Part shown: positions 1 to 32,661 of the stretch, one piece after another | Layout of the letters: each line of letters starts with the position of its first letter | Numbering within the stretch: the stretch's first letter is position 1 | Assembly (NCBI GenBank): GCA_964361365.1 | Contig: CAYIBG010000002.1 | Location: 1 to 32,661 of the forward strand | Direction: 5' to 3' | Length of the DNA stretch: 32,661 nucleotides | DNA from: an uncultured Ignavibacteriaceae bacterium | GTDB lineage: Bacteria > Bacteroidota > Ignavibacteria > UBA10030 | Program-made: the position numbers and the translations under genes | The notes under the pieces: generated by a model | Told to the model about the DNA's origin: nothing | The model's database searches: none | What the model saw: the letters and a program-made list of their open reading frames with translations, nothing else

Positions 1-40
1 CCGCCAAAGAAAGCCTCACATCAAAGAATTAGAAAACTCT

Positions 41-1039
41 ATGGACCTTTCAACAGCCTATCTCGGCTTGAAGCTTAAGAATCCTCTCGTCCCATCGGCT
101 GGACCGCTTTCTCACAGCCTCGATTCTCTGAAAAAGCTCGAAGATAACGGAGCGGCGGCCATTGTCATGTATTCTTTATTTGAAGAACAACTAATCCATG
201 AGGAAGCAGAACTCCATCATTATGTTTCATCCGGGGCTGAAATATCTCCCGAGGCTTCATCGTATTTCCCCCGTGCAGAGGAATATCACCTGGGTCCGCA
301 CGAGTATTTGGAGCTTGTCCGCAAAGGGGTTGAGTCACTTGATATTCCATTGATCGGGAGCCTGAACGGGACAACTCCGGGGGGCTGGACTGAATATGCA
401 AAAATGATCGAGGATGCAGGGGCCGATGCGATCGAGCTCAACGTCTATTATCTCGCGACAGACCCCTTCATGGATTCGAAGGAAGTTGAAGACCGCTACA
501 TCGATGTGCTTCGCGCAGTCAAGAAAACGGTGAAAATTCCCGTGGCGGTCAAATTGAGTCCCTTTTTTAGTTCGCTGGCCCATATGGCGAAACGTCTGGT
601 CGATGAAGGTGCGAGCGGACTCGTGTTGTTCAATCGGTCTTATCAGCCGGACATCGACCTCGTTGATCTCGAAGTGACTCCGAATGTCGTGTTGAGCGAC
701 TCTTCTGCCAACCGGCTGCCGATGCGCTGGATCGCCGTACTGAGCGGAAAGATTCAGGCCAGCCTTGCCGCGACGAGCGGGATTCACACGGCGGAGGATG
801 CAATCAAAATGATTATGGCGGGGGCAGACGTAACGATGATGTGCTCAGCCCTGCTGAAGAACGGTCACGCGCATCTTGCGCACGTTCTCAGAGATATGGA
901 ACGATGGATGGCGGAACGTGAGTACTTATCTGTCTCACAAATGAAGGGCAGCATGAGCCATCGCTCTGTAGCCGATCCTTCGGCATTCGAACGGGCAAAC
1001 TACATGAAAGCGCTCAACAGATTCCGCGTCATCGTCTGA
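41..1039 (+). CDS. Dihydroorotate dehydrogenase-like flavoprotein (PyrD-family TIM barrel, non-canonical active-site loop)
   Basis: 332-aa ORF with a PyrD-like pattern (LKNPLVPSAGP N-terminus, GADAIELN, LFNRS, GADVTMMCSALL). The class-1 ELN-x-SCPN catalytic loop reads ELNVYYL (434-454), so this is DHOD-like rather than bona fide PyrD. Confidence 0.7.
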   Translation: MDLSTAYLGLKLKNPLVPSAGPLSHSLDSLKKLEDNGAAAIVMYSLFEEQLIHEEAELHHYVSSGAEISPEASSYFPRAEEYHLGPHEYLELVRKGVESLDIPLIGSLNGTTPGGWTEYAKMIEDAGADAIELNVYYLATDPFMDSKEVEDRYIDVLRAVKKTVKIPVAVKLSPFFSSLAHMAKRLVDEGASGLVLFNRSYQPDIDLVDLEVTPNVVLSDSSANRLPMRWIAVLSGKIQASLAATSGIHTAEDAIKMIMAGADVTMMCSALLKNGHAHLAHVLRDMERWMAEREYLSVSQMKGSMSHRSVADPSAFERANYMKALNRFRVIV

Positions 1040-1112
1040 GAACAAACTTGCCTTCATTCGAGGAAAAGAGTTTGAAGCTGCGCAACTACAATTGAGAAAC
1101 GGGAGGAGACAC

Positions 1113-1307
1113 ATGCCACATCACGAGTTATGCCCAATGTGCGGAGTCATTCAAGAAATGGATGTGTCGGCGTTTCATTCGACAAAAGTTGATGCATATG
1201 ACCAGACCACGACGATTGTGACGGTTGCGTACCACTGCAGTTCCTGTGGCGCGCTGGCTCGGTATGAGCACATCCAGGAGGAGCCAGAAGAAGCCCACGC
1301 CGCGTAG
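1113..1307 (+). CDS. Small zinc-ribbon-like protein (hypothetical)
   Basis: 64 aa from ATG 1113, with a GGGAGGAG Shine-Dalgarno at 1101-1108. The track start at 1092 is an upstream TTG. Two CxxC pairs (CPMC ... CSSC). No family recognised. Confidence 0.45.
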   Translation: MPHHELCPMCGVIQEMDVSAFHSTKVDAYDQTTTIVTVAYHCSSCGALARYEHIQEEPEEAHAA

Positions 1308-1330
1308 CGGGTTGGGTTGCGGGGAGGCAA

Positions 1331-1558
1331 ATGGTTTCGCAAGAATACTGTCCTGGGTGCCGGGAGTTTCGGTATGTGCGATTTGAGGTTCAGAAGTGGA
1401 ATTTTGTGGACTCCCAAGGCCGGGACAGTGGCGTTTTTGAAAGGCAGTATTTCTGCGAGGTGTGCGGGACATTTCTTCGAAGTGAAGATGTCATGAATGG
1501 CCATCAAAAAGAGCCGGTTGCATCGGAACCTGCACCAAGACATGTCACAAAGAGATAA
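1331..1558 (+). CDS. Small zinc-ribbon-like protein (hypothetical, tandem paralogue-like)
   Basis: 75 aa with a GGGGAGG RBS at 1321-1327. Two CxxC pairs (CPGC ... CEVC) in the same architecture as the preceding ORF. Confidence 0.45.
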   Translation: MVSQEYCPGCREFRYVRFEVQKWNFVDSQGRDSGVFERQYFCEVCGTFLRSEDVMNGHQKEPVASEPAPRHVTKR

Positions 1559-1976
1559 GATACCCGTCTCAAGGATTTCTCATGACCATCACCACGGGTT
1601 GGTGATGAGTCGACGGATTCTCGACGCGGTCGATAATGAAAGTACGGATTTCTCCGCCCTCGCTGCTCAAATCACTCAGTTTTTTGACGATTACATGGTT
1701 CCCCATTTTGCAACGGAGGAAAACGACCTTTTTTCAGCGATCGAGCAAGAATTGGGCCCGTTGGCCGCGGTGAAGGAATTGGTTGCAGAGCACCATACCA
1801 TGCGGATGCAAGTGACACGATTTCGGGTCCCGGGGTTGGAGATTGGCAGGCGCGAGATTGAGGAGTTCGCCCTCAATCTGGAACGGCACATCTTCAAAGA
1901 GGAAAGGCTGTTTTCCAGCGTTTCTCAGCAGTCAGAGGACAAGGATCGAGTAAGAACTGAGATCATTGACCTTTAG
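1542..1976 (+). CDS. Hemerythrin-like (HHE cation-binding) domain protein
   Basis: His/Glu pattern HDHHHG, HFATEE, EHH, HIFKEE spaced as in hemerythrin-like four-helix bundles. The start is uncertain: ATG 1542 overlaps the previous ORF by 17 nt, ATG 1605 is an alternative, and the track start is 1497. Confidence 0.6.
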   Translation: MSQRDKIPVSRISHDHHHGLVMSRRILDAVDNESTDFSALAAQITQFFDDYMVPHFATEENDLFSAIEQELGPLAAVKELVAEHHTMRMQVTRFRVPGLEIGRREIEEFALNLERHIFKEERLFSSVSQQSEDKDRVRTEIIDL

Positions 1977-2006
1977 TCGCAGGAAGCACACACAAGGAAT
2001 AGAGGC

Positions 2007-2465
2007 ATGACGACCAAGCGGGCCATTGTGAAGCAACTGGAAGGAGTCGCGTTTGCCGGAAAGTCAGACTCGAATCACTGGGTTACAATGGATGGTCCGG
2101 TGTCTGTCGGAGGGAGCGATGCAGGGTCGCGCCCGAAAGAACTCTTGCTCATGGCTCTCGGAGGCTGCACTGGAAGCGATGTCGTTTCAATCCTGAAGAA
2201 AAAGCGTGTGTCATTCGACCGGGTGGAGATCGAACTGGAAGGGAACGTCCGTGAGGAGCATCCACAAGTGTTCACGGATATCCATATTGAGTATGTCGTG
2301 TACGGAGAAGATGTGAGTCCGGCGGATGTGGATCGGGCGATTGAGTTGTCTGCAACCAAGTATTGCTCCGTGTCTGCAATGTTGAAGGACAGCGTTCATC
2401 TGACACATTCGTACCGAATTGAATCAAAAGAAAAAAAGAAATCTGAGTTCATAAGCTCGATGTAA
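2007..2465 (+). CDS. OsmC family peroxiredoxin-like protein
   Basis: 152 aa with an OsmC/Ohr-type pattern. Both conserved Cys contexts are present (GGCTGSDV and ATKYCSVS). Confidence 0.85.
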   Translation: MTTKRAIVKQLEGVAFAGKSDSNHWVTMDGPVSVGGSDAGSRPKELLLMALGGCTGSDVVSILKKKRVSFDRVEIELEGNVREEHPQVFTDIHIEYVVYGEDVSPADVDRAIELSATKYCSVSAMLKDSVHLTHSYRIESKEKKKSEFISSM

Positions 2466-2490
2466 CCTCTCAAGAACCAAGGAGGTTTTC

Positions 2491-2718
2491 ATGAAACAGA
2501 ATATGGGAACAGCGGATCGGGTCATCCGCTCGTTTTTGGCCCTCGCGTTGGGCATCTTCATGAATCTGGGGTTGTTGTCCCCCCTATGGCAGATTGCTGC
2601 GGGGAGTTTTGTTGCCCTCCTGTTGTGGACAAGCCTCTCAGGATGTTGTCCACTTTACAGTCTCATAAAAATCAAAAACCACACGACCCTTAGCTCCGTT
2701 TACAATCTGCCAGGCTGA
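2491..2718 (+). CDS. DUF2892 (YgaP-like) small membrane protein
   Basis: 75 aa with an AAGGAGG RBS just upstream. N-terminal GTADRVIR motif, two hydrophobic helices and a C-terminal GCCPLYSL motif, all typical of DUF2892. Confidence 0.7.
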   Translation: MKQNMGTADRVIRSFLALALGIFMNLGLLSPLWQIAAGSFVALLLWTSLSGCCPLYSLIKIKNHTTLSSVYNLPG

Positions 2719-2970
2719 GTACCATTCCCTTTCCGGGCCCCCGCGTCCCTCTCTCATTCTTAGTAAAGAACATCATGCGATTTTCATAATTGAGAACCAG
2801 GCCGGAAACAGAGAAAGAAACCTCTCTTTTTTCCTCACGAAAGGGCCATTTCCAGCCCAAAACCAACGGTTCAATGGCATGGCAGTTGCAGGCCAAGGAA
2901 GCATGGCGAATACTCGGTGTACCGTGAAACAGATGAGATCAGCGCTTTTAAAAGATGATCGCAATGCAAT

Positions 2971-3096
2971 GTCGGGTCAACGGATCTACATCCAGCCCGG
3001 ATGTGCGGCACCGGAAACACTGGTTGATTCCAAACCACCGTGGTGCCTGAACAGGAAGATGTAGAAGTAAAGCATCTTTCTCACCGTTGACCCGAC
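2971..3096. other. 126-nt nested-stem (rod-like) structured element in the 424-nt gap upstream of ald
   Basis: Perfect 13-bp outer stem 2971-2983/3084-3096. Nested 8-bp stem 2985-2992/3058-3065, 6-bp stem 3007-3012/3042-3047 and 5-bp hairpin 3021-3025/3033-3037. No convincing ORF in the gap. Strand and function unknown. Confidence 0.35.
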
Positions 3097-3142
3097 TTGA
3101 TATCGCAAGGAAGATGAAAAATCCGTCAGACAGGAATCATGT

Positions 3143-4285
3143 ATGGAAATCGGAATTCTGAAAGAGAACGAACACATTGAGCAGCGGGTGGCTCTGTCAC
3201 CTGTTGGAGTTCAGACACTCACGAGCCTTGGACACACGGTCTACGTCCAGAAGAGGGCCGGTGCGCTTGCTTTATTCTCGGACGAGGAATACCAGAACGC
3301 CGGGGCAACCGTGGTGTATAGTGCGGAAGAAATTGTAAACCGATCTGAGTTGATCCTCAAGGTCGCGCCCCCAACGCTCGATGAGCTCCGTTCGTTTGAA
3401 AAGGACCAGGTGTTGTTTTCGTTTCTGCATCTTGCCGTGTCGCAGGAAAAGCTCATCAAGGAGCTCCTGACAAAGGACATCATTGCCGTGAGTTACGAGC
3501 TCATCGAAAACTCGAGGGGCGAGCTTTCCATTCTCCAGGTTATGAGTGAGATCGCCGGACAACTTTCGATGCAGGTTGCGGCGCACTATCTCCAGGGGCA
3601 GCAAGGCGGGAGGGGAATCTTGCTGGGAAGTCTTCCCGGAATACCGCCAGCTTCCGTCGTCGTCCTGGGAGCGGGCGCGGTGGGAAAAACAGCGACACGC
3701 GTTGCACTGGGAATGGGGGCCTCGGTGACCATCATTGACCAGGATCTTTCCCGTCTGCGGGACATCGAAAATCTGTTCCAGTGGAGAGTTTCGACGGTGC
3801 TGGCGACCCCGGGGAACATTGCACGGGCGGTTCGATATGCAGACGCGCTGATTGGTGCGATCCTCATCAAAGGAGAAAAGTCGCCGCATCTTGTAACAGA
3901 ATCGATGGTGCAGACGATGAAAAAGGGGTCGGTCATTATCGACGTGTCGATCGACCAGGGAGGGTGCGTCGCGACAAGCCGGCCGACGCGACTCGATGAT
4001 CCAATTTTTGTTCAGCACGGAGTTGTCCACTATTGCGTCCCGAACATGGCCTCGTCTGTTTCCCGAACGGCCACGATTGCTCTGACGAACGCGCTTCTCC
4101 CCTATGTTCGAGAAGTTGCCGATCTGGGGATCCGGCGCGCTGTTCAAGCTGACCCGGGGTTTGCCAAAGGAGTGTGTGTGTTCGATGGAAAATGCACAAA
4201 CTCGCCCATTGCAAAAGTGTTTAATCTCCAGTGGCAGGATCTATCCCAAATGATTGCAAGAATGTTCGAACCGATGAAGAACTGA
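3143..4285 (+). CDS. ald: Alanine dehydrogenase
   Basis: 380 aa. Ald-type N-terminus (IGILKE..E.RVALSP.GV), Rossmann motif VVVLGAGAVGKTA, and HYCVPNM...SRTAT.ALTNALLPY near the C-terminus. Confidence 0.85.
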   Translation: MEIGILKENEHIEQRVALSPVGVQTLTSLGHTVYVQKRAGALALFSDEEYQNAGATVVYSAEEIVNRSELILKVAPPTLDELRSFEKDQVLFSFLHLAVSQEKLIKELLTKDIIAVSYELIENSRGELSILQVMSEIAGQLSMQVAAHYLQGQQGGRGILLGSLPGIPPASVVVLGAGAVGKTATRVALGMGASVTIIDQDLSRLRDIENLFQWRVSTVLATPGNIARAVRYADALIGAILIKGEKSPHLVTESMVQTMKKGSVIIDVSIDQGGCVATSRPTRLDDPIFVQHGVVHYCVPNMASSVSRTATIALTNALLPYVREVADLGIRRAVQADPGFAKGVCVFDGKCTNSPIAKVFNLQWQDLSQMIARMFEPMKN

Positions 4286-4287
4286 CT

Positions 4288-5607
4288 ATGACCTGGCTTT
4301 CACTGTACAAATCAAAAGTTGTTCCGGTTGAGGATGCCGTATCGGTCGTCAAATCGGGGGACCATATTTTTATCAGCGGCAATGCCGCAACCCCGCTTTT
4401 GCTGACGAATGCGCTTGCTGCGCGAAAAGACGAATTGTTCGATGTTGAGGTCAACCACGTGTTATTGCTGGGCGATGACCCTCTGGCGAAGCCCGGCATG
4501 GAACGGCATTTCAGACATAACTCGCTGTTTGTTGGGCCTGCAGACCGCGAGGCGATCGCCGATGGCCGTTCAGACTACGTGCCGATTCATCTCTCTGAAA
4601 TCCCAGACCTCTTCACGTCAAGAACGATTCCGCTGGATGTCGCGCTCATCCACACTTCTCAGCCCGACGAGCACGGGTTCATGAGCTTTGGGGTAGAATG
4701 TGCTGCCTCGAAAGCCGCAGCGGAGAGCGCAAAAGTTGTTGTCGCCCAGGTAAATGAAAAAATGCCCCGGACGCTGGGTGACGTGTTTATTCATGTGTCG
4801 CACGTCGACAAGGTGGTCGAGTGTTCAGAACCTCTTCAGGAGCTTGCCGAAACCGGGTTCTCCGAGATCGAGCGGAGGATCGCCAGTCACATTGCTCCGC
4901 TTATCCAGGACGGCGCCACTCTTCAGCTTGGCATCGGAGGCATACCGGATGCAGTTCTGTCTCAGCTGGACGGGAAACAGGATCTGGGCATCCACACCGA
5001 GATGGTCTCTGACGGTGTTGTGAAAGCGCTCGAGCGTGGGATTGTCACAAACATGAAAAAGACACTCCACCCCGGAAAAGTCATAGCCACATTTGTCCTG
5101 GGGTCCCAGCGATTGTATCAATACGTCGATAACAACCCCCAGTTTGAGATACATCCATGTAATTACACGAACAACCCGTTCATCGTAGCGCAAAACGCCA
5201 ACATGGTGGCCATCAATTCGGCCATCGAGGTAGATATCACCGGCCAGGTATGCGCCGATTCGATCGGGTCCAAGATTTACAGCGGATTTGGCGGTCAGGT
5301 GGATTTTATTCGAGGGGCGGCGTATTCGAAAGGCGGAAAGCCCATCATTGCGCTTCCGTCGACCACACGCAATGGGAAAACCTCCCGAATCGTTCCCCAT
5401 CTCAACAGGGGTGCAGGTGTCGTCACGACGCGGGCGGATGTCCATTATGTTGTCACAGAGTATGGCGTCGCATTGCTTCACGGGAAAAACCTGAGTCAAC
5501 GAGCGGAGGCTCTTATCGGAATCGCACATCCGTCGTTTCGTCCTGAGCTTGAAGAGTACTTCAGGACGCTGACTCGACTTCGTGAAGTCGCTGTCCCAAG
5601 TGCCTAG
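4288..5607 (+). CDS. Acetyl-CoA hydrolase/transferase family protein (4-hydroxybutyrate CoA-transferase-like)
   Basis: 439 aa from ATG 4288, which lies 2 nt after the ald stop. The track start 4231 lies inside ald. Family pattern: SGDHIFISGNAATP, LQLGIGGIPDAV, EMVSDG, INSAIEVDITGQV, SGFGGQVDF, VVTEYG. Confidence 0.85.
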   Translation: MTWLSLYKSKVVPVEDAVSVVKSGDHIFISGNAATPLLLTNALAARKDELFDVEVNHVLLLGDDPLAKPGMERHFRHNSLFVGPADREAIADGRSDYVPIHLSEIPDLFTSRTIPLDVALIHTSQPDEHGFMSFGVECAASKAAAESAKVVVAQVNEKMPRTLGDVFIHVSHVDKVVECSEPLQELAETGFSEIERRIASHIAPLIQDGATLQLGIGGIPDAVLSQLDGKQDLGIHTEMVSDGVVKALERGIVTNMKKTLHPGKVIATFVLGSQRLYQYVDNNPQFEIHPCNYTNNPFIVAQNANMVAINSAIEVDITGQVCADSIGSKIYSGFGGQVDFIRGAAYSKGGKPIIALPSTTRNGKTSRIVPHLNRGAGVVTTRADVHYVVTEYGVALLHGKNLSQRAEALIGIAHPSFRPELEEYFRTLTRLREVAVPSA

Positions 5608-5617
5608 GAGAGGGAGG

Positions 5618-6430
5618 ATGGACATGAATCAAGGAACCATGGATGTGCCACCGACCTCAATGAAAGTTGGAGGAGGTGTTGAGGCCATGAAGATCGAGGC
5701 AGTTACAATGTCAGGCGATTCAAAGTTGTATGGTAGGTTCGAAATACGGCAAGTCTATAAGCGGAATTTGATCCGGGCGTTCGTCATTTCTACTGTCATT
5801 CAATTTGCTGGGACGGGGACATACTACGGCGTAAAATACCTGCAGGAAATGGGCGACGACGCGCCGGTTCGAATGGTTCGAATCATGAAATACACTGACC
5901 TTGGCCCCCCGCCCTCGCTCACCAACAGCGCCCCGCTTCCGTCGATCGGGTTGAGCACTGGAGCAGTGAAGCCCAGCATCGGTATTCCAGTTCCGGTGCC
6001 CGACGCGCAGGTGAATCCGGAGCAGGTTTTCGCAACGCAACAGGAACTTTCGGCGGTAACAAGCCCGACATCGGAAGGCACGAACACAGGAGCAGGAGTG
6101 CAAATTGAAATCGACGACCCCGGCATCGACGAATTCATTCCTGTTGAAAAGGAACCTCAGATTGTCAAATCCATTACTCCGACCTACCCGGAGATAGCGC
6201 TGCTCGCGGGTATCGAAGGAACCGTGTGGGTGAAGGTGCTGGTGGGGAAAGACGGTAAGACAAAGCGCGTCGTAGTTCTGAAAGAAATACCGAAAGGGAT
6301 TTTCGCAGACGCAGCCACAGCCGCAGCAAAGGATTTCGTGTTCACGCCTGCCATCATGAACTCGGGGCCTGTGGCGGTTTGGGTTGCTATCCCGTTTAAA
6401 TTCACCATCAAAAGTAAATCTGCGTCCTGA
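5618..6430 (+). CDS. TonB family energy transducer
   Basis: ATG 5618 is preceded by GAGAGGGAGG. One N-terminal TM helix. C-terminal TonB_C pattern (YPEIALLAGIEGTVWVKVLVGKDGK ... FTPAIMNSGPVAVWVAIPFKF). Confidence 0.7.
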   Translation: MDMNQGTMDVPPTSMKVGGGVEAMKIEAVTMSGDSKLYGRFEIRQVYKRNLIRAFVISTVIQFAGTGTYYGVKYLQEMGDDAPVRMVRIMKYTDLGPPPSLTNSAPLPSIGLSTGAVKPSIGIPVPVPDAQVNPEQVFATQQELSAVTSPTSEGTNTGAGVQIEIDDPGIDEFIPVEKEPQIVKSITPTYPEIALLAGIEGTVWVKVLVGKDGKTKRVVVLKEIPKGIFADAATAAAKDFVFTPAIMNSGPVAVWVAIPFKFTIKSKSAS

Positions 6431-6454
6431 AACAACCGAATTGAAAAGGCAACC

Positions 6455-8758
6455 ATGGTCCGCAAACAAGAAGCATTAGACTATCACGCTCAGGGCAGAA
6501 AAGGGAAAATCGAGGTTATTTCCTCAAAGCCTTGCGCCACGCAACGCGACCTTTCTCTTGCCTATACTCCCGGAGTTGCCGAGCCTTGTCTAGAGATTGA
6601 AGCAAATCCGGATGAGGCGTATCGGTACACTGCAAAAGGGAACCTCGTTGCAGTCATCTCGAATGGAACTGCTGTTCTTGGATTAGGCGACATTGGCGCG
6701 CTGGCCGGCAAACCTGTCATGGAAGGGAAAGGCGTCCTTTTCAAACGATTTGCCGATATCGACGTGTTCGACATCGAGCTCAACTCGCACGACCCGGACG
6801 AGATCATCCGCGCCGTGAGGATGCTCGAGCCTACGTTTGGAGGAATCAACCTCGAGGACATCAAAGCGCCGGAATGTTTCTACATCGAAGAGCAACTCAA
6901 GAAAACAATGGGTATTCCGGTCTTCCACGATGACCAACACGGCACTGCCATCATCAGCGGGGCGGCGCTTGTCAACGCTCTCGAGATTGTCCGGAAGAAG
7001 ATCGGCGAGGTCAAGGTTGTCTTCAGCGGAGCTGGAGCTGCGGGAATTGCGTGTGCGAAATTGTACGAACGGTTGGGGGTCAGGCGGGAGAACATGATGC
7101 TTGTCGACACCAAGGGAGTCGTTTTCAAGGGCCGAAAAGAAGGGATGAACCCCTACAAAGAGTACTTTGCGGCCAACACGGAAGCCCGAACTCTCGCCGA
7201 TGCAATGAAAGGAGCCGACGTTTTTTGCGGTGTTTCGGTAAAGGGGATTGTGACAAAGGATATGGTGAAATCCATGGCCGATAACCCCATCGTGTTCGCC
7301 ATGGCAAACCCAGACCCCGAAATCACCTATGAGGATGCCACGAGTGTCCGCGATGATATCATCATGGCCACGGGCCGGTCGGATTATCCAAACCAGGTGA
7401 ACAATGTTCTTGGGTTCCCTTTTATTTTCCGCGGCGCTCTGGACGTTCGGGCCACGACCATCAACGAAGAAATGAAAATCGCAGCGTCCCGGGCGCTGGC
7501 TGAGTTGACGAAGGAAGACGTGCCAGACTCGGTTCTCAAGGCCTATGGTGAAAAACGAATTGAGTTTGGGAAGAAATATATCATCCCAAAGCCGTTCGAC
7601 CCGCGGGTGCTTCTCTGGGAGGCGACAGCAGTTGCTCAGACAGCCATGCAGACTGGCGTCGCAAAAGCCCCGTTTACGGATATTGAGGCGTACCGGGATT
7701 CGCTGGAGGCAAGGCTTGGTAAGTCGCGCGAGGTGTCCCGATTCTTCATCCATAAGGCACAACACGAGCCCAAGCGTATTGTCTTCCCAGAGGGCGAAGA
7801 GGAAAAAATCCTGCGCGCTGCCCACATTTTGATCGACGAAGAAATTGCAAAGCCGATCCTTCTGGGGAGCCGCACGCTCATGCGACAGAAAGTCGCCGAG
7901 CTGGGGCTCGATCTGGAGAAGGCAGAATTCATCAACCCTTCCAAGTCCCACAGGTTTGATGAGTACGTCACAGCCTACTATGGAGCGCGAAAGCGAAAAG
8001 GGGTTACTCGCTTTGATGCAGAACACTTGATGAAAACTCATAACATGTTCGGCATGATGATGGTGGAAACGGGCGATGCTGACGGCCTCATTTCCGGGCT
8101 CACCCAGCATTATCCCGAGACGCTTCGGCCAGCACTGCAAATCATCGGAACACGTAAAGGAGTGAAAAACGTGGCAGGGCTGTATATGATGGTTTTCAAG
8201 AATCAAACCATCTTCATCGCCGACGCAACGGTGAACATAGACCCGACGAGTGAAGAGCTCGCCGAGATTGCACTCCTTGCTGCGGAGAAAGCACGGGAAT
8301 TCGACATCGAACCGAAAATTGCCATGCTTTCATTCAGCAATTTTGGCAGCTCAAAGCATCCCTTAGTTGAGAAAGTTCGCCAAGCAGTTCAAATCGTGAA
8401 GAAAAAAGCCCCCGATCTGGCCATCGACGGGGAAATGCAGGCTGATACGGCCGTAACACCGGAAATCATTGCAGACTACTTCCCGTTCAGCACGTTGAAA
8501 GGCGCAGCCAACATCCTCATCTGTCCGGATCTGACCTCGGCAAACATCGCGTATAAGTTGCTGGCGAGGCTGGGCGGCGCGGTTGCTATTGGTCCCATCC
8601 TGTTGGGAATCCGTAAACCGGTCTATTTGCTGGCAACAGGTTCCGACGTAAGCGATATCGTGAATATCACGGCAATGGCGGTGTTTGAAGCGCAAAGGAT
8701 TTCGGATGAAACCACCAAGCGACGCGTTTCCAGTCTAGCAGAAATAGTGTCAGTGTAG
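6455..8758 (+). CDS. maeB: NADP-dependent malic enzyme, with C-terminal phosphate-acetyltransferase-like domain
   Basis: 767 aa. N-terminal malic-enzyme pattern ([44 protein letters not shown]) followed by a PTA-like C-terminal half, the MaeB architecture. Confidence 0.9.
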
Positions 8759-8782
8759 TCAGAGTCCGAAAAGGAGAAGGAC

Positions 8783-9295
8783 ATGCAAGACAGACCCCAA
8801 AGGTGGAAAGACTCGACGTGGCAGATTCATCCCCGATTGAACATGCCGGAGCTCAAACCGGAGGCCGTGCTTTGTGCGGTGTTGGATTCAGACCCGGTTG
8901 AACAATTCAAGAAGCAGCTTCACCAGAACCGGGAAAGATTCCGGAAAGAGATCGAAGCTGAAATGGAGCCCTTACGTCGAGAATTGCTCAAGAAAGCGCA
9001 GATAACTGCAACGTGGGATGGCTTATTCCGGGCTGTTCATGGCGATCAAGTCTTCCTCCTGACTCCGGAATCCACTCCCAAAGAGTCGTTGACGAAAGCA
9101 ACGCTGGTCAGTTCGAACAGTCCAGCCGGCAGGAAGTGGTTTACAACGAAGATCAGTTATCAGGATAACGCACCGACGTGCTGGTGTATCCCCAATGAAG
9201 TCTCGGTGGGCAAAGTCACGGAAGTTGAACTGCAGAATCAAAACAGGTTCAATATTCAACATCTGTATCACCAACTGATTGAAGAGGGGCAATAA
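8783..9295 (+). CDS. Hypothetical protein, translationally coupled to the oxidoreductase delta subunit
   Basis: 170 aa with an AAAGGAGAAGG RBS. Its TAA stop overlaps the ATG of the next gene (TAATG at 9293-9297). No family recognised. Confidence 0.5.
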   Translation: MQDRPQRWKDSTWQIHPRLNMPELKPEAVLCAVLDSDPVEQFKKQLHQNRERFRKEIEAEMEPLRRELLKKAQITATWDGLFRAVHGDQVFLLTPESTPKESLTKATLVSSNSPAGRKWFTTKISYQDNAPTCWCIPNEVSVGKVTEVELQNQNRFNIQHLYHQLIEEGQ

Positions 9296-9561
9296 TGATC
9301 CGCGGAACAATTCTCGTTGCGCAAAACATCTGCAAAGGGTGCGAGCTTTGTATTGCCGCATGTCCTCAGGAGTGCCTCGGGCTATCTGAGCGCCTCAACC
9401 CCCGCGGCTATCGTTACGTTCAACTGATCGCGGACACCTGCACCGGCTGTATCAACTGCGCCCTTGTTTGTCCTGATGTTGCAATCACTGTGTTCCGTGA
9501 GCCAAAACCCGCGGCGAAGAAAGTTGCCGTATCACAACCAGCGACAGAGGTAGTTCGATGA
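9295..9561 (+). CDS. 2-oxoacid:ferredoxin oxidoreductase delta subunit (2x[4Fe-4S] ferredoxin-like)
   Basis: 88 aa with two CxxCxxCxxxCP motifs (CKGCELCIAACP, CTGCINCALVCP). ATGA overlap with the alpha gene. Confidence 0.8.
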   Translation: MIRGTILVAQNICKGCELCIAACPQECLGLSERLNPRGYRYVQLIADTCTGCINCALVCPDVAITVFREPKPAAKKVAVSQPATEVVR

Positions 9562-10637
9562 CGGACGACATTCGTTTGATGAAAGGAAATGAAGCTTTAG
9601 CAGAAGCCGCGCTTCGGGCCGGGATGCATGCGTACTTTGGCTATCCTATCACGCCTCAATCTGAGATCCTCGAATACCTTGCAGTCCATGGTTCGAAGCG
9701 CGGCGCTGTTGTCCTTCAGGCGGAAAGCGAGTTGGCGGCGATCAATATGGTGTACGGGGCGGCGGGTGCGGGAGCGCGGGTCATGATCACATCATCCAGC
9801 CCCGGTATCAGCCTGATGCAGGAGGGTATTTCGTACATGGCGTCGGCGGAAATTCCGTTTCTGATTGCCAACGTGCAGCGCGGGGGCCCCGGGCTGGGGA
9901 CCATCCAGCCTTCACAGGCAGACTATTTTCAGGCAACAAAAGGCGGGGGTCACGGAGATTACCGGCTTCTGGTTCTCGCGCCTTCTTCCGTCCAGGAGAT
10001 GGCCGATTTCGCATTCTTAGGATTTCGACTGGCAGAGGAATATCGCATTGGTGCCATGATTCTCACCGACGGCGCATTGGGGCAGATGATGGAAAAACTC
10101 GTCTTGCCGCCGGATGGCTCCCTGCGCCAAACGGAAAAACCCTGGGCGACGACGGGGAAACCGGTTTTCCGCGAAAGAAACATTCTCACGTCCTTGTTTA
10201 TTCAGCCGGAAAAAATGGAAGAAGTGAACCTGAAGCTCCAGGCAAAATACCGACGTCTTCACGAGGAAGTGCGATTCGAGACGTTCGGCCTCGACGACGC
10301 AGAGATTGTTCTGGTTGCGTTTGGGCTGAGTGCGCGCATTTCCCAGAAAGCGATGGAATTGGCGCGTGAGCGCGGTATCCGGGTTGGCCTTGTCCGGCCG
10401 ATCACGCTTTATCCCTTCCCGACTGCTATTCTTGCCCAAGTTGCGTTGACAACAGAAGCTTTTCTTGTCGTCGAAATGAACGCCGGCCAAATGCTGGAGG
10501 ATGTGGAACTGGCTGTCCGCGGTATGAAGCCTGTGTTCTTTAAGGGAAGGATGGGAGGCATGCTGCCGTCTCCCGAAGAAGTGTTGAAGGAAATCGAGAC
10601 TCTTGCGTCGAAAGTGGCTGTCGAGGTGCGCAACTAA
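9558..10637 (+). CDS. 2-oxoacid:ferredoxin oxidoreductase alpha subunit (size fits the 2-oxoglutarate/Kor-Oor type)
   Basis: 359 aa. KorA/OorA-like N-terminus (GNEALAEAALRAG...YFGYPITPQSEI, ESELAAINMVYGAA). Confidence 0.9.
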   Translation: MTDDIRLMKGNEALAEAALRAGMHAYFGYPITPQSEILEYLAVHGSKRGAVVLQAESELAAINMVYGAAGAGARVMITSSSPGISLMQEGISYMASAEIPFLIANVQRGGPGLGTIQPSQADYFQATKGGGHGDYRLLVLAPSSVQEMADFAFLGFRLAEEYRIGAMILTDGALGQMMEKLVLPPDGSLRQTEKPWATTGKPVFRERNILTSLFIQPEKMEEVNLKLQAKYRRLHEEVRFETFGLDDAEIVLVAFGLSARISQKAMELARERGIRVGLVRPITLYPFPTAILAQVALTTEAFLVVEMNAGQMLEDVELAVRGMKPVFFKGRMGGMLPSPEEVLKEIETLASKVAVEVRN

Positions 10638-10651
10638 TCGAGGGAAAACCT

Positions 10652-11425
10652 GTGGAAATCAAACCGACAAACGGATTCGAAGAGGTGTTTTCCAAGACGA
10701 AAGTCCTGACGGACGTTCCGATGCACTACTGCCCAGGCTGCGGTCACGGCGTAGTTCATCGGTTGCTCATGGAAGTCGTCGATGAGATGGGGATCCAGGA
10801 CAAGACGGTCGGTGTTGCACCGGTCGGGTGCTCTGTGTTCGCCTACCAATACCTGAACGTGGATATGCAGGAAGCAGCTCACGGAAGAGCGACGGCTGTG
10901 GCCACCGGAATCAAGCGTGTGCTTCCGGACCGGTACGTCTTCACGTACCAGGGCGACGGCGACCTTGCCGCTATCGGGACGGGGGAGACGTTCCACACAG
11001 TGAATCGCGGTGAAAACATTCTCATGGTGTTCATCAACAACGGCGTCTACGGAATGACCGGCGGACAAATGGCTCCCACAACACTTCCGGGAATGAAGAC
11101 GACAACATCACCGTTTGGCAGGGATGTGTCAACGATGGGATACCCCCTGAAGATTACGGAACTTCTCGCGCAACTGCCCGGAGCCTACTATGTGACACGG
11201 CACGCGGTGCACACGCCCACGGCCGTGCGGAAACTGAAGAAATCACTTCGCTTGGCATTTGAGTTTCAGGAAACAAAAAAAGGAACGTGCTTCATTGAAG
11301 TTGTGTCCAACTGTCCTTCCGGGTGGAAGATGACGCCGCAGGAGTCCAATAAGTGGATGGAAGAGAACATGTTTCCGTATTTCCCGCTGGGCGATTTGAA
11401 GATTCCCACCGACCGGCGCAATTGA
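10652..11425 (+). CDS. 2-oxoacid:ferredoxin oxidoreductase beta subunit (TPP-binding)
   Basis: 257 aa with a GTG start. Motifs CPGCGHG and the TPP motif GDGDLAAIG...NNGVYGMTGGQ. Confidence 0.9.
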   Translation: MEIKPTNGFEEVFSKTKVLTDVPMHYCPGCGHGVVHRLLMEVVDEMGIQDKTVGVAPVGCSVFAYQYLNVDMQEAAHGRATAVATGIKRVLPDRYVFTYQGDGDLAAIGTGETFHTVNRGENILMVFINNGVYGMTGGQMAPTTLPGMKTTTSPFGRDVSTMGYPLKITELLAQLPGAYYVTRHAVHTPTAVRKLKKSLRLAFEFQETKKGTCFIEVVSNCPSGWKMTPQESNKWMEENMFPYFPLGDLKIPTDRRN

Positions 11426-11455
11426 TGAGAGATTTCCTCATGATATCAAGGTGAA

Positions 11456-11857
11456 ATGATGTTCATCCTCCTGCTGGTTGTCAGTTTTCTCATATCGGTC
11501 GTCGTTTGCTTTGTCGTTGCAAGAGTGTTCCAGAAGCCTGTCGCCAGCATTCTTCAACGGTTGATCTCGGAAGAAGTTCACACAGCATGGGTCAAATATC
11601 TGAAGTTTGCGGTCTATGTCGTCGGTATCTCAGGGGGAGTCAGGGTGTGGGACCTCCAAAAATACATCACTCCAAAAACAGAAGGTGGAGCCATCCTCGA
11701 GCTGACACAGGATCGATGGATACTTGAGATCTACTGGACAATCATCGGGACGCTCCAAAGCATCGCCTGGATGCTTCTGGTTTTCTTTGCCTTCGCGCTG
11801 ATTGCATATGTCGTGGTCAAGGGACAAGAACTTAAACGCCAACCAAGAACTCGATAG
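11456..11857 (+). CDS. Hypothetical membrane protein inserted between the beta and gamma genes
   Basis: 133 aa with about three hydrophobic helices. No family recognised. Confidence 0.5.
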   Translation: MMFILLLVVSFLISVVVCFVVARVFQKPVASILQRLISEEVHTAWVKYLKFAVYVVGISGGVRVWDLQKYITPKTEGGAILELTQDRWILEIYWTIIGTLQSIAWMLLVFFAFALIAYVVVKGQELKRQPRTR

Positions 11858-11861
11858 TCCA

Positions 11862-12179
11862 GTGGAAGTCTACTCTCGCAAAATATCATCAGAAGAAGCA
11901 AAAGAGAGCTACGTCCTTGTTTTCAAAGACAATCTTTCTTTTTTCCCGACAGCCGGCAGGACATTTGAACTTCAACAGGGCGCGGCGCAGAAGCGTGTAA
12001 AAGTAGAGTCGTATCGTTGCACATGCCGCGGGCCGGAATCGCCGCACGAACATTATTTCATTCCATGGAAAGGAATGAAGGCCGGCGACACGGTCATCAT
12101 CAGGAAGGATCCAAAAAAAGCGGCTGGCTACACCCTGCAACTGAGGAGTTCTGAAGGCCAGGCAGAGTTATGCGGTTGA
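11862..12179 (+). CDS. Hypothetical protein inserted between the beta and gamma genes
   Basis: The ORF frame is open from TTG 11802, which overlaps the previous gene. The first non-overlapping start is GTG 11862 (VEVYSRK...). No family recognised. Confidence 0.4.
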   Translation: MEVYSRKISSEEAKESYVLVFKDNLSFFPTAGRTFELQQGAAQKRVKVESYRCTCRGPESPHEHYFIPWKGMKAGDTVIIRKDPKKAAGYTLQLRSSEGQAELCG

Positions 12180-12189
12180 GGAGGGAACA

Positions 12190-12756
12190 ATGAGTTCAGC
12201 TCACGAAATAATCATAGCAGGTTTTGGCGGCCAGGGAGTGCTTTCGATGGGCCAAATCCTGAGTTACGCAGCCATGGTGGAAGGTAAAGAAGTGAGCTGG
12301 ATGCCTTCGTACGGCCCGGAGATGCGGGGTGGCACTGCGAATTGCATCGTCATTGTTTCGGACCAGCGCATCAGTTCCCCCATTGTGACTACGTTCGATT
12401 CGGCAATTATCCTGAACCAGCCGTCGATGGACAAGTTTTTGCCGCACATCAAGCCGGGCGGGTTGCTCGTGTATGAGAAGTCGACGATCATCAAGACGCC
12501 GGATCGTTCGGATATCGAGATTTTGCCCGTCGCAGGGATCATGGAAGCCCAGGCACTCACGAGCAAACAAGTCGCGAACGTTGTGATGCTTGGCGCTTTT
12601 CTCGAGCGGCGGCCCCTCGTAGACCCTGAGAACATTGTGAAAGCTCTTCGAAAAGTGTTGCCGGCACACAGGCTTCAACTGTTGCCGCTGAATGAACAGG
12701 CTCTCAAACGGGGAAAAGAGCTGGCTCAACAGCACACCGAGTCCTTGATGGCTTAA
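12190..12756 (+). CDS. 2-oxoacid:ferredoxin oxidoreductase gamma subunit
   Basis: 188 aa with a GAGGAGGG RBS. Gamma-subunit pattern IIIAGFGGQGVLSMGQIL...SYGPEMRGGTANC. Confidence 0.9.
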   Translation: MSSAHEIIIAGFGGQGVLSMGQILSYAAMVEGKEVSWMPSYGPEMRGGTANCIVIVSDQRISSPIVTTFDSAIILNQPSMDKFLPHIKPGGLLVYEKSTIIKTPDRSDIEILPVAGIMEAQALTSKQVANVVMLGAFLERRPLVDPENIVKALRKVLPAHRLQLLPLNEQALKRGKELAQQHTESLMA

Positions 12757-12757
12757 G

Positions 12758-13051
12758 ATGAAGAATCAGAAAGGAAGGCCTATGAATCTCGAAAGTTTCA
12801 GGTGCGACCATGCCTGCAGAAACACATGTGCGACCCTTAGTGAGGCGCTCCGTACGGAGACCAAGCTTGTCGAGTTTTACGAACAGATCATGGCAGAGTG
12901 TGATTATCCGGAGATAAGCCGGTTTGTACGTGAACTCGTTGAAGAGCGCCGGAAGTCCATTCTTCGCATCGTGCAAAAGCTCAACGAGATGTATGCGCGG
13001 GGCGAGATCATGGACGGCGTGGGAGCGAGTTTCGACCCCGCAAAACGCTGA
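12758..13051 (+). CDS. Hypothetical helical protein, tightly coupled to the gamma subunit
   Basis: 97 aa. The ATG lies 1 nt after the gamma stop. Cys-rich N-terminus (CDHACRNTC) followed by a helical, ferritin/rubrerythrin-like-looking segment. Weak call. Confidence 0.4.
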   Translation: MKNQKGRPMNLESFRCDHACRNTCATLSEALRTETKLVEFYEQIMAECDYPEISRFVRELVEERRKSILRIVQKLNEMYARGEIMDGVGASFDPAKR

Positions 13052-13254
13052 CCTGCAAACCTCTTCAGATCTGCGGGGCAGGTTTATCCGCGAAGCCATT
13101 ACGCCACTTTCCCAGTTCTGCAAACCATTCCTATCGTCAAGAACGAATTTCAGACAATTCGGTGCAAAACCTCAGAAAATGGCGTTTTTTCACATGGCAC
13201 ACTGTTGGCTAAGAAGGGATCCGATTTGAGTCTTTTCCTTACGGGAGACTTGAA

Positions 13255-13749
13255 ATGAGAAGAATCAAAAAAATCCTGGTTCCGACCGATCTTTCGGAGC
13301 TTTCTTTGGCAGCGATCGACTATGCACGTTCTCTGGCAACCGTCTACGGGGCGAGGGTATTCCTGCTTCATGCTGTCGACGTCGTACCAGTGGTTTCCTT
13401 TCCGACGATCGATTTCACGCTCGAAACGTCCTTGCAGGACGAGACTGAACGGGGAAAGGAGATCCTCGAGAATTTTGCTTCGCGCTTCCTGGGCGACGTT
13501 GACCAAGTCACAGCCGTGGTGCGGCGCGGTTTCGCCTATGAAGAAATCATGAGGTTTGTGGACGAGGAGGAGATTGACCTGATCGTGATGGCAACGCATG
13601 GCCGAACGGGTTTACCGCACATTATTATGGGGAGTGTGGCGGAAAAGGTTGTCCGTCATTCTCCTGTTCCCGTTTTGACGATAAAACCTCCGAAGGTGCA
13701 AGAACAATCCCGGGAACGAGAGCATCCTGCCGTGCTTCACATGCAATGA
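13255..13749 (+). CDS. Universal stress protein (UspA family)
   Basis: 164 aa with the Usp pattern KKILVPTDLSE...DLIVMATHGRTGL..IIMGSVAEKVVRHSPVPVLT. Confidence 0.85.
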   Translation: MRRIKKILVPTDLSELSLAAIDYARSLATVYGARVFLLHAVDVVPVVSFPTIDFTLETSLQDETERGKEILENFASRFLGDVDQVTAVVRRGFAYEEIMRFVDEEEIDLIVMATHGRTGLPHIIMGSVAEKVVRHSPVPVLTIKPPKVQEQSREREHPAVLHMQ

Positions 13750-13773
13750 AGTTTTCACAACGAACGATGAGCC

Positions 13774-14214
13774 ATGAGCATTTTTTTCAGTAAGCAATGC
13801 GAGTACGCCCTGCAGGCAGTTTTGTATCTTGCCTTAAAACCTGCAGGGGAGATGACCTCCATAAAAGACCTCGCAGCGAGTCTCGCGATTCCATACCATT
13901 TCGTCGCGAAGATCCTGCAGGATCTCACACATAAAGGTTTGTTGGCTTCGCAGAAAGGGCCGAATGGCGGGTTCACCCTGGCGATAGAGCCGAAAGAGAT
14001 AACGCTCCTCCATATTGTGGAAGCGATTGATGGAGTCGCATTCACTAACGGATGCGTGCTCGGATTTTCTGAGTGTTCCGGGAAGAACCCTTGTGCCGTC
14101 CACAACCAATGGGGGGAGTTGAGAGAGACCATTTATAGCATGCTCGTAAACAAGAATATGGGTGAGATGGCAAGGGACATGAAGAAACCAGAGTACAACC
14201 TGGCGGCAAGTTAA
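13774..14214 (+). CDS. Rrf2 family transcriptional regulator (three-Cys, Fe-S-type)
   Basis: 146 aa. Rrf2 winged-helix N-terminus (CEYALQAVLYLA) and a Cys triad C-x7-C-x5-C (CVLGFSECSGKNPC). Confidence 0.85.
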   Translation: MSIFFSKQCEYALQAVLYLALKPAGEMTSIKDLAASLAIPYHFVAKILQDLTHKGLLASQKGPNGGFTLAIEPKEITLLHIVEAIDGVAFTNGCVLGFSECSGKNPCAVHNQWGELRETIYSMLVNKNMGEMARDMKKPEYNLAAS

Positions 14215-14239
14215 ACGGTTTTTTTTGGGAATAATTCGG

Positions 14240-15106
14240 ATGAATTTATCTGATTCCTTGCCGGCGCAACAGAAAAAATGGCAAGGGAAGAGTGTAGGGG
14301 AACAGTACCAAGCTATGGCCCTCAAGATTGACGAATCAGAAAAAACTGAGCTCCGGGTGGCCGAATTCTACGACGGTCTTGCTCCTGATTACGATCTCAT
14401 GACAGGGTTTGACAAGAGGTTTGTGCAGGAACGGCCATTCTTCCGGGTTCTCATTGAGAAGTACAAAATCCGGACAGCACTGGACGCCGGGTGCGGCACC
14501 GGGCTTCACTCACTTCTGCTTGCCCGGCTTGGAGTGGACGTCACGGGGGTAGATATTTCCGAGGCTATGATCAAAAAGGTGGATGATCATGCAAAGCACC
14601 TTCAGCTCAAAGTGAAGGTGTTCAAAGAAAGTTTTCGGAACCTGTCTTCAACGCTGAAGGAGCGTTACGACCTGGTGCTTTCAATGGGTAATTCTCTCGC
14701 CCACATTCTCAGCGAAAAAGAAATGGAGGACGTCCTGCGTGGGTTCCGGCATCTTCTGAAATCAAAAGGACTTCTTTACCTTCAAATCCTGAATTATGAG
14801 AAGATCTTGCACATACGAGAACGAATCCAGAGCACAAAAGAAACTTCGGACAAAACCTTTGTTCGATCTTATGACTACGGCGAGAATGAACTGTCATTCA
14901 ATGTCCTCACGCGCACAAAATCGGACGGAGCTTCGAAAGAGTCCGTGAGAACAGTGAGGCTTCACCCGTGGGTACGTCCAGGGCTGTTGAACCTTCTGAA
15001 AAAGGCGGGTTTCGAAAGTATCGCCGTCTACGGAGGGATTACCCTGCAGGCATTCGACGCAAAGACCTCTCAAGATCTCGTGGTGCTCGCCACGTCTCGG
15101 GAGTAG
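14240..15106 (+). CDS. Class I SAM-dependent methyltransferase
   Basis: Motif I is LDAGCGTGLHS, with post-I acidic DVTGVDISE. ATG 14240 is preferred over the track TTG at 14225. Confidence 0.8.
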   Translation: MNLSDSLPAQQKKWQGKSVGEQYQAMALKIDESEKTELRVAEFYDGLAPDYDLMTGFDKRFVQERPFFRVLIEKYKIRTALDAGCGTGLHSLLLARLGVDVTGVDISEAMIKKVDDHAKHLQLKVKVFKESFRNLSSTLKERYDLVLSMGNSLAHILSEKEMEDVLRGFRHLLKSKGLLYLQILNYEKILHIRERIQSTKETSDKTFVRSYDYGENELSFNVLTRTKSDGASKESVRTVRLHPWVRPGLLNLLKKAGFESIAVYGGITLQAFDAKTSQDLVVLATSRE

Positions 15107-15121
15107 AACGAAAAAAAGTGC

Positions 15122-15150
15122 TTGACATGAAATGAACCAGGGATTATATT
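15122..15150 (+). promoter_or_regulatory. Candidate promoter for the second Rrf2 gene and possibly the downstream NXR-like genes
   Basis: TTGACA (15122-15127), an exact 17-nt spacer, then TATATT (15145-15150). The same bases plus TG (15145-15152, TATATTTG) also fit the FCB-group TAnnTTTG element. Confidence 0.45.
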
Positions 15151-15178
15151 TGGATAACCAGGTCTACTTATCTAAATA
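15147..15178. promoter_or_regulatory. Palindromic candidate operator overlapping the -10 element (possible Rrf2 autoregulation site)
   Basis: TATTTGGATAA (15147-15157), a 10-nt spacer, then TTATCTAAATA (15168-15178). 10 of 11 positions are complementary. It ends 2 nt before the GTG start at 15181. Confidence 0.35.
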
Positions 15179-15180
15179 CT

Positions 15181-15627
15181 GTGTCCCTTATCTTTAGTAA
15201 ATCCTGCGAGTACGCACTGCAGGCCTCTCTGTTTCTGGCCAAGCAGCCGAAGGATGAGTTCGTCCTCCTCCGCGAGATCTCAGACAAACTCGATATTCCT
15301 CATCACTTTCTCAGCAAAGTTCTTCAAACGCTCACACGCGCAGATTTCGTGACGTCGTACAAAGGCGCCAAGGGCGGCTTTACGCTTGCCCGGCCGTCGA
15401 AGGATATTTACCTCATGGAAATTGTCCGTGCCATGGACGGCGACAAGTTCCTGGAAGAGTGTGTCCTTGGTTTTCCCGGTTGCAGTGACAGGACTCCCTG
15501 TCCAGTACATCCCCAATGGAAGCGTGCAAAAGAAATTGTCATGAACATGCTTCAGAAAAAAACGCTTGCAGGGCTCAGCAAGGAGCTCGAACCAAAACTT
15601 GACCTTATAGCGCAACTCTCCGCTTGA
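15181..15627 (+). CDS. Rrf2 family transcriptional regulator (three-Cys, Fe-S-type), paralogue of 13774-14214
   Basis: 148 aa with a GTG start. CEYALQASLFLA helix-turn-helix region and Cys triad CVLGFPGCSDRTPC. Lies 59 nt upstream of the molybdoenzyme alpha gene. Confidence 0.85.
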   Translation: MSLIFSKSCEYALQASLFLAKQPKDEFVLLREISDKLDIPHHFLSKVLQTLTRADFVTSYKGAKGGFTLARPSKDIYLMEIVRAMDGDKFLEECVLGFPGCSDRTPCPVHPQWKRAKEIVMNMLQKKTLAGLSKELEPKLDLIAQLSA

Positions 15628-15686
15628 AGAGTTGTCGGCTGTCGCACGGGTCCCTCTGATCCAGAACCTTACAGAAGGAAAGAGCC

Positions 15687-18600
15687 ATGGATAAAATCAA
15701 CCGACGAAATTTTCTCGAGAAATCCGGCAAAGGATTTGTTGGTGGAGCTCTTTTGGGGAGTATGTTCGACCTCCACTTGCTTCAGTTTACTCAAGAAGTG
15801 GACAACCCCCTCGCCTTTTACCCAAATCGAGATTGGGAGAAAGTCTATCGCGACCAGTATCACTATGATCGATCATTCACCTACATCTGCGCTCCGAATG
15901 ATACTCATAATTGCCGGCTGCGAGCATTTGTCCGCAACGGCATCGTCGTGCGGATTGAACAGAATTATGATGCCACGGCCGTTTCAGACATTTACGGAAA
16001 CACAATCCCCCCTTCATGGAATCCACGCGGTTGTTCGAAAGGTTTTACCTACGTTCGCCGAATGTATGGGCCGTACCGTGTAAAATATCCGATGATCAGA
16101 AAGGGATGGAAAGAGTGGGCGGATGGCGGATTTCCAACAGATTCAAAAGGCGTTCCCGACCAGAAATACTTTTTGCGTGGCGAGGACAGTTGGATCAAGA
16201 TAAACTGGGATGACATCTCGACGTACGCAGCGAAAGGCTTGTTGCATGTGATGAAAAAGTATCAAGGAGAGCAAGGGGCCGAAAAGCTGAAAATACAGGG
16301 CTATCCTGAGGAGATGATTGAAGCGATGCACGGGAGCGGTGCACAAGTGCTTAAGATTCGTCCCGGCATGTCGATTCATGGCATTCTTCGCATTCAGGCG
16401 CTGAAGCGATTCGCGAACATGCTCGCATTGCACGACGAGGAAGAAGCAAAGAAGCACCATCGCGACCCGTACGGCGCCCGCTCATGGACGAATTACGATT
16501 GGCATGGTGACTTACCGCCCGGTCACCCGATGGTCACCGGCATTCAAACCCACGACGATGACCACAACAACTTCCGTCACGCCAGACTTTTCATTATGCA
16601 GGGCGTGAACTTTGTCGAAAACAAGATGTCGGACGCCCATTGGTGGATTGAAACCATGGAGCGCGGTGGAAAGATTGTGGTCATAGCCCCGGAGTACGGC
16701 CCTTCCGCGCAAAAAGCCGACTATTGGATTCCCGTTCGGCCGGGAACCGATCCGGCACTGCAGTTGGGCGTTACAAATGTTTTGTTTAAAGAAAAACTGT
16801 ACGACGCACCCTTCGTCAAACGATTCACCGATATGCCTCTCCTGGTTCGCATGGACACCCTGAAACTTCTTCGTGCGTCAGACATTTTCAAAGATTACAA
16901 GAATCAGGAGCTGAAGGGCTATAGTGTTCAAGTGCAAAAGATAGACCCCGAGGCCCGAGAGCGATGGGGCGACTTTGTTGTGTGGGACTCCAAGTCAAAG
17001 AAAACTGTTGCCGTGACAAGAGAGGATGTTGGAAAATATATTGACGAAATGAAGATTGATCCAGCTCTCGAGGGGACTTTTTCCGTGAAAGACATGAAGG
17101 GAAGACAAATCAAAGTTAAATCCGTCTTTCAACTCTATAAAGAGCTTTGCGCTGAATACGACCTGGATGCAACCCATGAGATCACTGGTTCCCCGAAAGA
17201 ACTTATCGTTCGTCTTGCGCGAGATCTTGGAAGCATCAGGCCAGCGGCGGTACACACCGGAGAAGGCGTGAACCACTACTTCCATTGCGATCTGACGACG
17301 CGAGGAACGTTCCTATGGATGGCCCTTACGGGCAATATCGGCAAACCGGGTTCGGGAGTTGGACACTGGGCAGGGAATTACAAGTTTTGCGTGTTCGATG
17401 GTCTTGCGAAATTTAATGGTGAAGATCCATTTAACATGAATCTTGACCCAAACGCAAACGGGAAGGATGTCAAGAGCAAGAAGTACTACAAGCCCGAGAA
17501 TCCGGCGTACTGGAATTACGAGGATCTTCCACTCATTGTGCAAACACAAGAAGGTCGCAAGGTCTTTACCGGGAAAACGCATATGCCCACACCGACGAAA
17601 GTGCAGTGGACTGCGAATGTGAATCTGCTGAACAACGCCAAGTGGGCATACAACATGGCAAAGAATGTGGACCCAAAGGTCGAGATGATCGTGGTCAATG
17701 AGATGGAATGGACTGGGAGCTGTGAGTTTGCTGATATCGTGTTACCCGTGGAGTGTTGGGCAGAACTCACGCTTCCCGATATGACTGCCTCATGCTCGAA
17801 TCCGTTTTTGCAGGCGTGGAAGGGGGGCGTGAAGCCAATTTTCGATAATCGCAACGACGCCTTGATCATGGCAGGAGTTGCTGCGAAGCTTGCCGAGTTG
17901 ACCGGCGATCAGCGCTACCGGGATTATTTCAAATTCATTTTAGAAGGAAAACCAGAGGTATACCTCCAGCGCGTCCTTGATGCCGGCACTACTACCGATG
18001 GCTACAAGATCGATGAACTACTCAAGAAAGATGCTGCGGTGTTGATGATGTTCCGAACCTATCCACGTATTCCAGGCTGGGAGCAAATCAATGAATCGAA
18101 ACCGTTCTATAACAAAACGGGGCGGATTGAATTTTACCGCGAAGAGGACGAGTTCATCGAATACGGCGAAAATCTCATTGTTCACCGCGAACCTGTCGAA
18201 GCGACGCCGTATCTTCCCAACGTCATCGTGGCATCTCATCCAGCGATCCGTCCACACAATTATGATCTTCCTCAGAACCATCCCGGCGCAGATGAGCGCT
18301 CCGTCAATAACGTGAAGATGCCCTGGAGGAAAGTGAAGCAGACACGCAGCTTCCTTTGGCAGCAGGGTTACCGATTCTGGTGCCTCACACCGAAATCACG
18401 GCACACAAATCACTCCTCCTGGGCTGTGACGGATTGGAATTTTATCTGGAACAACAACTTTGGCGACCCGTACCGGGCAGACAAGCGAATGCCCGGTGTG
18501 GGTGAGCATCAAGTCCAGATGAATCCCGATGATGCGAAAGAGCTTGGCATCAACGACGGCGATTATGTCTATGTCGATGCAAATCCTGCGGACCGACCAT

Positions 18601-19103
18601 ACAAAGGATGGAAGCCCAATGATCCCTTCTACAAGGTTTCTCGTTTGATGCTGCGCATGAAATACAATCCTGCATATCCGCGTGGAGTCACCATGATCAA
18701 ACATTCAGCCTTCATGGCGACTCCCAAATCGGTGAAGGCACATGAGACACGCGAGGATGGAAAGGCTGTTTCAGAAGATACCGGATATCAGGCCAGCTTC
18801 CGGTATGGTTCGCAACAAAGTATTACGCGCGGATGGCTTCAGCCAACGATGATGACGGATTCACTTGTGCGCAAGGATGTTATAGGACAGCACATTGGGG
18901 AAGGTTACGAAGAGGATGTCAACTCGCCGAACACTTGTCCCAAGGAAACCATGGTCCGCATCACGAAAGCGGAAGACGGAGGCATGGATGGGAAGGGATT
19001 ATGGGATCCCGTCAAAACACAGCTGACACCGGCTAACGAGAACGAAACGATGAAGAAGTATCTCGGGGGAGAATTCATCGAGAAAGGAACTTCCAATGGC
19101 TGA
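15687..19103 (+). CDS. nxrA: Tat-exported molybdopterin oxidoreductase alpha subunit, type II DMSO-reductase family, NxrA/NarG-like (periplasmic NXR-like clade)
   Basis: 1138 aa with the twin-arginine signal NRRNFLEKSG. N-terminal Fe-S (FS0) motif C68-x3-D72-x3-C76-x39-C116 (15888-16034). NarG-like core blocks (GDLPPGHP, SDAHWW, PEYGP). Confidence 0.85.
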   Translation: MDKINRRNFLEKSGKGFVGGALLGSMFDLHLLQFTQEVDNPLAFYPNRDWEKVYRDQYHYDRSFTYICAPNDTHNCRLRAFVRNGIVVRIEQNYDATAVSDIYGNTIPPSWNPRGCSKGFTYVRRMYGPYRVKYPMIRKGWKEWADGGFPTDSKGVPDQKYFLRGEDSWIKINWDDISTYAAKGLLHVMKKYQGEQGAEKLKIQGYPEEMIEAMHGSGAQVLKIRPGMSIHGILRIQALKRFANMLALHDEEEAKKHHRDPYGARSWTNYDWHGDLPPGHPMVTGIQTHDDDHNNFRHARLFIMQGVNFVENKMSDAHWWIETMERGGKIVVIAPEYGPSAQKADYWIPVRPGTDPALQLGVTNVLFKEKLYDAPFVKRFTDMPLLVRMDTLKLLRASDIFKDYKNQELKGYSVQVQKIDPEARERWGDFVVWDSKSKKTVAVTREDVGKYIDEMKIDPALEGTFSVKDMKGRQIKVKSVFQLYKELCAEYDLDATHEITGSPKELIVRLARDLGSIRPAAVHTGEGVNHYFHCDLTTRGTFLWMALTGNIGKPGSGVGHWAGNYKFCVFDGLAKFNGEDPFNMNLDPNANGKDVKSKKYYKPENPAYWNYEDLPLIVQTQEGRKVFTGKTHMPTPTKVQWTANVNLLNNAKWAYNMAKNVDPKVEMIVVNEMEWTGSCEFADIVLPVECWAELTLPDMTASCSNPFLQAWKGGVKPIFDNRNDALIMAGVAAKLAELTGDQRYRDYFKFILEGKPEVYLQRVLDAGTTTDGYKIDELLKKDAAVLMMFRTYPRIPGWEQINESKPFYNKTGRIEFYREEDEFIEYGENLIVHREPVEATPYLPNVIVASHPAIRPHNYDLPQNHPGADERSVNNVKMPWRKVKQTRSFLWQQGYRFWCLTPKSRHTNHSSWAVTDWNFIWNNNFGDPYRADKRMPGVGEHQVQMNPDDAKELGINDGDYVYVDANPADRPYKGWKPNDPFYKVSRLMLRMKYNPAYPRGVTMIKHSAFMATPKSVKAHETREDGKAVSEDTGYQASFRYGSQQSITRGWLQPTMMTDSLVRKDVIGQHIGEGYEEDVNSPNTCPKETMVRITKAEDGGMDGKGLWDPVKTQLTPANENETMKKYLGGEFIEKGTSNG

Positions 19104-19356
19104 GCCCGATGATTCGCAAAACCCAACGGATTTCGAACTCACACATTATGTCGTACCCGGCGATGTTGGAAGGGATCACGCGGCAGAAATGGCGGAAACG
19201 TTCGTCATCGAACTGAAACGGCTGCGATGGTCGAATGAGAGAATCCTGGATGCCTTTCGAAATCCTTTTTATGCGGGTCCCCATTATGCTCTGAAAGAGC
19301 GAGGGGAACAATATGTCCGTGATTTGGTCGAAAGTGTCAAAAACAGGAAATCCTAA
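19096..19356 (+). CDS. Hypothetical 86-aa protein between the alpha and beta genes
   Basis: The ATG overlaps the alpha gene end by 8 nt. Balanced, non-repetitive composition. It fills an otherwise 276-nt gap. No family recognised. Confidence 0.45.
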   Translation: MAEPDDSQNPTDFELTHYVVPGDVGRDHAAEMAETFVIELKRLRWSNERILDAFRNPFYAGPHYALKERGEQYVRDLVESVKNRKS

Positions 19357-19379
19357 GCTGCCCTTAAGGAGAACCACGT

Positions 19380-20552
19380 ATGCCTAAAGTCTACAATTGG
19401 CAATTAGGTCGTGAAATGGAGTATCCCTACGAGGGAAAACGACCAAAGAGACAGTTTGCGGCCGTGTTCAATATTAACCGCTGCATTGGATGCCAAACTT
19501 GCACGATGGCGTGCAAGAGTACCTGGACCTATTCTAAGGGACAGGAAGCAATGTGGTGGAATAACGTTGAGACGAAACCTTACGGCGGATATCCGCAAAG
19601 TTGGGACGTGAAAACATTGGAGCTTCTCGGGCCACAACCCGGTTGGGATACCGTTAAGGCCGACTCTGAAAAGCCATACGGTGTTTATCGAGGTGAAACT
19701 CTCTTCGAGGCCGCAACAACGAGGGCCACCGGGAGCGGTGAACGGGCACTTGGTTATCTTCCCACGGAAAAGGAATGGCGCTCACCGAACTTCTACGAGG
19801 ACACTGCTTACTCGACGCTTGCATCCAAAGAGGGCCGCACCGCTGACGGCACAAAGCTCCCCGAACACAAAGCTTGGTTTTTTTATTTGCAGCGCATTTG
19901 CAACCATTGTTCGTATCCGGCGTGTCTGGCCGCTTGTCCACGCGGCGCAATTTATAAACGGCCTGAAGATGGAATCGTGCTTATCGACCAAAGCCAATGT
20001 CGGGGCTATCGGAAGTGCGTGGAGCAATGTCCATACAAGAAACCGATGTTTAACTCCGAGACACGGATTTCGGAGAAATGCATAGCCTGTTATCCGCGAG
20101 GAGAAGGTTCCGACCCGCTCACCGAGGGTGAGCCAATGGTCACGCGATGTGTAGCATCCTGCGTCGGGAAAATCCGCCTGCAGGGTTGGATCGACGATCC
20201 GGAGAGTCCCATACATTATCTTGTCCACAAAGCAAAGGTAGCGCTTCCACTTTACCCCCAGTTTGGTACAGAACCCAACATCTACTACATCCCTCCTCGA
20301 TGGGCTCCACGAGCGTACTTGAAACAGATGTTTGGTCCTGGCGTTGACCACGCTCTTACAGAATACGCAAATCCCACGCACGAACTCCTCGGAGTGCTGC
20401 AACTGTTTGGAGCAAGTCAAAACCTTGTTTATAGCTATCGAGTAGACGGAGACGAGGTTGTCGGGTTCGGAAAGCGAAGACAGGAAGTTGTGCGGGTTCC
20501 CATCGAAGATCCCGTGATCGTTCGCTCCGAAAAGCATTTGAATGTGACGTGA
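19380..20552 (+). CDS. nxrB: Molybdoenzyme beta subunit (four Fe-S clusters), NxrB/NarH-like
   Basis: 390 aa with an AAGGAGAA RBS. Cys motifs CIGCQTCTMAC, CNHCSYPACLAACP, CRGYRKCVEQCP and CIACYPR. No signal peptide, so probably exported by hitch-hiking on the Tat-signal-bearing alpha subunit. The N-terminus MPKVYNWQLGR resembles Nitrospira-type NxrB as I recall it. Confidence 0.9.
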   Translation: MPKVYNWQLGREMEYPYEGKRPKRQFAAVFNINRCIGCQTCTMACKSTWTYSKGQEAMWWNNVETKPYGGYPQSWDVKTLELLGPQPGWDTVKADSEKPYGVYRGETLFEAATTRATGSGERALGYLPTEKEWRSPNFYEDTAYSTLASKEGRTADGTKLPEHKAWFFYLQRICNHCSYPACLAACPRGAIYKRPEDGIVLIDQSQCRGYRKCVEQCPYKKPMFNSETRISEKCIACYPRGEGSDPLTEGEPMVTRCVASCVGKIRLQGWIDDPESPIHYLVHKAKVALPLYPQFGTEPNIYYIPPRWAPRAYLKQMFGPGVDHALTEYANPTHELLGVLQLFGASQNLVYSYRVDGDEVVGFGKRRQEVVRVPIEDPVIVRSEKHLNVT

Positions 20553-20599
20553 AAGGAATTCCTGAGACGGTCACCATCGTCCCAAGGAGGGAGAATGAT

Positions 20600-22324
20600 A
20601 TGAAATCCTTATTGATAGTTGTGATCCTTGGCCTCGGATTGTTCGCGATGGGTTTTCGACCCTGGCCAGCGTTTAACCAAGACACTTCTGCTTCGGCTGA
20701 AAATGGAAAAACTCTCTATCTCAAATATTGCACCACATGCCATGGTGTCGATGGAACCGGAGAGGGAACTGCCACTGTCTATCTTTTTCCCAAGCCCCGG
20801 GACTTCACAAAAGGCATTTTCAAGTTCCAGTCAACTCCGTCAGGTTCTCTCCCAACAGACGGAGATCTCGAGCGAACAATCCGCAACGGGATGCCTGGTT
20901 CAGCCATGCCGGCATGGGATGGGTTGTCCGCCGGGGAACGCAAAGATCTTATTTCCTACGTCAAAACTTTTTCAGAGCGATTCAGAACCAACAAACCTTC
21001 TGACCCTTTGGAAATTGAAAAGGAGCCTCAATCAACGCCTGAAATGCTCCGAAACGGCAAGGCAGTGTTCGCGTTGGCAGGCTGCTGGATGTGTCACGGA
21101 AAGAATGGCGCGGGTGATGGTCCGTCTTCCAAAAACATGACGGATGATCTGGGGCGGCCAACACCGCCTTATAATTTTACGAGGGCCGGCGCGTTCAAAG
21201 GCGGCGGAACACCTCAGGACATCTATCGCACGTTTAGCACCGGCATTGGCGGAACTCCGATGCCAGGGTATGGTGAAGATGCCCTCGCCGTTGGGAGGGA
21301 AAGTTTTGGTGATTTGACGAACCTGGAAGGGTATTATACCTCCAACGAAGTCCGAGAGTTTAAGGAGTTCATTTCTCAATGGCCAAAAGAAGAACACCTG
21401 AGCCGCATGAGTCTGGCCGAACGGAAACAACTGGCGGATGATCGTCGGTGGTCCCTTGTCTCCTATGTTCTCTCTCTGTCGAAGTCGGGTAAAACACAAA
21501 TATCGTATACAACCACCGATCATTTGTTAACCAGTGCGACGACAGATGATGTTTCGAAGTTTGGCGATCCTTTTTCCCAGCGCTGGAACGCTGTCAAAGG
21601 CGAAGAACTTTCTTTGATCTCATTGTGGCAAAGAGATACTCCAACAGACCGTGTGAATGTCCAAAGCGTGACAGACGGCAAATCTATCGCGTTTCGGCTT
21701 GAGTGGGAAGACAGTACTCAGGATGACCAAGCGTTGCATGATGCAACATTTGGAGACGCAGCAGCTATTCAATTTCCCCTCAATCCGTCAAGCCAGCCGT
21801 TCTTCGGCATGGGCGACACAAACTTTGCTGTCAATATCTGGCAGTGGAAAAGCTGGTGGGAGGCCGATTCAAAGAAGTACGCAGGTGTGAACAGCGCCTT
21901 TCCCCGTAATGCGACTGATTTCTATCTTTACGATGTTTCAGGCGGTTCTCGAATGGAATACCTTGTGAGCAAAGATTCCGCGAGAATGCTTTCGATACCT
22001 TGGAATGCCGGATGGAGTTCGGGGAATCTTCTCAGTGCGCAATCCAGAAGATCTTCTGTCGAAGACTTGAACGCCAAAGGATTTGGGACGCTTCGTTCTC
22101 AAGGGCCCGCTGGACAAAATGTTGGAGGTAATGGCGTGTGGAAAAATGGGAAGTGGGTGGCTGTTTTCACAAGGTCTCTCGCTTCGCAAGATTTGAACGA
22201 TGTTCCTTTAACATCAAGGAACACGATTCCCGTTGCGTTCGCGGTGTGGGATGGATTTCTCGGTGACCGTAATGGCCAAAAGATGGTGACCAATTGGTAC
22301 ACGCTTAACATTGGGCCAAAATGA
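20600..22324 (+). CDS. Gamma-like subunit: Sec signal + dihaem cytochrome c + EbdC/NxrC-type haem-b (EB_dh) domain fusion
   Basis: ATG 20600 follows an AAGGAGGG RBS and gives the signal peptide MKSLLIVVILGLGLFAMG. CxxCH motifs at 20729-20743 (CTTCH) and 21083-21097 (CWMCH), with MPA/MPG Met-ligand contexts. The C-terminal half has the EB_dh-like pattern (AFRLEWED, DAAAIQFP, FFGMGD, NIWQWKS). Confidence 0.8.
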   Translation: MKSLLIVVILGLGLFAMGFRPWPAFNQDTSASAENGKTLYLKYCTTCHGVDGTGEGTATVYLFPKPRDFTKGIFKFQSTPSGSLPTDGDLERTIRNGMPGSAMPAWDGLSAGERKDLISYVKTFSERFRTNKPSDPLEIEKEPQSTPEMLRNGKAVFALAGCWMCHGKNGAGDGPSSKNMTDDLGRPTPPYNFTRAGAFKGGGTPQDIYRTFSTGIGGTPMPGYGEDALAVGRESFGDLTNLEGYYTSNEVREFKEFISQWPKEEHLSRMSLAERKQLADDRRWSLVSYVLSLSKSGKTQISYTTTDHLLTSATTDDVSKFGDPFSQRWNAVKGEELSLISLWQRDTPTDRVNVQSVTDGKSIAFRLEWEDSTQDDQALHDATFGDAAAIQFPLNPSSQPFFGMGDTNFAVNIWQWKSWWEADSKKYAGVNSAFPRNATDFYLYDVSGGSRMEYLVSKDSARMLSIPWNAGWSSGNLLSAQSRRSSVEDLNAKGFGTLRSQGPAGQNVGGNGVWKNGKWVAVFTRSLASQDLNDVPLTSRNTIPVAFAVWDGFLGDRNGQKMVTNWYTLNIGPK

Positions 22325-22334
22325 GAGGACAACG

Positions 22335-23117
22335 ATGAATACGATATCAGCTGACACGAAAGCGTTGAACGCCGAAGTGCGGGCTCAGATATACAAGATT
22401 CTCGCGAAGTCATTTCTCTATCCGACGAAGGATTTCTTCGATTCTATCGGGACACAGGAATACACCCAGGCGTTGTTGTGTTATTGCTCGTTGAATTCTT
22501 CTTCTTCGGAACTCCAAGCCACGATTCAGGCTGTATGTGAGATGCTCAAAAGTGGGGAGCAGGGGCCGACTCCAGGAACTCTCGAATATGAGTACAATCG
22601 CCTTTTTGCCCATCTTGGCTCGGCGAAATGTCCTCCTTATGAAACCGAATACGGCTATGATAATGTCTTTCAGAAGACTCAGACGATGGCAGATATTGCG
22701 GGGTTTTACAAGGCATACGGTCTGGAAGTTTCAGATACCAATGCAGAACGAGTAGACTTTTTGGGCACGGAGTTGGAGTTCATGGCTTTTCTTTCGCTTC
22801 AGGAGGCGTACGCCAGAGAGCAGGGGGAACATGAGCACATTGAAATCTGTGTTGATACCCAGCGCAAGTTCATGAAAGATCATCTCGGCCGATGGACAGG
22901 GATCTTTACGAAGATTCTCGCGAGAACGACAGAAGAGAAATTTTATGAAAATGCAGGGAAGCAACTGGAAGAGTTCGTCGGAAACGAGCTGGGGCGTCTG
23001 AACGTGTTCCCGGAAGAAGTGACGGCGCCGAGTAAAGAACCACCCGCGAGCCAGGAACCGTTTGGCTGTGAAGGATGCGTGTCTCCCACTTCCGCGGGAT
23101 CCACGGAAAAGTCATGA
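22335..23117 (+). CDS. TorD/NarJ/DmsD-family redox-enzyme maturation chaperone
   Basis: ATG 22335 with a GAGAGGA RBS. TorD-family pattern (YNRLF...PPYETEY, ELEFMAFL). The position after the structural genes mirrors narJ and nxrD. Confidence 0.8.
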   Translation: MNTISADTKALNAEVRAQIYKILAKSFLYPTKDFFDSIGTQEYTQALLCYCSLNSSSSELQATIQAVCEMLKSGEQGPTPGTLEYEYNRLFAHLGSAKCPPYETEYGYDNVFQKTQTMADIAGFYKAYGLEVSDTNAERVDFLGTELEFMAFLSLQEAYAREQGEHEHIEICVDTQRKFMKDHLGRWTGIFTKILARTTEEKFYENAGKQLEEFVGNELGRLNVFPEEVTAPSKEPPASQEPFGCEGCVSPTSAGSTEKS

Positions 23118-23165
23118 CGATGATCGCCCCCAAAAAGGCGCAACAGAGCCACTTCAAGGAAACGA

Positions 23166-23831
23166 ATGAACAATAATGACAGCAAAAACCTCGAACAGAT
23201 GCTCGCGGATTCAGCAAAGCAGCATCACCATCTTTGCCCGCGGCAAGTGCTGGGTGTGCGGATGGGCATAATGGCGGGAAAGATTCTGCAGCTCAATCTG
23301 CCACAAATTGACAAAAGACTGCTGACGATTGTCGAAACCGACGGCTGCATGGTCGATGGTGTTTCGGCGGCCACAAACTGCACCGTGGGGCACAGGACAC
23401 TGCGAGTCGAGGATGAGGGGAAAGTCGCCGCCACCTTTGTCGATACGGTCACAAAGCGGGCGATCCGAATCGCTCCTCGTGCTGGAATTCGCCGTGTGAC
23501 CCAAGAGTATGCCTCAGCCGATTGTTCCCGCTGGGAAGCACAGTTGAAAGGTTACCAACGAATGCCGGACGATGATTTGTTCATTGTGAAGGATGTCGAG
23601 CTCATGTTTTCACTCGAGAAACTCATCAGCCGGAAAGAAAAAAAAGCCATTTGCCAAAGATGTGAGGAAGAGATCAATAACGAGCGGGAAATCACGTCGG
23701 GTGAAACGGTCCTTTGTCGCTCCTGTGTGGGGCAAGGGTATTATCGGCGGCCCACTCAGAGCGACGAGAATGAAACTTTGCGCGATGCCCTCATGACAAG
23801 GACGGGAAGCCAATCGTTCCTCTCCTCATGA
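23166..23831 (+). CDS. FmdE-like domain protein with C-terminal zinc ribbon
   Basis: 221 aa. FmdE-type pattern (HHLCPRQVLGVRMG, ETDGCMVDGVSAATNCTVGHRTL) plus CQRC...CRSC. Confidence 0.7.
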   Translation: MNNNDSKNLEQMLADSAKQHHHLCPRQVLGVRMGIMAGKILQLNLPQIDKRLLTIVETDGCMVDGVSAATNCTVGHRTLRVEDEGKVAATFVDTVTKRAIRIAPRAGIRRVTQEYASADCSRWEAQLKGYQRMPDDDLFIVKDVELMFSLEKLISRKEKKAICQRCEEEINNEREITSGETVLCRSCVGQGYYRRPTQSDENETLRDALMTRTGSQSFLSS

Positions 23832-24080
23832 GTTGCAGTGCAGTCCTCCTCATTCTGCCAATAGCACGAAGTGCCCAAATCCCTGTAAGCTGCACTTTAC
23901 CGTCAACGGTTCTCTCTTCCCAAAAATGAAAAAAGCAGGCAGGCTCAGTTTCCCAGAGATAGGAACAGACTGCTTAAAAGGGCCAGCAAAGGCCAATTCT
24001 CGCCTATAAAATAAGATAAAAAACTCCGATTTCTGGTACAAGATTTGCCGTGCGTTCGGCGCATACGCTATCCATCCACC

Positions 24081-25982
24081 ATGTCTTCGCGCTATAAGAT
24101 CAAAATACCCGACATCGAATTTTGGAAAAGCCTCGTTCCATGCCAGATGGGTTGTCCTATCCACACAGACGCTGGGAGGTATGTTCAGCTGATTGCTGAG
24201 CAGAAGTACAAGGAAGCCTACCTCACCGCCCGGTCGCCCAACCCGTTTGCGAGTGTCTGTGGACGCGTGTGCGCAGCCCCGTGCGAAGACTGGTGTCGAC
24301 GCGGAAAGATCGACGCTCCGGTGAGCATTCGGGCGCTCAAGAGATTTGTCACAGAGAAGTATGGAGTCGAGTCACTCGACCCCGATGCACAGGATCAACT
24401 CTTCCAGGGAGCCGATGAGCCGGGTAACAAATGGCTCTGGCATCTCCCGATGCAAGTACAATCACAGAAAAACGTCGCAAAGAACGAGAAGGTTGCAGTC
24501 GTTGGGTCGGGTCCCGCCGGTTTGTCGTGCGCGCATGACCTGGCTTTGATGGGATACAAGGTGACGATGTTTGAGGCGACCAATGTCGCGGGCGGCATGT
24601 TAAGGCATGGCATCCCCGAGTATCGTCTTTCACGATCCCTCATCGACAAAGAAATCGAGAAGATCACGTCGCTGGGAGTCGAAATCCGCTACAACAAACC
24701 TCTGACTGAACGGTTTGGCATCAAAGACCTTCGCAAGGAAGGGTTCGAGGCCGTCTTCATCTCTGTCGGGACTCAAAAAGGGCGCGACCTGGCAATTGAA
24801 GGAGCGGACCTCGACGGCGTTGTCAAGGCGATTGATTATCTCATCAACATCAACAACGGGTATCGAGTTGACGTCGGAAAGCGAGTGCTGATTATCGGCG
24901 GTGGCTTTGTCGCGTTTGATGCTGCGCGGATGGCTCTCAGAGGCAGTCCGGAAGCTCAGCCGGCGGACATACACGAGGCCGTGGATGTAGCCCGAACAGT
25001 CAAGCGCAAAGGCGCCGAAGAAGTTCATATCGCAAGCCTGGAATCGTTCGAGGAAATGCCCGTCCTTCGCACGTCGCAGGGTCATGAAGAGTTTGAGGAA
25101 GCAAAGAAAGAAGGCGTGGTTTTCCACCCACAACGGGGGCCCAAGCGAATTCTCGGACAAAGCGGCAAAGTCAGAGGAATCGAGTTCATCGGTGTCAAGC
25201 ACACGTATGACGAGAACGGCAAATTCAATCCAGTCTATGATCCCTCGTTCACGGAAACGCTGGATGTCGATTCGGTCATCCTTGCCATCGGCCAACAAAC
25301 GGATCTTTCGTTCATCAAAAAAACAGACGAAATCGAACTTACGCCGGGCAAGCTCATTAAAATCGATCCCACGACGCTCGCCACATCGGCCGGGGGAATC
25401 TTTGCCGGCGGCGACGCAGCCTTTGGACCGAGAAACATTATTGACTCTGTAGCGAACGGGAAGCGTGCGGCTCTTTCTGTCGACGAATTCCTGAGAAGGA
25501 AAAAACCTGAAACATACTACCACCTTTCCATTGAAAAAATCCCAACCTCACGATTTACGCGTCCTGAAGATTTCGAACAACACGAACGGCAAGCCCCGCC
25601 CACCATCGATCTCAATCGGAGAACGGGCATTTCCGAAGTCGAGCAGGGATACACCGAAGAGCAAGCGCGAAGACAGGCTGAACGATGTCTGTCGTGCCAT
25701 GTGCAAACGATCTACGATGCGGAAAAGTGCGTGATGTGCAACAGGTGCGTTGACGTGTGTCCTGAGTACTGTCTGCAACTTGTTCCGTTCGCAGAACTCG
25801 ACGTCGACGAGAAAACCAAGGGACAATTGCTTGAACAGTACAGTGTCGACCCGCTCCGGCCTGCCTCAGCGATGATCAAAGACGACGAAACGTGCATTCG
25901 CTGCGGCCTTTGTGCTCTGCGATGCCCGACGGATGCGATGACAATGGAAGTGTTCTATTACGAACAACGAGAAGCAGTTTGA
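24081..25982 (+). CDS. GltD/NfnB-like NAD(P)H-dependent flavo-iron-sulfur oxidoreductase with C-terminal 2x[4Fe-4S] ferredoxin domain
   Basis: 633 aa from ATG 24081. N-terminal Cys clusters (CQMGCP, CGRVCAAPCEDWC). Two Rossmann motifs (VAVVGSGPAGLSCA, VLIIGGGFVAFDAA). C-terminal CVMCNRCVDVCP and CIRCGLCALRCP. No signal peptide or TM helix. The stop lies 14 nt before the Rieske gene. Confidence 0.8.
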   Translation: MSSRYKIKIPDIEFWKSLVPCQMGCPIHTDAGRYVQLIAEQKYKEAYLTARSPNPFASVCGRVCAAPCEDWCRRGKIDAPVSIRALKRFVTEKYGVESLDPDAQDQLFQGADEPGNKWLWHLPMQVQSQKNVAKNEKVAVVGSGPAGLSCAHDLALMGYKVTMFEATNVAGGMLRHGIPEYRLSRSLIDKEIEKITSLGVEIRYNKPLTERFGIKDLRKEGFEAVFISVGTQKGRDLAIEGADLDGVVKAIDYLININNGYRVDVGKRVLIIGGGFVAFDAARMALRGSPEAQPADIHEAVDVARTVKRKGAEEVHIASLESFEEMPVLRTSQGHEEFEEAKKEGVVFHPQRGPKRILGQSGKVRGIEFIGVKHTYDENGKFNPVYDPSFTETLDVDSVILAIGQQTDLSFIKKTDEIELTPGKLIKIDPTTLATSAGGIFAGGDAAFGPRNIIDSVANGKRAALSVDEFLRRKKPETYYHLSIEKIPTSRFTRPEDFEQHERQAPPTIDLNRRTGISEVEQGYTEEQARRQAERCLSCHVQTIYDAEKCVMCNRCVDVCPEYCLQLVPFAELDVDEKTKGQLLEQYSVDPLRPASAMIKDDETCIRCGLCALRCPTDAMTMEVFYYEQREAV

Positions 25983-25996
25983 ACGAAAGGTTATCC

Positions 25997-26536
25997 ATGA
26001 AACTCCTGGAAAACAAGAAGGAAAAATTTTTGGGGAAAGGTTCAGAAAACCGCAGAACTTTTCTTCAGAAACTGGGACTGGGCGGATTACTTGCCGGACT
26101 CACCGGGTTCGCCTATCAGTCCGTGCGGTCGCTAATTCCGAATGTTCTTTATGAAGCGCCGCAGAAATTTAAGGTGGGTCTGCCGGCTCAGCTTGCGGAT
26201 GGTGTGACGTTCCTGGAAGACCGCCGGCTCTACGTCTTCAAAGAGGGTAAATCCTTTTATGCGATTTCCGGAGCCTGCACACACCTCGGCTGCACGGTGA
26301 AGTACACAAAACTGAATAGTCCCAAGCACGTGGAAATCGGCGATGAAAAGAAGGCCATCAATTTTGAATTTCAGTGTCCCTGCCACGGGTCGAAGTTTTA
26401 TGCCGAGGGGACAAATTATGCAGGGCCGGCTCCGCGGCCGCTCTATTGGTACAAACTTGAGGTCTCGCCCGACGACGGTCAGCTGGTCGTCAACCTGGGT
26501 GAAGAAGTGGAACAGAATTTTCGTTTAACCGTGTAG
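25997..26536 (+). CDS. Rieske [2Fe-2S] subunit of a cytochrome bc-type complex
   Basis: ATG 25997. Twin-arginine and TM region NRRTFLQKLGLGGLLAGL. Rieske boxes CTHLGC and CPCHGS. Confidence 0.85.
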   Translation: MKLLENKKEKFLGKGSENRRTFLQKLGLGGLLAGLTGFAYQSVRSLIPNVLYEAPQKFKVGLPAQLADGVTFLEDRRLYVFKEGKSFYAISGACTHLGCTVKYTKLNSPKHVEIGDEKKAINFEFQCPCHGSKFYAEGTNYAGPAPRPLYWYKLEVSPDDGQLVVNLGEEVEQNFRLTV

Positions 26537-26546
26537 GAGCCGTCTG

Positions 26547-27872
26547 ATGGAAATCCTCGAATTAACGAAGCGGGTCTACAACAAGCTTACCTGGACATGG
26601 AATCCCGGCAGTGAAAAAGAAGCCGGGGATGCGATCGTCAAGAATCTGCTCCTCCACTGGTTTCCGAACAAGATTTCAAAGGAGAGCCTATCGTGGAAGT
26701 ATTCCATGTGGTTAGGAACCATCTCTTTCGTGTTGTTCGGCATTCTCACCGTCACGGGCGTCGTCCTCATGTTTCTGTATGTCCCGTCCGTTGAGAGGGC
26801 ATATTCATCAGTAAAAGACATCGAATTCGTCGTGTCGTTCGGCTGGCTCTTACGAGCGATGCATCGGATCTCTGCGCATCTCATGGTGGCCGTCGTGTTC
26901 CTCCACATGGTTCGAGTGTTCTTGACGGGAGCATACAAGAAAGGCGTTGCGGTCGGCTCCAATCGTCCGATGAATTGGATTGTTGGCCTCATCCTGCTCA
27001 TTATGACACTTCTGTTGTCTTTCACGGGATACTTGTTGCCGTGGGATCAACTGGCATACTGGGCCATCACGGTGGGCACCAACATCGCGAGTGCCGCGCC
27101 GGTTATCGGCGAGTGGATTCGTTTTATCCTACTGGGGGGAACGATGATCGATCAAAACGCTTTGATACGATTTTATGTTCTGCATGTCTTCTTCCTGCCG
27201 ATGATCGTTGTGTTCCTGTTTTCGTACCACATGTGGCGTGTTCGAAAAGATGGTGGACTCGCCGTAGCAGACCGGCTCGCACAGGATGAAAAAGTCCAGG
27301 AAGTCAAACCCGTCAAAACTAAAACCTTCTCGCTGCTCGGCATTACCAATGGAACAAGTGTTCATGTCCGATCGCTGGCGATTGATGAAGAAAAGAATTC
27401 CGTGTCATCTGCCCCGAATCTGCTGAGGAGAATTTGGATCGTCACGCTCGTGACCTTTCTCGCCGTTTTTGTCCTGTCGTTTATCTTCCGGGCGCCGCTC
27501 GAAGCTCCGGCGAATCCTTCGGTGACGCCGAACCCGGCAAAAGCGCCGTGGTATTTTTTGTGGCTGCAGGAACTCGTGACGATCACCACGCTCAAGGTCG
27601 GCTCGTTCACCATCAACGGCGCACTCATCGGAGGCATCATCCTTCCGGCAGTGTTGCTCGGCCTTGGAATCTGGTGGCCGTACCGGGACCGCTCGGACCT
27701 GAATACAGTCGGCATCTGGTTCGCACATGAACGTCGTAAGCAAAACTACATCTTTCTCGCAATCTGCCTCTTCATTATTGTGCTTACGATCGTCGGTACG
27801 TTCCTGAGAGGCCCTTACTGGAACTTCTACTGGCCGTGGGAACAGTGGCCAACGATGCCGGTGAAATTCTGA
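26547..27872 (+). CDS. Cytochrome b (fused b6-like and subunit IV-like halves)
   Basis: 441 aa, multi-TM. Haem-ligand His pairs (RAMHRISAHLM; VLHVFF...SYHMW). The Qo-site motif reads APWY (27543-27554). Confidence 0.85.
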   Translation: MEILELTKRVYNKLTWTWNPGSEKEAGDAIVKNLLLHWFPNKISKESLSWKYSMWLGTISFVLFGILTVTGVVLMFLYVPSVERAYSSVKDIEFVVSFGWLLRAMHRISAHLMVAVVFLHMVRVFLTGAYKKGVAVGSNRPMNWIVGLILLIMTLLLSFTGYLLPWDQLAYWAITVGTNIASAAPVIGEWIRFILLGGTMIDQNALIRFYVLHVFFLPMIVVFLFSYHMWRVRKDGGLAVADRLAQDEKVQEVKPVKTKTFSLLGITNGTSVHVRSLAIDEEKNSVSSAPNLLRRIWIVTLVTFLAVFVLSFIFRAPLEAPANPSVTPNPAKAPWYFLWLQELVTITTLKVGSFTINGALIGGIILPAVLLGLGIWWPYRDRSDLNTVGIWFAHERRKQNYIFLAICLFIIVLTIVGTFLRGPYWNFYWPWEQWPTMPVKF

Positions 27873-27897
27873 TGTACCTTTGAGAGGACGAGAATCA

Positions 27898-29121
27898 ATG
27901 GACCACAAGACCATCAAAGAAAAACTGAGTTTTGTAAAACTCGACAGGTTGATCGTGAATATCGTTGGCATCGCACTGTTCCTGGTCGTTGCGTTCAGCG
28001 TGTACGATTACTTTCAACCGGAGTGGCTGAGTTATCAGGCTGAGTTCAGAGACCTTGTGGAAGGGAAGTTCGGTCCTGAGCGAGCCGAGGCAGTTCCGTC
28101 CGGATTCCAGCAGATTTACCTGAAAACGTTGAACCGCACGGACCGATGCATCACATGTCACCAAGGGTTTGAGTGGACAGGGCTTGAAAACGCGCCTGAG
28201 CCTTTTCGAACCCACCCCAAGGAAATCCTGAAGACGCATCCGATTTCCCGGTACGGTTGTACAACATGTCACGGCGGCCAGGGTTATGCGACAGATATGG
28301 AACCTGCTCACGGATTGATCGAACACTGGGAAGAGCCCGTGCTGGGGAAGGAACTGGGGAATTTCTATGTCATGAGCGATAAGAAGGCGCTGATGCAAAT
28401 GCAGTGTAACGCCTGTCATCGTTTCGACAAGGAAACCAAAGGGGCGGGGTACATGAACCGAGCGAAGCAGCTCGTGGCCGAAAAGGGATGCCGCGCTTGC
28501 CACGTCATCAATGGCCGGGGAGGCACCGTGGCCCCCGACCTGACGCAGGAAGGCGACAAATCAGCCGCACAATTCAATTACGAGCGCATCAAAGGTCTGC
28601 ATTCCGAGTTTACGTGGCATGTTTCGCACTTTAAGAACCCGAAAGAACTTGTTCCCGAAACAGTCATGCCGAACTTCAACTTTGGCAGTGCCGATGCTCA
28701 AGCGTTGGCTATGCTGGTCATGAGCTGGAAGAGAAACGAGATCCCGGTGAGCTACATACCGAACAATAATTTCAAAGACACACCGACAAAAGAAGAGCTG
28801 GAAAAGGAAGAGAAGATGCTGAAAGGACCGGGGGCATTCTTCGTGAAGAAGAACTGTTTCGTGTGTCACTCTGTCTCCACGCTCGGCATCGATGCAGCCG
28901 CTCAAATAGGCCCTGACCTCGCGATGGCCGTCGAGGATGTTCAGTCCCGCTTTGGAAGAACGCTTGATGATTTTCTTGCAAAGCCGACGGGAACGATGGA
29001 GGTGGTGTTGTCTACCATGATCACGCTGACGGAAGAAGAGCGAAAGGAAGCGATCGAGAAGCTCCGGTTCGCCTACGAGCTGAAGCAAAAAGAAAAGAAA
29101 AAAATTGTTGTAAAGAAGTAA
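27898..29121 (+). CDS. Membrane-anchored pentahaem cytochrome c
   Basis: ATG 27898 with a GAGAGGA RBS. N-terminal TM helix. Five CxxCH motifs (CITCH, CTTCH, CNACH, CRACH, CFVCH). Confidence 0.8.
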   Translation: MDHKTIKEKLSFVKLDRLIVNIVGIALFLVVAFSVYDYFQPEWLSYQAEFRDLVEGKFGPERAEAVPSGFQQIYLKTLNRTDRCITCHQGFEWTGLENAPEPFRTHPKEILKTHPISRYGCTTCHGGQGYATDMEPAHGLIEHWEEPVLGKELGNFYVMSDKKALMQMQCNACHRFDKETKGAGYMNRAKQLVAEKGCRACHVINGRGGTVAPDLTQEGDKSAAQFNYERIKGLHSEFTWHVSHFKNPKELVPETVMPNFNFGSADAQALAMLVMSWKRNEIPVSYIPNNNFKDTPTKEELEKEEKMLKGPGAFFVKKNCFVCHSVSTLGIDAAAQIGPDLAMAVEDVQSRFGRTLDDFLAKPTGTMEVVLSTMITLTEEERKEAIEKLRFAYELKQKEKKKIVVKK

Positions 29122-29168
29122 ATTACCCGGGACGATCCGGAAATCACAATCACAAAAGGAGGTTCTAT

Positions 29169-31028
29169 ATGAAAACAAAACTCTTTGCAATCATTGCGCT
29201 CGTCATAACGTTGGTTTTATTGGCTGGCTGCGGTGGCGAACAACGAGGGAGAACGGCCCGTTCTGATGTGCAGGAAGCGGCGCTCAAAAGTTACGTCGCA
29301 CCGGGCGACCTGGACGAGTATTATATCTTCAAATCGGGCGGCCACTCGGGGCAAGTGTACGTCTACGGTATCCCCTCGATGCGTCATATCTCAACCATCC
29401 CCGTGTTCAGTCCCTATGCCGCAACGGGATACGGATTCGATAAAGAATCGAAGGAAATGCTCGGCGGGTTCACGTGGGGCGATGCGCACCATCCGTCACT
29501 CAGCGAAACAGACGGGGACTACGACGGGCGCTGGTTGTTCATTTCGGATAACGCGAACAATCGCATGGCTCGGGTCGACTTGCGCGATTTCAAGACCAAG
29601 CAGATCTTTGGACCGATCCCCAACGTCTCAGGGAATCATTGCTCCTCGTTCAGCACCGAGAACACGGAATACATCCTCGCCGGTTCGAGGTTTTCGATTC
29701 CTCTGCCGAAGGGTTCTTATGAGAAGATCGAGGATTATGCAACGAAGTACAAAGGGGTTGTCGCAGGGATCGAAGTCAACCCGAAGAGCGGCAACATGAC
29801 TCTTGGCTGGCAAGTACTGATGCCGCCATTTAACTATGATTTGGGCGATGCAGGAAAGGGTCCGAGTAAGGAATGGGGCTTCTGGACGTGCTACAACAGC
29901 GAGCGAGCGATCGGGAAACTTGAAGTTACTTCCACGCAGAAAGACCGTGACTATGTTGTTGCGGTAAACTGGAAATCCGCGGAAAAGGCAATCAAAGACG
30001 GCAAGTTCAGAATGATCGGCGGTGTCAAGGTGATTGACCCGAAACAAACCGAAGGAGTGGTATATCTGATGCCGGCTGCGAAGTCGCCGCACGGAGTGGA
30101 CATAAGCCCGGACGGCAAGTATATCATTGCCAGCGGAAAGTTGCAGAGCATTACCACGGTCTTCAATTTCGAAAAAATGCTGACGGCCATTCAAAAGAAG
30201 GATTTCACCGGTAACGAAGATGGAATTCCCGTCCTGAATTACGACGCCGTCAAAGACGCTGAAGTCAATGTGGGTCTCGGTCCATTGCATACACAGTTCG
30301 ACGATAAGGGTTTCGCCTACACGTCTCTGTTCGTTGAAAGTGCGGTTGCGAAGTGGAAGCTGGGAACATGGGAAGTCGTGGATAAAATCCCGGTATCGTA
30401 CAACATCGGCCACCTGACAGCGGCAGAAGGCGACACGAAGAATCCAGACGGCAAGTACCTGGTCGCCCTCAACAAGCTTTCCCATGGGCGGCATTTGAGC
30501 GTGGGTCCTTCGCAGCCAGAGTCCTCGCAGCTCATCGATATCAGCGGGGAAAAAATGGGATTACTCATGGATGCGTTCACAGAGCCCGAGCCTCATTACG
30601 CTCAGATCGTCAAAGCGGACAAGATAAAGCCGATCGAAGTATATCCGAAAGAGGAAAACAAACACCCGAAGGCGATCTGGGATATCAAGGACTCGAAGGT
30701 TGTCCGCAACGGCAGGAACGTTGAGGTGTACATGATTGCGGTTCGCTCAAGCTTCACGCCGACCAGTGTCGAAGTGAACAAAGGGGACAAGGTCACGATT
30801 TATATGACGAACATCGAGCAGACAACGGATGAACTGCACGGGTTAGGGATCAACGAGTATAACATCAACGTTGTCGTGGACCCGGGCGAGACGAAGACCA
30901 TCGAGTTCGTGGCGGATAAGCCGGGAGTGTTCCCGTTTTACTGCACGAATTTTTGCTCAGCGCTGCACCAGGAGATGCAAGGATATCTTCTCGTGAAGGG
31001 CGGAGGCAGTTCGGTTGTCTTAAACTAG
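29169..31028 (+). CDS. nosZ: Nitrous-oxide reductase, clade II (Sec-type, predicted lipoprotein)
   Basis: 619 aa with an AAAGGAGG RBS. No twin-arginine motif. Lipobox LLAGC (Cys21, 29229-29231). CuZ-region motif GDAHHP. C-terminal CuA motif CTNFCSALHQEM. Confidence 0.92.
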   Translation: MKTKLFAIIALVITLVLLAGCGGEQRGRTARSDVQEAALKSYVAPGDLDEYYIFKSGGHSGQVYVYGIPSMRHISTIPVFSPYAATGYGFDKESKEMLGGFTWGDAHHPSLSETDGDYDGRWLFISDNANNRMARVDLRDFKTKQIFGPIPNVSGNHCSSFSTENTEYILAGSRFSIPLPKGSYEKIEDYATKYKGVVAGIEVNPKSGNMTLGWQVLMPPFNYDLGDAGKGPSKEWGFWTCYNSERAIGKLEVTSTQKDRDYVVAVNWKSAEKAIKDGKFRMIGGVKVIDPKQTEGVVYLMPAAKSPHGVDISPDGKYIIASGKLQSITTVFNFEKMLTAIQKKDFTGNEDGIPVLNYDAVKDAEVNVGLGPLHTQFDDKGFAYTSLFVESAVAKWKLGTWEVVDKIPVSYNIGHLTAAEGDTKNPDGKYLVALNKLSHGRHLSVGPSQPESSQLIDISGEKMGLLMDAFTEPEPHYAQIVKADKIKPIEVYPKEENKHPKAIWDIKDSKVVRNGRNVEVYMIAVRSSFTPTSVEVNKGDKVTIYMTNIEQTTDELHGLGINEYNINVVVDPGETKTIEFVADKPGVFPFYCTNFCSALHQEMQGYLLVKGGGSSVVLN

Positions 31029-31037
31029 TAATTCCTG

Positions 31038-31068
31038 ATCGAGCCCTCCCGTGGAGGGAGGGCTCGAT
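31038..31068 (+). terminator. Strong GC-rich hairpin immediately after nosZ (terminator, attenuator or mRNA-stabilising stem)
   Basis: 13-bp perfect stem ATCGAGCCCTCCC/GGGAGGGCTCGAT with the 5-nt loop GTGGA. It is followed by TGGTTTG, which is only a weak U tract. Confidence 0.5.
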
Positions 31069-31094
31069 TGGTTTGCGGAAAGGATGTTCTTGAA

Positions 31095-31736
31095 ATGAAA
31101 AAGCTCATACAAAAGGCAACAACGTTTTTTGAGACTCCCGTCGACATACGAAGTCGACTCGTGGTGCTCGTTGCTGCAATTCTCCTGGTGCCCACATACT
31201 TTTTCCCTCTGTGGAACATGGAGCTCTATTCCAATCAGTTTCCTGAAGGTCTGGTGCTGAATATTTACTCGTACAAGCTCGAAGGCGGCAAATCTCCCTA
31301 CCGTGACGACCTCAAGGAGATCAACTCGCTGAACCATTACATCGGAATGCGACCGCTTCAGGAAGACGACTTTACCGAATTCAAATGGATTCCGTTTGTG
31401 ATCGGCGGAGTCATACTTCTCGCCCTGAGAGCCGTTGTGCTCGGCAAGATGTCTGAGCTCGTGGATTTGTTCGTGCTCTTCACGTATTTCGGCTTGTTTT
31501 CTCTCTGGGCCTTCTATCATAAGATGTATCTCTATGGACACGAGTTGGATCCAACATCAGCGATCAAAGTGGACCCCTTCACGCCGCCGATTTTTGGCCA
31601 CATGACGATGGCGAACTTCGAAGTTTACAGCTATCCGCAGCTCGGTTCATACTTCATGGGCGCAATGCCAATTCTGTTGCTCCTGGCAATGTGGCTTTCA
31701 CGACGTACAGCGCAAAAGGAAACGGCGGCCCGGTGA
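31095..31736 (+). CDS. Membrane protein downstream of nosZ (NosB-position candidate)
   Basis: 213 aa from ATG 31095 with a GGAAAGGA RBS. About four TM helices. It sits in the position held by the nosB membrane gene in clade II nos clusters. Homology not verified. Confidence 0.5.
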   Translation: MKKLIQKATTFFETPVDIRSRLVVLVAAILLVPTYFFPLWNMELYSNQFPEGLVLNIYSYKLEGGKSPYRDDLKEINSLNHYIGMRPLQEDDFTEFKWIPFVIGGVILLALRAVVLGKMSELVDLFVLFTYFGLFSLWAFYHKMYLYGHELDPTSAIKVDPFTPPIFGHMTMANFEVYSYPQLGSYFMGAMPILLLLAMWLSRRTAQKETAAR

Positions 31737-31737
31737 A

Positions 31738-32550
31738 ATGAGAATTCCAGGACTCATCATACCGAAGGAACACGGTGCATGGGCAGTCTTGCTCGTCCCG
31801 ATGATTGTCGTGTCGGGTGTCGTGGGAACATTCAGTCTCAACCTGTTGTTTCTGACTGGATCGGCGCTGCCAATGTTCATGAGCTCCGGCCCGGTGCAAA
31901 TGATCCTGAGGAACAGGCTCGTCGGTTCTCTGGAGAGTGAGAAGATGAGGGAGGCGAAGCTTTCGGCGGGACTGTATTTGGTCGCGAGCCTGATACTGGC
32001 GACGCCTCTTCTCCTGCAGGGCTTCTGGCTGCTGGCGGGGTTTGGTTTTCTGGCTGCCGTTTCGTTCTTGCTGAGTTTCTTCATTTCCAAAGGAACTCAC
32101 AAGACAGTTTGGTCCGACCTCCTGGCAGTCTTTGGTTTAACTCTGAGCGCTCCGAGCAGCTATTATGTACTGCAAGGATCGATCGACTCTCTATCGCTTG
32201 AGCTTTGGCTCCTGAATTTCTTGTTCTTTGGGTCAAGCGTCTTCTACGTTCATATGAAGATCACAGCGACAAAGTTTAAAGGCTCTGAACTGAAAGCACC
32301 GCAAAAACTCCTCCTCGGGAAGATGAACATCGCGTATCATGTTGTTGTGCTGGCGATTATTACGACGCTCGTGGCGCTGAATTACACCGAGGAATTGGCG
32401 ATGGGTGCGTTTGCGCCAATCTTGATTCACTCAATCTACGGTACAATCAAACTTTCCACAAAGGTCAGCTTCAAACGGCTGGGCTTCCTGCTTCTTGGCC
32501 AATCCATTGTGTTCGGCATTTTAGTGACCCTTTCGCTCAGGGTATCATGA
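31738..32550 (+). CDS. YwiC-like polytopic membrane protein
   Basis: 270 aa. The N-terminus PKEHGAWAVLLVP matches the P-x-(Q/E)HGAWAM motif I associate with the YwiC-like family. Multiple TM helices. The ATG lies 1 nt after the previous stop. Confidence 0.5.
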   Translation: MRIPGLIIPKEHGAWAVLLVPMIVVSGVVGTFSLNLLFLTGSALPMFMSSGPVQMILRNRLVGSLESEKMREAKLSAGLYLVASLILATPLLLQGFWLLAGFGFLAAVSFLLSFFISKGTHKTVWSDLLAVFGLTLSAPSSYYVLQGSIDSLSLELWLLNFLFFGSSVFYVHMKITATKFKGSELKAPQKLLLGKMNIAYHVVVLAIITTLVALNYTEELAMGAFAPILIHSIYGTIKLSTKVSFKRLGFLLLGQSIVFGILVTLSLRVS

Positions 32551-32661
32551 AAAAAAAGATCCTTACTGGAATTGCCTGGATTGCAGCGAGTTTGGGAACC
32601 CTCAGCGCGCAGTCGCAGAACGATCTTCAAGGATTGATCTCGAAGGCAAAGCCCGGCGACA
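32547..32661 (+). CDS. nosD: NosD (periplasmic copper-maturation beta-helix protein), N-terminal fragment truncated by the window end
   Basis: ATGA overlap with the previous gene. Signal peptide MKKKILTGIAWIAASLGTLSA, then LQGLISKAKPGD, the typical NosD N-terminal LQ..I..A.PGD motif. Only 38 codons are visible. Confidence 0.5.
   Translation, partial: MKKKILTGIAWIAASLGTLSAQSQNDLQGLISKAKPGD

What the first reader, a model, noticed from the sequence alone, without database searches (positions are those of the whole stretch)
15181..32661. One co-oriented island joins an NXR-like enzyme, an NAD(P)H-linked Rieske/cyt b complex and clade II NosZ
Over 17.5 kb every gene is on the + strand. Gaps are short or overlapping, apart from a 249-nt gap at 23832-24080. 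All periplasmic electron-carrying parts are c-type haems or CuA: the dihaem on the gamma subunit, the pentahaem cytochrome, and NosZ CuA. The NXR-like complex has no membrane anchor or quinol-oxidising subunit, so it must exchange electrons through such cytochromes. No nirS/nirK, nor, narK or napA is seen in the window. Two readings are possible. (a) Reductive: quinol passes through Rieske/cyt b and the pentahaem cytochrome to the NXR-like enzyme, which acts as a periplasmic nitrate reductase, and in parallel to NosZ. That would be a truncated denitrifier. (b) Oxidative: nitrite electrons pass via c haems to NosZ. Textbook E0' values are about +0.43 V for NO3-/NO2- and about +1.35 V for N2O/N2, so this would be strongly exergonic. 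The NAD(P)H module on the bc complex would then supply the uphill or bifurcating route to low-potential reductant that nitrite oxidisers need. I know of no organism shown to couple nitrite oxidation to N2O reduction, so (b) is speculation. The gene linkage is the kind of evidence that would motivate testing it.
Basis: partly seen in the sequence, partly recalled or inferred. Interest (0 to 1): 0.85.

Follow-up and report, generated by a model that had tools for sequence, protein, structure and literature searches.

The report
NXR-like cassette inserted beside nos operon
In an Ignavibacteriales bacterium, a gene cassette for a periplasmic nitrate/nitrite molybdoenzyme has been inserted just upstream of a widely conserved N2O-reductase operon, which has its own Rieske/cytochrome b complex; the most likely result is a nitrate reducer that also consumes N2O, not a new nitrite-oxidising metabolism.

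Summary
Two independent assemblies confirm the adjacency, so it is not a chimera. However, the "island" is two separate modules.

**nos module.** This runs GltD/NfnB-like flavoprotein, Rieske, cytochrome b, pentahaem cytochrome c, clade II NosZ, NosB. It is a conserved nos locus: NosZ follows in 51 of 51 informative genome loci from Ignavibacteriota, Bacteroidota and Acidobacteriota. Many of these loci carry a sigma54-like promoter element, and the window has one inside the 249-nt gap.

**NXR cassette.** This runs Rrf2, NxrA, orf86, NxrB, dihaem-NxrC, NarJ, FmdE, about 8.9 kb in total. It is inserted between a methyltransferase gene and that promoter. A collinear relative, L169, shows the empty site. 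NXR lies upstream of nos in only 1 of 49 genome loci. None of 36 other NXR loci carries NosZ.

**Phylogeny and context.** The alpha subunit keeps the Kuenenia NxrA active-site residues. It falls on the opposite side of a 100/100 bootstrap split from anammox and Nitrospinota NXRs. Its side includes homologues from the isolates Caldinitratiruptor and Symbiobacterium (nitrate reduction from memory, not checked), clusters beside nrfHA and Crp/Fnr genes, and clusters with their own Rieske/cytochrome b complexes.

The reductive reading (a) is favoured. The nitrite-to-N2O reading (b) is not excluded, but nothing found here specifically supports it.

The parts
13774..15106 (+). Rrf2-family regulator (13774-14214) and SAM methyltransferase (14225-15106). 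This is the native upstream context of the nos locus.
   Evidence: Pfam hits. Homologues lie directly upstream of GltD in relatives without NXR, for example L002, L004, L012 and L169.
15122..15150 (+). Sigma70-like promoter match (TTGACA-17-TATATT, 11 of 12) upstream of the cassette's Rrf2 gene.
   Evidence: This is a consensus match only; the region as a whole has no more such matches than shuffled sequence.
15181..15627 (+). Rrf2-family regulator (Rrf2b) with three Cys, belonging to the NXR cassette. It could be NsrR- or IscR-like.
   Evidence: Pfam PF02082 at 1.9e-31. NCBIfam places it at superfamily level only. Rrf2b homologues (59-69% identity) precede NxrA in L090, L096 and L101.
15687..19103 (+). 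NxrA-like molybdopterin catalytic subunit, 1138 aa, with a Tat signal.
   Evidence: 1421 bits over the full length against Kuenenia NxrA, PDB 7B04_B. Cys67, Asn70, Asp71 and Asp275 equivalents are conserved. Best database hit is 87% identical, named 'nrxA', from a Bacteroidota MAG.
19096..19356 (+). orf86, a small conserved protein between NxrA and NxrB. Function unknown.
   Evidence: No Pfam hit. Conserved at the same position in many related NXR loci, 34-97% identity.
19380..20552 (+). NxrB iron-sulfur subunit.
   Evidence: Pfam Fer4_11. TIGR03478, type II DMSO reductase beta subunit, 286 bits, below its cut-off.
20549..22324 (+). Gamma subunit: signal or anchor helix, a dihaem cytochrome c domain, and an EB_dh haem-b domain. 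The likely start is the ATG at 20600.
   Evidence: 2 CXXCH motifs. The N-terminal domain matches the Kuenenia dihaem cytochrome 6H5L_B at 1.9e-55. The C-terminal domain matches NxrC 7B04_C at 2.5e-31. The haem-b ligands Met155 and Lys305 are conserved.
22311..23117 (+). NarJ/TorD-type chaperone for type II DMSO reductases.
   Evidence: PF02613 at 1.7e-24. TIGR03482 hit.
23166..23831 (+). FmdE-like accessory protein; the last gene of the cassette.
   Evidence: PF02663 at 1.8e-28. Also present at the tail of the NXR cassettes in L092, L089 and L168.
24034..24048 (+). Sigma54-type -24/-12 promoter-like element (TGGTACAAGATTTGC), 47 nt upstream of GltD in the 249-nt gap.
   Evidence: Conserved in the alignment with relatives. 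Found at -36 to -78 in 25 of 79 nos loci, against a background of 0.016 per 150 nt. The window holds only 2 matches in total.
24081..25982 (+). GltD/NfnB-like FAD, NAD(P)H and FeS flavoprotein with a C-terminal 2x[4Fe-4S] domain. No signal peptide was noted in its N-terminus and it has no hydrophobic segment, so it is probably cytoplasmic.
   Evidence: Pfam Pyr_redox_2, Fer4_20 and Fer4. PDB relatives are NfnA/B, glutamate synthase small chain and dihydropyrimidine dehydrogenase. It is the first gene of the conserved nos block in 80 loci.
25997..26536 (+). Rieske [2Fe-2S] protein with a Tat motif (RRTFL).
   Evidence: PF00355. Sequence.
26547..27872 (+). Cytochrome b, about 8 hydrophobic segments.
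   Evidence: PF00033 at 9.7e-43. Hydropathy scan.
27880..29121 (+). Membrane-anchored pentahaem cytochrome c, presumed to be the c subunit of the Rieske/cytochrome b complex.
   Evidence: 5 CXXCH motifs. One N-terminal transmembrane segment. Conserved between cytochrome b and NosZ in all informative loci.
29169..31028 (+). Clade II (Sec-dependent) nitrous-oxide reductase NosZ, a lipoprotein.
   Evidence: TIGR04246, 913 bits against a cut-off of 625. LAGC lipobox, CuA motif CTNFCSALHQEM and DAHHP motif. PDB NosZ hits down to 3e-121.
31068..31736 (+). NosB, the clade II-specific membrane protein.
   Evidence: Contains LNHYIGM and YGHE, matching the NosB motifs LNHYIGM and YGHN quoted in PMC9697520. 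Follows NosZ in nearly all loci.
31738..32550 (+). YwiC-like membrane protein. The start of the next gene follows at about 32554 onward; in relatives that gene is NosD.
   Evidence: PF14256. L169 continues with NosD, NosF, a 113-aa ORF with no Pfam hit, and an ABC2_membrane_2 protein read as NosY.

Best explanation
The region is a composite of two respiratory modules.

**Module 1, window about 24030-32661.** This is the native clade II nos locus of an Ignavibacteriales bacterium. A sigma54-type promoter-like element precedes the genes. These encode a cytoplasmic GltD/NfnB-like NAD(P)H flavoprotein, a Rieske/cytochrome b/pentahaem-c menaquinol:cytochrome c oxidoreductase, Sec-exported NosZ, NosB, a YwiC-like protein and then NosD onward. 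It delivers quinol (and perhaps NAD(P)H) electrons to N2O.

**Module 2, window 15107 to about 24000.** This is an acquired cassette of about 8.9 kb with its own Rrf2 regulator. It encodes a Tat-exported NxrABC-type molybdoenzyme whose gamma subunit carries haem b plus two c haems, together with a NarJ chaperone and FmdE.

**Proposed function.** The enzyme most likely works as a periplasmic nitrate reductase (nitrate to nitrite). It would take electrons from the cytochrome c level through its dihaem domain. The likely donor is the adjacent Rieske/cytochrome b complex, which would make nitrate reduction electrogenic. The organism then reduces nitrate and N2O in parallel.

**Shown:** gene identities, the insertion architecture, the conservation statistics and the phylogenetic side of the alpha subunit.

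**Inferred:** the catalytic direction, the electron route from the pentahaem cytochrome to the dihaem domain, separate transcription of the two modules, and the role of the flavoprotein.
For: **Insertion architecture**
- L169 is collinear with the window from the acetyl-CoA hydrolase, TonB, MaeB, OFOR, Usp, Rrf2 and methyltransferase genes straight into GltD, Rieske, cytochrome b, c5, NosZ, NosB, YwiC and NosD/F plus an ABC membrane protein read as NosY. It has no NXR.
- NosZ follows GltD-Rieske-cytochrome b-c5 in 51 of 51 loci with enough downstream sequence. NXR lies upstream in 1 of 49 loci with enough upstream sequence.
- Closely related NXR cassettes sit in unrelated contexts (L092, L096). 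None of 36 other NXR loci carries NosZ.
- The nos promoter-like element is retained in the gap.
- The junction is reproduced in L168 and L089.

**Direction of catalysis**
- The alpha subunit lies on the non-NOB, non-anammox side of a 100/100 bootstrap split. Its side includes homologues from the isolates Caldinitratiruptor microaerophilus and Symbiobacterium terraclitae.
- A relative, L086, is flanked by nrfHA, Crp/Fnr-type regulators, ScdA and NnrS.
- Relatives in Hypogeohydataceae-type and Chloroflexota-like contigs carry their own Rieske/cytochrome b/multihaem-c genes in the same gene string.
- Purified Kuenenia NXR catalyses both directions (PMC8387239).
- Periplasmic nitrate reduction through a Rieske/cytochrome bc complex is established in Campylobacter jejuni (PMC6195509).
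- Haloarchaeal outward-facing Nar is linked to a bc1-type cytochrome b, NarC (PMC8301774).
- The rest of the window encodes heterotroph-type metabolism (OFOR, malic enzyme, acetyl-CoA transferase) and no CO2-fixation marker.
Against: - No sequence feature is known that fixes the direction of an NXR/NAR enzyme.
- The active site and the FS0 ligands are those of Kuenenia NXR (Asp-type FS0), and the haem b has the high-potential Met/Lys ligation.
- The relatives from isolates may owe any nitrate reduction to other enzymes. That they reduce nitrate at all is my recollection of the species descriptions, and their genomes could not be scanned.
- The tree uses only the 120 best hits, is neighbour-joining, and is rooted at the midpoint without an outgroup.
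- No terminator-like site follows FmdE, so read-through into nos is possible.
- NXR ended up directly upstream of the nos Rieske/cytochrome b genes in two lineages (the window species and L032). This could reflect selection for a tighter functional link than simple parallel use.
Confidence: 0.6

Rival explanations
1. One reading: the NXR-like enzyme oxidises nitrite, and the electrons pass through c-type haems to NosZ. This would be anaerobic nitrite oxidation with N2O as the electron acceptor. The GltD-like module on the Rieske/cytochrome b complex would supply NAD(P)H by reverse or bifurcating electron flow.
For:
- NXR is reversible (PMC8387239).
- All periplasmic carriers are c haems or CuA.
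- The cassette sits directly upstream of the nos Rieske/cytochrome b genes in two lineages.
- Anammox Rieske/cytochrome b complexes with an NAD(P) oxidoreductase subunit have been proposed to make NAD(P)H by bifurcation (PMC12954380).
Against: - The flavoprotein-Rieske/cytochrome b-NosZ block is conserved in 51 of 51 loci, nearly all without NXR. It did not evolve to serve nitrite oxidation.
- None of 36 other NXR loci carries NosZ.
- The alpha subunit lies on the side of the split that lacks known nitrite oxidisers.
- The window shows heterotroph-type genes and no autotrophy marker.
- No paper describing such a metabolism was found.
Confidence: 0.05
2. The NXR-like enzyme oxidises nitrite, but not in connection with NosZ. 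Electrons go to a high-affinity terminal oxidase elsewhere in the genome, as mixotrophic or detoxifying nitrite oxidation. The adjacency to nos is incidental.
For: - The active site is of the Kuenenia NXR type and the haem b has high-potential Met/Lys ligation.
- MAG studies have suggested non-autotrophic nitrite oxidation for periplasmic NXR genes in heterotroph MAGs (PMC9306079).
- Ignavibacterium album has cbb3 and caa3 oxidases (PMC3362086).
Against: - Contexts of relatives point to nitrate and nitrite reduction: nrfHA and Crp/Fnr genes in L086.
- Several relatives carry quinol-oxidising Rieske/cytochrome b partners.
- Caldinitratiruptor and Symbiobacterium, which I recall as nitrate reducers (not checked here), lie on the same side of the tree.
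- No oxidase genes are present in the window.
Confidence: 0.12
3. The enzyme acts on another oxyanion or substrate typical of type II DMSO reductases, such as chlorate, perchlorate or selenate, and not on nitrate or nitrite.
For: - Type II DMSO reductase family members with EB_dh-type gamma subunits use many substrates. PcrA and EbdA are the next-best PDB hits.
- The protein is below the NCBIfam cut-offs for narG and for the type II alpha subfamily.
Against: - The alignment to Kuenenia NxrA is full-length at 1421 bits, against 241 bits for PcrA.
- Identity to anammox and Nitrospinota NxrA is 55-58%.
- The substrate-positioning Asn70 and the Mo ligand Asp275 are conserved.
- No chlorite dismutase gene, and no other partner gene specific to such a pathway, is present in the window.
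Confidence: 0.07
4. The adjacency is functionally neutral. The NXR-like nitrate reductase receives electrons from another donor, such as alternative complex III or a soluble cytochrome c. It does not use the nos-linked Rieske/cytochrome b complex.
For: - In L092 and L096 the cassette sits away from any Rieske/cytochrome b or nos genes.
- The Ignavibacterium album genome paper reports alternative complex III as its quinol:cytochrome c oxidoreductase (PMC3362086).
- The two modules have separate promoter-like elements.
Against: - Several clade relatives carry a dedicated Rieske/cytochrome b complex next to NXR. A bc-type partner therefore looks like a recurrent requirement.
- In two Ignavibacteriales lineages the cassette lies directly upstream of the nos Rieske/cytochrome b genes.
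Confidence: 0.25

Closest known systems
Periplasmic NXR of anammox bacteria, Nitrospira and Nitrospina (Kuenenia stuttgartiensis NxrABC, PDB 7B04)
   Same: - Tat-exported alpha subunit of about 1140 aa, aligned end to end (1421 bits).
- Asn70, the Mo ligand Asp275 and the 3Cys/1Asp FS0 site are conserved.
- NxrB is present.
- The gamma subunit is of the EB_dh type, with Met/Lys haem b ligation.
- There is no membrane quinol-oxidising subunit.
   Different: - Only 55-58% identical.
- It lies on the other side of a 100/100 bootstrap split from anammox and Nitrospinota sequences.
- The gamma subunit is fused to a dihaem cytochrome c domain homologous to Kuenenia Kustc0457 (6H5L_B).
- The host is a heterotroph-type Ignavibacteriales bacterium.
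- No NXR-T or tubule context is evident.
Clade II (Sec-dependent) nos gene clusters with associated iron-sulfur, b-type and c-type cytochrome genes (quoted in PMC9697520); Rieske/cytochrome bc-dependent N2O respiration in Wolinella (Hein et al. 2017, cited in PMC9697520)
   Same: - Sec/lipoprotein NosZ above the TIGR04246 cut-off.
- NosB with the LNHYIGM and YGH motifs directly downstream.
- Rieske, cytochrome b and cytochrome c genes directly upstream.
- No nosR or nosX in the window.
   Different: - The block begins with a GltD/NfnB-like NAD(P)H flavoprotein that is conserved with it in 80 loci. I found no paper describing this for nos clusters.
- A YwiC-like gene follows NosB.
- The NXR cassette has been inserted upstream.
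Anammox Rieske/cytochrome b complexes Kuste4569-4574 and Kustd1480-1485, which carry an NAD(P) oxidoreductase subunit (PMC12954380)
   Same: The gene cluster combines Rieske, cytochrome b, a multihaem cytochrome c and a cytoplasmic FAD, FeS and NAD(P)-binding subunit. A very high-potential periplasmic acceptor is available.
   Different: - No HAO-like octahaem protein.
- Cytochrome b is a single 441-aa protein.
- Orthology of the flavoprotein to Kuste4570 or Kustd1483 was not tested.
- The associated terminal enzyme is NosZ.
Outward-facing Nar of haloarchaea with bc1-type NarC (PMC8301774), and Qcr-dependent periplasmic nitrate reduction in Campylobacter jejuni (PMC6195509)
   Same: The nitrate-reducing molybdoenzyme faces the periplasm, has no NarI, and is fed from menaquinol through a Rieske/cytochrome b-type complex. 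This makes nitrate reduction electrogenic. An EbdC-like gamma candidate is present.
   Different: - The catalytic subunit here is NXR-type (Asp-ligated FS0), not NarG-type (His-ligated) and not NapA.
- The Rieske/cytochrome b genes belong to the neighbouring nos module, not to the NXR operon.

Membership tests
Periplasmic NXR/NAR clade of type II DMSO reductases (Kuenenia/Nitrospira/Nitrospina type) | Tat-exported alpha subunit homologous over its full length to NxrA | tested here: met
   RRNFL motif at the N-terminus. 1421 bits, query residues 3-1132 against 7B04_B residues 2-1145.
Periplasmic NXR/NAR clade of type II DMSO reductases (Kuenenia/Nitrospira/Nitrospina type) | Mo-ligand Asp275, substrate-positioning Asn70, and FS0 ligated by 3 Cys plus Asp71 | tested here: met
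   CAPNDTHNC aligns with Kuenenia CSPNDTHAC, and WHGD aligns with WHGD. Residue roles are taken from PMC8387239.
Periplasmic NXR/NAR clade of type II DMSO reductases (Kuenenia/Nitrospira/Nitrospina type) | EB_dh-type gamma subunit with Met/Lys-ligated haem b | tested here: met
   7B04_C match at 5e-32. Met155 and Lys305 align with Met and Lys in the window protein.
Periplasmic NXR/NAR clade of type II DMSO reductases (Kuenenia/Nitrospira/Nitrospina type) | Groups phylogenetically with enzymes of proven nitrite oxidisers | tested here: not met
   Neighbour-joining tree of the window protein plus the 120 best hits. The window lies opposite anammox (P0060) and Nitrospinota across a split with 100/100 bootstrap support. 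The tree has no outgroup and includes no named Nitrospira sequence.
Periplasmic NXR/NAR clade of type II DMSO reductases (Kuenenia/Nitrospira/Nitrospina type) | Physiological direction is nitrite oxidation | not testable with these tools
   This needs enzyme assays or physiology. Kuenenia NXR works in both directions (PMC8387239).
Clade II (Sec-dependent) NosZ and its nos cluster | NosZ matches the Sec-dependent equivalog model and carries a Sec signal, not a Tat signal | tested here: met
   TIGR04246, 913 bits against a cut-off of 625. The Tat-type model scores 508, below its cut-off of 625. Signal peptide MKTKLFAIIALVITLVLLAGC.
Clade II (Sec-dependent) NosZ and its nos cluster | NosB membrane protein adjacent to nosZ, with its conserved motifs | tested here: met
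   The protein encoded at 31068-31736 has LNHYIGM and YGHE. The reference motifs are quoted in PMC9697520.
Clade II (Sec-dependent) NosZ and its nos cluster | NosD, NosF and NosY maturation genes downstream; no NosR or NosX | tested here: inconclusive
   The window ends at the start of the next gene. The collinear relative L169 has NosD, NosF, a 113-aa ORF with no Pfam hit, and an ABC2_membrane_2 protein read as NosY. No NosR or NosX domain is present in the window.
Rieske/cytochrome b complexes with an NAD(P) oxidoreductase subunit (anammox type) | Adjacent genes for Rieske, cytochrome b, a multihaem cytochrome c and a FAD/FeS/NAD(P) flavoprotein | tested here: met
   Pfam and PDB matches. 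The gene order is conserved in 80 loci.
Rieske/cytochrome b complexes with an NAD(P) oxidoreductase subunit (anammox type) | Flavoprotein orthologous to Kuste4570 or Kustd1483 and physically bound to the complex | not tested
The homologue search listed only the 120 best hits (all at least 77% identical to the query), so no distant relatives were seen.
Rieske/cytochrome b complexes with an NAD(P) oxidoreductase subunit (anammox type) | HAO-like octahaem partner in the cluster | tested here: not met
   No HAO-like protein is present. The only multihaem protein has 5 CXXCH motifs.
Mobile genomic island | Integrase or transposase, flanking direct repeats, or a tRNA target | tested here: not met
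   No such Pfam domain. No tRNA. No flanking repeats.
Mobile genomic island | An empty site in a collinear relative | tested here: met
   In L169 the methyltransferase gene is followed directly by GltD, with collinear flanks on both sides.

The most novel reading that the evidence does not exclude
The NXR-like enzyme runs oxidatively and feeds nitrite electrons through its dihaem domain and the c-type cytochromes to clade II NosZ. This would be anaerobic nitrite oxidation with N2O as the acceptor. The conserved NfnB/GltD-like subunit would let the Rieske/cytochrome b complex produce NAD(P)H by quinol bifurcation, pulled by the very high-potential N2O branch.

A weaker and more probable sub-claim, at roughly 0.15, concerns only the conserved flavoprotein-Rieske/cytochrome b-NosZ module. 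On this view that module is an NAD(P)H-linked, possibly bifurcating, N2O-respiring complex, independent of NXR.
Probability: 0.05. Interest if true: 0.9.

Novelty: new variant of a known kind. Interest (0 to 1): 0.45.

Why it matters
- **MAG annotation.** Periplasmic NXR-type genes are routinely scored in metagenomes as markers of nitrite oxidation. This locus adds evidence that a large sister clade lives in heterotrophs, probably as an electrogenic periplasmic nitrate reductase. That would change how such MAGs are read in nitrogen budgets.
- **N2O sinks.** In at least two Ignavibacteriales lineages the cassette has landed beside the N2O-reductase operon. The result is an organism that could turn nitrate into nitrite while acting as an N2O sink. 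This is relevant to anammox and denitrifying reactors and to soils.
- **A conserved module worth biochemical study.** The flavoprotein-Rieske/cytochrome b-pentahaem-NosZ block was found in all 51 informative loci across two phyla, and it parallels the unusual anammox bc complexes.

Tried and rejected
- **Exact look-up of the window NxrA** in the contig index found nothing.
- **L001, the closest genome representative.** It cannot show whether that genome has the cassette.
- **Mobile-element signatures** around the cassette (tRNA, Rfam families, direct or inverted repeats, integrase domains): none found. GC content shows no step at the cassette borders.
- **Literature on nitrite oxidation coupled to N2O reduction** returned only papers on oxygen-minimum-zone NOB and anammox isotopes.
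- **Literature on the Caldinitratiruptor nitrate reductase** gave no enzyme-level data.
- **Literature on a GltD-like gene in nos clusters** returned nothing specific.
- **GltD-like homologue search.** Only the 120 best hits are listed, and all are at least 77% identical. Orthology to the anammox flavoprotein subunits could not be assessed.
- **A terminator after FmdE** was looked for and not found. Separate transcription therefore rests only on the conserved promoter-like element.
- **"Assembly chimera" was considered and rejected**, because two independent assemblies carry the junction.

Full report

Yes. ORF listing, Pfam, NCBIfam and PDB sequence searches give this + strand gene string:
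- Rrf2 regulator, 15181-15627.
- NxrA-like, 15687-19103.
- orf86, 19096-19356.
- NxrB, 19380-20552.
- Gamma subunit, 20549/20600-22324.
- NarJ-like, 22311-23117.
- FmdE-like, 23166-23831.
- A 249-nt gap.
- GltD/NfnB-like flavoprotein, 24081-25982.
- Rieske, 25997-26536.
- Cytochrome b, 26547-27872.
- Pentahaem cytochrome c, 27880-29121.
- NosZ, 29169-31028.
- NosB, 31068-31736.
- YwiC-like, 31738-32550.
- The first codons of the next gene.

NosZ has a lipoprotein Sec signal and exceeds the cut-off of the Sec-dependent NosZ model (913 bits against 625). It is therefore clade II. The NXR-like complex has no NarI-type anchor. Only the gamma subunit has an N-terminal hydrophobic segment. No nir, nor, narK or nap domain occurs anywhere in the window.

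Two qualifications apply. First, every convincing gene in the whole 32.6-kb window is on the + strand, so co-orientation does not define an island. Second, the adjacency is not an assembly artefact. An NCBI MAG contig (L168) is collinear with window 18275-28117 at 93.7% nt identity in a single alignment across the FmdE-GltD junction. A JGI metagenome contig (L089) has the same junction.

**2. What the downstream half is**

I fetched 80 genome loci encoding close relatives of the GltD-like protein, one genome per species. They come from Ignavibacteriales and other Bacteroidota-labelled MAGs (70-95% identity) and from Acidobacteriota (59-68%).

In every locus with at least 7 kb downstream (51 of 51), the flavoprotein gene is followed on the same strand by Rieske, cytochrome b, the pentahaem cytochrome, NosZ and usually NosB. 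The 222-aa protein after NosZ carries LNHYIGM and YGHE. These match the NosB motifs quoted in PMC9697520. In a longer relative the string continues with NosD, NosF, a 113-aa ORF with no Pfam hit, and an ABC2_membrane_2 protein that I read as NosY.

The "NAD(P)H-linked Rieske/cytochrome b complex" is therefore a standing component of the clade II nos locus in these phyla. It is not a partner that came with NXR.

The 249-nt gap contains TGGTACAAGATTTGC at 24034-24048. This is a sigma54-type -24/-12 match. It aligns with the same element in relatives. The same pattern lies 36-78 nt upstream of the flavoprotein gene in 25 of 79 loci, against a background of 0.016 matches per 150 nt. The window has only two matches in total. 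Promoter function is inferred, not shown.

**3. What the upstream half is**

NxrA aligns end to end with Kuenenia NxrA (1421 bits; the next-best PDB hit, PcrA, scores 241). It keeps the Cys67/Asn70/Asp71 FS0 and substrate motif and the Mo ligand Asp275. The C-terminal domain of the gamma subunit matches Kuenenia NxrC and keeps the Met155 and Lys305 haem-b ligands. Its N-terminal dihaem domain matches chain B of PDB 6H5L at 2e-55. A preprint lists 6H5L as a Kuenenia HAO structure. From memory, chain B is the dihaem partner Kustc0457.

**4. The cassette is an insertion**

Only 1 of 49 genome loci with at least 8.7 kb upstream of the flavoprotein gene has NXR genes. That locus is L032, an Ignavibacteriales groundwater MAG.

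The JGI contig L169 (flavoprotein 84% identical) is collinear with the window on both sides. Upstream it has acetyl-CoA hydrolase, TonB, MaeB, the four-subunit 2-oxoacid:ferredoxin oxidoreductase, Usp, Rrf2 and the methyltransferase. It then runs directly into the flavoprotein, Rieske, cytochrome b, c5, NosZ, NosB, YwiC and NosD genes. Window 15107 to about 24000 is therefore an insertion of about 8.9 kb between the methyltransferase gene and the nos promoter-like element.

The cassette brings its own Rrf2 gene. Rrf2b homologues precede NxrA in L090, L096 and L101. Closely related cassettes (NxrA 84-86% identical) sit in other contexts:
- L092 lies between citrate synthase/DHDPS genes and a type IX secretion substrate gene.
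- L096 lies downstream of type IX secretion substrate genes.

From the NXR side, none of 36 loci with at least 6 kb of flank carries NosZ. No integrase, tRNA, flanking repeat or GC step marks the borders.

In L032 the tail of the cassette differs (HEAT-repeat, DksA-like, MoaA and MobA genes in place of FmdE). The two nos-adjacent cases are either an old shared insertion that later diverged, or two independent insertions. I could not decide between these.

**5. Which way does the enzyme run?**

Sequence cannot settle this. Purified Kuenenia NXR catalyses both reactions (PMC8387239). Comparative evidence favours reduction.

- **Phylogeny.** In a neighbour-joining tree of the window protein plus its 120 best database hits, the window lies with sequences from Bacteroidota, Chloroflexota, Ca. 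Hypogeohydataceae, Zixibacteria, Ca. Acidoferrales and Thermoplasmata MAGs, and from the isolates Caldinitratiruptor microaerophilus and Symbiobacterium terraclitae. Anammox (Kuenenia/Brocadia cluster P0060), Nitrospinota, NC10 and Tectomicrobia sequences lie across a split supported in 100 of 100 bootstraps. Identity is 55-58% to that side and 57-87% within its own side.
- **DNRA-type context.** A relative (L086, 64% identical) is flanked by nrfHA, three Crp/Fnr-type genes, ScdA/hemerythrin and NnrS.
- **Own bc complexes.** Relatives with the same dihaem-gamma fusion carry their own Rieske/cytochrome b/roughly 950-aa multihaem cytochrome genes in the same string (L083, L084, L085, L098-L103, L128). 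This layout recalls outward-facing haloarchaeal Nar with bc1-type NarC (PMC8301774). It also recalls the demonstrated Qcr-dependent, electrogenic periplasmic nitrate reduction of Campylobacter jejuni (PMC6195509).
- **Host metabolism.** The rest of the window is heterotroph-type metabolism. The Ignavibacterium album genome paper reports NrfAH and NosZ but no nitrate reductase (PMC3362086). Gaining this cassette would plausibly complete a nitrate-to-nitrite (to ammonium) chain, with NosZ removing N2O. That last point is inference.

The caveats are these:
- The tree has no outgroup and includes no named Nitrospira sequence.
- That Caldinitratiruptor and Symbiobacterium reduce nitrate is my recollection of the species descriptions. 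It was not checked here.
- Those isolates may owe any nitrate reduction to other enzymes.
- The active site is indistinguishable from that of a nitrite-oxidising NXR.

**6. Mechanism proposed**

Menaquinol is oxidised by the Rieske/cytochrome b complex. The membrane-anchored pentahaem cytochrome passes electrons to NosZ (CuA). When the cassette is expressed, it also passes them to the dihaem domain of the gamma subunit, then to haem b, the FeS chain and the Mo site, where nitrate is reduced to nitrite.

The two modules are probably regulated separately. The cassette has Rrf2b and a sigma70-like site at 15122-15150. The nos module has the sigma54-like site. No terminator separates them, so read-through is possible.

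The role of the flavoprotein is open. It could feed NAD(P)H electrons into the complex. Alternatively, as proposed for the anammox complexes (PMC12954380), it could take the low-potential electron of a quinol bifurcation.

My confidence is about 0.9 that the locus is a composite produced by insertion. It is about 0.6 for the full statement including the reductive direction.

**7. Reading (b) and novelty**

Nitrite oxidation coupled to N2O reduction is thermodynamically possible and is not excluded. Its specific supports fall away, however:
- The flavoprotein-bc complex is not an NXR accessory.
- The synteny is confined to two close lineages.
- The alpha subunit is not on the nitrite-oxidiser side of the tree.

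I put it at about 0.05.

Periplasmic NXR-like genes of unknown direction in heterotroph MAGs have already been reported (PMC9306079). Clade II nos clusters with iron-sulfur and cytochrome genes are also known (PMC9697520). What is new here is the documented insertion of such a cassette at the nos promoter. Also possibly new is the finding that a GltD/NfnB-like flavoprotein is a conserved first gene of these nos loci. I found no paper describing that. I therefore class the finding as a new variant of a known kind, of moderate interest.

Noticed in passing
window 24081-29121, and L001-L080: A GltD/NfnB-like NAD(P)H flavoprotein is the conserved first gene of the Rieske/cytochrome b/pentahaem/NosZ block in all 80 loci fetched from Ignavibacteriota/Bacteroidota and Acidobacteriota. 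This parallels the anammox bc complexes that carry NAD(P) oxidoreductase subunits. I found no paper describing it for nos clusters.
   Followed up: partly
L012, and PMC3362086: The Ignavibacterium album genome paper states that the species has alternative complex III and no cytochrome b-Rieske complex. Yet a MAG labelled I. album (L012) and essentially all Ignavibacteriales loci have Rieske and cytochrome b genes directly upstream of nosZ. The nos-linked complex may have been overlooked in that paper.
   Followed up: no
window 19096-19356: orf86 is a small protein with no Pfam match. It overlaps the end of NxrA by 8 nt. It is conserved at the same position between NxrA and NxrB in many related NXR loci, at 34-97% identity.
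   Followed up: partly
window 2876-2889: A second sigma54-type match (GGCATGGCAGTTGC) lies in the 677-nt gap upstream of the alanine dehydrogenase/PNT-like gene at 3143-4285.
   Followed up: no
L169 7794-9002: The collinear relative has a 402-aa Fer4_5 polyferredoxin gene (NapH/NosH-like) between the Rrf2 and methyltransferase genes. The window lacks it.
   Followed up: no
L089 5092-5907: A same-species metagenome contig carries about 800 nt between NarJ and FmdE that are absent from the window. This points to strain-level variation inside the cassette.
   Followed up: no
L083, L084, L085, L098-L103, L128: NXR-like clusters with the dihaem-gamma fusion in Ca. Hypogeohydataceae-type and Chloroflexota-like contigs are directly followed or preceded by their own Rieske, cytochrome b and roughly 950-aa multihaem cytochrome c genes.
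   Followed up: partly
L086 1-23399: An NXR-like cluster (NxrA 64% identical) sits beside nrfHA, three Crp/Fnr-type regulator genes, ScdA/hemerythrin, NnrS, cupredoxins and a multicopper oxidase. This is a nitrate/nitrite-reduction and NO-stress neighbourhood.
   Followed up: no
L026 966-2429 (- strand): One nos locus has a dihaem-EB_dh gamma-like gene (32% identical) divergent from the Rrf2 and flavoprotein genes. This hints at another type II DMSO reductase next to nos. The contig is too short to see more.
   Followed up: no
window 13774-14214 and 15181-15627: Two paralogous Rrf2-family regulators lie 1.4 kb apart. One is native to the nos locus (60-74% identical to relatives). The other came with the NXR cassette and is only 39-51% identical to those relatives. 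NCBIfam places both at superfamily level only. The one checked by eye (Rrf2b, 15181-15627) has a three-Cys motif.
   Followed up: partly

Follow-up and report, generated by a model that had tools for sequence, protein, structure and literature searches.

Among the described systems closest to the locus considered here, the crystal structure of Kuenenia stuttgartiensis NXR shows that its alpha subunit (KsNxrA) ligates the FS0 cluster through three cysteines and Asp71, and ethylbenzene dehydrogenase has an isoleucine where the substrate-coordinating asparagine stands (PMC8387239). The purified Kuenenia enzyme is bidirectional, reducing nitrate at 1.5 and oxidising nitrite at 0.061 umol/min/mg in assays whose artificial redox partners differed, and according to the field it is not known what controls direction in NXRs. 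NAR has been reported to have no nitrite-oxidising activity. In Nitrospina, 'alternative NxrC' proteins carry between one and three haem c sites alongside a haem-b domain (PMC3578206). Because NXR-like clusters of heterotrophs and non-nitrifiers have been published previously and relatives of the cluster analysed here occur in at least 596 species-level genomes, its kind was already known; NXR-type clusters are widespread outside nitrifiers, and this one adds one more. The window, meaning the whole stretch of 32,661 nucleotides that we analysed, belongs to an Ignavibacteria-like groundwater bacterium of the Bacteroidota that is a non-nitrifier, and near-identical contigs originate from groundwater samples.

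Subunits and cofactor ligands

Judged from the sequence, the window holds a complete gene cluster for a predicted periplasmic NXR-family molybdenum enzyme, whose family identity, cofactor ligands, export signals and subunit make-up can be read from the following features.

15687..19103, + strand: alpha subunit, an NxrA-like bis-MGD molybdoenzyme of 1138 aa (7b04_B 1421 bits; Pfam Molybdopterin)
15702..15722, + strand: twin-arginine motif RRNFLEK (aa 6-12), read from the sequence and aligning with the KsNxrA Tat region
15888..16034, + strand: FS0 [4Fe-4S] motif C68-x3-D72-x3-C76-x39-C116, aligning with C67/D71/C75/C115 of KsNxrA
15897..15899, + strand: substrate-coordinating Asn71, inside the FS0 motif, aligning with N70 of KsNxrA
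16509..16511, + strand: Asp275, predicted Mo ligand in a WHGD motif, aligning with Asp275 of KsNxrA
19096..19356, + strand: conserved, uncharacterised 86-aa protein between alpha and beta, with homologues in related loci
19380..20552, + strand: beta subunit, NxrB-like, 390 aa (7b04_A 576 bits, E 3e-172; Pfam Fer4_11)
20600..22324, + strand: gamma subunit, 574 aa (Pfam Cytochrom_C and EB_dh; matches to 6h5l_B and 7b04_C)
22311..23117, + strand: TorD/NarJ-type maturation chaperone (Pfam Nitrate_red_del 1.7e-24)
23166..23831, + strand: FmdE-like protein (Pfam FmdE 1.8e-28)

An earlier note on this DNA delimited the cluster at 15687-23831, a span that also contains the 86-aa ORF, the TorD/NarJ-like chaperone and the FmdE-like gene, which its gene list lacked. 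Against the chains of the Kuenenia NXR (PDB 7B04), alpha, beta and gamma score 1421, 576 and 112 bits, and with E-values of 0 (alpha) and 3e-172 (beta), chance similarity is no concern. The alpha match, found with HMMER, covers residues 3-1132; by contrast, alpha reaches only 241 bits against the next best enzyme, PcrA, 186 against EbdA and 155 against NarG, and in NCBIfam it falls under every cutoff.

These scores bear on whether the substrate could be something other than nitrate or nitrite, namely chlorate, perchlorate, selenate, dimethyl sulfide or a hydrocarbon. A soluble alpha-beta-gamma-delta layout with an EB_dh gamma is indeed common to the Pcr, Clr, Ser, Ddh and Ebd enzymes, and type II DMSO-reductase enzymes are frequently promiscuous for oxyanions. 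Nonetheless, the alpha subunit is far closer to NxrA than to PcrA or EbdA, stays under the TIGR03479 cutoff (398.6 versus 984.75) and retains the substrate-coordinating asparagine of NAR and NXR, and no chlorite dismutase gene occurs among the window ORFs scanned, which makes such a substrate highly improbable.

The 1138-aa alpha subunit with a twin-arginine signal described in the earlier note was reproduced, and the coordinates it gave for FS0 proved exact, with CAPNDTHNC at aa 68-76 and the C116 codon at nt 16032-16034. Its assignment of Asp72 to an FS0 ligand position likewise held, as the HMMER alignment puts this residue on D71 of KsNxrA, the crystallographic ligand. The Asp-type FS0 that it associated with periplasmic NxrA is seen here but is not family-wide: cysteine occupies the position in 15 of 80 related loci, and the FS0 aspartate is therefore no marker of the whole NXR-like family. 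Asp275 is invariant in a 14-sequence alignment.

Beta begins MPKVYNWQLGR, bearing out the N-terminus (MP.VYNWQLGR) noted before, and its 15 cysteines are arranged in a way that fits three [4Fe-4S] clusters and one [3Fe-4S] cluster. The 86-aa protein has a homologue in 61 of the 80 related loci but none in those of anammox bacteria and Nitrospira; it matches no family in Pfam or NCBIfam, and its AF2 model has a helical core (pLDDT >90) for which Foldseek returned no PDB match.

Gamma had been described as a soluble EbdC/NxrC-type haem-b protein, and although an NxrC-like haem-b domain is present, the subunit runs from an N-terminal hydrophobic segment through a dihaem cytochrome c domain to a C-terminal EB_dh/NxrC-like haem-b domain, a haem-c/NxrC-like fusion that is common in the family. 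In the ORF, which opens at GTG 20549, residues 50-243 resemble 6h5l_B (E 1.9e-55) and residues 369-588 resemble 7b04_C (E 2.5e-31); two CxxCH motifs lie at nt 20729-20743 and 21083-21097, and in the alignment the haem-b ligands Met155 and Lys305 have their counterparts in Met421 (21809-21811) and Lys578 (22280-22282). An AGGAGG site precedes the likely start codon, ATG 20600, and in a relative the gene was likewise called at 574 aa. Given the Tat motif of alpha together with the c-type haems and hydrophobic N-terminus of gamma, we assign the enzyme an extracytoplasmic location. In keeping with the earlier statement that a NarI-like membrane subunit is missing, a Pfam scan of the 30 larger + strand ORFs gave no NarI-type protein (Nitrate_red_gam); an 88-aa ferredoxin-like ORF (9295-9561) and a 170-aa ORF (8783-9295) lie outside that set.

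The chaperone, which has an alternative ATG start at 22335, matches the NCBIfam model DMSO_red_II_cha at 6e-26, under its cutoff. The FmdE-like protein is probably an accessory factor; it ends in a CxxC...CxxC zinc-ribbon-like motif, and its homologues adjoin NXR-like clusters in five related loci.

Phylogenetic position of the alpha subunit

Trees built with intermediate outgroups, all of them neighbour-joining with only 30-50 bootstrap replicates rather than maximum likelihood, place alpha inside the periplasmic NXR family with 100% support; in line with the bit scores, the branch outside the periplasmic NXR clade that the earlier note had considered was not recovered. Within the family, alpha belongs to clade W (13 members in our sample, 100% bootstrap), whose sister clade takes in every Nitrospira, Nitrospinota and anammox sequence of the sample. 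The label 'Nitrospira/anammox-type' thus stands at the level of the family, but alpha is not nested among the proven oxidisers or anammox sequences.

None of the 13 sampled clade W members bears the name of a known nitrite-oxidising lineage, and of its two isolates one, Caldinitratiruptor microaerophilus, was isolated for its nitrate-reducing activity. Both observations speak for nitrate reduction, although C. microaerophilus may possess further nitrate reductases, which would weaken it as support.

Neighbouring genes and the direction of catalysis

The cluster is flanked by putative regulatory genes and by respiratory genes.

13774..14214, + strand: Rrf2-family regulator, paralogue a (Pfam Rrf2 3.5e-31)
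14225..15106, + strand: SAM-dependent methyltransferase between the Rrf2 genes (Pfam Methyltransf_25, Methyltransf_11)
15181..15627, + strand: Rrf2-family regulator, paralogue b, directly upstream of alpha (Pfam Rrf2 1.9e-31)
24045..29121, + strand: candidate electron-supply module of four parts (Pfam and NCBIfam domains)
29169..31028, + strand: NosZ, Sec-dependent (clade II) nitrous-oxide reductase, neighbouring context (NCBIfam TIGR04246 913 bits, cutoff 625)

Rrf2 paralogue a has a cysteine triad (CxxxxxxxCxxxxxC) and is assigned by NCBIfam to the Rrf2 superfamily only, with the IscR and NsrR models under cutoff. An Rrf2 gene stands directly upstream of alpha in seven related loci from several phyla, L001, L002 and L088 among them, and in L088 the order Usp-Rrf2-...-MTase-Rrf2-alpha is repeated. 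We infer that Rrf2-type FeS regulators probably govern expression of the cluster; the methyltransferase, which has counterparts at the equivalent position in L088 and L002, may be part of the system.

The downstream module consists of a GltD-like NAD(P)/FAD/FeS protein, a Tat-Rieske protein, a fused cytochrome b6/subunit-IV-like protein and a cytochrome c with five CxxCH motifs. Its Rieske protein finds its best PDB matches in Kuste4569 (9rk4, E 4e-21) and Kustd1480 (9rk3, E 4e-19), the next following at 6e-12. An anammox-like Rieske/cytochrome b module is found here outside anammox bacteria. Such a module also lies downstream of the cluster, adjacent to it, in L088, a locus of an Ignavibacteriales MAG, and Rieske and/or cytochrome b genes occur near NXR-like clusters in three other related loci. 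However, the closest genome locus, L001, has neither Rieske/cytochrome b nor NosZ neighbours, so this linkage is not universal. Genes upstream are typical of heterotrophs (2-oxoacid:ferredoxin oxidoreductase, malic enzyme, acetyl-CoA transferase), and the window contains no nitrite reductase, terminal oxidase or carbon-fixation genes.

No feature of the sequence fixes the direction of catalysis, and the earlier note was right to leave direction open. With Rrf2 regulators, a Rieske/cytochrome b module and clade II NosZ as neighbours, respiratory nitrate reduction is moderately favoured: we put at roughly 55% the probability that the enzyme is a Tat-exported periplasmic nitrate/nitrite oxidoreductase running in this host as a respiratory nitrate reductase. 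Alpha would carry Mo-bisMGD and a 3Cys/1Asp FS0, beta four FeS clusters, and gamma haem b and two haems c. Electrons from the quinol pool would exit via the neighbouring Rieske/cytochrome b complex and pentahaem cytochrome c and would pass through the dihaem-c domain of gamma, haem b and five FeS clusters to Mo, where periplasmic nitrate would be reduced to nitrite; the same module could supply the adjacent NosZ.

Against nitrate reduction, the enzyme of an in vivo nitrite oxidiser has the same Met/Lys-ligated haem b and the same Asp-ligated FS0. Indeed, every catalytic and cofactor feature would fit a true nitrite oxidoreductase, in which electrons run from Mo through FeS clusters, haem b and the gamma haem c to cytochromes c, either soluble or membrane-bound, and a terminal oxidase, or uphill via the NAD(P)-linked Rieske/cytochrome b module, giving a heterotroph extra energy, reductant or nitrite detoxification. 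The haem-c 'alternative NxrC' has been proposed as the exit for nitrite electrons in Nitrospina (PMC3578206), and the neighbouring module resembles anammox complexes for which NAD(P)H production has been proposed (PMC12954380). We nevertheless regard oxidation as unlikely: sampled clade W holds no known nitrite oxidiser and its sole physiologically documented member reduces nitrate, the window lacks terminal oxidase and carbon-fixation genes, the cluster adjoins the reductive respiratory enzyme NosZ, and other NXR-carrying heterotrophs have been judged unlikely nitrite oxidisers because they lack autotrophy genes.

The enzyme might instead switch with redox state, reducing nitrate when donors are ample and oxygen is lacking and oxidising nitrite when electrons can be passed to oxygen or another high-potential sink. 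The NXR family is reversible in vitro, the literature cites Nitrospira NXR for alternative use as a nitrate reductase, and redox- or NO-type Rrf2 regulators lie upstream. Since switching would require two sets of redox partners and the window shows one candidate set only, we consider it rather improbable, and nitrate reduction remains our preferred reading.

Comparison with known systems

NarGHI (E. coli, PDB 1Q16) shares with this enzyme the superfamily branch, the nitrate/nitrite couple, the Mo-ligand Asp, the substrate Asn, five FeS clusters and a NarJ/TorD-type chaperone. The match of alpha to NarG is, however, fragmentary at its 155 bits; NarG faces the cytoplasm, its FS0 is held by His and three Cys (PMC8387239), unlike that of alpha, and NarGHI uses NarI, a membrane dihaem-b quinol oxidase that is absent here. 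PcrABCD, EbdABCD, SerABC and DdhABC resemble our system in their periplasmic alpha-beta-gamma layout, EB_dh haem-b gamma, delta chaperone and electron exchange with c-type cytochromes. Against the models for these soluble type II enzymes (TIGR03477-03479, TIGR03482), alpha scores 398.6 (cutoff 984.75), beta 286 (481), gamma 123 (170) and the chaperone 92 (152); the FS0 motif is distinct and alpha here is ~200 aa longer.

The NXRs of Nitrospira and Nitrospina (Lucker et al. 2010 and 2013, PMC3578206) are likewise periplasmic with an Asp-containing FS0. Alpha shares 52-55% identity with them from a separate sister clade, the Nitrospira loci lack the 86-aa gene, and the hosts are chemolithoautotrophic nitrite oxidisers. 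The Nitrospina 'alternative NxrC' has the architecture of gamma; in the present cluster, the gamma of the operon itself is of the haem-c form. With Kuenenia NXR (NxrABC, PDB 7B04; Chicano et al. 2021, PMC8387239), homology is full-length and covers all three subunits, and both systems have the alpha Tat signal, 3Cys+Asp FS0, substrate Asn, Mo-ligand Asp, beta Cys pattern, Met/Lys haem b and a TorD-like chaperone in the cluster. Alpha is ~56% identical to anammox NxrA and in a sister-clade position; the gene order here is alpha-small-beta-gamma-TorD, compared with gamma-beta-TorD-...-alpha in anammox loci, the gamma here carries a fused dihaem c domain, the 86-aa protein occurs here and not in anammox loci, and the host is not an anammox bacterium.

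The neighbouring module, finally, resembles the NAD(P)-oxidoreductase-containing Rieske/cytochrome b complexes of Kuenenia, Kuste4569-4574 and Kustd1480-1485 (PMC12954380), with which it shares a NAD(P)/FAD/FeS subunit (here by domain assignment), a Rieske protein, a b6/subunit-IV cytochrome b and a multihaem cytochrome c. Unlike those complexes, it has no HAO-like octahaem subunit, belongs to a non-anammox host and sits between the NXR-like cluster and NosZ.

Composition and ligands of the NXR-type enzyme

All genes of the cluster region lie on the + strand, with the genes for the NxrA-, NxrB- and NxrC-like subunits (alpha, beta and gamma) flanked by regulators upstream and by a chaperone gene and an FmdE-like gene downstream. 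A scan of positions 13000-29300 for promoters and terminators gave counts no higher than those in shuffled sequence, and operon boundaries are therefore drawn from gene spacing alone. Neither Rfam nor tRNA scanning of the window gave a match, and no Moco riboswitch was found.

Genes of the cluster (window coordinates, strand, product)
13774-14214, +, Rrf2 regulator
14225-15106, +, SAM methyltransferase
15181-15627, +, second Rrf2 regulator
15687-19103, +, alpha subunit, 1138 aa
19096-19356, +, 86-aa ORF, sharing its first 8 nt with the end of alpha and stopping 23 nt short of beta
19380-20552, +, beta subunit
ORF opening at 20549, +, gamma subunit, 574 aa, probable start ATG 20600 behind AGGAGG
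22311-23117, +, TorD/NarJ-like chaperone
23166-23831, +, FmdE-like protein with a C-terminal CxxC...CxxC motif

In HMMER comparisons, alpha aligned over residues 3-1132 with Kuenenia NxrA (KsNxrA; PDB 7B04 chain B) at 1421 bits, against 241 bits for PcrA, 186 for EbdA and 155 for NarG. Reading the sequence places a twin-arginine motif, RRNFLEK, at residues 6-12, followed by a hydrophobic stretch. The coordinates and the motif for the [4Fe-4S] cluster FS0 that the earlier note had given for alpha proved exact: CAPNDTHNC occupies residues 68-76 and Cys116 is encoded at 16032-16034. The same note had taken Asp72 for an FS0 ligand, and the alignment agrees, since C68, D72, C76 and C116 fall on C67, D71, C75 and C115 of KsNxrA in the pattern C-x3-D-x3-C-xn-C. 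In addition, N71 corresponds to the Asn70 that coordinates the substrate in KsNxrA, and D275 to its Mo ligand Asp275; both the substrate Asn and the Mo-ligand Asp are invariant across 14 diverse sequences of the family. The Asp at FS0 is more variable: among 80 related loci in other genomes and contigs (numbered with the prefix L), 15 have Cys at this position (C-x3-C-x3-C), namely L006, L007, L014, L020, L035, L040, L041, L046, L050, L057, L061, L063, L064, L070 and L076. The 3Cys/1Asp form of FS0 is therefore specific to lineages rather than a hallmark of the family.

Alpha reached no curated NCBIfam cutoff. Its best model, TIGR03479 for the Pcr/Clr/Ser/Ddh/Ebd group, scored 398.6 against a cutoff of 984.75, whereas P0175 from the same tree, a true member of the group, scored 1145. 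Against the NarG model TIGR01580, alpha scored 174.6 (cutoff 1084), and the FS0 motif of NarGHI enzymes is His-x3-Cys-x3-Cys, whereas the first ligand in alpha is Cys and the second Asp. A Pfam scan of the 30 larger window ORFs turned up no NarI-type subunit, in keeping with the absence stated in the earlier note. By these scores and ligands, the predicted enzyme is neither a NarGHI nor a Pcr/Ebd-type enzyme. Perchlorate, ethylbenzene and similar substrates are rejected on the same scores and on the conserved substrate Asn, and a substrate other than nitrate or nitrite seems highly improbable.

The beta subunit matches Kuenenia NxrB (7b04_A) with an E value of 3e-172, and its 15 Cys form a 4-4-3-4 pattern that fits three [4Fe-4S] clusters plus one [3Fe-4S] cluster. 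Gamma is a fusion. Behind a hydrophobic N-terminus comes a segment with two CxxCH motifs (residues 50-243) that matches a 6H5L chain named 'conserved hypothetical cytochrome protein' (E 1.9e-55), and residues 369-588 match Kuenenia NxrC (7b04_C; E 2.5e-31), with Met421 and Lys578 aligning with its haem-b ligands Met155 and Lys305. The description of gamma as a soluble haem-b protein thus holds for the C-terminal domain and is incomplete for the whole, which has a dihaem c domain and a hydrophobic N-terminus besides. In most of the family's loci, gamma is 520-600 aa long and combines two CxxCH motifs with an EB_dh domain, and its gene usually stands immediately before alpha; loci from Chloroflexota, Symbiobacteriaceae, Actinomycetota and Thermoplasmata have haem-b-only gammas instead. 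The 'alternative NxrC' proteins of Nitrospina share the build of the window gamma (PMC3578206), so that the fusion, described there and widespread in the family, is not new. Taken together, the cluster encodes a complete, apparently intact exported NXR-type enzyme in which all cofactor ligands are present, and the locus has the structural features of the Kuenenia/Nitrospira/Nitrospina-type NXR family.

Relatives of alpha and a small protein encoded beside it

With one genome scanned for each GTDB species, relatives turned up in at least 596 genomes. The nearest relatives of alpha come from an Ignavibacteriaceae MAG (89% identity, partial) and a Bacteroidota MAG (85%); identity is 55-56% to anammox sequences and about 52% to those of Nitrospira. 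At the DNA level, contigs from samples labelled Hain_H41 and from two other runs (L082-L085) are 97-98.6% identical to window positions 16614-21362, which points to the same species, and the most likely source is a groundwater population of this lineage.

To place alpha, neighbour-joining trees were built from MAFFT alignments with Kimura-corrected distances (50 and 30 bootstrap replicates), one rooted on E. coli NarG alone and the other with intermediate outgroups added. These outgroups were the full-length members recovered by an exhaustive search of 50%-identity representatives, in which most matches were fragments. The periplasmic NXR family is monophyletic with bootstrap 100, including when the intermediate outgroups are present. 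Within it, the window alpha belongs to a clade of 13 taxa (clade W; bootstrap 100) that is sister, with bootstrap 90, to a 75-taxon clade (bootstrap 100) holding every sampled Nitrospira, Nitrospinota and anammox sequence, and both trees recover this split. The earlier note's placement of alpha in the periplasmic NXR clade therefore stands for the broad family; in neither tree does alpha branch among the proven NXRs of Nitrospira, Nitrospina and anammox bacteria.

Clade W comprises sequences from Ignavibacteria/Bacteroidota, Dehalococcoidia, Thermoplasmata, one Brocadiales-labelled MAG, one alphaproteobacterial MAG and Symbiobacteriaceae, the last including the isolates Caldinitratiruptor microaerophilus and Symbiobacterium terraclitae. 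Its Symbiobacteriaceae members are among the loci with Cys at the FS0 Asp position, which therefore varies even within the clade. C. microaerophilus (L089), a nitrate reducer and the sole physiologically described member, has a complete small-alpha-beta-TorD-gamma cluster, and a literature search returned no paper tying Caldinitratiruptor to NXR. S. terraclitae has a nitrate-reducing phenotype.

The 86-aa protein encoded between alpha and beta has homologues in 61 of 80 loci in an iterative profile search of all ORFs. They are about 85-130 aa long and come from many phyla (for example L017:13456-13788 and L022:14169-14453), and the gene nearly always lies between alpha and beta, or just upstream of alpha in Symbiobacteriaceae. 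The same search found none in seven anammox loci or four Nitrospira loci. The protein has the signature MA..F.EEF.R.G...LF.NPFY.G.H..Y..GE..VR and is Cys-free and without a signal peptide. NapD-like, TorD-like and other known families were considered and rejected, there being no Pfam (E up to 10) or NCBIfam match, and a word-indexed homologue search returned 10 close relatives, every one named 'hypothetical'. An AF2 model predicts a four-helix core with pLDDT >90 for residues 28-80, to which Foldseek found no PDB match. The likeliest roles are those of a cytoplasmic maturation or Tat-proofreading helper or of a small co-exported subunit. In L001, where alpha and the small ORF seemed to be fused, a stop codon between the two genes rules this out.

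Neighbouring genes and the direction of catalysis

Downstream of the cluster lies a putative electron-transfer module, followed by a nitrous oxide reductase gene.

Genes downstream of the cluster (window coordinates, strand, product)
24045-25982, +, GltD-like NAD(P)/FAD protein with extra FeS domains
25892-26536, +, Tat-Rieske protein
26547-27872, +, fused cytochrome b6/subunit-IV-like protein
27880-29121, +, pentahaem cytochrome c
29169-31028, +, Sec-type clade II NosZ (TIGR04246, 913 bits; cutoff 625)

NosZ is followed by two membrane proteins (to 32550), of which one is YwiC-like, and the remainder of the nos cluster presumably lies beyond the window edge. The Rieske protein finds its best PDB matches in Kuste4569 (E 4e-21) and Kustd1480 (E 4e-19), the next match being at 6e-12. 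Among the relatives, an Ignavibacteriales MAG contig (L088) shares the window order POR-gamma, Usp, Rrf2, methyltransferase, Rrf2, alpha, small ORF, beta, gamma, TorD, and continues through a HEAT-repeat protein, moaA and mobA to a GltD-Rieske-cytochrome b module (L088:17222-20045). In L001 and L086 the cluster stops after the TorD or HEAT-repeat gene and is without this module. An ORF listing of the flanks of the clade W loci L001, L004, L005, L006 and L016 showed no obvious further nitrogen-cycle genes.

In the closest Ignavibacteria relatives (L086 and L088), the HEAT-repeat protein takes the place that FmdE has behind TorD. In L039, L040, L048, L050 and L070, which belong to unrelated phyla, the NXR-like clusters adjoin a gene for a protein with an FmdE domain and, at its C-terminus, a zinc-ribbon-like motif.

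Upstream of alpha, the two paralogous Rrf2 regulators flanking the methyltransferase gene each have a Cx7Cx5C triad. An assignment as NsrR was rejected, as the superfamily model alone passed its cutoff. Loci from Chloroflexota and Planctomycetota also have Rrf2 genes upstream of alpha; C. microaerophilus has a dCache histidine kinase and a response regulator at that position. Farther upstream, the window encodes heterotrophic housekeeping functions: 2-oxoacid:ferredoxin oxidoreductase, malic enzyme, alanine dehydrogenase and acetyl-CoA transferase. The oxidoreductase genes (9295-12756) run in the order delta-like ferredoxin, alpha, beta, gamma, with two family-less ORFs, 11456-11857 (membrane-bound in appearance) and 11802-12179, splitting beta and gamma; in L088, two ORFs without annotation directly precede the POR-gamma gene. 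Near the start of the window, a gap of about 680 nt (2466-3142) holds no ORF of 80 aa or more and gave no Rfam or tRNA match; it contains a 75-aa hydrophobic ORF at 2491-2718 and a perfect 13-nt inverted repeat (2971-2983/3084-3096).

We infer that the enzyme interconverts nitrate and nitrite. The Kuenenia NXR runs in both directions, and how NXRs control direction is described as unclear in the structure paper (PMC8387239). For the window enzyme we favour nitrate reduction, at a probability of about 0.55, because clade W holds a nitrate-reducing isolate but no known nitrite oxidiser, because the locus lies beside NosZ and a putative quinol-oxidising Rieske/cytochrome b module, because FeS-type Rrf2 regulators recur upstream, and because the surrounding metabolism looks heterotrophic. 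The Rieske/cytochrome b module could then supply both periplasmic reductases through c-type haems. Nitrite oxidation is unlikely here, and a role that switches with conditions appears distinctly unlikely.

A more far-reaching combination would have the clade W enzyme oxidise nitrite in this Ignavibacteria-like organism and the NAD(P)-linked Rieske/cytochrome b complex bifurcate electrons, so that high-potential nitrate/nitrite (and N2O) chemistry would yield NAD(P)H, with the 86-aa protein an unrecognised component of non-canonical NXRs. If true, this would give Bacteroidota, a phylum in which no nitrite oxidiser is known, an energy metabolism built on oxidising or cycling nitrite; we regard it as quite improbable.

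Implications and comparison with known systems

NXR genes serve metagenomic surveys as markers of nitrification. At this locus, such a reading would probably be wrong, given a complete and intact NXR-type enzyme in an apparent heterotroph, an adjoining N2O reductase and membership of a sister clade of which the sole physiologically described member reduces nitrate. Under the favoured reading of nitrate reduction, if clade W consists of periplasmic nitrate reductases fed by way of cytochromes c, many 'nxr' counts from groundwater, soil and reactors would represent nitrate consumption and not production. The cultured clade W hosts C. microaerophilus and S. terraclitae make the long-debated control of NXR direction accessible to experiment. 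Specialists may also find use in the widely conserved small protein and in the occurrence, beyond anammox bacteria, of an NAD(P)-linked Rieske/cytochrome b module that resembles theirs.

To our knowledge, Rieske/cytochrome b complexes containing an NAD(P) oxidoreductase have so far been discussed for anammox bacteria only. NXR-like clusters are already published from non-nitrifying MAGs of Armatimonadota, Chloroflexota, Proteobacteria, Nitrososphaerales and others, where the same question of direction arises, and the window cluster thus adds a member to a known type. Kuenenia has two Rieske/cytochrome b complexes that include an NAD(P) oxidoreductase, with Kuste4569 and Kustd1480 as their Rieske subunits; both complexes are proposed to bifurcate quinol electrons to NAD(P)+ and a high-potential acceptor (PMC12954380). 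The window module resembles these through its Rieske subunit; the Kuenenia complexes belong to an anammox host, whereas the host of the module described here is Ignavibacteria-like, and the module has an NXR-like cluster on one side and NosZ on the other.

Follow-up and report, generated by a model that had tools for sequence, protein, structure and literature searches.

The locus described here raises the question of how a predicted periplasmic molybdenum enzyme of the NXR type is connected to its electron partners, when the gene in the position of its gamma subunit encodes a dihaem cytochrome c joined to a haem-b domain. The window, i.e. the whole stretch of 32,661 nt analysed from an uncultured Ignavibacteriaceae bacterium (contig CAYIBG010000002.1), carries this gene among other respiratory genes:

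15687..19103, + strand: alpha subunit, an NxrA-like molybdopterin protein of 1138 aa (twin-arginine signal RRNFL; match to Kuenenia NXR-A)
19380..20552, + strand: beta subunit, an NxrB-like protein of 390 aa with four Fe-S clusters (TIGR03478 DMSO_red_II_bet, E 2.2e-85; Fer4_11)
20600..22324, + strand: fused gamma subunit, 574 aa, with predicted signal, dihaem cytochrome c, linker helix and EB_dh haem-b domain
22311..23117, + strand: TorD/NarJ-type chaperone (delta) (Nitrate_red_del, E 1.7e-24; TIGR03482)
25892..29121, + strand: genes for a Rieske protein, a cytochrome b and a multihaem cytochrome c, the last at 27880-29121 (Pfam Rieske, Cytochrome_B and Cytochrom_C)
29169..31028, + strand: NosZ, 619 aa (nos_propeller and Cupredoxin_1)

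The gene order on this one strand is alpha, a small ORF, beta, gamma and delta, with a gap of 47 nt between beta and gamma and almost none between gamma and delta, the true start of which is probably the ATG at 22335. The first-pass annotation of this DNA had taken the 574-aa product for the gamma subunit of a type II DMSO reductase operon, in agreement with the location of the gene between those for beta and the delta chaperone. The alpha subunit aligns with Kuenenia NXR-A (7b04_B) along its entire length (1421 bits), retains the Mo ligand Asp275, which aligns with KsNXR-A Asp275, and has Cys68, Asn71, Asp72 and Cys76 as the equivalents of KsNXR-A Cys67, Asn70, Asp71 and Cys75 (PMC8387239). 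The Tat signal, the Asp Mo ligand, the substrate residue Asn71 and the FS0 ligands Cys68, Asp72 and Cys76 are catalytic features of periplasmic NXR/NAR enzymes, and as judged from these sequences the operon is of the Kuenenia/Nitrospira-type periplasmic NXR-like kind. Rrf2-type regulators are located upstream of the operon both here and at locus L002, no HAO gene was found within the window, and NosZ, which is another enzyme of the cytochrome c pool, shares a co-oriented island with the NXR-like operon.

Within the gamma gene and its product, the following features were distinguished:

20600..20656, + strand: N-terminal hydrophobic segment, residues 1-19, MKSLLIVVILGLGLFAMGF, read from the sequence
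20687..20974, + strand: cytochrome c module 1, residues ~30-125 (Pfam Cytochrom_C at 33-123; aligns to Kustc0457, 6h5l_B)
21035..21274, + strand: cytochrome c module 2, residues ~146-225 (second Cytochrom_C stretch; aligns to 6h5l_B)
21275..21424, + strand: clade-specific helical insertion of ~50 aa, residues 226-275 (alignment, and AF2 pLDDT ~85-94)
21413..21478, + strand: helix of the linker, residues 272-293 (AF2 model; Trp284 and Ser292 are invariant)
21512..22312, + strand: EB_dh beta-sandwich haem-b domain, residues ~305-571 (Pfam EB_dh; matches to 7b04_C and 2ivf_C)

The ORF translation is open from the ATG at 20600, which is preceded by an AGGAGG ribosome-binding site, to the stop codon at 22322-22324. 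Residues 1-19 are predicted to serve either as a Sec signal peptide or, if not cleaved, as a signal anchor, and in the AF2 model a helix (residues 2-16) leads into a stretch of low confidence (residues 17-29). The two class-I cytochrome c modules described in the first-pass annotation are exactly where it had placed them: the haem motif of module 1 (C44-T-T-C47-H48) is at nt 20729-20743, with the distal Met103 (nt 20906-20908) within GMPGSAMPAW, and the haem motif of module 2 (C162-W-M-C165-H166) is at nt 21083-21097, with the distal Met221 (nt 21260-21262) within GGTPMPGYG. Both stretches are recognised by Pfam Cytochrom_C (E 9.1e-21, 75.4 bits, cut-off 21.3), while the C-terminal half, which had been proposed to be a haem-b domain of the EbdC/NxrC type, does have EB_dh homology (PF09459, residues 344-561, E 4.1e-27, 96.2 bits, cut-off 33.3). 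These domain scores are far above chance; the TIGR03477 model for the type II gamma subfamily gives 123.3 bits, which is under its cut-off of 169.85.

The predicted haem-b ligands are Met404 (nt 21809-21811) and Lys561 (nt 22280-22282), and these align with Met155/Lys305 of Kuenenia NXR-C and Met108/Lys201 of EbdC, pairs which are crystallographic haem-b ligands (PMC8387239). The expected conservation of this Met/Lys pair was found, as both residues are among ten ligands (C44, C47, H48, M103, C162, C165, H166, M221, M404 and K561) that are invariant in an alignment of 29 sequences with 34-75% identity. The ~50-aa insertion is confined to the ten alignment rows nearest to the window's protein (P0001-P0043), and the linker helix has its equivalent in the terminal helix of Kustc0457 (query 276-296 vs chain 201-221).

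The AF2 model of gamma has a mean pLDDT of 81.5 and a pTM of 0.79, and its best Foldseek matches by TM-score on the target are Kustc0457 (0.92, rmsd 1.7 Å), EbdC (0.81) and Kuenenia NXR-C (0.68). The EB_dh half matches 7b04_C with E 2.5e-31 and 2ivf_C with E 8.1e-11, and the Foldseek probability is 1.00 for both. CBM9 modules are also found among the Foldseek matches (E 1e-4 to 1e-6), and a haem-free CBM9-like sandwich was rejected because Met404 and Lys561 are invariant. By its EB_dh fold, its Met/Lys ligands and its operon linkage the protein belongs to the type II DMSO reductase gamma family, although with 574 aa and two extra CxxCH modules it is outside the usual size of these single-haem proteins (~200-330 aa).

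From this we consider it likely that a periplasmic NXR-like Mo enzyme has the fused protein as its sole gamma subunit and is connected by it, as by a built-in b-c-c wire, with the cytochrome c pool, nitrate reduction being the probable direction. One polypeptide would hold three haems, i.e. a Met/Lys haem b in the beta-sandwich of the EbdC/NxrC type, plus a pair of His/Met haems c in the Kustc0457-type module. In the assembled alpha-beta-gamma enzyme, haem b would exchange electrons with the last Fe-S cluster of beta, the two c haems would carry the chain on to the protein surface, and the enzyme would swap electrons directly with periplasmic c-type cytochromes, without a quinol-oxidising subunit in the membrane or a soluble shuttle in between. 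The geometry of such a wire is suggested by the domain homology and the pTM of 0.79. Judged by gene neighbourhood, the Rieske/cytochrome b/multihaem cytochrome c complex may donate electrons to the dihaem module or accept them from it, and the route in a heterotrophic Ignavibacteria-like host, where nitrate reduction is the most likely direction, may run from quinol via this complex to the dihaem module and haem b, and from there along the Fe-S chain to Mo. The first-pass annotation had envisaged a link to cytochromes and NosZ that bypasses quinone; contrary to this, electrons in the likelier, nitrate-reducing direction would still come from quinol via the adjacent Rieske/cytochrome b complex.

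The direction of NXR-like enzymes in heterotrophs has been left unsettled in the literature (PMC9306079), and the same architecture could also belong to a physiological nitrite oxidase, in which electrons from nitrite pass via haem b and the c haems to cytochrome c oxidase or NosZ. The alpha subunit does fall within the NXR clade that nitrite oxidisers share with anammox bacteria, and haems with Met/Lys (b) or His/Met (c) ligation typically have high potentials, in keeping with the +420 mV couple (PMC8387239). A haem-copper oxidase is encoded in the bacterium's own genome, so aerobic nitrite oxidation is conceivable, and NosZ is present in the same island. However, on bioenergetic reasoning a purely periplasmic path from nitrite to NosZ would conserve no energy, since protons would be released and consumed on the same side and no proton gradient would form. 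Genome content also argues for nitrate reduction: in five relatives with an orthologous operon (96-100% complete) neither NarG nor NapA was found above curated cut-offs, which leaves the NXR-like enzyme as their only candidate nitrate reductase, and NrfA is present in two of the five. The N-cycle profile matches in the bacterium's own genome are NrfA-like and cytochrome d1-like, and weak only. The Rrf2-type regulator upstream of the operon likewise counts against nitrite oxidation, as does the behaviour of KsNXR, which is bidirectional but reduces nitrate in vitro ~25x faster than it oxidises nitrite (PMC8387239). We therefore see nitrite oxidation as an unlikely, if still serious, physiological role.

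The distribution of the fused protein bears on whether it is an integral subunit. The same full-length collinear architecture is present in 750 database proteins, and at 462 or more places in GTDB when one genome per species is searched. Of the best 80 of these at least 462 GTDB loci, 47 have the fused gene next to NxrA/B/chaperone genes, and at 46 of the 47 it is the sole EB_dh gene within ~8 kb; the exception is L065, and a second EB_dh copy also occurs at L085, which is outside the 47. Across about nine or ten phyla, no gamma subunit other than the fused protein is encoded in the operon. Homologues away from nxrAB were found at 26 Nitrospinota and five Poribacteria loci as well as at L046 (labelled Nitrospirota) and L045 (labelled Fidelibacterota), the latter two clustering with the Nitrospinota loci. 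In the tree the operon-linked state is paraphyletic, with the orphan Nitrospinota and Poribacteria forms nested inside it.

These orphan forms, together with the possibility raised by Lücker et al. 2013 that proteins of this type serve as soluble electron carriers (PMC3578206), allow for the reading that the fused protein, like the orphan alt_NxrC of Nitrospina, carries electrons freely in the periplasm and is not a stoichiometric partner of alpha and beta. We consider this very improbable, as the gene lies between those for beta and delta, operon linkage is the widespread and paraphyletic state, and an alpha-beta complex of the NXR-like family without a haem subunit would have no outlet for electrons. 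No second gamma subunit was found elsewhere, the fused gene being the only EB_dh gene both in the bacterium's own genome (75% complete) and in the five near-complete relatives. An assembly, frameshift or gene-calling artefact joining a cytochrome c gene to nxrC, raised as a concern in the first-pass annotation, can be dismissed as next to impossible given the continuous frame with its own ribosome-binding site, the confidently modelled linker helix with invariant residues, the ligands kept throughout the 29-sequence alignment, and collinear homologues (28-96% identical) from hundreds of independent assemblies.

Periplasmic NXR-like clusters are present in many heterotrophs from wastewater, sediment and groundwater, for which nitrate production vs consumption and the respiratory link are unsettled (PMC9306079; bioRxiv 10.1101/2020.05.19.103440). 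For these, a co-encoded NxrC with three haems in a b-c-c arrangement offers a concrete path for electrons via the cytochrome c pool, one that can be tested. If the preferred reading of a subunit with a built-in wire holds, quinol-linked Nar would be the wrong model for NXR-like enzymes with a three-haem NxrC. On a bolder and more tentative reading, there would be a class of soluble periplasmic nitrate/nitrite oxidoreductases in about nine or ten phyla that is wired to the cytochrome c pool, depends on a bc complex and lacks a quinol dehydrogenase of the NarI or NapC type.

With regard to known systems, the ethylbenzene dehydrogenase gamma subunit EbdC (2ivf chain C) shares the soluble periplasmic beta-sandwich, the Met/Lys haem b and the alpha-beta-gamma-delta operon, although its identity to gamma is only 17% in the Foldseek alignment. 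Further gamma subunits of type II DMSO reductases are SerC, ClrC and DdhC. EbdC and the other type II gammas have 200-300 aa and a single haem, and use separate soluble cytochromes c.

The first-pass annotation had implied that a fusion of this kind is rare, which is not the case: it is common in public genomes, and alt_NxrC proteins with haem c and haem b were described for Nitrospina gracilis by Lücker et al. 2013 (PMC3578206) and for Nitrospira moscoviensis by Mundinger et al. 2019 (PMC6606698). The fusion is natural, but of a kind already known from the genome papers on nitrite oxidisers. Like the gamma described here, with two CxxCH motifs and EB_dh, alt_NxrC is a single Sec-exported polypeptide with one to three CxxCH cytochrome c sites and a haem-b domain resembling that of DMSO reductases, and the Nitrospinaceae homologues (e.g. 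P0118) are collinear with the window's protein and keep all ten ligands. In nitrite oxidisers, however, alt_NxrC proteins occur in addition to a canonical NxrC and are encoded away from nxrAB, some of them next to a bd-like oxidase and with transmembrane helices, whereas the gamma described here is the sole one, is encoded between nxrB and the chaperone gene, lacks a C-terminal anchor and has the 50-aa insertion. The descriptions of a c-haem NxrC that we found in the open-access literature all concern alt_NxrC of nitrite oxidisers, and none was found there for c haems in the operon-encoded NxrC of non-nitrifier NXR-like clusters. Less appreciated are the status as sole gamma subunit across about nine or ten phyla, and the close homology of the dihaem half to Kustc0457.

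Two of the closest known systems, one for each half, are from Kuenenia stuttgartiensis. NXR-C (kustd1704, 7b04 chain C) has the EB_dh fold with 37% identity to gamma over 227 residues, and its partner alpha subunit is highly similar to alpha here, but it has a single haem b without a cytochrome c module and relies on a separate electron acceptor (PMC8387239); the electron partner of anammox NXR-C was left open by Chicano et al. 2021. In the HAO-like complex Kustc0458/7, which reduces nitrite, Kustc0457 is the dihaem cytochrome c subunit (6h5l chain B), and it matches gamma residues 33-226 plus the linker helix (E 1.8e-55, 194 residues), with two CxxCH motifs in each protein and aligned Met segments (GMPGSAMPAW vs GVPNSTMIPW, and GGTPMP vs NGTPMP), although it is a separate chain of 226 residues that binds an octahaem HAO and not a Mo enzyme. 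The homology of the two halves of the fused gamma to NXR-C and Kustc0457 predicts, in the manner of a 'Rosetta stone', that the latter docks on the former in anammox bacteria. This would suggest a specific partner for anammox NXR-C, but that Kustc0457 is its missing electron acceptor, and that the fused-gamma operons form a distinct respiratory class, is put forward as a tentative and somewhat doubtful proposal. Identity between Kustc0457 and the window's protein is 37% when the alignment runs across the insertion, and Kustc0457 is closest to the N-terminal half of the Brocadiales-type fused gammas P0064 (also at L085) and P0062, with 54% identity.

The reading frame at 20600-22324 (+) is free of stops and translates to 574 residues, its ATG lying 47 nt past the stop of the beta gene and 7-8 nt downstream of an AGGAGG sequence. 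The haem-c features of this fused gamma subunit are:

nt 20729-20743 (+): first haem-c motif, C44-T-T-C-H48
nt 21083-21097 (+): second haem-c motif, C162-W-M-C-H166
Met103, within GMPGSAMPAW (+): candidate distal methionine
Met221, within GGTPMPGYG (+): candidate distal methionine

Both motifs are exactly where the first-pass annotation had placed them, and Pfam recognised two Cytochrom_C stretches (E 9.1e-21) as well as EB_dh homology in the C-terminal half (residues 344-561, E 4.1e-27, 96.2 bits versus a cut-off of 33.3), which confirms that observation and supports its interpretation as a dihaem cytochrome c joined to a haem-b domain. The NCBIfam type II gamma-subunit model TIGR03477 matched with E 8.3e-36, at 123 bits below its subfamily cut-off of 169.85. 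In a search against solved structures, residues 352-571 aligned to NXR-C of the Kuenenia stuttgartiensis NXR (KsNXR, 7b04_C; E 2.5e-31) and two stretches aligned to EbdC (2ivf_C; E 8.1e-11). Counted along these alignments, Met404 (FFGMGD) and Lys561 (NGQKMV) correspond to Met108/Lys201 of EbdC and to Met155/Lys305, the haem-b ligands of KsNXR-C (Chicano et al., PMC8387239). We aligned 29 homologues of 34-75% identity, with named rows including Ignavibacteria/Bacteroidota, NC10/Methylomirabilales, Brocadiales and Lindowbacteria, and one row (P0118) from a Nitrospinaceae genome. Ten residues are invariant throughout (C44, C47, H48, M103, C162, C165, H166, M221, M404 and K561), so the haem-b Met/Lys pair, a point raised by the first-pass annotation, is fully conserved; Trp284 and Ser292 of the connecting helix are likewise invariant. 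Such a pattern is expected of a protein that binds two haems c through His/Met and one haem b through Met/Lys, and judged from its sequence the fused gamma would carry these haems. Between the second haem-c methionine and the linker helix lies a helical insert of some 50 aa (residues 226-275, window 21275-21424), present only in the 10 rows nearest to the window's protein and missing from the 19 remoter ones.

An assembly or frameshift artefact was ruled out as the source of the fusion, as collinear homologues were found both in the protein search and in the GTDB species genomes. A word-indexed search of proteins yielded 750 relatives. Among the best 120 of these, all except five (P0041, P0042 and P0044-P0046) have both Cytochrom_C and EB_dh, at 32-96% identity; of the five, four are truncated and the other is a longer call that was mis-joined. 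Scanning one genome per GTDB species gave at least 462 places encoding the fused protein. The AF2 model built from the 29-row alignment (mean pLDDT 81.5, pTM 0.79) has a confidently modelled helical linker, and its top Foldseek matches were the Kuenenia protein Kustc0457 (6h5l_B; TM-score on target 0.92, rmsd 1.7 Å), EbdC (0.81) and NXR-C (0.68).

The operon reads Rrf2 regulator, alpha, 86-aa ORF, beta, fused gamma, TorD-like delta and FmdE-like protein, followed by a GltD-like flavoprotein, a Rieske protein, cytochrome b, a multihaem cytochrome c and NosZ. The 1138-aa alpha subunit matches Kuenenia NXR-A over its full length (1421 bits). Its Tat motif is kept, as are Asp275 (the Mo ligand), the substrate Asn and the 3Cys/1Asp ligand set of FS0 (alignment; published sites from PMC8387239); residue by residue, Asp275 of Kuenenia NXR-A falls on the conserved Asp of WHGD at window 16509-16511. 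The 86-aa ORF (19096-19356, +) has homologues of 32-60% identity in the same position at 20 or more loci from several phyla, which marks it as a conserved component of NXR-like operons rather than noise. The delta ORF was listed with a TTG start at 22311, giving a 14-nt overlap with the gamma stop; the in-frame ATG at 22335, 10 nt past that stop, is more likely the real start. No EB_dh gene other than the fused one was found in the window's genome (75% complete) or in any of five relatives with the orthologous operon (96-100% complete), making an unsampled canonical NxrC unlikely.

Within the window's order, a full-length orthologue (63-68% identity) is found patchily in four families, in 8 of 151 sampled genomes including the window's own. 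Among the 80 best GTDB loci, the fused gene adjoins NxrA-, NxrB- or chaperone-like genes in 47 (labelled Planctomycetota, Verrucomicrobiota, Acidobacteriota, Omnitrophota, Binatota, Methylomirabilota, Rokubacteria and one Syntrophobacteraceae bin), most commonly in the order gamma, alpha, small ORF, beta, delta, and at all of these but one (L065) no second EB_dh gene lies within about 8 kb. The 33 loci lacking nxrAB linkage, a few of which are on contigs too short to exclude it, comprise 26 from Nitrospinota, 5 from Poribacteria and 2 labelled otherwise but clustering with Nitrospinota. A FastTree phylogeny built on 88 sequences shows operon linkage as a paraphyletic state, with the orphan clades nested inside, and places the window's protein in a 7-row clade with 100% support; as the tree was rooted at the midpoint only, we claim no order of events. 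Several individual loci differ in arrangement. A Brocadiales-like locus from a separate search (L085, 10001-21000) has two EB_dh genes, one for a fused gamma of 506 aa and one for a canonical protein of 335 aa; they lie around the genes for beta, delta and alpha, and a radical-SAM gene is in between. The homologue P0043 (L096, 2348-4186; 51% identity), in the same beta-gamma-delta position, has an extra C-terminal transmembrane helix and is thus a membrane-anchored version of the fused gamma. On a Methylomirabilales contig (L004, 2715-10206), two genes for CCP/MauG di-haem peroxidases come after the fused gamma, together with a Rieske/molybdopterin pair resembling arsenite oxidase.

The gamma position of this NXR-type operon is occupied by a single polypeptide with three haem sites, and the electron chain could run Mo, FS0-FS4, haem b, haem c, haem c and external cytochrome c. 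Another study left open the direction of such heterotroph NXR-like enzymes (PMC9306079). Here nitrate reduction is the probable direction, since KsNXR is bidirectional and faster at nitrate reduction in vitro, since the NXR-like enzyme is the only candidate nitrate reductase in the five complete relatives (none has NarG or NapA above curated cut-offs; NrfA is present in 2/5), and since Rrf2-type regulators lie upstream of the operon here and at L002. The Rieske/cytochrome b/multihaem-c complex just downstream argues the same way, and could supply quinol electrons to periplasmic cytochromes. Nitrite oxidation by the same enzyme appears less likely: a periplasmic path from nitrite to NosZ would, by our own reasoning, build no proton gradient. 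Against nitrate reduction, the window's genome does encode a haem-copper oxidase, and high-potential haems suit both directions alike. The quinone-free link to NosZ proposed in the first-pass annotation is not supported.

The rarity implied by that annotation was not borne out. Nitrospina gracilis has 'alternative NxrC' proteins, some predicted periplasmic, that combine one to three cytochrome c sites with a DMSO-reductase-like haem-b domain and whose c haems were proposed to hand on nitrite-derived electrons (Lücker et al. 2013, PMC3578206), and Nitrospira moscoviensis has a dihaem alt_nxrC_2 of 66.8 kDa (Mundinger et al. 2019, PMC6606698). As the Nitrospinaceae loci from the GTDB scan are also of this kind, the architecture is not new, and the window's protein is one more haem c/haem b NxrC-type protein. 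Two points deserve recording: NXR-like operons with a fused protein as their sole gamma subunit are widespread, and the dihaem half of this protein is a relative of Kustc0457. In the literature searched we found no mention that the nxrC co-localised in heterotroph NXR-like clusters has c haems; Poghosyan et al. commented on such NxrC only with regard to Sec signals and missing transmembrane helices.

The dihaem module is also reused in other proteins: many relatives from the same order without an NXR-like operon encode multihaem cytochromes c of 435-500 aa (G051:C17, G114:C1 and about 40 more genomes; loci L092 and L095), with an N-terminal part 38-47% identical to it, and in the two cases looked at a 200-aa cytochrome c gene follows. 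Kustc0457 itself, the dihaem subunit found with the nitrite-reducing octahaem HAO Kustc0458 both in crystals and on purification (PMC8042395), is matched by residues 33-226 plus the linker helix (E 1.8e-55), and has its nearest counterpart, at 54% identity, in the N-terminal half of two fused gammas of Brocadiales type. The C-terminal halves of the fused proteins share 37-42% identity with KsNXR-C, so that between them these two Kuenenia proteins represent the two halves of the fusion. According to Chicano et al., electrons must pass from the NXR-C haem to a partner not identified there, towards nitrite reductase, and the fusion suggests that a Kustc0457-type module may dock on the NxrC-type domain.

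Follow-up and report, generated by a model that had tools for sequence, protein, structure and literature searches.

A predicted NAD(H)-type flavoprotein encoded with a Rieske/cytochrome b unit upstream of clade II nosZ in an uncultured Ignavibacteriaceae bacterium

We identified four closely packed plus-strand genes (positions 24081-29121) in a 32,661-nucleotide stretch of DNA, hereafter the window, from an uncultured Ignavibacteriaceae bacterium (contig CAYIBG010000002.1). The genes encode an Fe-S flavoprotein, a Rieske protein, a fused cytochrome b and a five-haem cytochrome c, and are followed by clade II nosZ and then nosB. The flavoprotein is very probably a subunit wired to the b haems. 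Our best overall explanation, offered tentatively, is a four-gene membrane complex in which bifurcation at the Qo site would reduce NAD+.

The gene unit and its products

A preliminary description of this DNA placed the flavoprotein gene first in the unit, and the open reading frame coordinates bear this out: exactly 14 nt separate its stop from the Rieske ATG at 25997. The following gaps are 10 nt (Rieske to cytochrome b), 25 nt (cytochrome b to cytochrome c) and 47 nt (cytochrome c to nosZ). The sole sizeable gap ahead of the unit is a 249-nt intergenic region (23832..24080), presumed to be the promoter region; a comparison of 117 upstream regions found no common motif. A plus-strand gene for an Rrf2-family regulator (15181..15627; NCBIfam rrf2_super, 114 bits, with a weaker NsrR match) possibly regulates the downstream respiratory genes. 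We count it as context and not as a proven part, and an Rrf2 gene also lies upstream of the flavoprotein gene in ~25 Ignavibacteria-type loci among the best 80 of 322. The upstream part of the window further encodes an alanine dehydrogenase, a malic enzyme-PTA fusion, a 2-oxoacid:ferredoxin oxidoreductase and an acetyl-CoA transferase, a gene content from which the hosts appear heterotrophic.

The flavoprotein gene (24081..25982, plus strand) runs from an ATG to a TGA and encodes a GltD/NfnB-like protein of 633 amino acids. A TTG at 24045 is an unlikely start, as homologues have 631-633 amino acids and align from residue 1. Profile searches proposed in the preliminary description matched Fer4_20 (residues 20-93, 9.6e-19), Pyr_redox_2 (137-459, 2e-26) and two Fer4 motifs (544-620, 1.3e-10). 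Six cysteines near the N-terminus are assigned to two clusters. The protein further has Rossmann folds for FAD and for NAD(H), the latter with a 22-aa insert, and a C-terminal 2x[4Fe-4S] domain. Neither a transmembrane segment nor a signal peptide is predicted (maximum KD19 1.37), and the protein is predicted to be cytoplasmic. Its closest PDB relatives are NfnA (9n5u, 1.8e-78), the StnC-like 8oh5 and NfnB (4ylf/5jca). Among 83 homologues, every one has the C536/C539 pair and all eight cysteines of the ferredoxin motifs, and the six N-terminal cysteines are each present in 82-83.

At the nucleotide site, S319-L320-E321 takes the place of the YRR of the NADPH-dependent relatives compared (Kuenenia, NfnB 4ylf, NfnII 5vj7, NfnA 9n5u). 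Rossmann folds with an acidic residue at that position typically bind NADH, the carrier used in catabolism, and the site is therefore predicted to be NADH-type rather than NADPH-type. (S/C)-L-E replaces Y-R-R in all non-anammox homologues examined (83 in the genome-family alignment and ~130 motif matches overall), which suggests that non-anammox flavoproteins use NADH. Of the NAD(P)H specificity first assigned to the protein, the sequence favours NADH over NADPH.

The Rieske [2Fe-2S] protein (25997..26536, plus strand; Pfam Rieske) has a Tat-like RRTFL motif at its N-terminus, followed by CTHLGC and CPCHGS, with box II reading CPCHGSKF. Its hydrogen-bonding Ser132 is present in 78 of 78 homologues, and position 134 is Tyr or Phe. 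The third gene (26547..27872, plus strand) encodes a 441-aa fusion of cytochrome b6 and subunit IV, recognised by Pfam and by alignments to b6, Kuenenia b6 and subunit IV. It has seven predicted transmembrane segments, an APWY Qo motif and four essentially invariant haem-b histidine ligands. The cysteine that would bind haem cN is absent, Trp55 standing at the b6 cysteine position (W or Y in homologues). An N-terminal histidine, His37, is conserved in 75 of 76 sequences and Arg233 in 76 of 76; Arg555 of the flavoprotein is conserved in 83 of 83.

The cytochrome c (27898..29121, plus strand) was described as carrying five haems, and we counted five CXXCH motifs, as in 64 of 64 homologues. It is predicted to be anchored by one N-terminal transmembrane segment. 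The frame can be read from a TTG at 27880, but the ATG at 27898 (407 aa) is the likelier start.

Conservation of the unit and likeness to Kuenenia complexes

A relative of the flavoprotein is carried by 322 loci of species-representative genomes. We examined synteny in the best 80 of these, from species-level genomes titled Ignavibacteria/Bacteroidota, KSB1 and Acidobacteriota. Where enough downstream DNA was available, the order flavoprotein-Rieske-cytochrome b-pentahaem cytochrome c-NosZ-NosB is kept on one strand in ~75 of 76; the exception, L027, has the flavoprotein gene and no downstream Rieske gene. We also ran a separate survey seeded with cytochrome b only: of 38 metagenome loci offering 3 kb or more upstream, 37 carry the flavoprotein gene. 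The preliminary description had named absence of the gene from orthologous nos-bc loci as evidence against its reading; the gene is present in essentially all of them. Identity to the window rises and falls together for the flavoprotein and the five proteins encoded with it (r = 0.92-0.97), and the flavoprotein-Rieske gap has a median of 34 nt, with overlaps of 4 or 8 nt in some lineages. The flavoprotein gene is no accidental neighbour of the bc genes.

In Kuenenia stuttgartiensis, two Rieske/cytochrome b complexes, 'R/b-3' (kuste4569-4574) and 'R/b-2' (kustd1480-1485), include NAD(P) oxidoreductase subunits. These complexes are reportedly also the subject of work by Kartal et al. from 2013 and de Almeida et al. 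from 2016. The resemblance to Kuenenia noted in the preliminary description extends, by sequence, to every subunit. Kuste4569 and Kustd1480 are the top two PDB matches of the Rieske protein (E 2e-21 and 2e-19; next match 3e-12). Alignment of the flavoprotein with the Kuenenia oxidoreductase spans the whole protein, C-terminal dicluster domain included, at 33% identity (E 2e-98). The N-terminal half of cytochrome b is 48% identical to b6 and the C-terminal half 33% identical to subunit IV. For the N-terminal part of cytochrome c, which holds haems 1-2, identity to the multihaem subunit of Kuenenia is 29%. Both systems share the APWY motif, a flavoprotein whose Fe-S clusters lie two at each terminus, and a link to a high-potential terminal enzyme.

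In an AlphaFold3 model of the Kuenenia complex, cytochrome b His43 and Arg247 and oxidoreductase Arg511 lie at a predicted extra-haem interface (Hauser et al., 2025; PMC12954380). They correspond to the conserved His37, Arg233 and Arg555 of the window's proteins. The near-invariance of these interface residues supports a flavoprotein wired to the b haems. Likewise, a four-subunit complex is supported by the homology of all four subunits to those of the Kuenenia kuste4569-73 complex, whose subunits all co-migrate experimentally (Hauser et al., 2025).

Several features differ. The flavoprotein gene is first in the window and second in Kuenenia, and the window's cytochrome b and subunit IV are fused, with three transmembrane segments in the subunit-IV part rather than five. 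Haem cN is present in the Kuenenia models, whereas its cysteine is missing here. The cytochrome c has five haems instead of six or eight, and the nucleotide site carries SLE and the 22-aa insert instead of YRR. Kuenenia alone has an HAO-like subunit, the window's partner being NosZ, and the window's hosts, unlike Kuenenia, are apparently heterotrophic and without an anammoxosome. A fused cytochrome b, no haem cN cysteine, exactly five haems and an invariant SLE set the non-anammox family apart from the anammox type.

Direction of electron flow

We propose that the four products would form one membrane Rieske/cytochrome b quinol oxidase dedicated to the downstream NosZ, with the cytoplasmic NAD(H)-binding flavoprotein and its four Fe-S clusters as fourth subunit. 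At the Qo site (APWY), oxidation of menaquinol would send one electron to the Rieske cluster, through the five haems of the membrane-bound cytochrome c and on to periplasmic NosZ, which would reduce N2O to N2 (E0' about +1.35 V). The other would cross haems bL and bH towards the cytoplasmic side and there enter the flavoprotein at its C-terminal dicluster domain rather than only reduce quinone, a transfer that may be mediated by a haem held by His37 of both cytochrome b monomers. It would then run through the four Fe-S clusters to FAD and reduce NAD+. This would be Qo-site electron bifurcation, as proposed for Kuenenia, and the NADH formed could re-enter complex I, raising the proton yield of N2O respiration. 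We infer the physical association, the extra haem, the NADH specificity and the electron-flow direction from the sequences, and bifurcation or reverse electron transport in the same way. The unit would allow the proposed splitting of electrons from quinol to NAD to be tested outside anammox bacteria.

That NAD+ reduction is the flavoprotein's main physiological direction is a tentative assignment. It is supported by the Rieske protein, which keeps Ser132 and Tyr/Phe134 like Kuste4569 and Kustd1480, whose measured potentials are +303 and +335 mV (Hauser et al., 2025). Such potentials exceed expectation for a canonical menaquinol-oxidising complex and were read as favouring NAD(P)+ reduction (Hauser et al., 2025). 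Electron splitting is also supported by L086/L087, where the same module adjoins a cbb3 oxidase, another very high-potential sink. Conversely, in L143, L145 and L147 the module follows a Mo-oxidoreductase/NrfD unit with no obvious high-potential reductase adjoining, which counts against our best explanation. NAD+ reduction is weakened by the absence of the haem cN of the Kuenenia models and by the heterotrophic appearance of the hosts, which would normally need NADH oxidation. The energetics are tight, as ~370 meV downhill (menaquinone at ~-70 mV to Rieske at ~+300 mV, inputs from Hauser et al., 2025) would be set, by our arithmetic, against ~250 meV uphill to NAD+ plus the membrane potential crossed. 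An intact Qi site, if present, would short-circuit NAD+ reduction.

The same four-subunit complex could run the opposite way, which we regard as rather unlikely. The flavoprotein would then be an NADH-dehydrogenase input module passing electrons from NADH through FAD and the Fe-S wire to haem bH and an n-side quinone site. A normal Q cycle would then oxidise the quinol formed in place at Qo and supply the pentahaem cytochrome c and NosZ. The operon would encode a self-contained chain from NADH to N2O, or to O2 where cbb3 is the partner, and a single complex would do the work of NDH-2 plus bc. Apparently heterotrophic hosts and (S/C)-L-E in all non-anammox homologues examined fit NADH input, as does the movement of the whole NAD(H)-to-reductase unit across phyla, expected of a plug-in respiratory chain. 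Moreover, four-helical membrane-embedded cytochromes are usual anchors for protruding oxidoreductase subunits, and ancestral cytochrome b may have carried a cytoplasmic one, with FNR on b6f cited (Dibrova et al., 2017; PMC5600118). In energy conserved, however, such a chain would at best equal NDH-2 plus bc and would fall short of complex I plus bc, and this direction was rejected for Kuenenia on energy-conservation grounds (Hauser et al., 2025). It would also require a functional n-side quinone site, putative here, and would leave an elaborate wire, conserved at 59-95% identity across phyla, without a reason. The hosts presumably use menaquinone, and NADH input gives no reason for their high-potential-type Rieske protein.

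Two further readings are less probable. The complex may act as a redox valve that works both ways between the b haems and the NAD(H) pool, or its NfnB-like FAD may carry out flavin-based bifurcation or confurcation with a further partner such as ferredoxin; direction and partners would then follow the cell's redox state. One wire would serve both directions, the nearest solved relatives are Nfn-type bifurcating flavoproteins, and a ferredoxin-dependent 2-oxoacid oxidoreductase is encoded in the neighbourhood. We consider this improbable, as the conserved unit contains no NfnA-like or ferredoxin gene in the loci surveyed. More improbable still is a flavoprotein not bound to cytochrome b, whether a soluble NAD(P)H oxidoreductase in its own right (sulfide-dehydrogenase/NfnB/GltD type) that happens to be encoded upstream of the bc genes, or a factor for NosZ maturation or activation. 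Its domains do belong to a widespread soluble family, it lacks a transmembrane segment, L027 lacks the downstream Rieske gene, and L162, a Rieske/cytochrome b/pentahaem cytochrome c locus, has NosG/NosH-like genes in the flavoprotein's place. Against this stand its nearly constant place beside Rieske/cytochrome b in both surveys, the overlapping stop and start codons of some lineages, the absence of its usual partner gene NfnA or GltB nearby and the co-migration of its Kuenenia homologue (Hauser et al., 2025). The pairing also outlasts changes of terminal enzyme (cbb3 in L086, a Mo enzyme in L143, an HAO-like protein in Kuenenia).

Relation to nos clusters and other known systems

The nosZ gene (29169..31028, plus strand), reported from the start as clade II and beside bc genes, scores 913 bits on the Sec-dependent model TIGR04246 (cutoff 625), with a lipoprotein-like signal (LLAGC) and Pfam nos_propeller and cupredoxin domains. 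It is followed by a gene for a NosB-like polytopic membrane protein (31068..31736, plus strand; likely ATG 31095), which has predicted transmembrane segments and no Pfam or NCBIfam match and is conserved immediately behind nosZ in almost every related locus (53-97% identity). Next is a YwiC-like membrane protein gene (31738..32550, plus strand; Pfam YwiC, 2.7e-15). YwiC is fused to NosD in relatives, L001-L003 encoding a 688-aa YwiC-NosD followed by nosF, nosL and nosY.

Sec-type NosZ followed by NosB, and NosD/F/Y/L downstream in relatives, are shared with clade II nos clusters that have Rieske/cytochrome b (Sanford et al., 2012; Hein et al., 2017). The Wolinella nos system likewise has a Rieske/cytochrome bc complex as quinol-oxidising electron donor, but reportedly combines it with NosGH/C1/C2 (Hein et al., 2017), whereas the window lacks NosG, NosH, C1 and C2. 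Its bc complex differs from clade II nos systems in being encoded within the nos cluster, with a cytoplasmic flavoprotein and a pentahaem cytochrome c. The Rieske protein, two b haems with b6-type histidine spacing, subunit-IV-type Qo motif and Q-cycle hardware are those of canonical b6f/bc1 complexes, from which the window differs by the absence of cytochrome f/c1 and haem cN and by an N-terminal histidine-containing extension, the pentahaem cytochrome c and the flavoprotein. NfnB/GltD/SudA/DPD-type flavoproteins share the two-cluster Fer4_20 domain and the FAD and nicotinamide Rossmann folds; compared with these, the window's protein adds the C-terminal 2x[4Fe-4S] domain, has SLE for YRR, lacks an NfnA/GltB partner gene and has a membrane bc complex as its fixed neighbour.

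Genes of cytochrome b subfamily G, a grouping of Dibrova et al. (2013, 2017) that spans many phyla, were found near large NAD(P)-binding Fe-S oxidoreductase genes 'in many other cases', also outside planctomycetes, and cytochrome b length, short or long, goes with having or lacking the CxGG haem-cN motif (Dibrova et al., 2017). The long cytochrome b of clade G' is encoded in large conserved operons whose function is given as unknown (Dibrova et al., 2017). The window's complex is proposed to be of the anammox 'R/b-2/R/b-3' kind, its cytochrome b being a putative member of subfamily G. The arrangement outside anammox bacteria, which the preliminary description had suggested, is not new in general. 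Dibrova et al. mention neither nosZ nor nitrous oxide in their text, and our literature search found no paper linking the flavoprotein-bc module to NosZ. One nos paper labels comparable genes merely 'Fe-S', 'Rs', 'cyt-b' and 'cyt-c'.

The NXR-like enzyme reported nearby is correctly identified, with a full-length match of 1421 bits between its alpha subunit and Kuenenia NXR-A (PDB 7b04_B). The neighbourhood itself is incidental and not conserved: among the loci surveyed it occurs only in the window, L001-L003, L031 and L037.

Organization and conservation of the nos-bc unit

The preliminary description had reported a flavoprotein gene directly upstream of Rieske, cytochrome b and cytochrome c genes, a 14-nt gap between the first two and a cytochrome c with five haems, and open reading frames and Pfam domains confirm this arrangement. 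The first gene (forward strand, ATG at 24081 to TGA at 25982) encodes a GltD/NfnB-like flavoprotein of 633 aa that contains Fer4_20 (residues 20-93, 9.6e-19) and Pyr_redox_2 (residues 137-459, 2e-26) domains and two ferredoxin-type 4Fe-4S motifs (residues 544-620). A Rieske gene (Pfam Rieske) starts on the same strand at 25997, 14 nt after the flavoprotein stop. It is followed by genes for a cytochrome b (Cytochrome_B and a weak Cytochrom_B_C match) and a pentahaem cytochrome c (c5, 27898-29121; cytochrome c families). Spacers inside the unit measure 14, 10, 25 and 47 nt, and its sole large gap, of 249 nt, lies upstream of the flavoprotein gene. Promoter and terminator scans of 23000-32661 gave counts no better than those of shuffled sequence; they placed no forward-strand terminator between the flavoprotein and Rieske genes, an absence that has no bearing on co-transcription.

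Neither a signal peptide nor a hydrophobic segment is predicted for the flavoprotein. The cytochrome b is predicted to have seven transmembrane helices and the cytochrome c a single N-terminal anchor. The four-gene core includes one cytoplasmic member, one Tat-exported member and one anchored periplasmic cytochrome.

The next gene after the core encodes a Sec-type (clade II) NosZ (TIGR04246, 913 bits against a cutoff of 625). After nosZ comes a gene for a NosB-like polytopic membrane protein (31068-31736), which keeps that place at related loci. NosD, NosF, NosL and NosY are present at three related loci (L001-L003), and the window stops before that region. The Wolinella-type NosG/NosH/NosC1/C2 module is absent from the window and from these three loci. 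The NosZ start (29169-29240) resembles a lipoprotein-type signal (…LVLLAGCGG), and this signal may tether the NosZ of the window to the membrane instead of leaving it free in the periplasm.

We identified relatives of the flavoprotein at 322 loci in species-representative genomes by a scan, seeded with the flavoprotein, in which each GTDB species was represented by a single genome. At the best 80 of the 322 loci, the flavoprotein is 59-95% identical to that of the window. The closest, at 95%, is labelled Ignavibacteriales, in line with an Ignavibacteriales-like source for the window. These 80 carry labels of Ignavibacteria/Bacteroidota, a KSB1 bacterium and Acidobacteriota (Blastocatellia, Pyrinomonadaceae, Terriglobia and Thermoanaerobaculia). 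With one exception (L027), all best-80 loci with enough downstream DNA have the one-strand order flavoprotein, Rieske, cytochrome b, c5, NosZ, NosB. The more similar a flavoprotein is to that of the window, the more similar are the other members of its unit to theirs (r = 0.92-0.97 for the individual members). A median of 34 nt separates the flavoprotein gene from the Rieske gene, and the two genes overlap by 4 or 8 nt in some lineages.

Because this survey was seeded with the flavoprotein, we also scanned metagenomes with cytochrome b alone, which matched ~600 stretches, and took the best 80. The flavoprotein gene was found at 37 of the 38 cytochrome b-seeded loci with at least 3 kb of upstream DNA. 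Absence from orthologous nos-bc loci, which the preliminary description had listed as counting against its proposal, is thus not the rule, since both surveys place the flavoprotein in nearly all of these loci. That the flavoprotein belongs to the nos-bc unit is well supported.

The sole flavoprotein-less case among the 38 informative loci is L162 (44-12495), in which a nosZ fragment is followed by nosB-like, nosD, F, Y and L genes, then by genes for NosG-like and NosH-like Fe-S proteins and finally by Rieske, cytochrome b and c5. NosG/H-like genes occur only at this locus, immediately before Rieske, and on this basis the cytoplasmic-side partner may be either NosGH or the flavoprotein. At the other deviating locus, L027 (11888-14308), an unrelated ORF follows the flavoprotein gene and there is no Rieske gene within 2.4 kb; this layout may be a rearrangement or a misassembly. 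Two further candidates, L088 and L089, were rejected as members, as they encode a polyferredoxin rather than a GltD-like protein before Rieske and cytochrome b.

The names returned by two large protein searches and the 80 genome titles are all MAG or uncultured, with no cultured carrier among them. Published genome analyses of the cultured Ignavibacteria I. album and M. roseus reported no Rieske/cytochrome b complex (PMC3362086) and no cytochrome bc1 genes (PMC3534657), respectively.

Kinship to the anammox complex and a distinct signature

The preliminary description had likened the unit to the Rieske/cytochrome b clusters of Kuenenia. The best PDB matches of the Rieske protein are 9rk4 (Kuste4569, 2.1e-21) and 9rk3 (Kustd1480, 2.3e-19), followed by b6f at 3.3e-12. 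We compared the proteins directly with those of a Kuenenia sp. locus orthologous to kuste4569-74 (L004). The flavoprotein aligns with its Kuenenia counterpart over the full length, including the C-terminal dicluster domain (33% identity, E 2e-98). The N-terminal half of the cytochrome b is 48% identical to Kuenenia b6 and the C-terminal half 33% identical to subunit IV. For the cytochrome c, only the N-terminal transmembrane segment and the first two haems align. Sequence comparison thus bears out the likeness, and homology is well supported for each subunit. Both systems encode, within the unit, a flavoprotein with four predicted Fe-S clusters, FAD and a nicotinamide site. From synteny and co-variation, we infer that the four window proteins probably form one complex.

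The two complexes also differ. Kuenenia has a separate b6 (256 aa) and subunit IV (240 aa, five helices), whereas the window encodes a single 441-aa cytochrome b with three predicted transmembrane segments in its subunit-IV part. The Kuenenia c subunit is hexa- or octahaem, in contrast to the five haems of the window family (five CXXCH motifs in the window and exactly five in 64/64 homologues). While the Kuenenia module is tied to an HAO-like octahaem protein, that of the window is tied to NosZ.

Cofactor-binding residues of the flavoprotein are highly conserved. Its six N-terminal cysteines are kept in 82-83 of 83 homologues, and the C536/C539 pair and the eight ferredoxin-motif cysteines in all 83. 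At the end of strand two of the second Rossmann fold, the alignment has S-L-E in 83/83 sequences, with C-L-E in a few family members. Kuenenia, T. maritima NfnB (4ylf_B), P. furiosus NfnII (5vj7_A) and NfnA (9n5u_A) have Y-R-R at this position. As a general rule for Rossmann folds, a pair of arginines holds the 2'-phosphate of NADPH, and NADH is preferred where an acidic residue is present. Because S-L-E replaces Y-R-R, the window-type flavoprotein is predicted by this rule to use NADH rather than NADPH. The Fer4_20 plus Pyr_redox_2 architecture is shared with NfnB/GltD-type proteins, but the Y-R-R motif and the partner subunit of those proteins are missing here; no NfnA, GltB or SudB partner gene was found in the window or related loci.

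The second Rossmann fold also carries a 22-residue insert (residues ~276-311, window 24900-25010) that copies part of the helix before it (AFDAARMALRG ... AVDVARTVKRKGA). This insert is kept across the non-anammox family and is missing in Kuenenia and Nfn proteins. An AlphaFold2 model of the flavoprotein had a low mean pLDDT of 46.5 (39-sequence alignment, 77-95% identical), so we assigned the fold from the sequences of solved structures that the flavoprotein matches (PDB relatives at 1e-78 to 1e-35).

The cytochrome b has four haem-b histidines with b6-type spacing. Its APWY Qo motif (KAPWYF in the window, the ef-loop equivalent) is present in 154/154 homologues and corresponds to a cytochrome b clade described by Kao and Hunte (2014, PMC4122944). 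The haem cN cysteine (CxGG) of Kuenenia and b6 is replaced by Trp55 in the window; across the non-anammox homologues, its place is invariably taken by W, Y, G or F. The N-terminal His37, kept in 75/76 sequences, corresponds in the alignment to Kuenenia His43, a ligand of an extra inter-monomer haem b according to an AlphaFold3 model (PMC12954380). By analogy, we propose that His37 may ligate such a haem. Arg233 of cytochrome b and Arg555 of the flavoprotein, the counterparts of two further residues of the interface predicted in the Kuenenia model, are likewise invariant. In the Rieske protein, Ser132 is conserved in 78/78 sequences, with Tyr or Phe two residues on. The same Tyr/Phe states follow the serine in Kuste4569 (+303 mV) and Kustd1480 (+335 mV; PMC12954380).

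The module also occurs beside other terminal enzymes. At L086 (7812-18353) and L087, the flavoprotein is 44% identical to that of the window, has the same insert and carries C-L-E. These two loci encode, in order, the flavoprotein, a FixS-like protein, Rieske, b6, subunit IV and a five-haem cytochrome c, followed by DsbD_2, a dihaem cytochrome c, a cbb3-type oxidase (CcoN, FixO) and FixG. The haem cN cysteine is missing here even though the cytochrome b is split. At L143 (1401-12505), L145 and L147, genes for an 819-aa molybdopterin oxidoreductase, an Fe-S protein, NrfD and a cytochrome c of 533 aa come before the module, which has no NosZ after it. Because the module is paired with cbb3 oxidase at the first two loci, with a molybdenum enzyme at the L143-type loci and with an HAO-like protein in Kuenenia, the conserved core is the flavoprotein, Rieske, cytochrome b and multihaem cytochrome c, and the terminal enzyme is variable.

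The best NCBIfam matches of the window cytochrome b (26547-27872) are ExtP (246 bits against a cutoff of 290) and ExtQ (74 against 150), both below cutoff. In the 'selenite/tellurite reduction operon' to which both belong, ExtP is the b-type cytochrome and ExtQ the membrane protein. These matches hint that selenite/tellurite reduction systems may use a related Rieske/cytochrome b module.

Rieske and cytochrome b genes beside clade II nosZ were already known, as were the NAD(P)-oxidoreductase subunits of anammox complexes. Similar oxidoreductase genes have been noted near subfamily G cytochrome b genes 'in many other cases', and the long cytochromes b of clade G' have been described in large conserved operons of unknown function (Dibrova et al. 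2017, PMC5600118); the text of that study mentions neither nosZ nor nitrous oxide. In the accessible nos-cluster literature, such genes are labelled just Fe-S, Rs, cyt-b and cyt-c. Full-text literature searches for a nosZ-linked NAD(H) bc complex returned nothing relevant; Sanford 2012, the Hein and Simon reviews and Dibrova 2013 were outside their scope. Within the literature searched, four points appear to be undescribed: that the complex linked to NosZ is of the anammox type and NAD(H)-linked, that nearly all nos clusters of this type contain it, that it combines a fused b, five haems and S-L-E with the lack of cN, and that it can be paired with cbb3 instead.

Possible directions of electron flow

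The preliminary description had proposed a bifurcating or reverse-electron-transport bc complex. The low-potential b-haem chain probably connects to FAD and NAD(H) by way of the dicluster domain at the C-terminus of the flavoprotein and the clusters at its N-terminus. Bifurcation at the Qo site would then send one menaquinol electron to N2O via NosZ and the other uphill to NAD+. We tentatively rank this reading first, because the Rieske determinants are kept as in Kuenenia and the host phyla use menaquinone. The measured Rieske potentials of Kuenenia have been considered higher than suits a canonical menaquinol Q cycle and apt to drive the second electron to NAD(P)+ (PMC12954380). Our confidence is modest because the energetics are tight (by our own arithmetic, a gain of ~370 meV against a cost of ~250 meV plus the membrane potential), the hosts seem to be heterotrophs and an n-side quinone site is possible. 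A leftover site of this kind would short-circuit the path to NAD+.

The bifurcating function is a hypothesis with a serious rival, in which electrons run the other way: NADH would enter via the flavoprotein and quinone would be reduced on the n-side, making the operon a compact NADH:N2O (or NADH:O2) chain. This direction agrees well with an S-L-E motif of the NADH type and with a portable unit, and an ancestral cytochrome b may have had a cytoplasmic oxidoreductase subunit (Dibrova et al. 2017, PMC5600118). The motif itself decides neither direction, since NADH made by bifurcation would also be the right substrate for complex I. We give the NADH-oxidizing direction somewhat less weight than bifurcation. 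That the flavoprotein is an independent soluble enzyme is improbable, given its fixed place in the nos-bc unit and a pairing that is kept across terminal enzymes.

Bifurcation can be extended to a wider proposal, which we consider doubtful. In hundreds of uncultured, mostly presumably heterotrophic N2O reducers with Ignavibacteria, KSB1 and Acidobacteriota labels, the bc complex of NosZ may split menaquinol electrons between N2O and NAD+, complex I may re-oxidize the NADH and the module may be portable and also serve cbb3. If true, this NAD-cycle would roughly triple the charges translocated per quinol relative to a Q cycle (our own arithmetic), would represent the first case outside anammox bacteria of bifurcation from a Qo site to pyridine nucleotide and would explain mechanistically how growth on trace N2O can be efficient.

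To our knowledge, NAD(P)H formation by Qo-site bifurcation in anammox bc complexes has never been tested biochemically. A complex of the anammox kind, constantly present in a widespread type of nos gene cluster, offers a second, independent lineage for testing bifurcation. Predicted measurable activities are quinol- and N2O-dependent NAD+ reduction, or NADH:N2O oxidoreductase. Clade II NosZ organisms are thought to be the main biological N2O sink, and the complex bears on the electron route to clade II NosZ and the energy thereby conserved. If it bifurcates, the expected growth yield of these N2O reducers changes; if it is an NADH input module, a compact respiratory chain would be moving between phyla.

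Regulators and the NXR-type gene cluster

Two genes for Rrf2-family regulators (13774-14214 and 15181-15627) lie within 1.5 kb, upstream of a molybdoenzyme cluster, with a SAM-methyltransferase gene between them. An Rrf2 gene also precedes the flavoprotein gene at many Ignavibacteria-type loci; among Acidobacteriota-type loci, this was seen only at L082, as a weak 26% match. Among 117 regions of 250 nt upstream of the flavoprotein gene that we searched for palindromes and FNR-type boxes, 8 contained GTGAC-N4-GTCAC and 1 contained an FNR-like box, too few to point to a shared motif.

The region 15687-23831, which borders the nos-bc unit on its upstream side, holds a full set of genes for a periplasmic NXR-type enzyme. 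Its alpha subunit carries a Tat signal and aligns along its whole length with Kuenenia NxrA (7b04_B, 1421 bits). The set also encodes a beta subunit, a gamma subunit with two cytochrome c domains and an EB_dh domain, a NarJ-like chaperone and an FmdE-like zinc-finger protein. The adjacent molybdoenzyme is, as judged by sequence, NXR-type, and it could either reduce nitrate or oxidize nitrite, possibly with N2O as acceptor. The preliminary description had treated this neighbourhood as meaningful context, but it is incidental: beyond the window, among the loci surveyed, the pairing with a nos-bc unit recurs only in L001-L003 and L031, where the two are divergent, and in L037, where they share an orientation. 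We therefore rejected NXR adjacency as part of the system. Between the alpha and beta genes lies a small, family-less ORF (19096-19356, 86 aa in the window; 3269-3544, 91 aa in L001), which may encode a conserved small NXR-associated protein.
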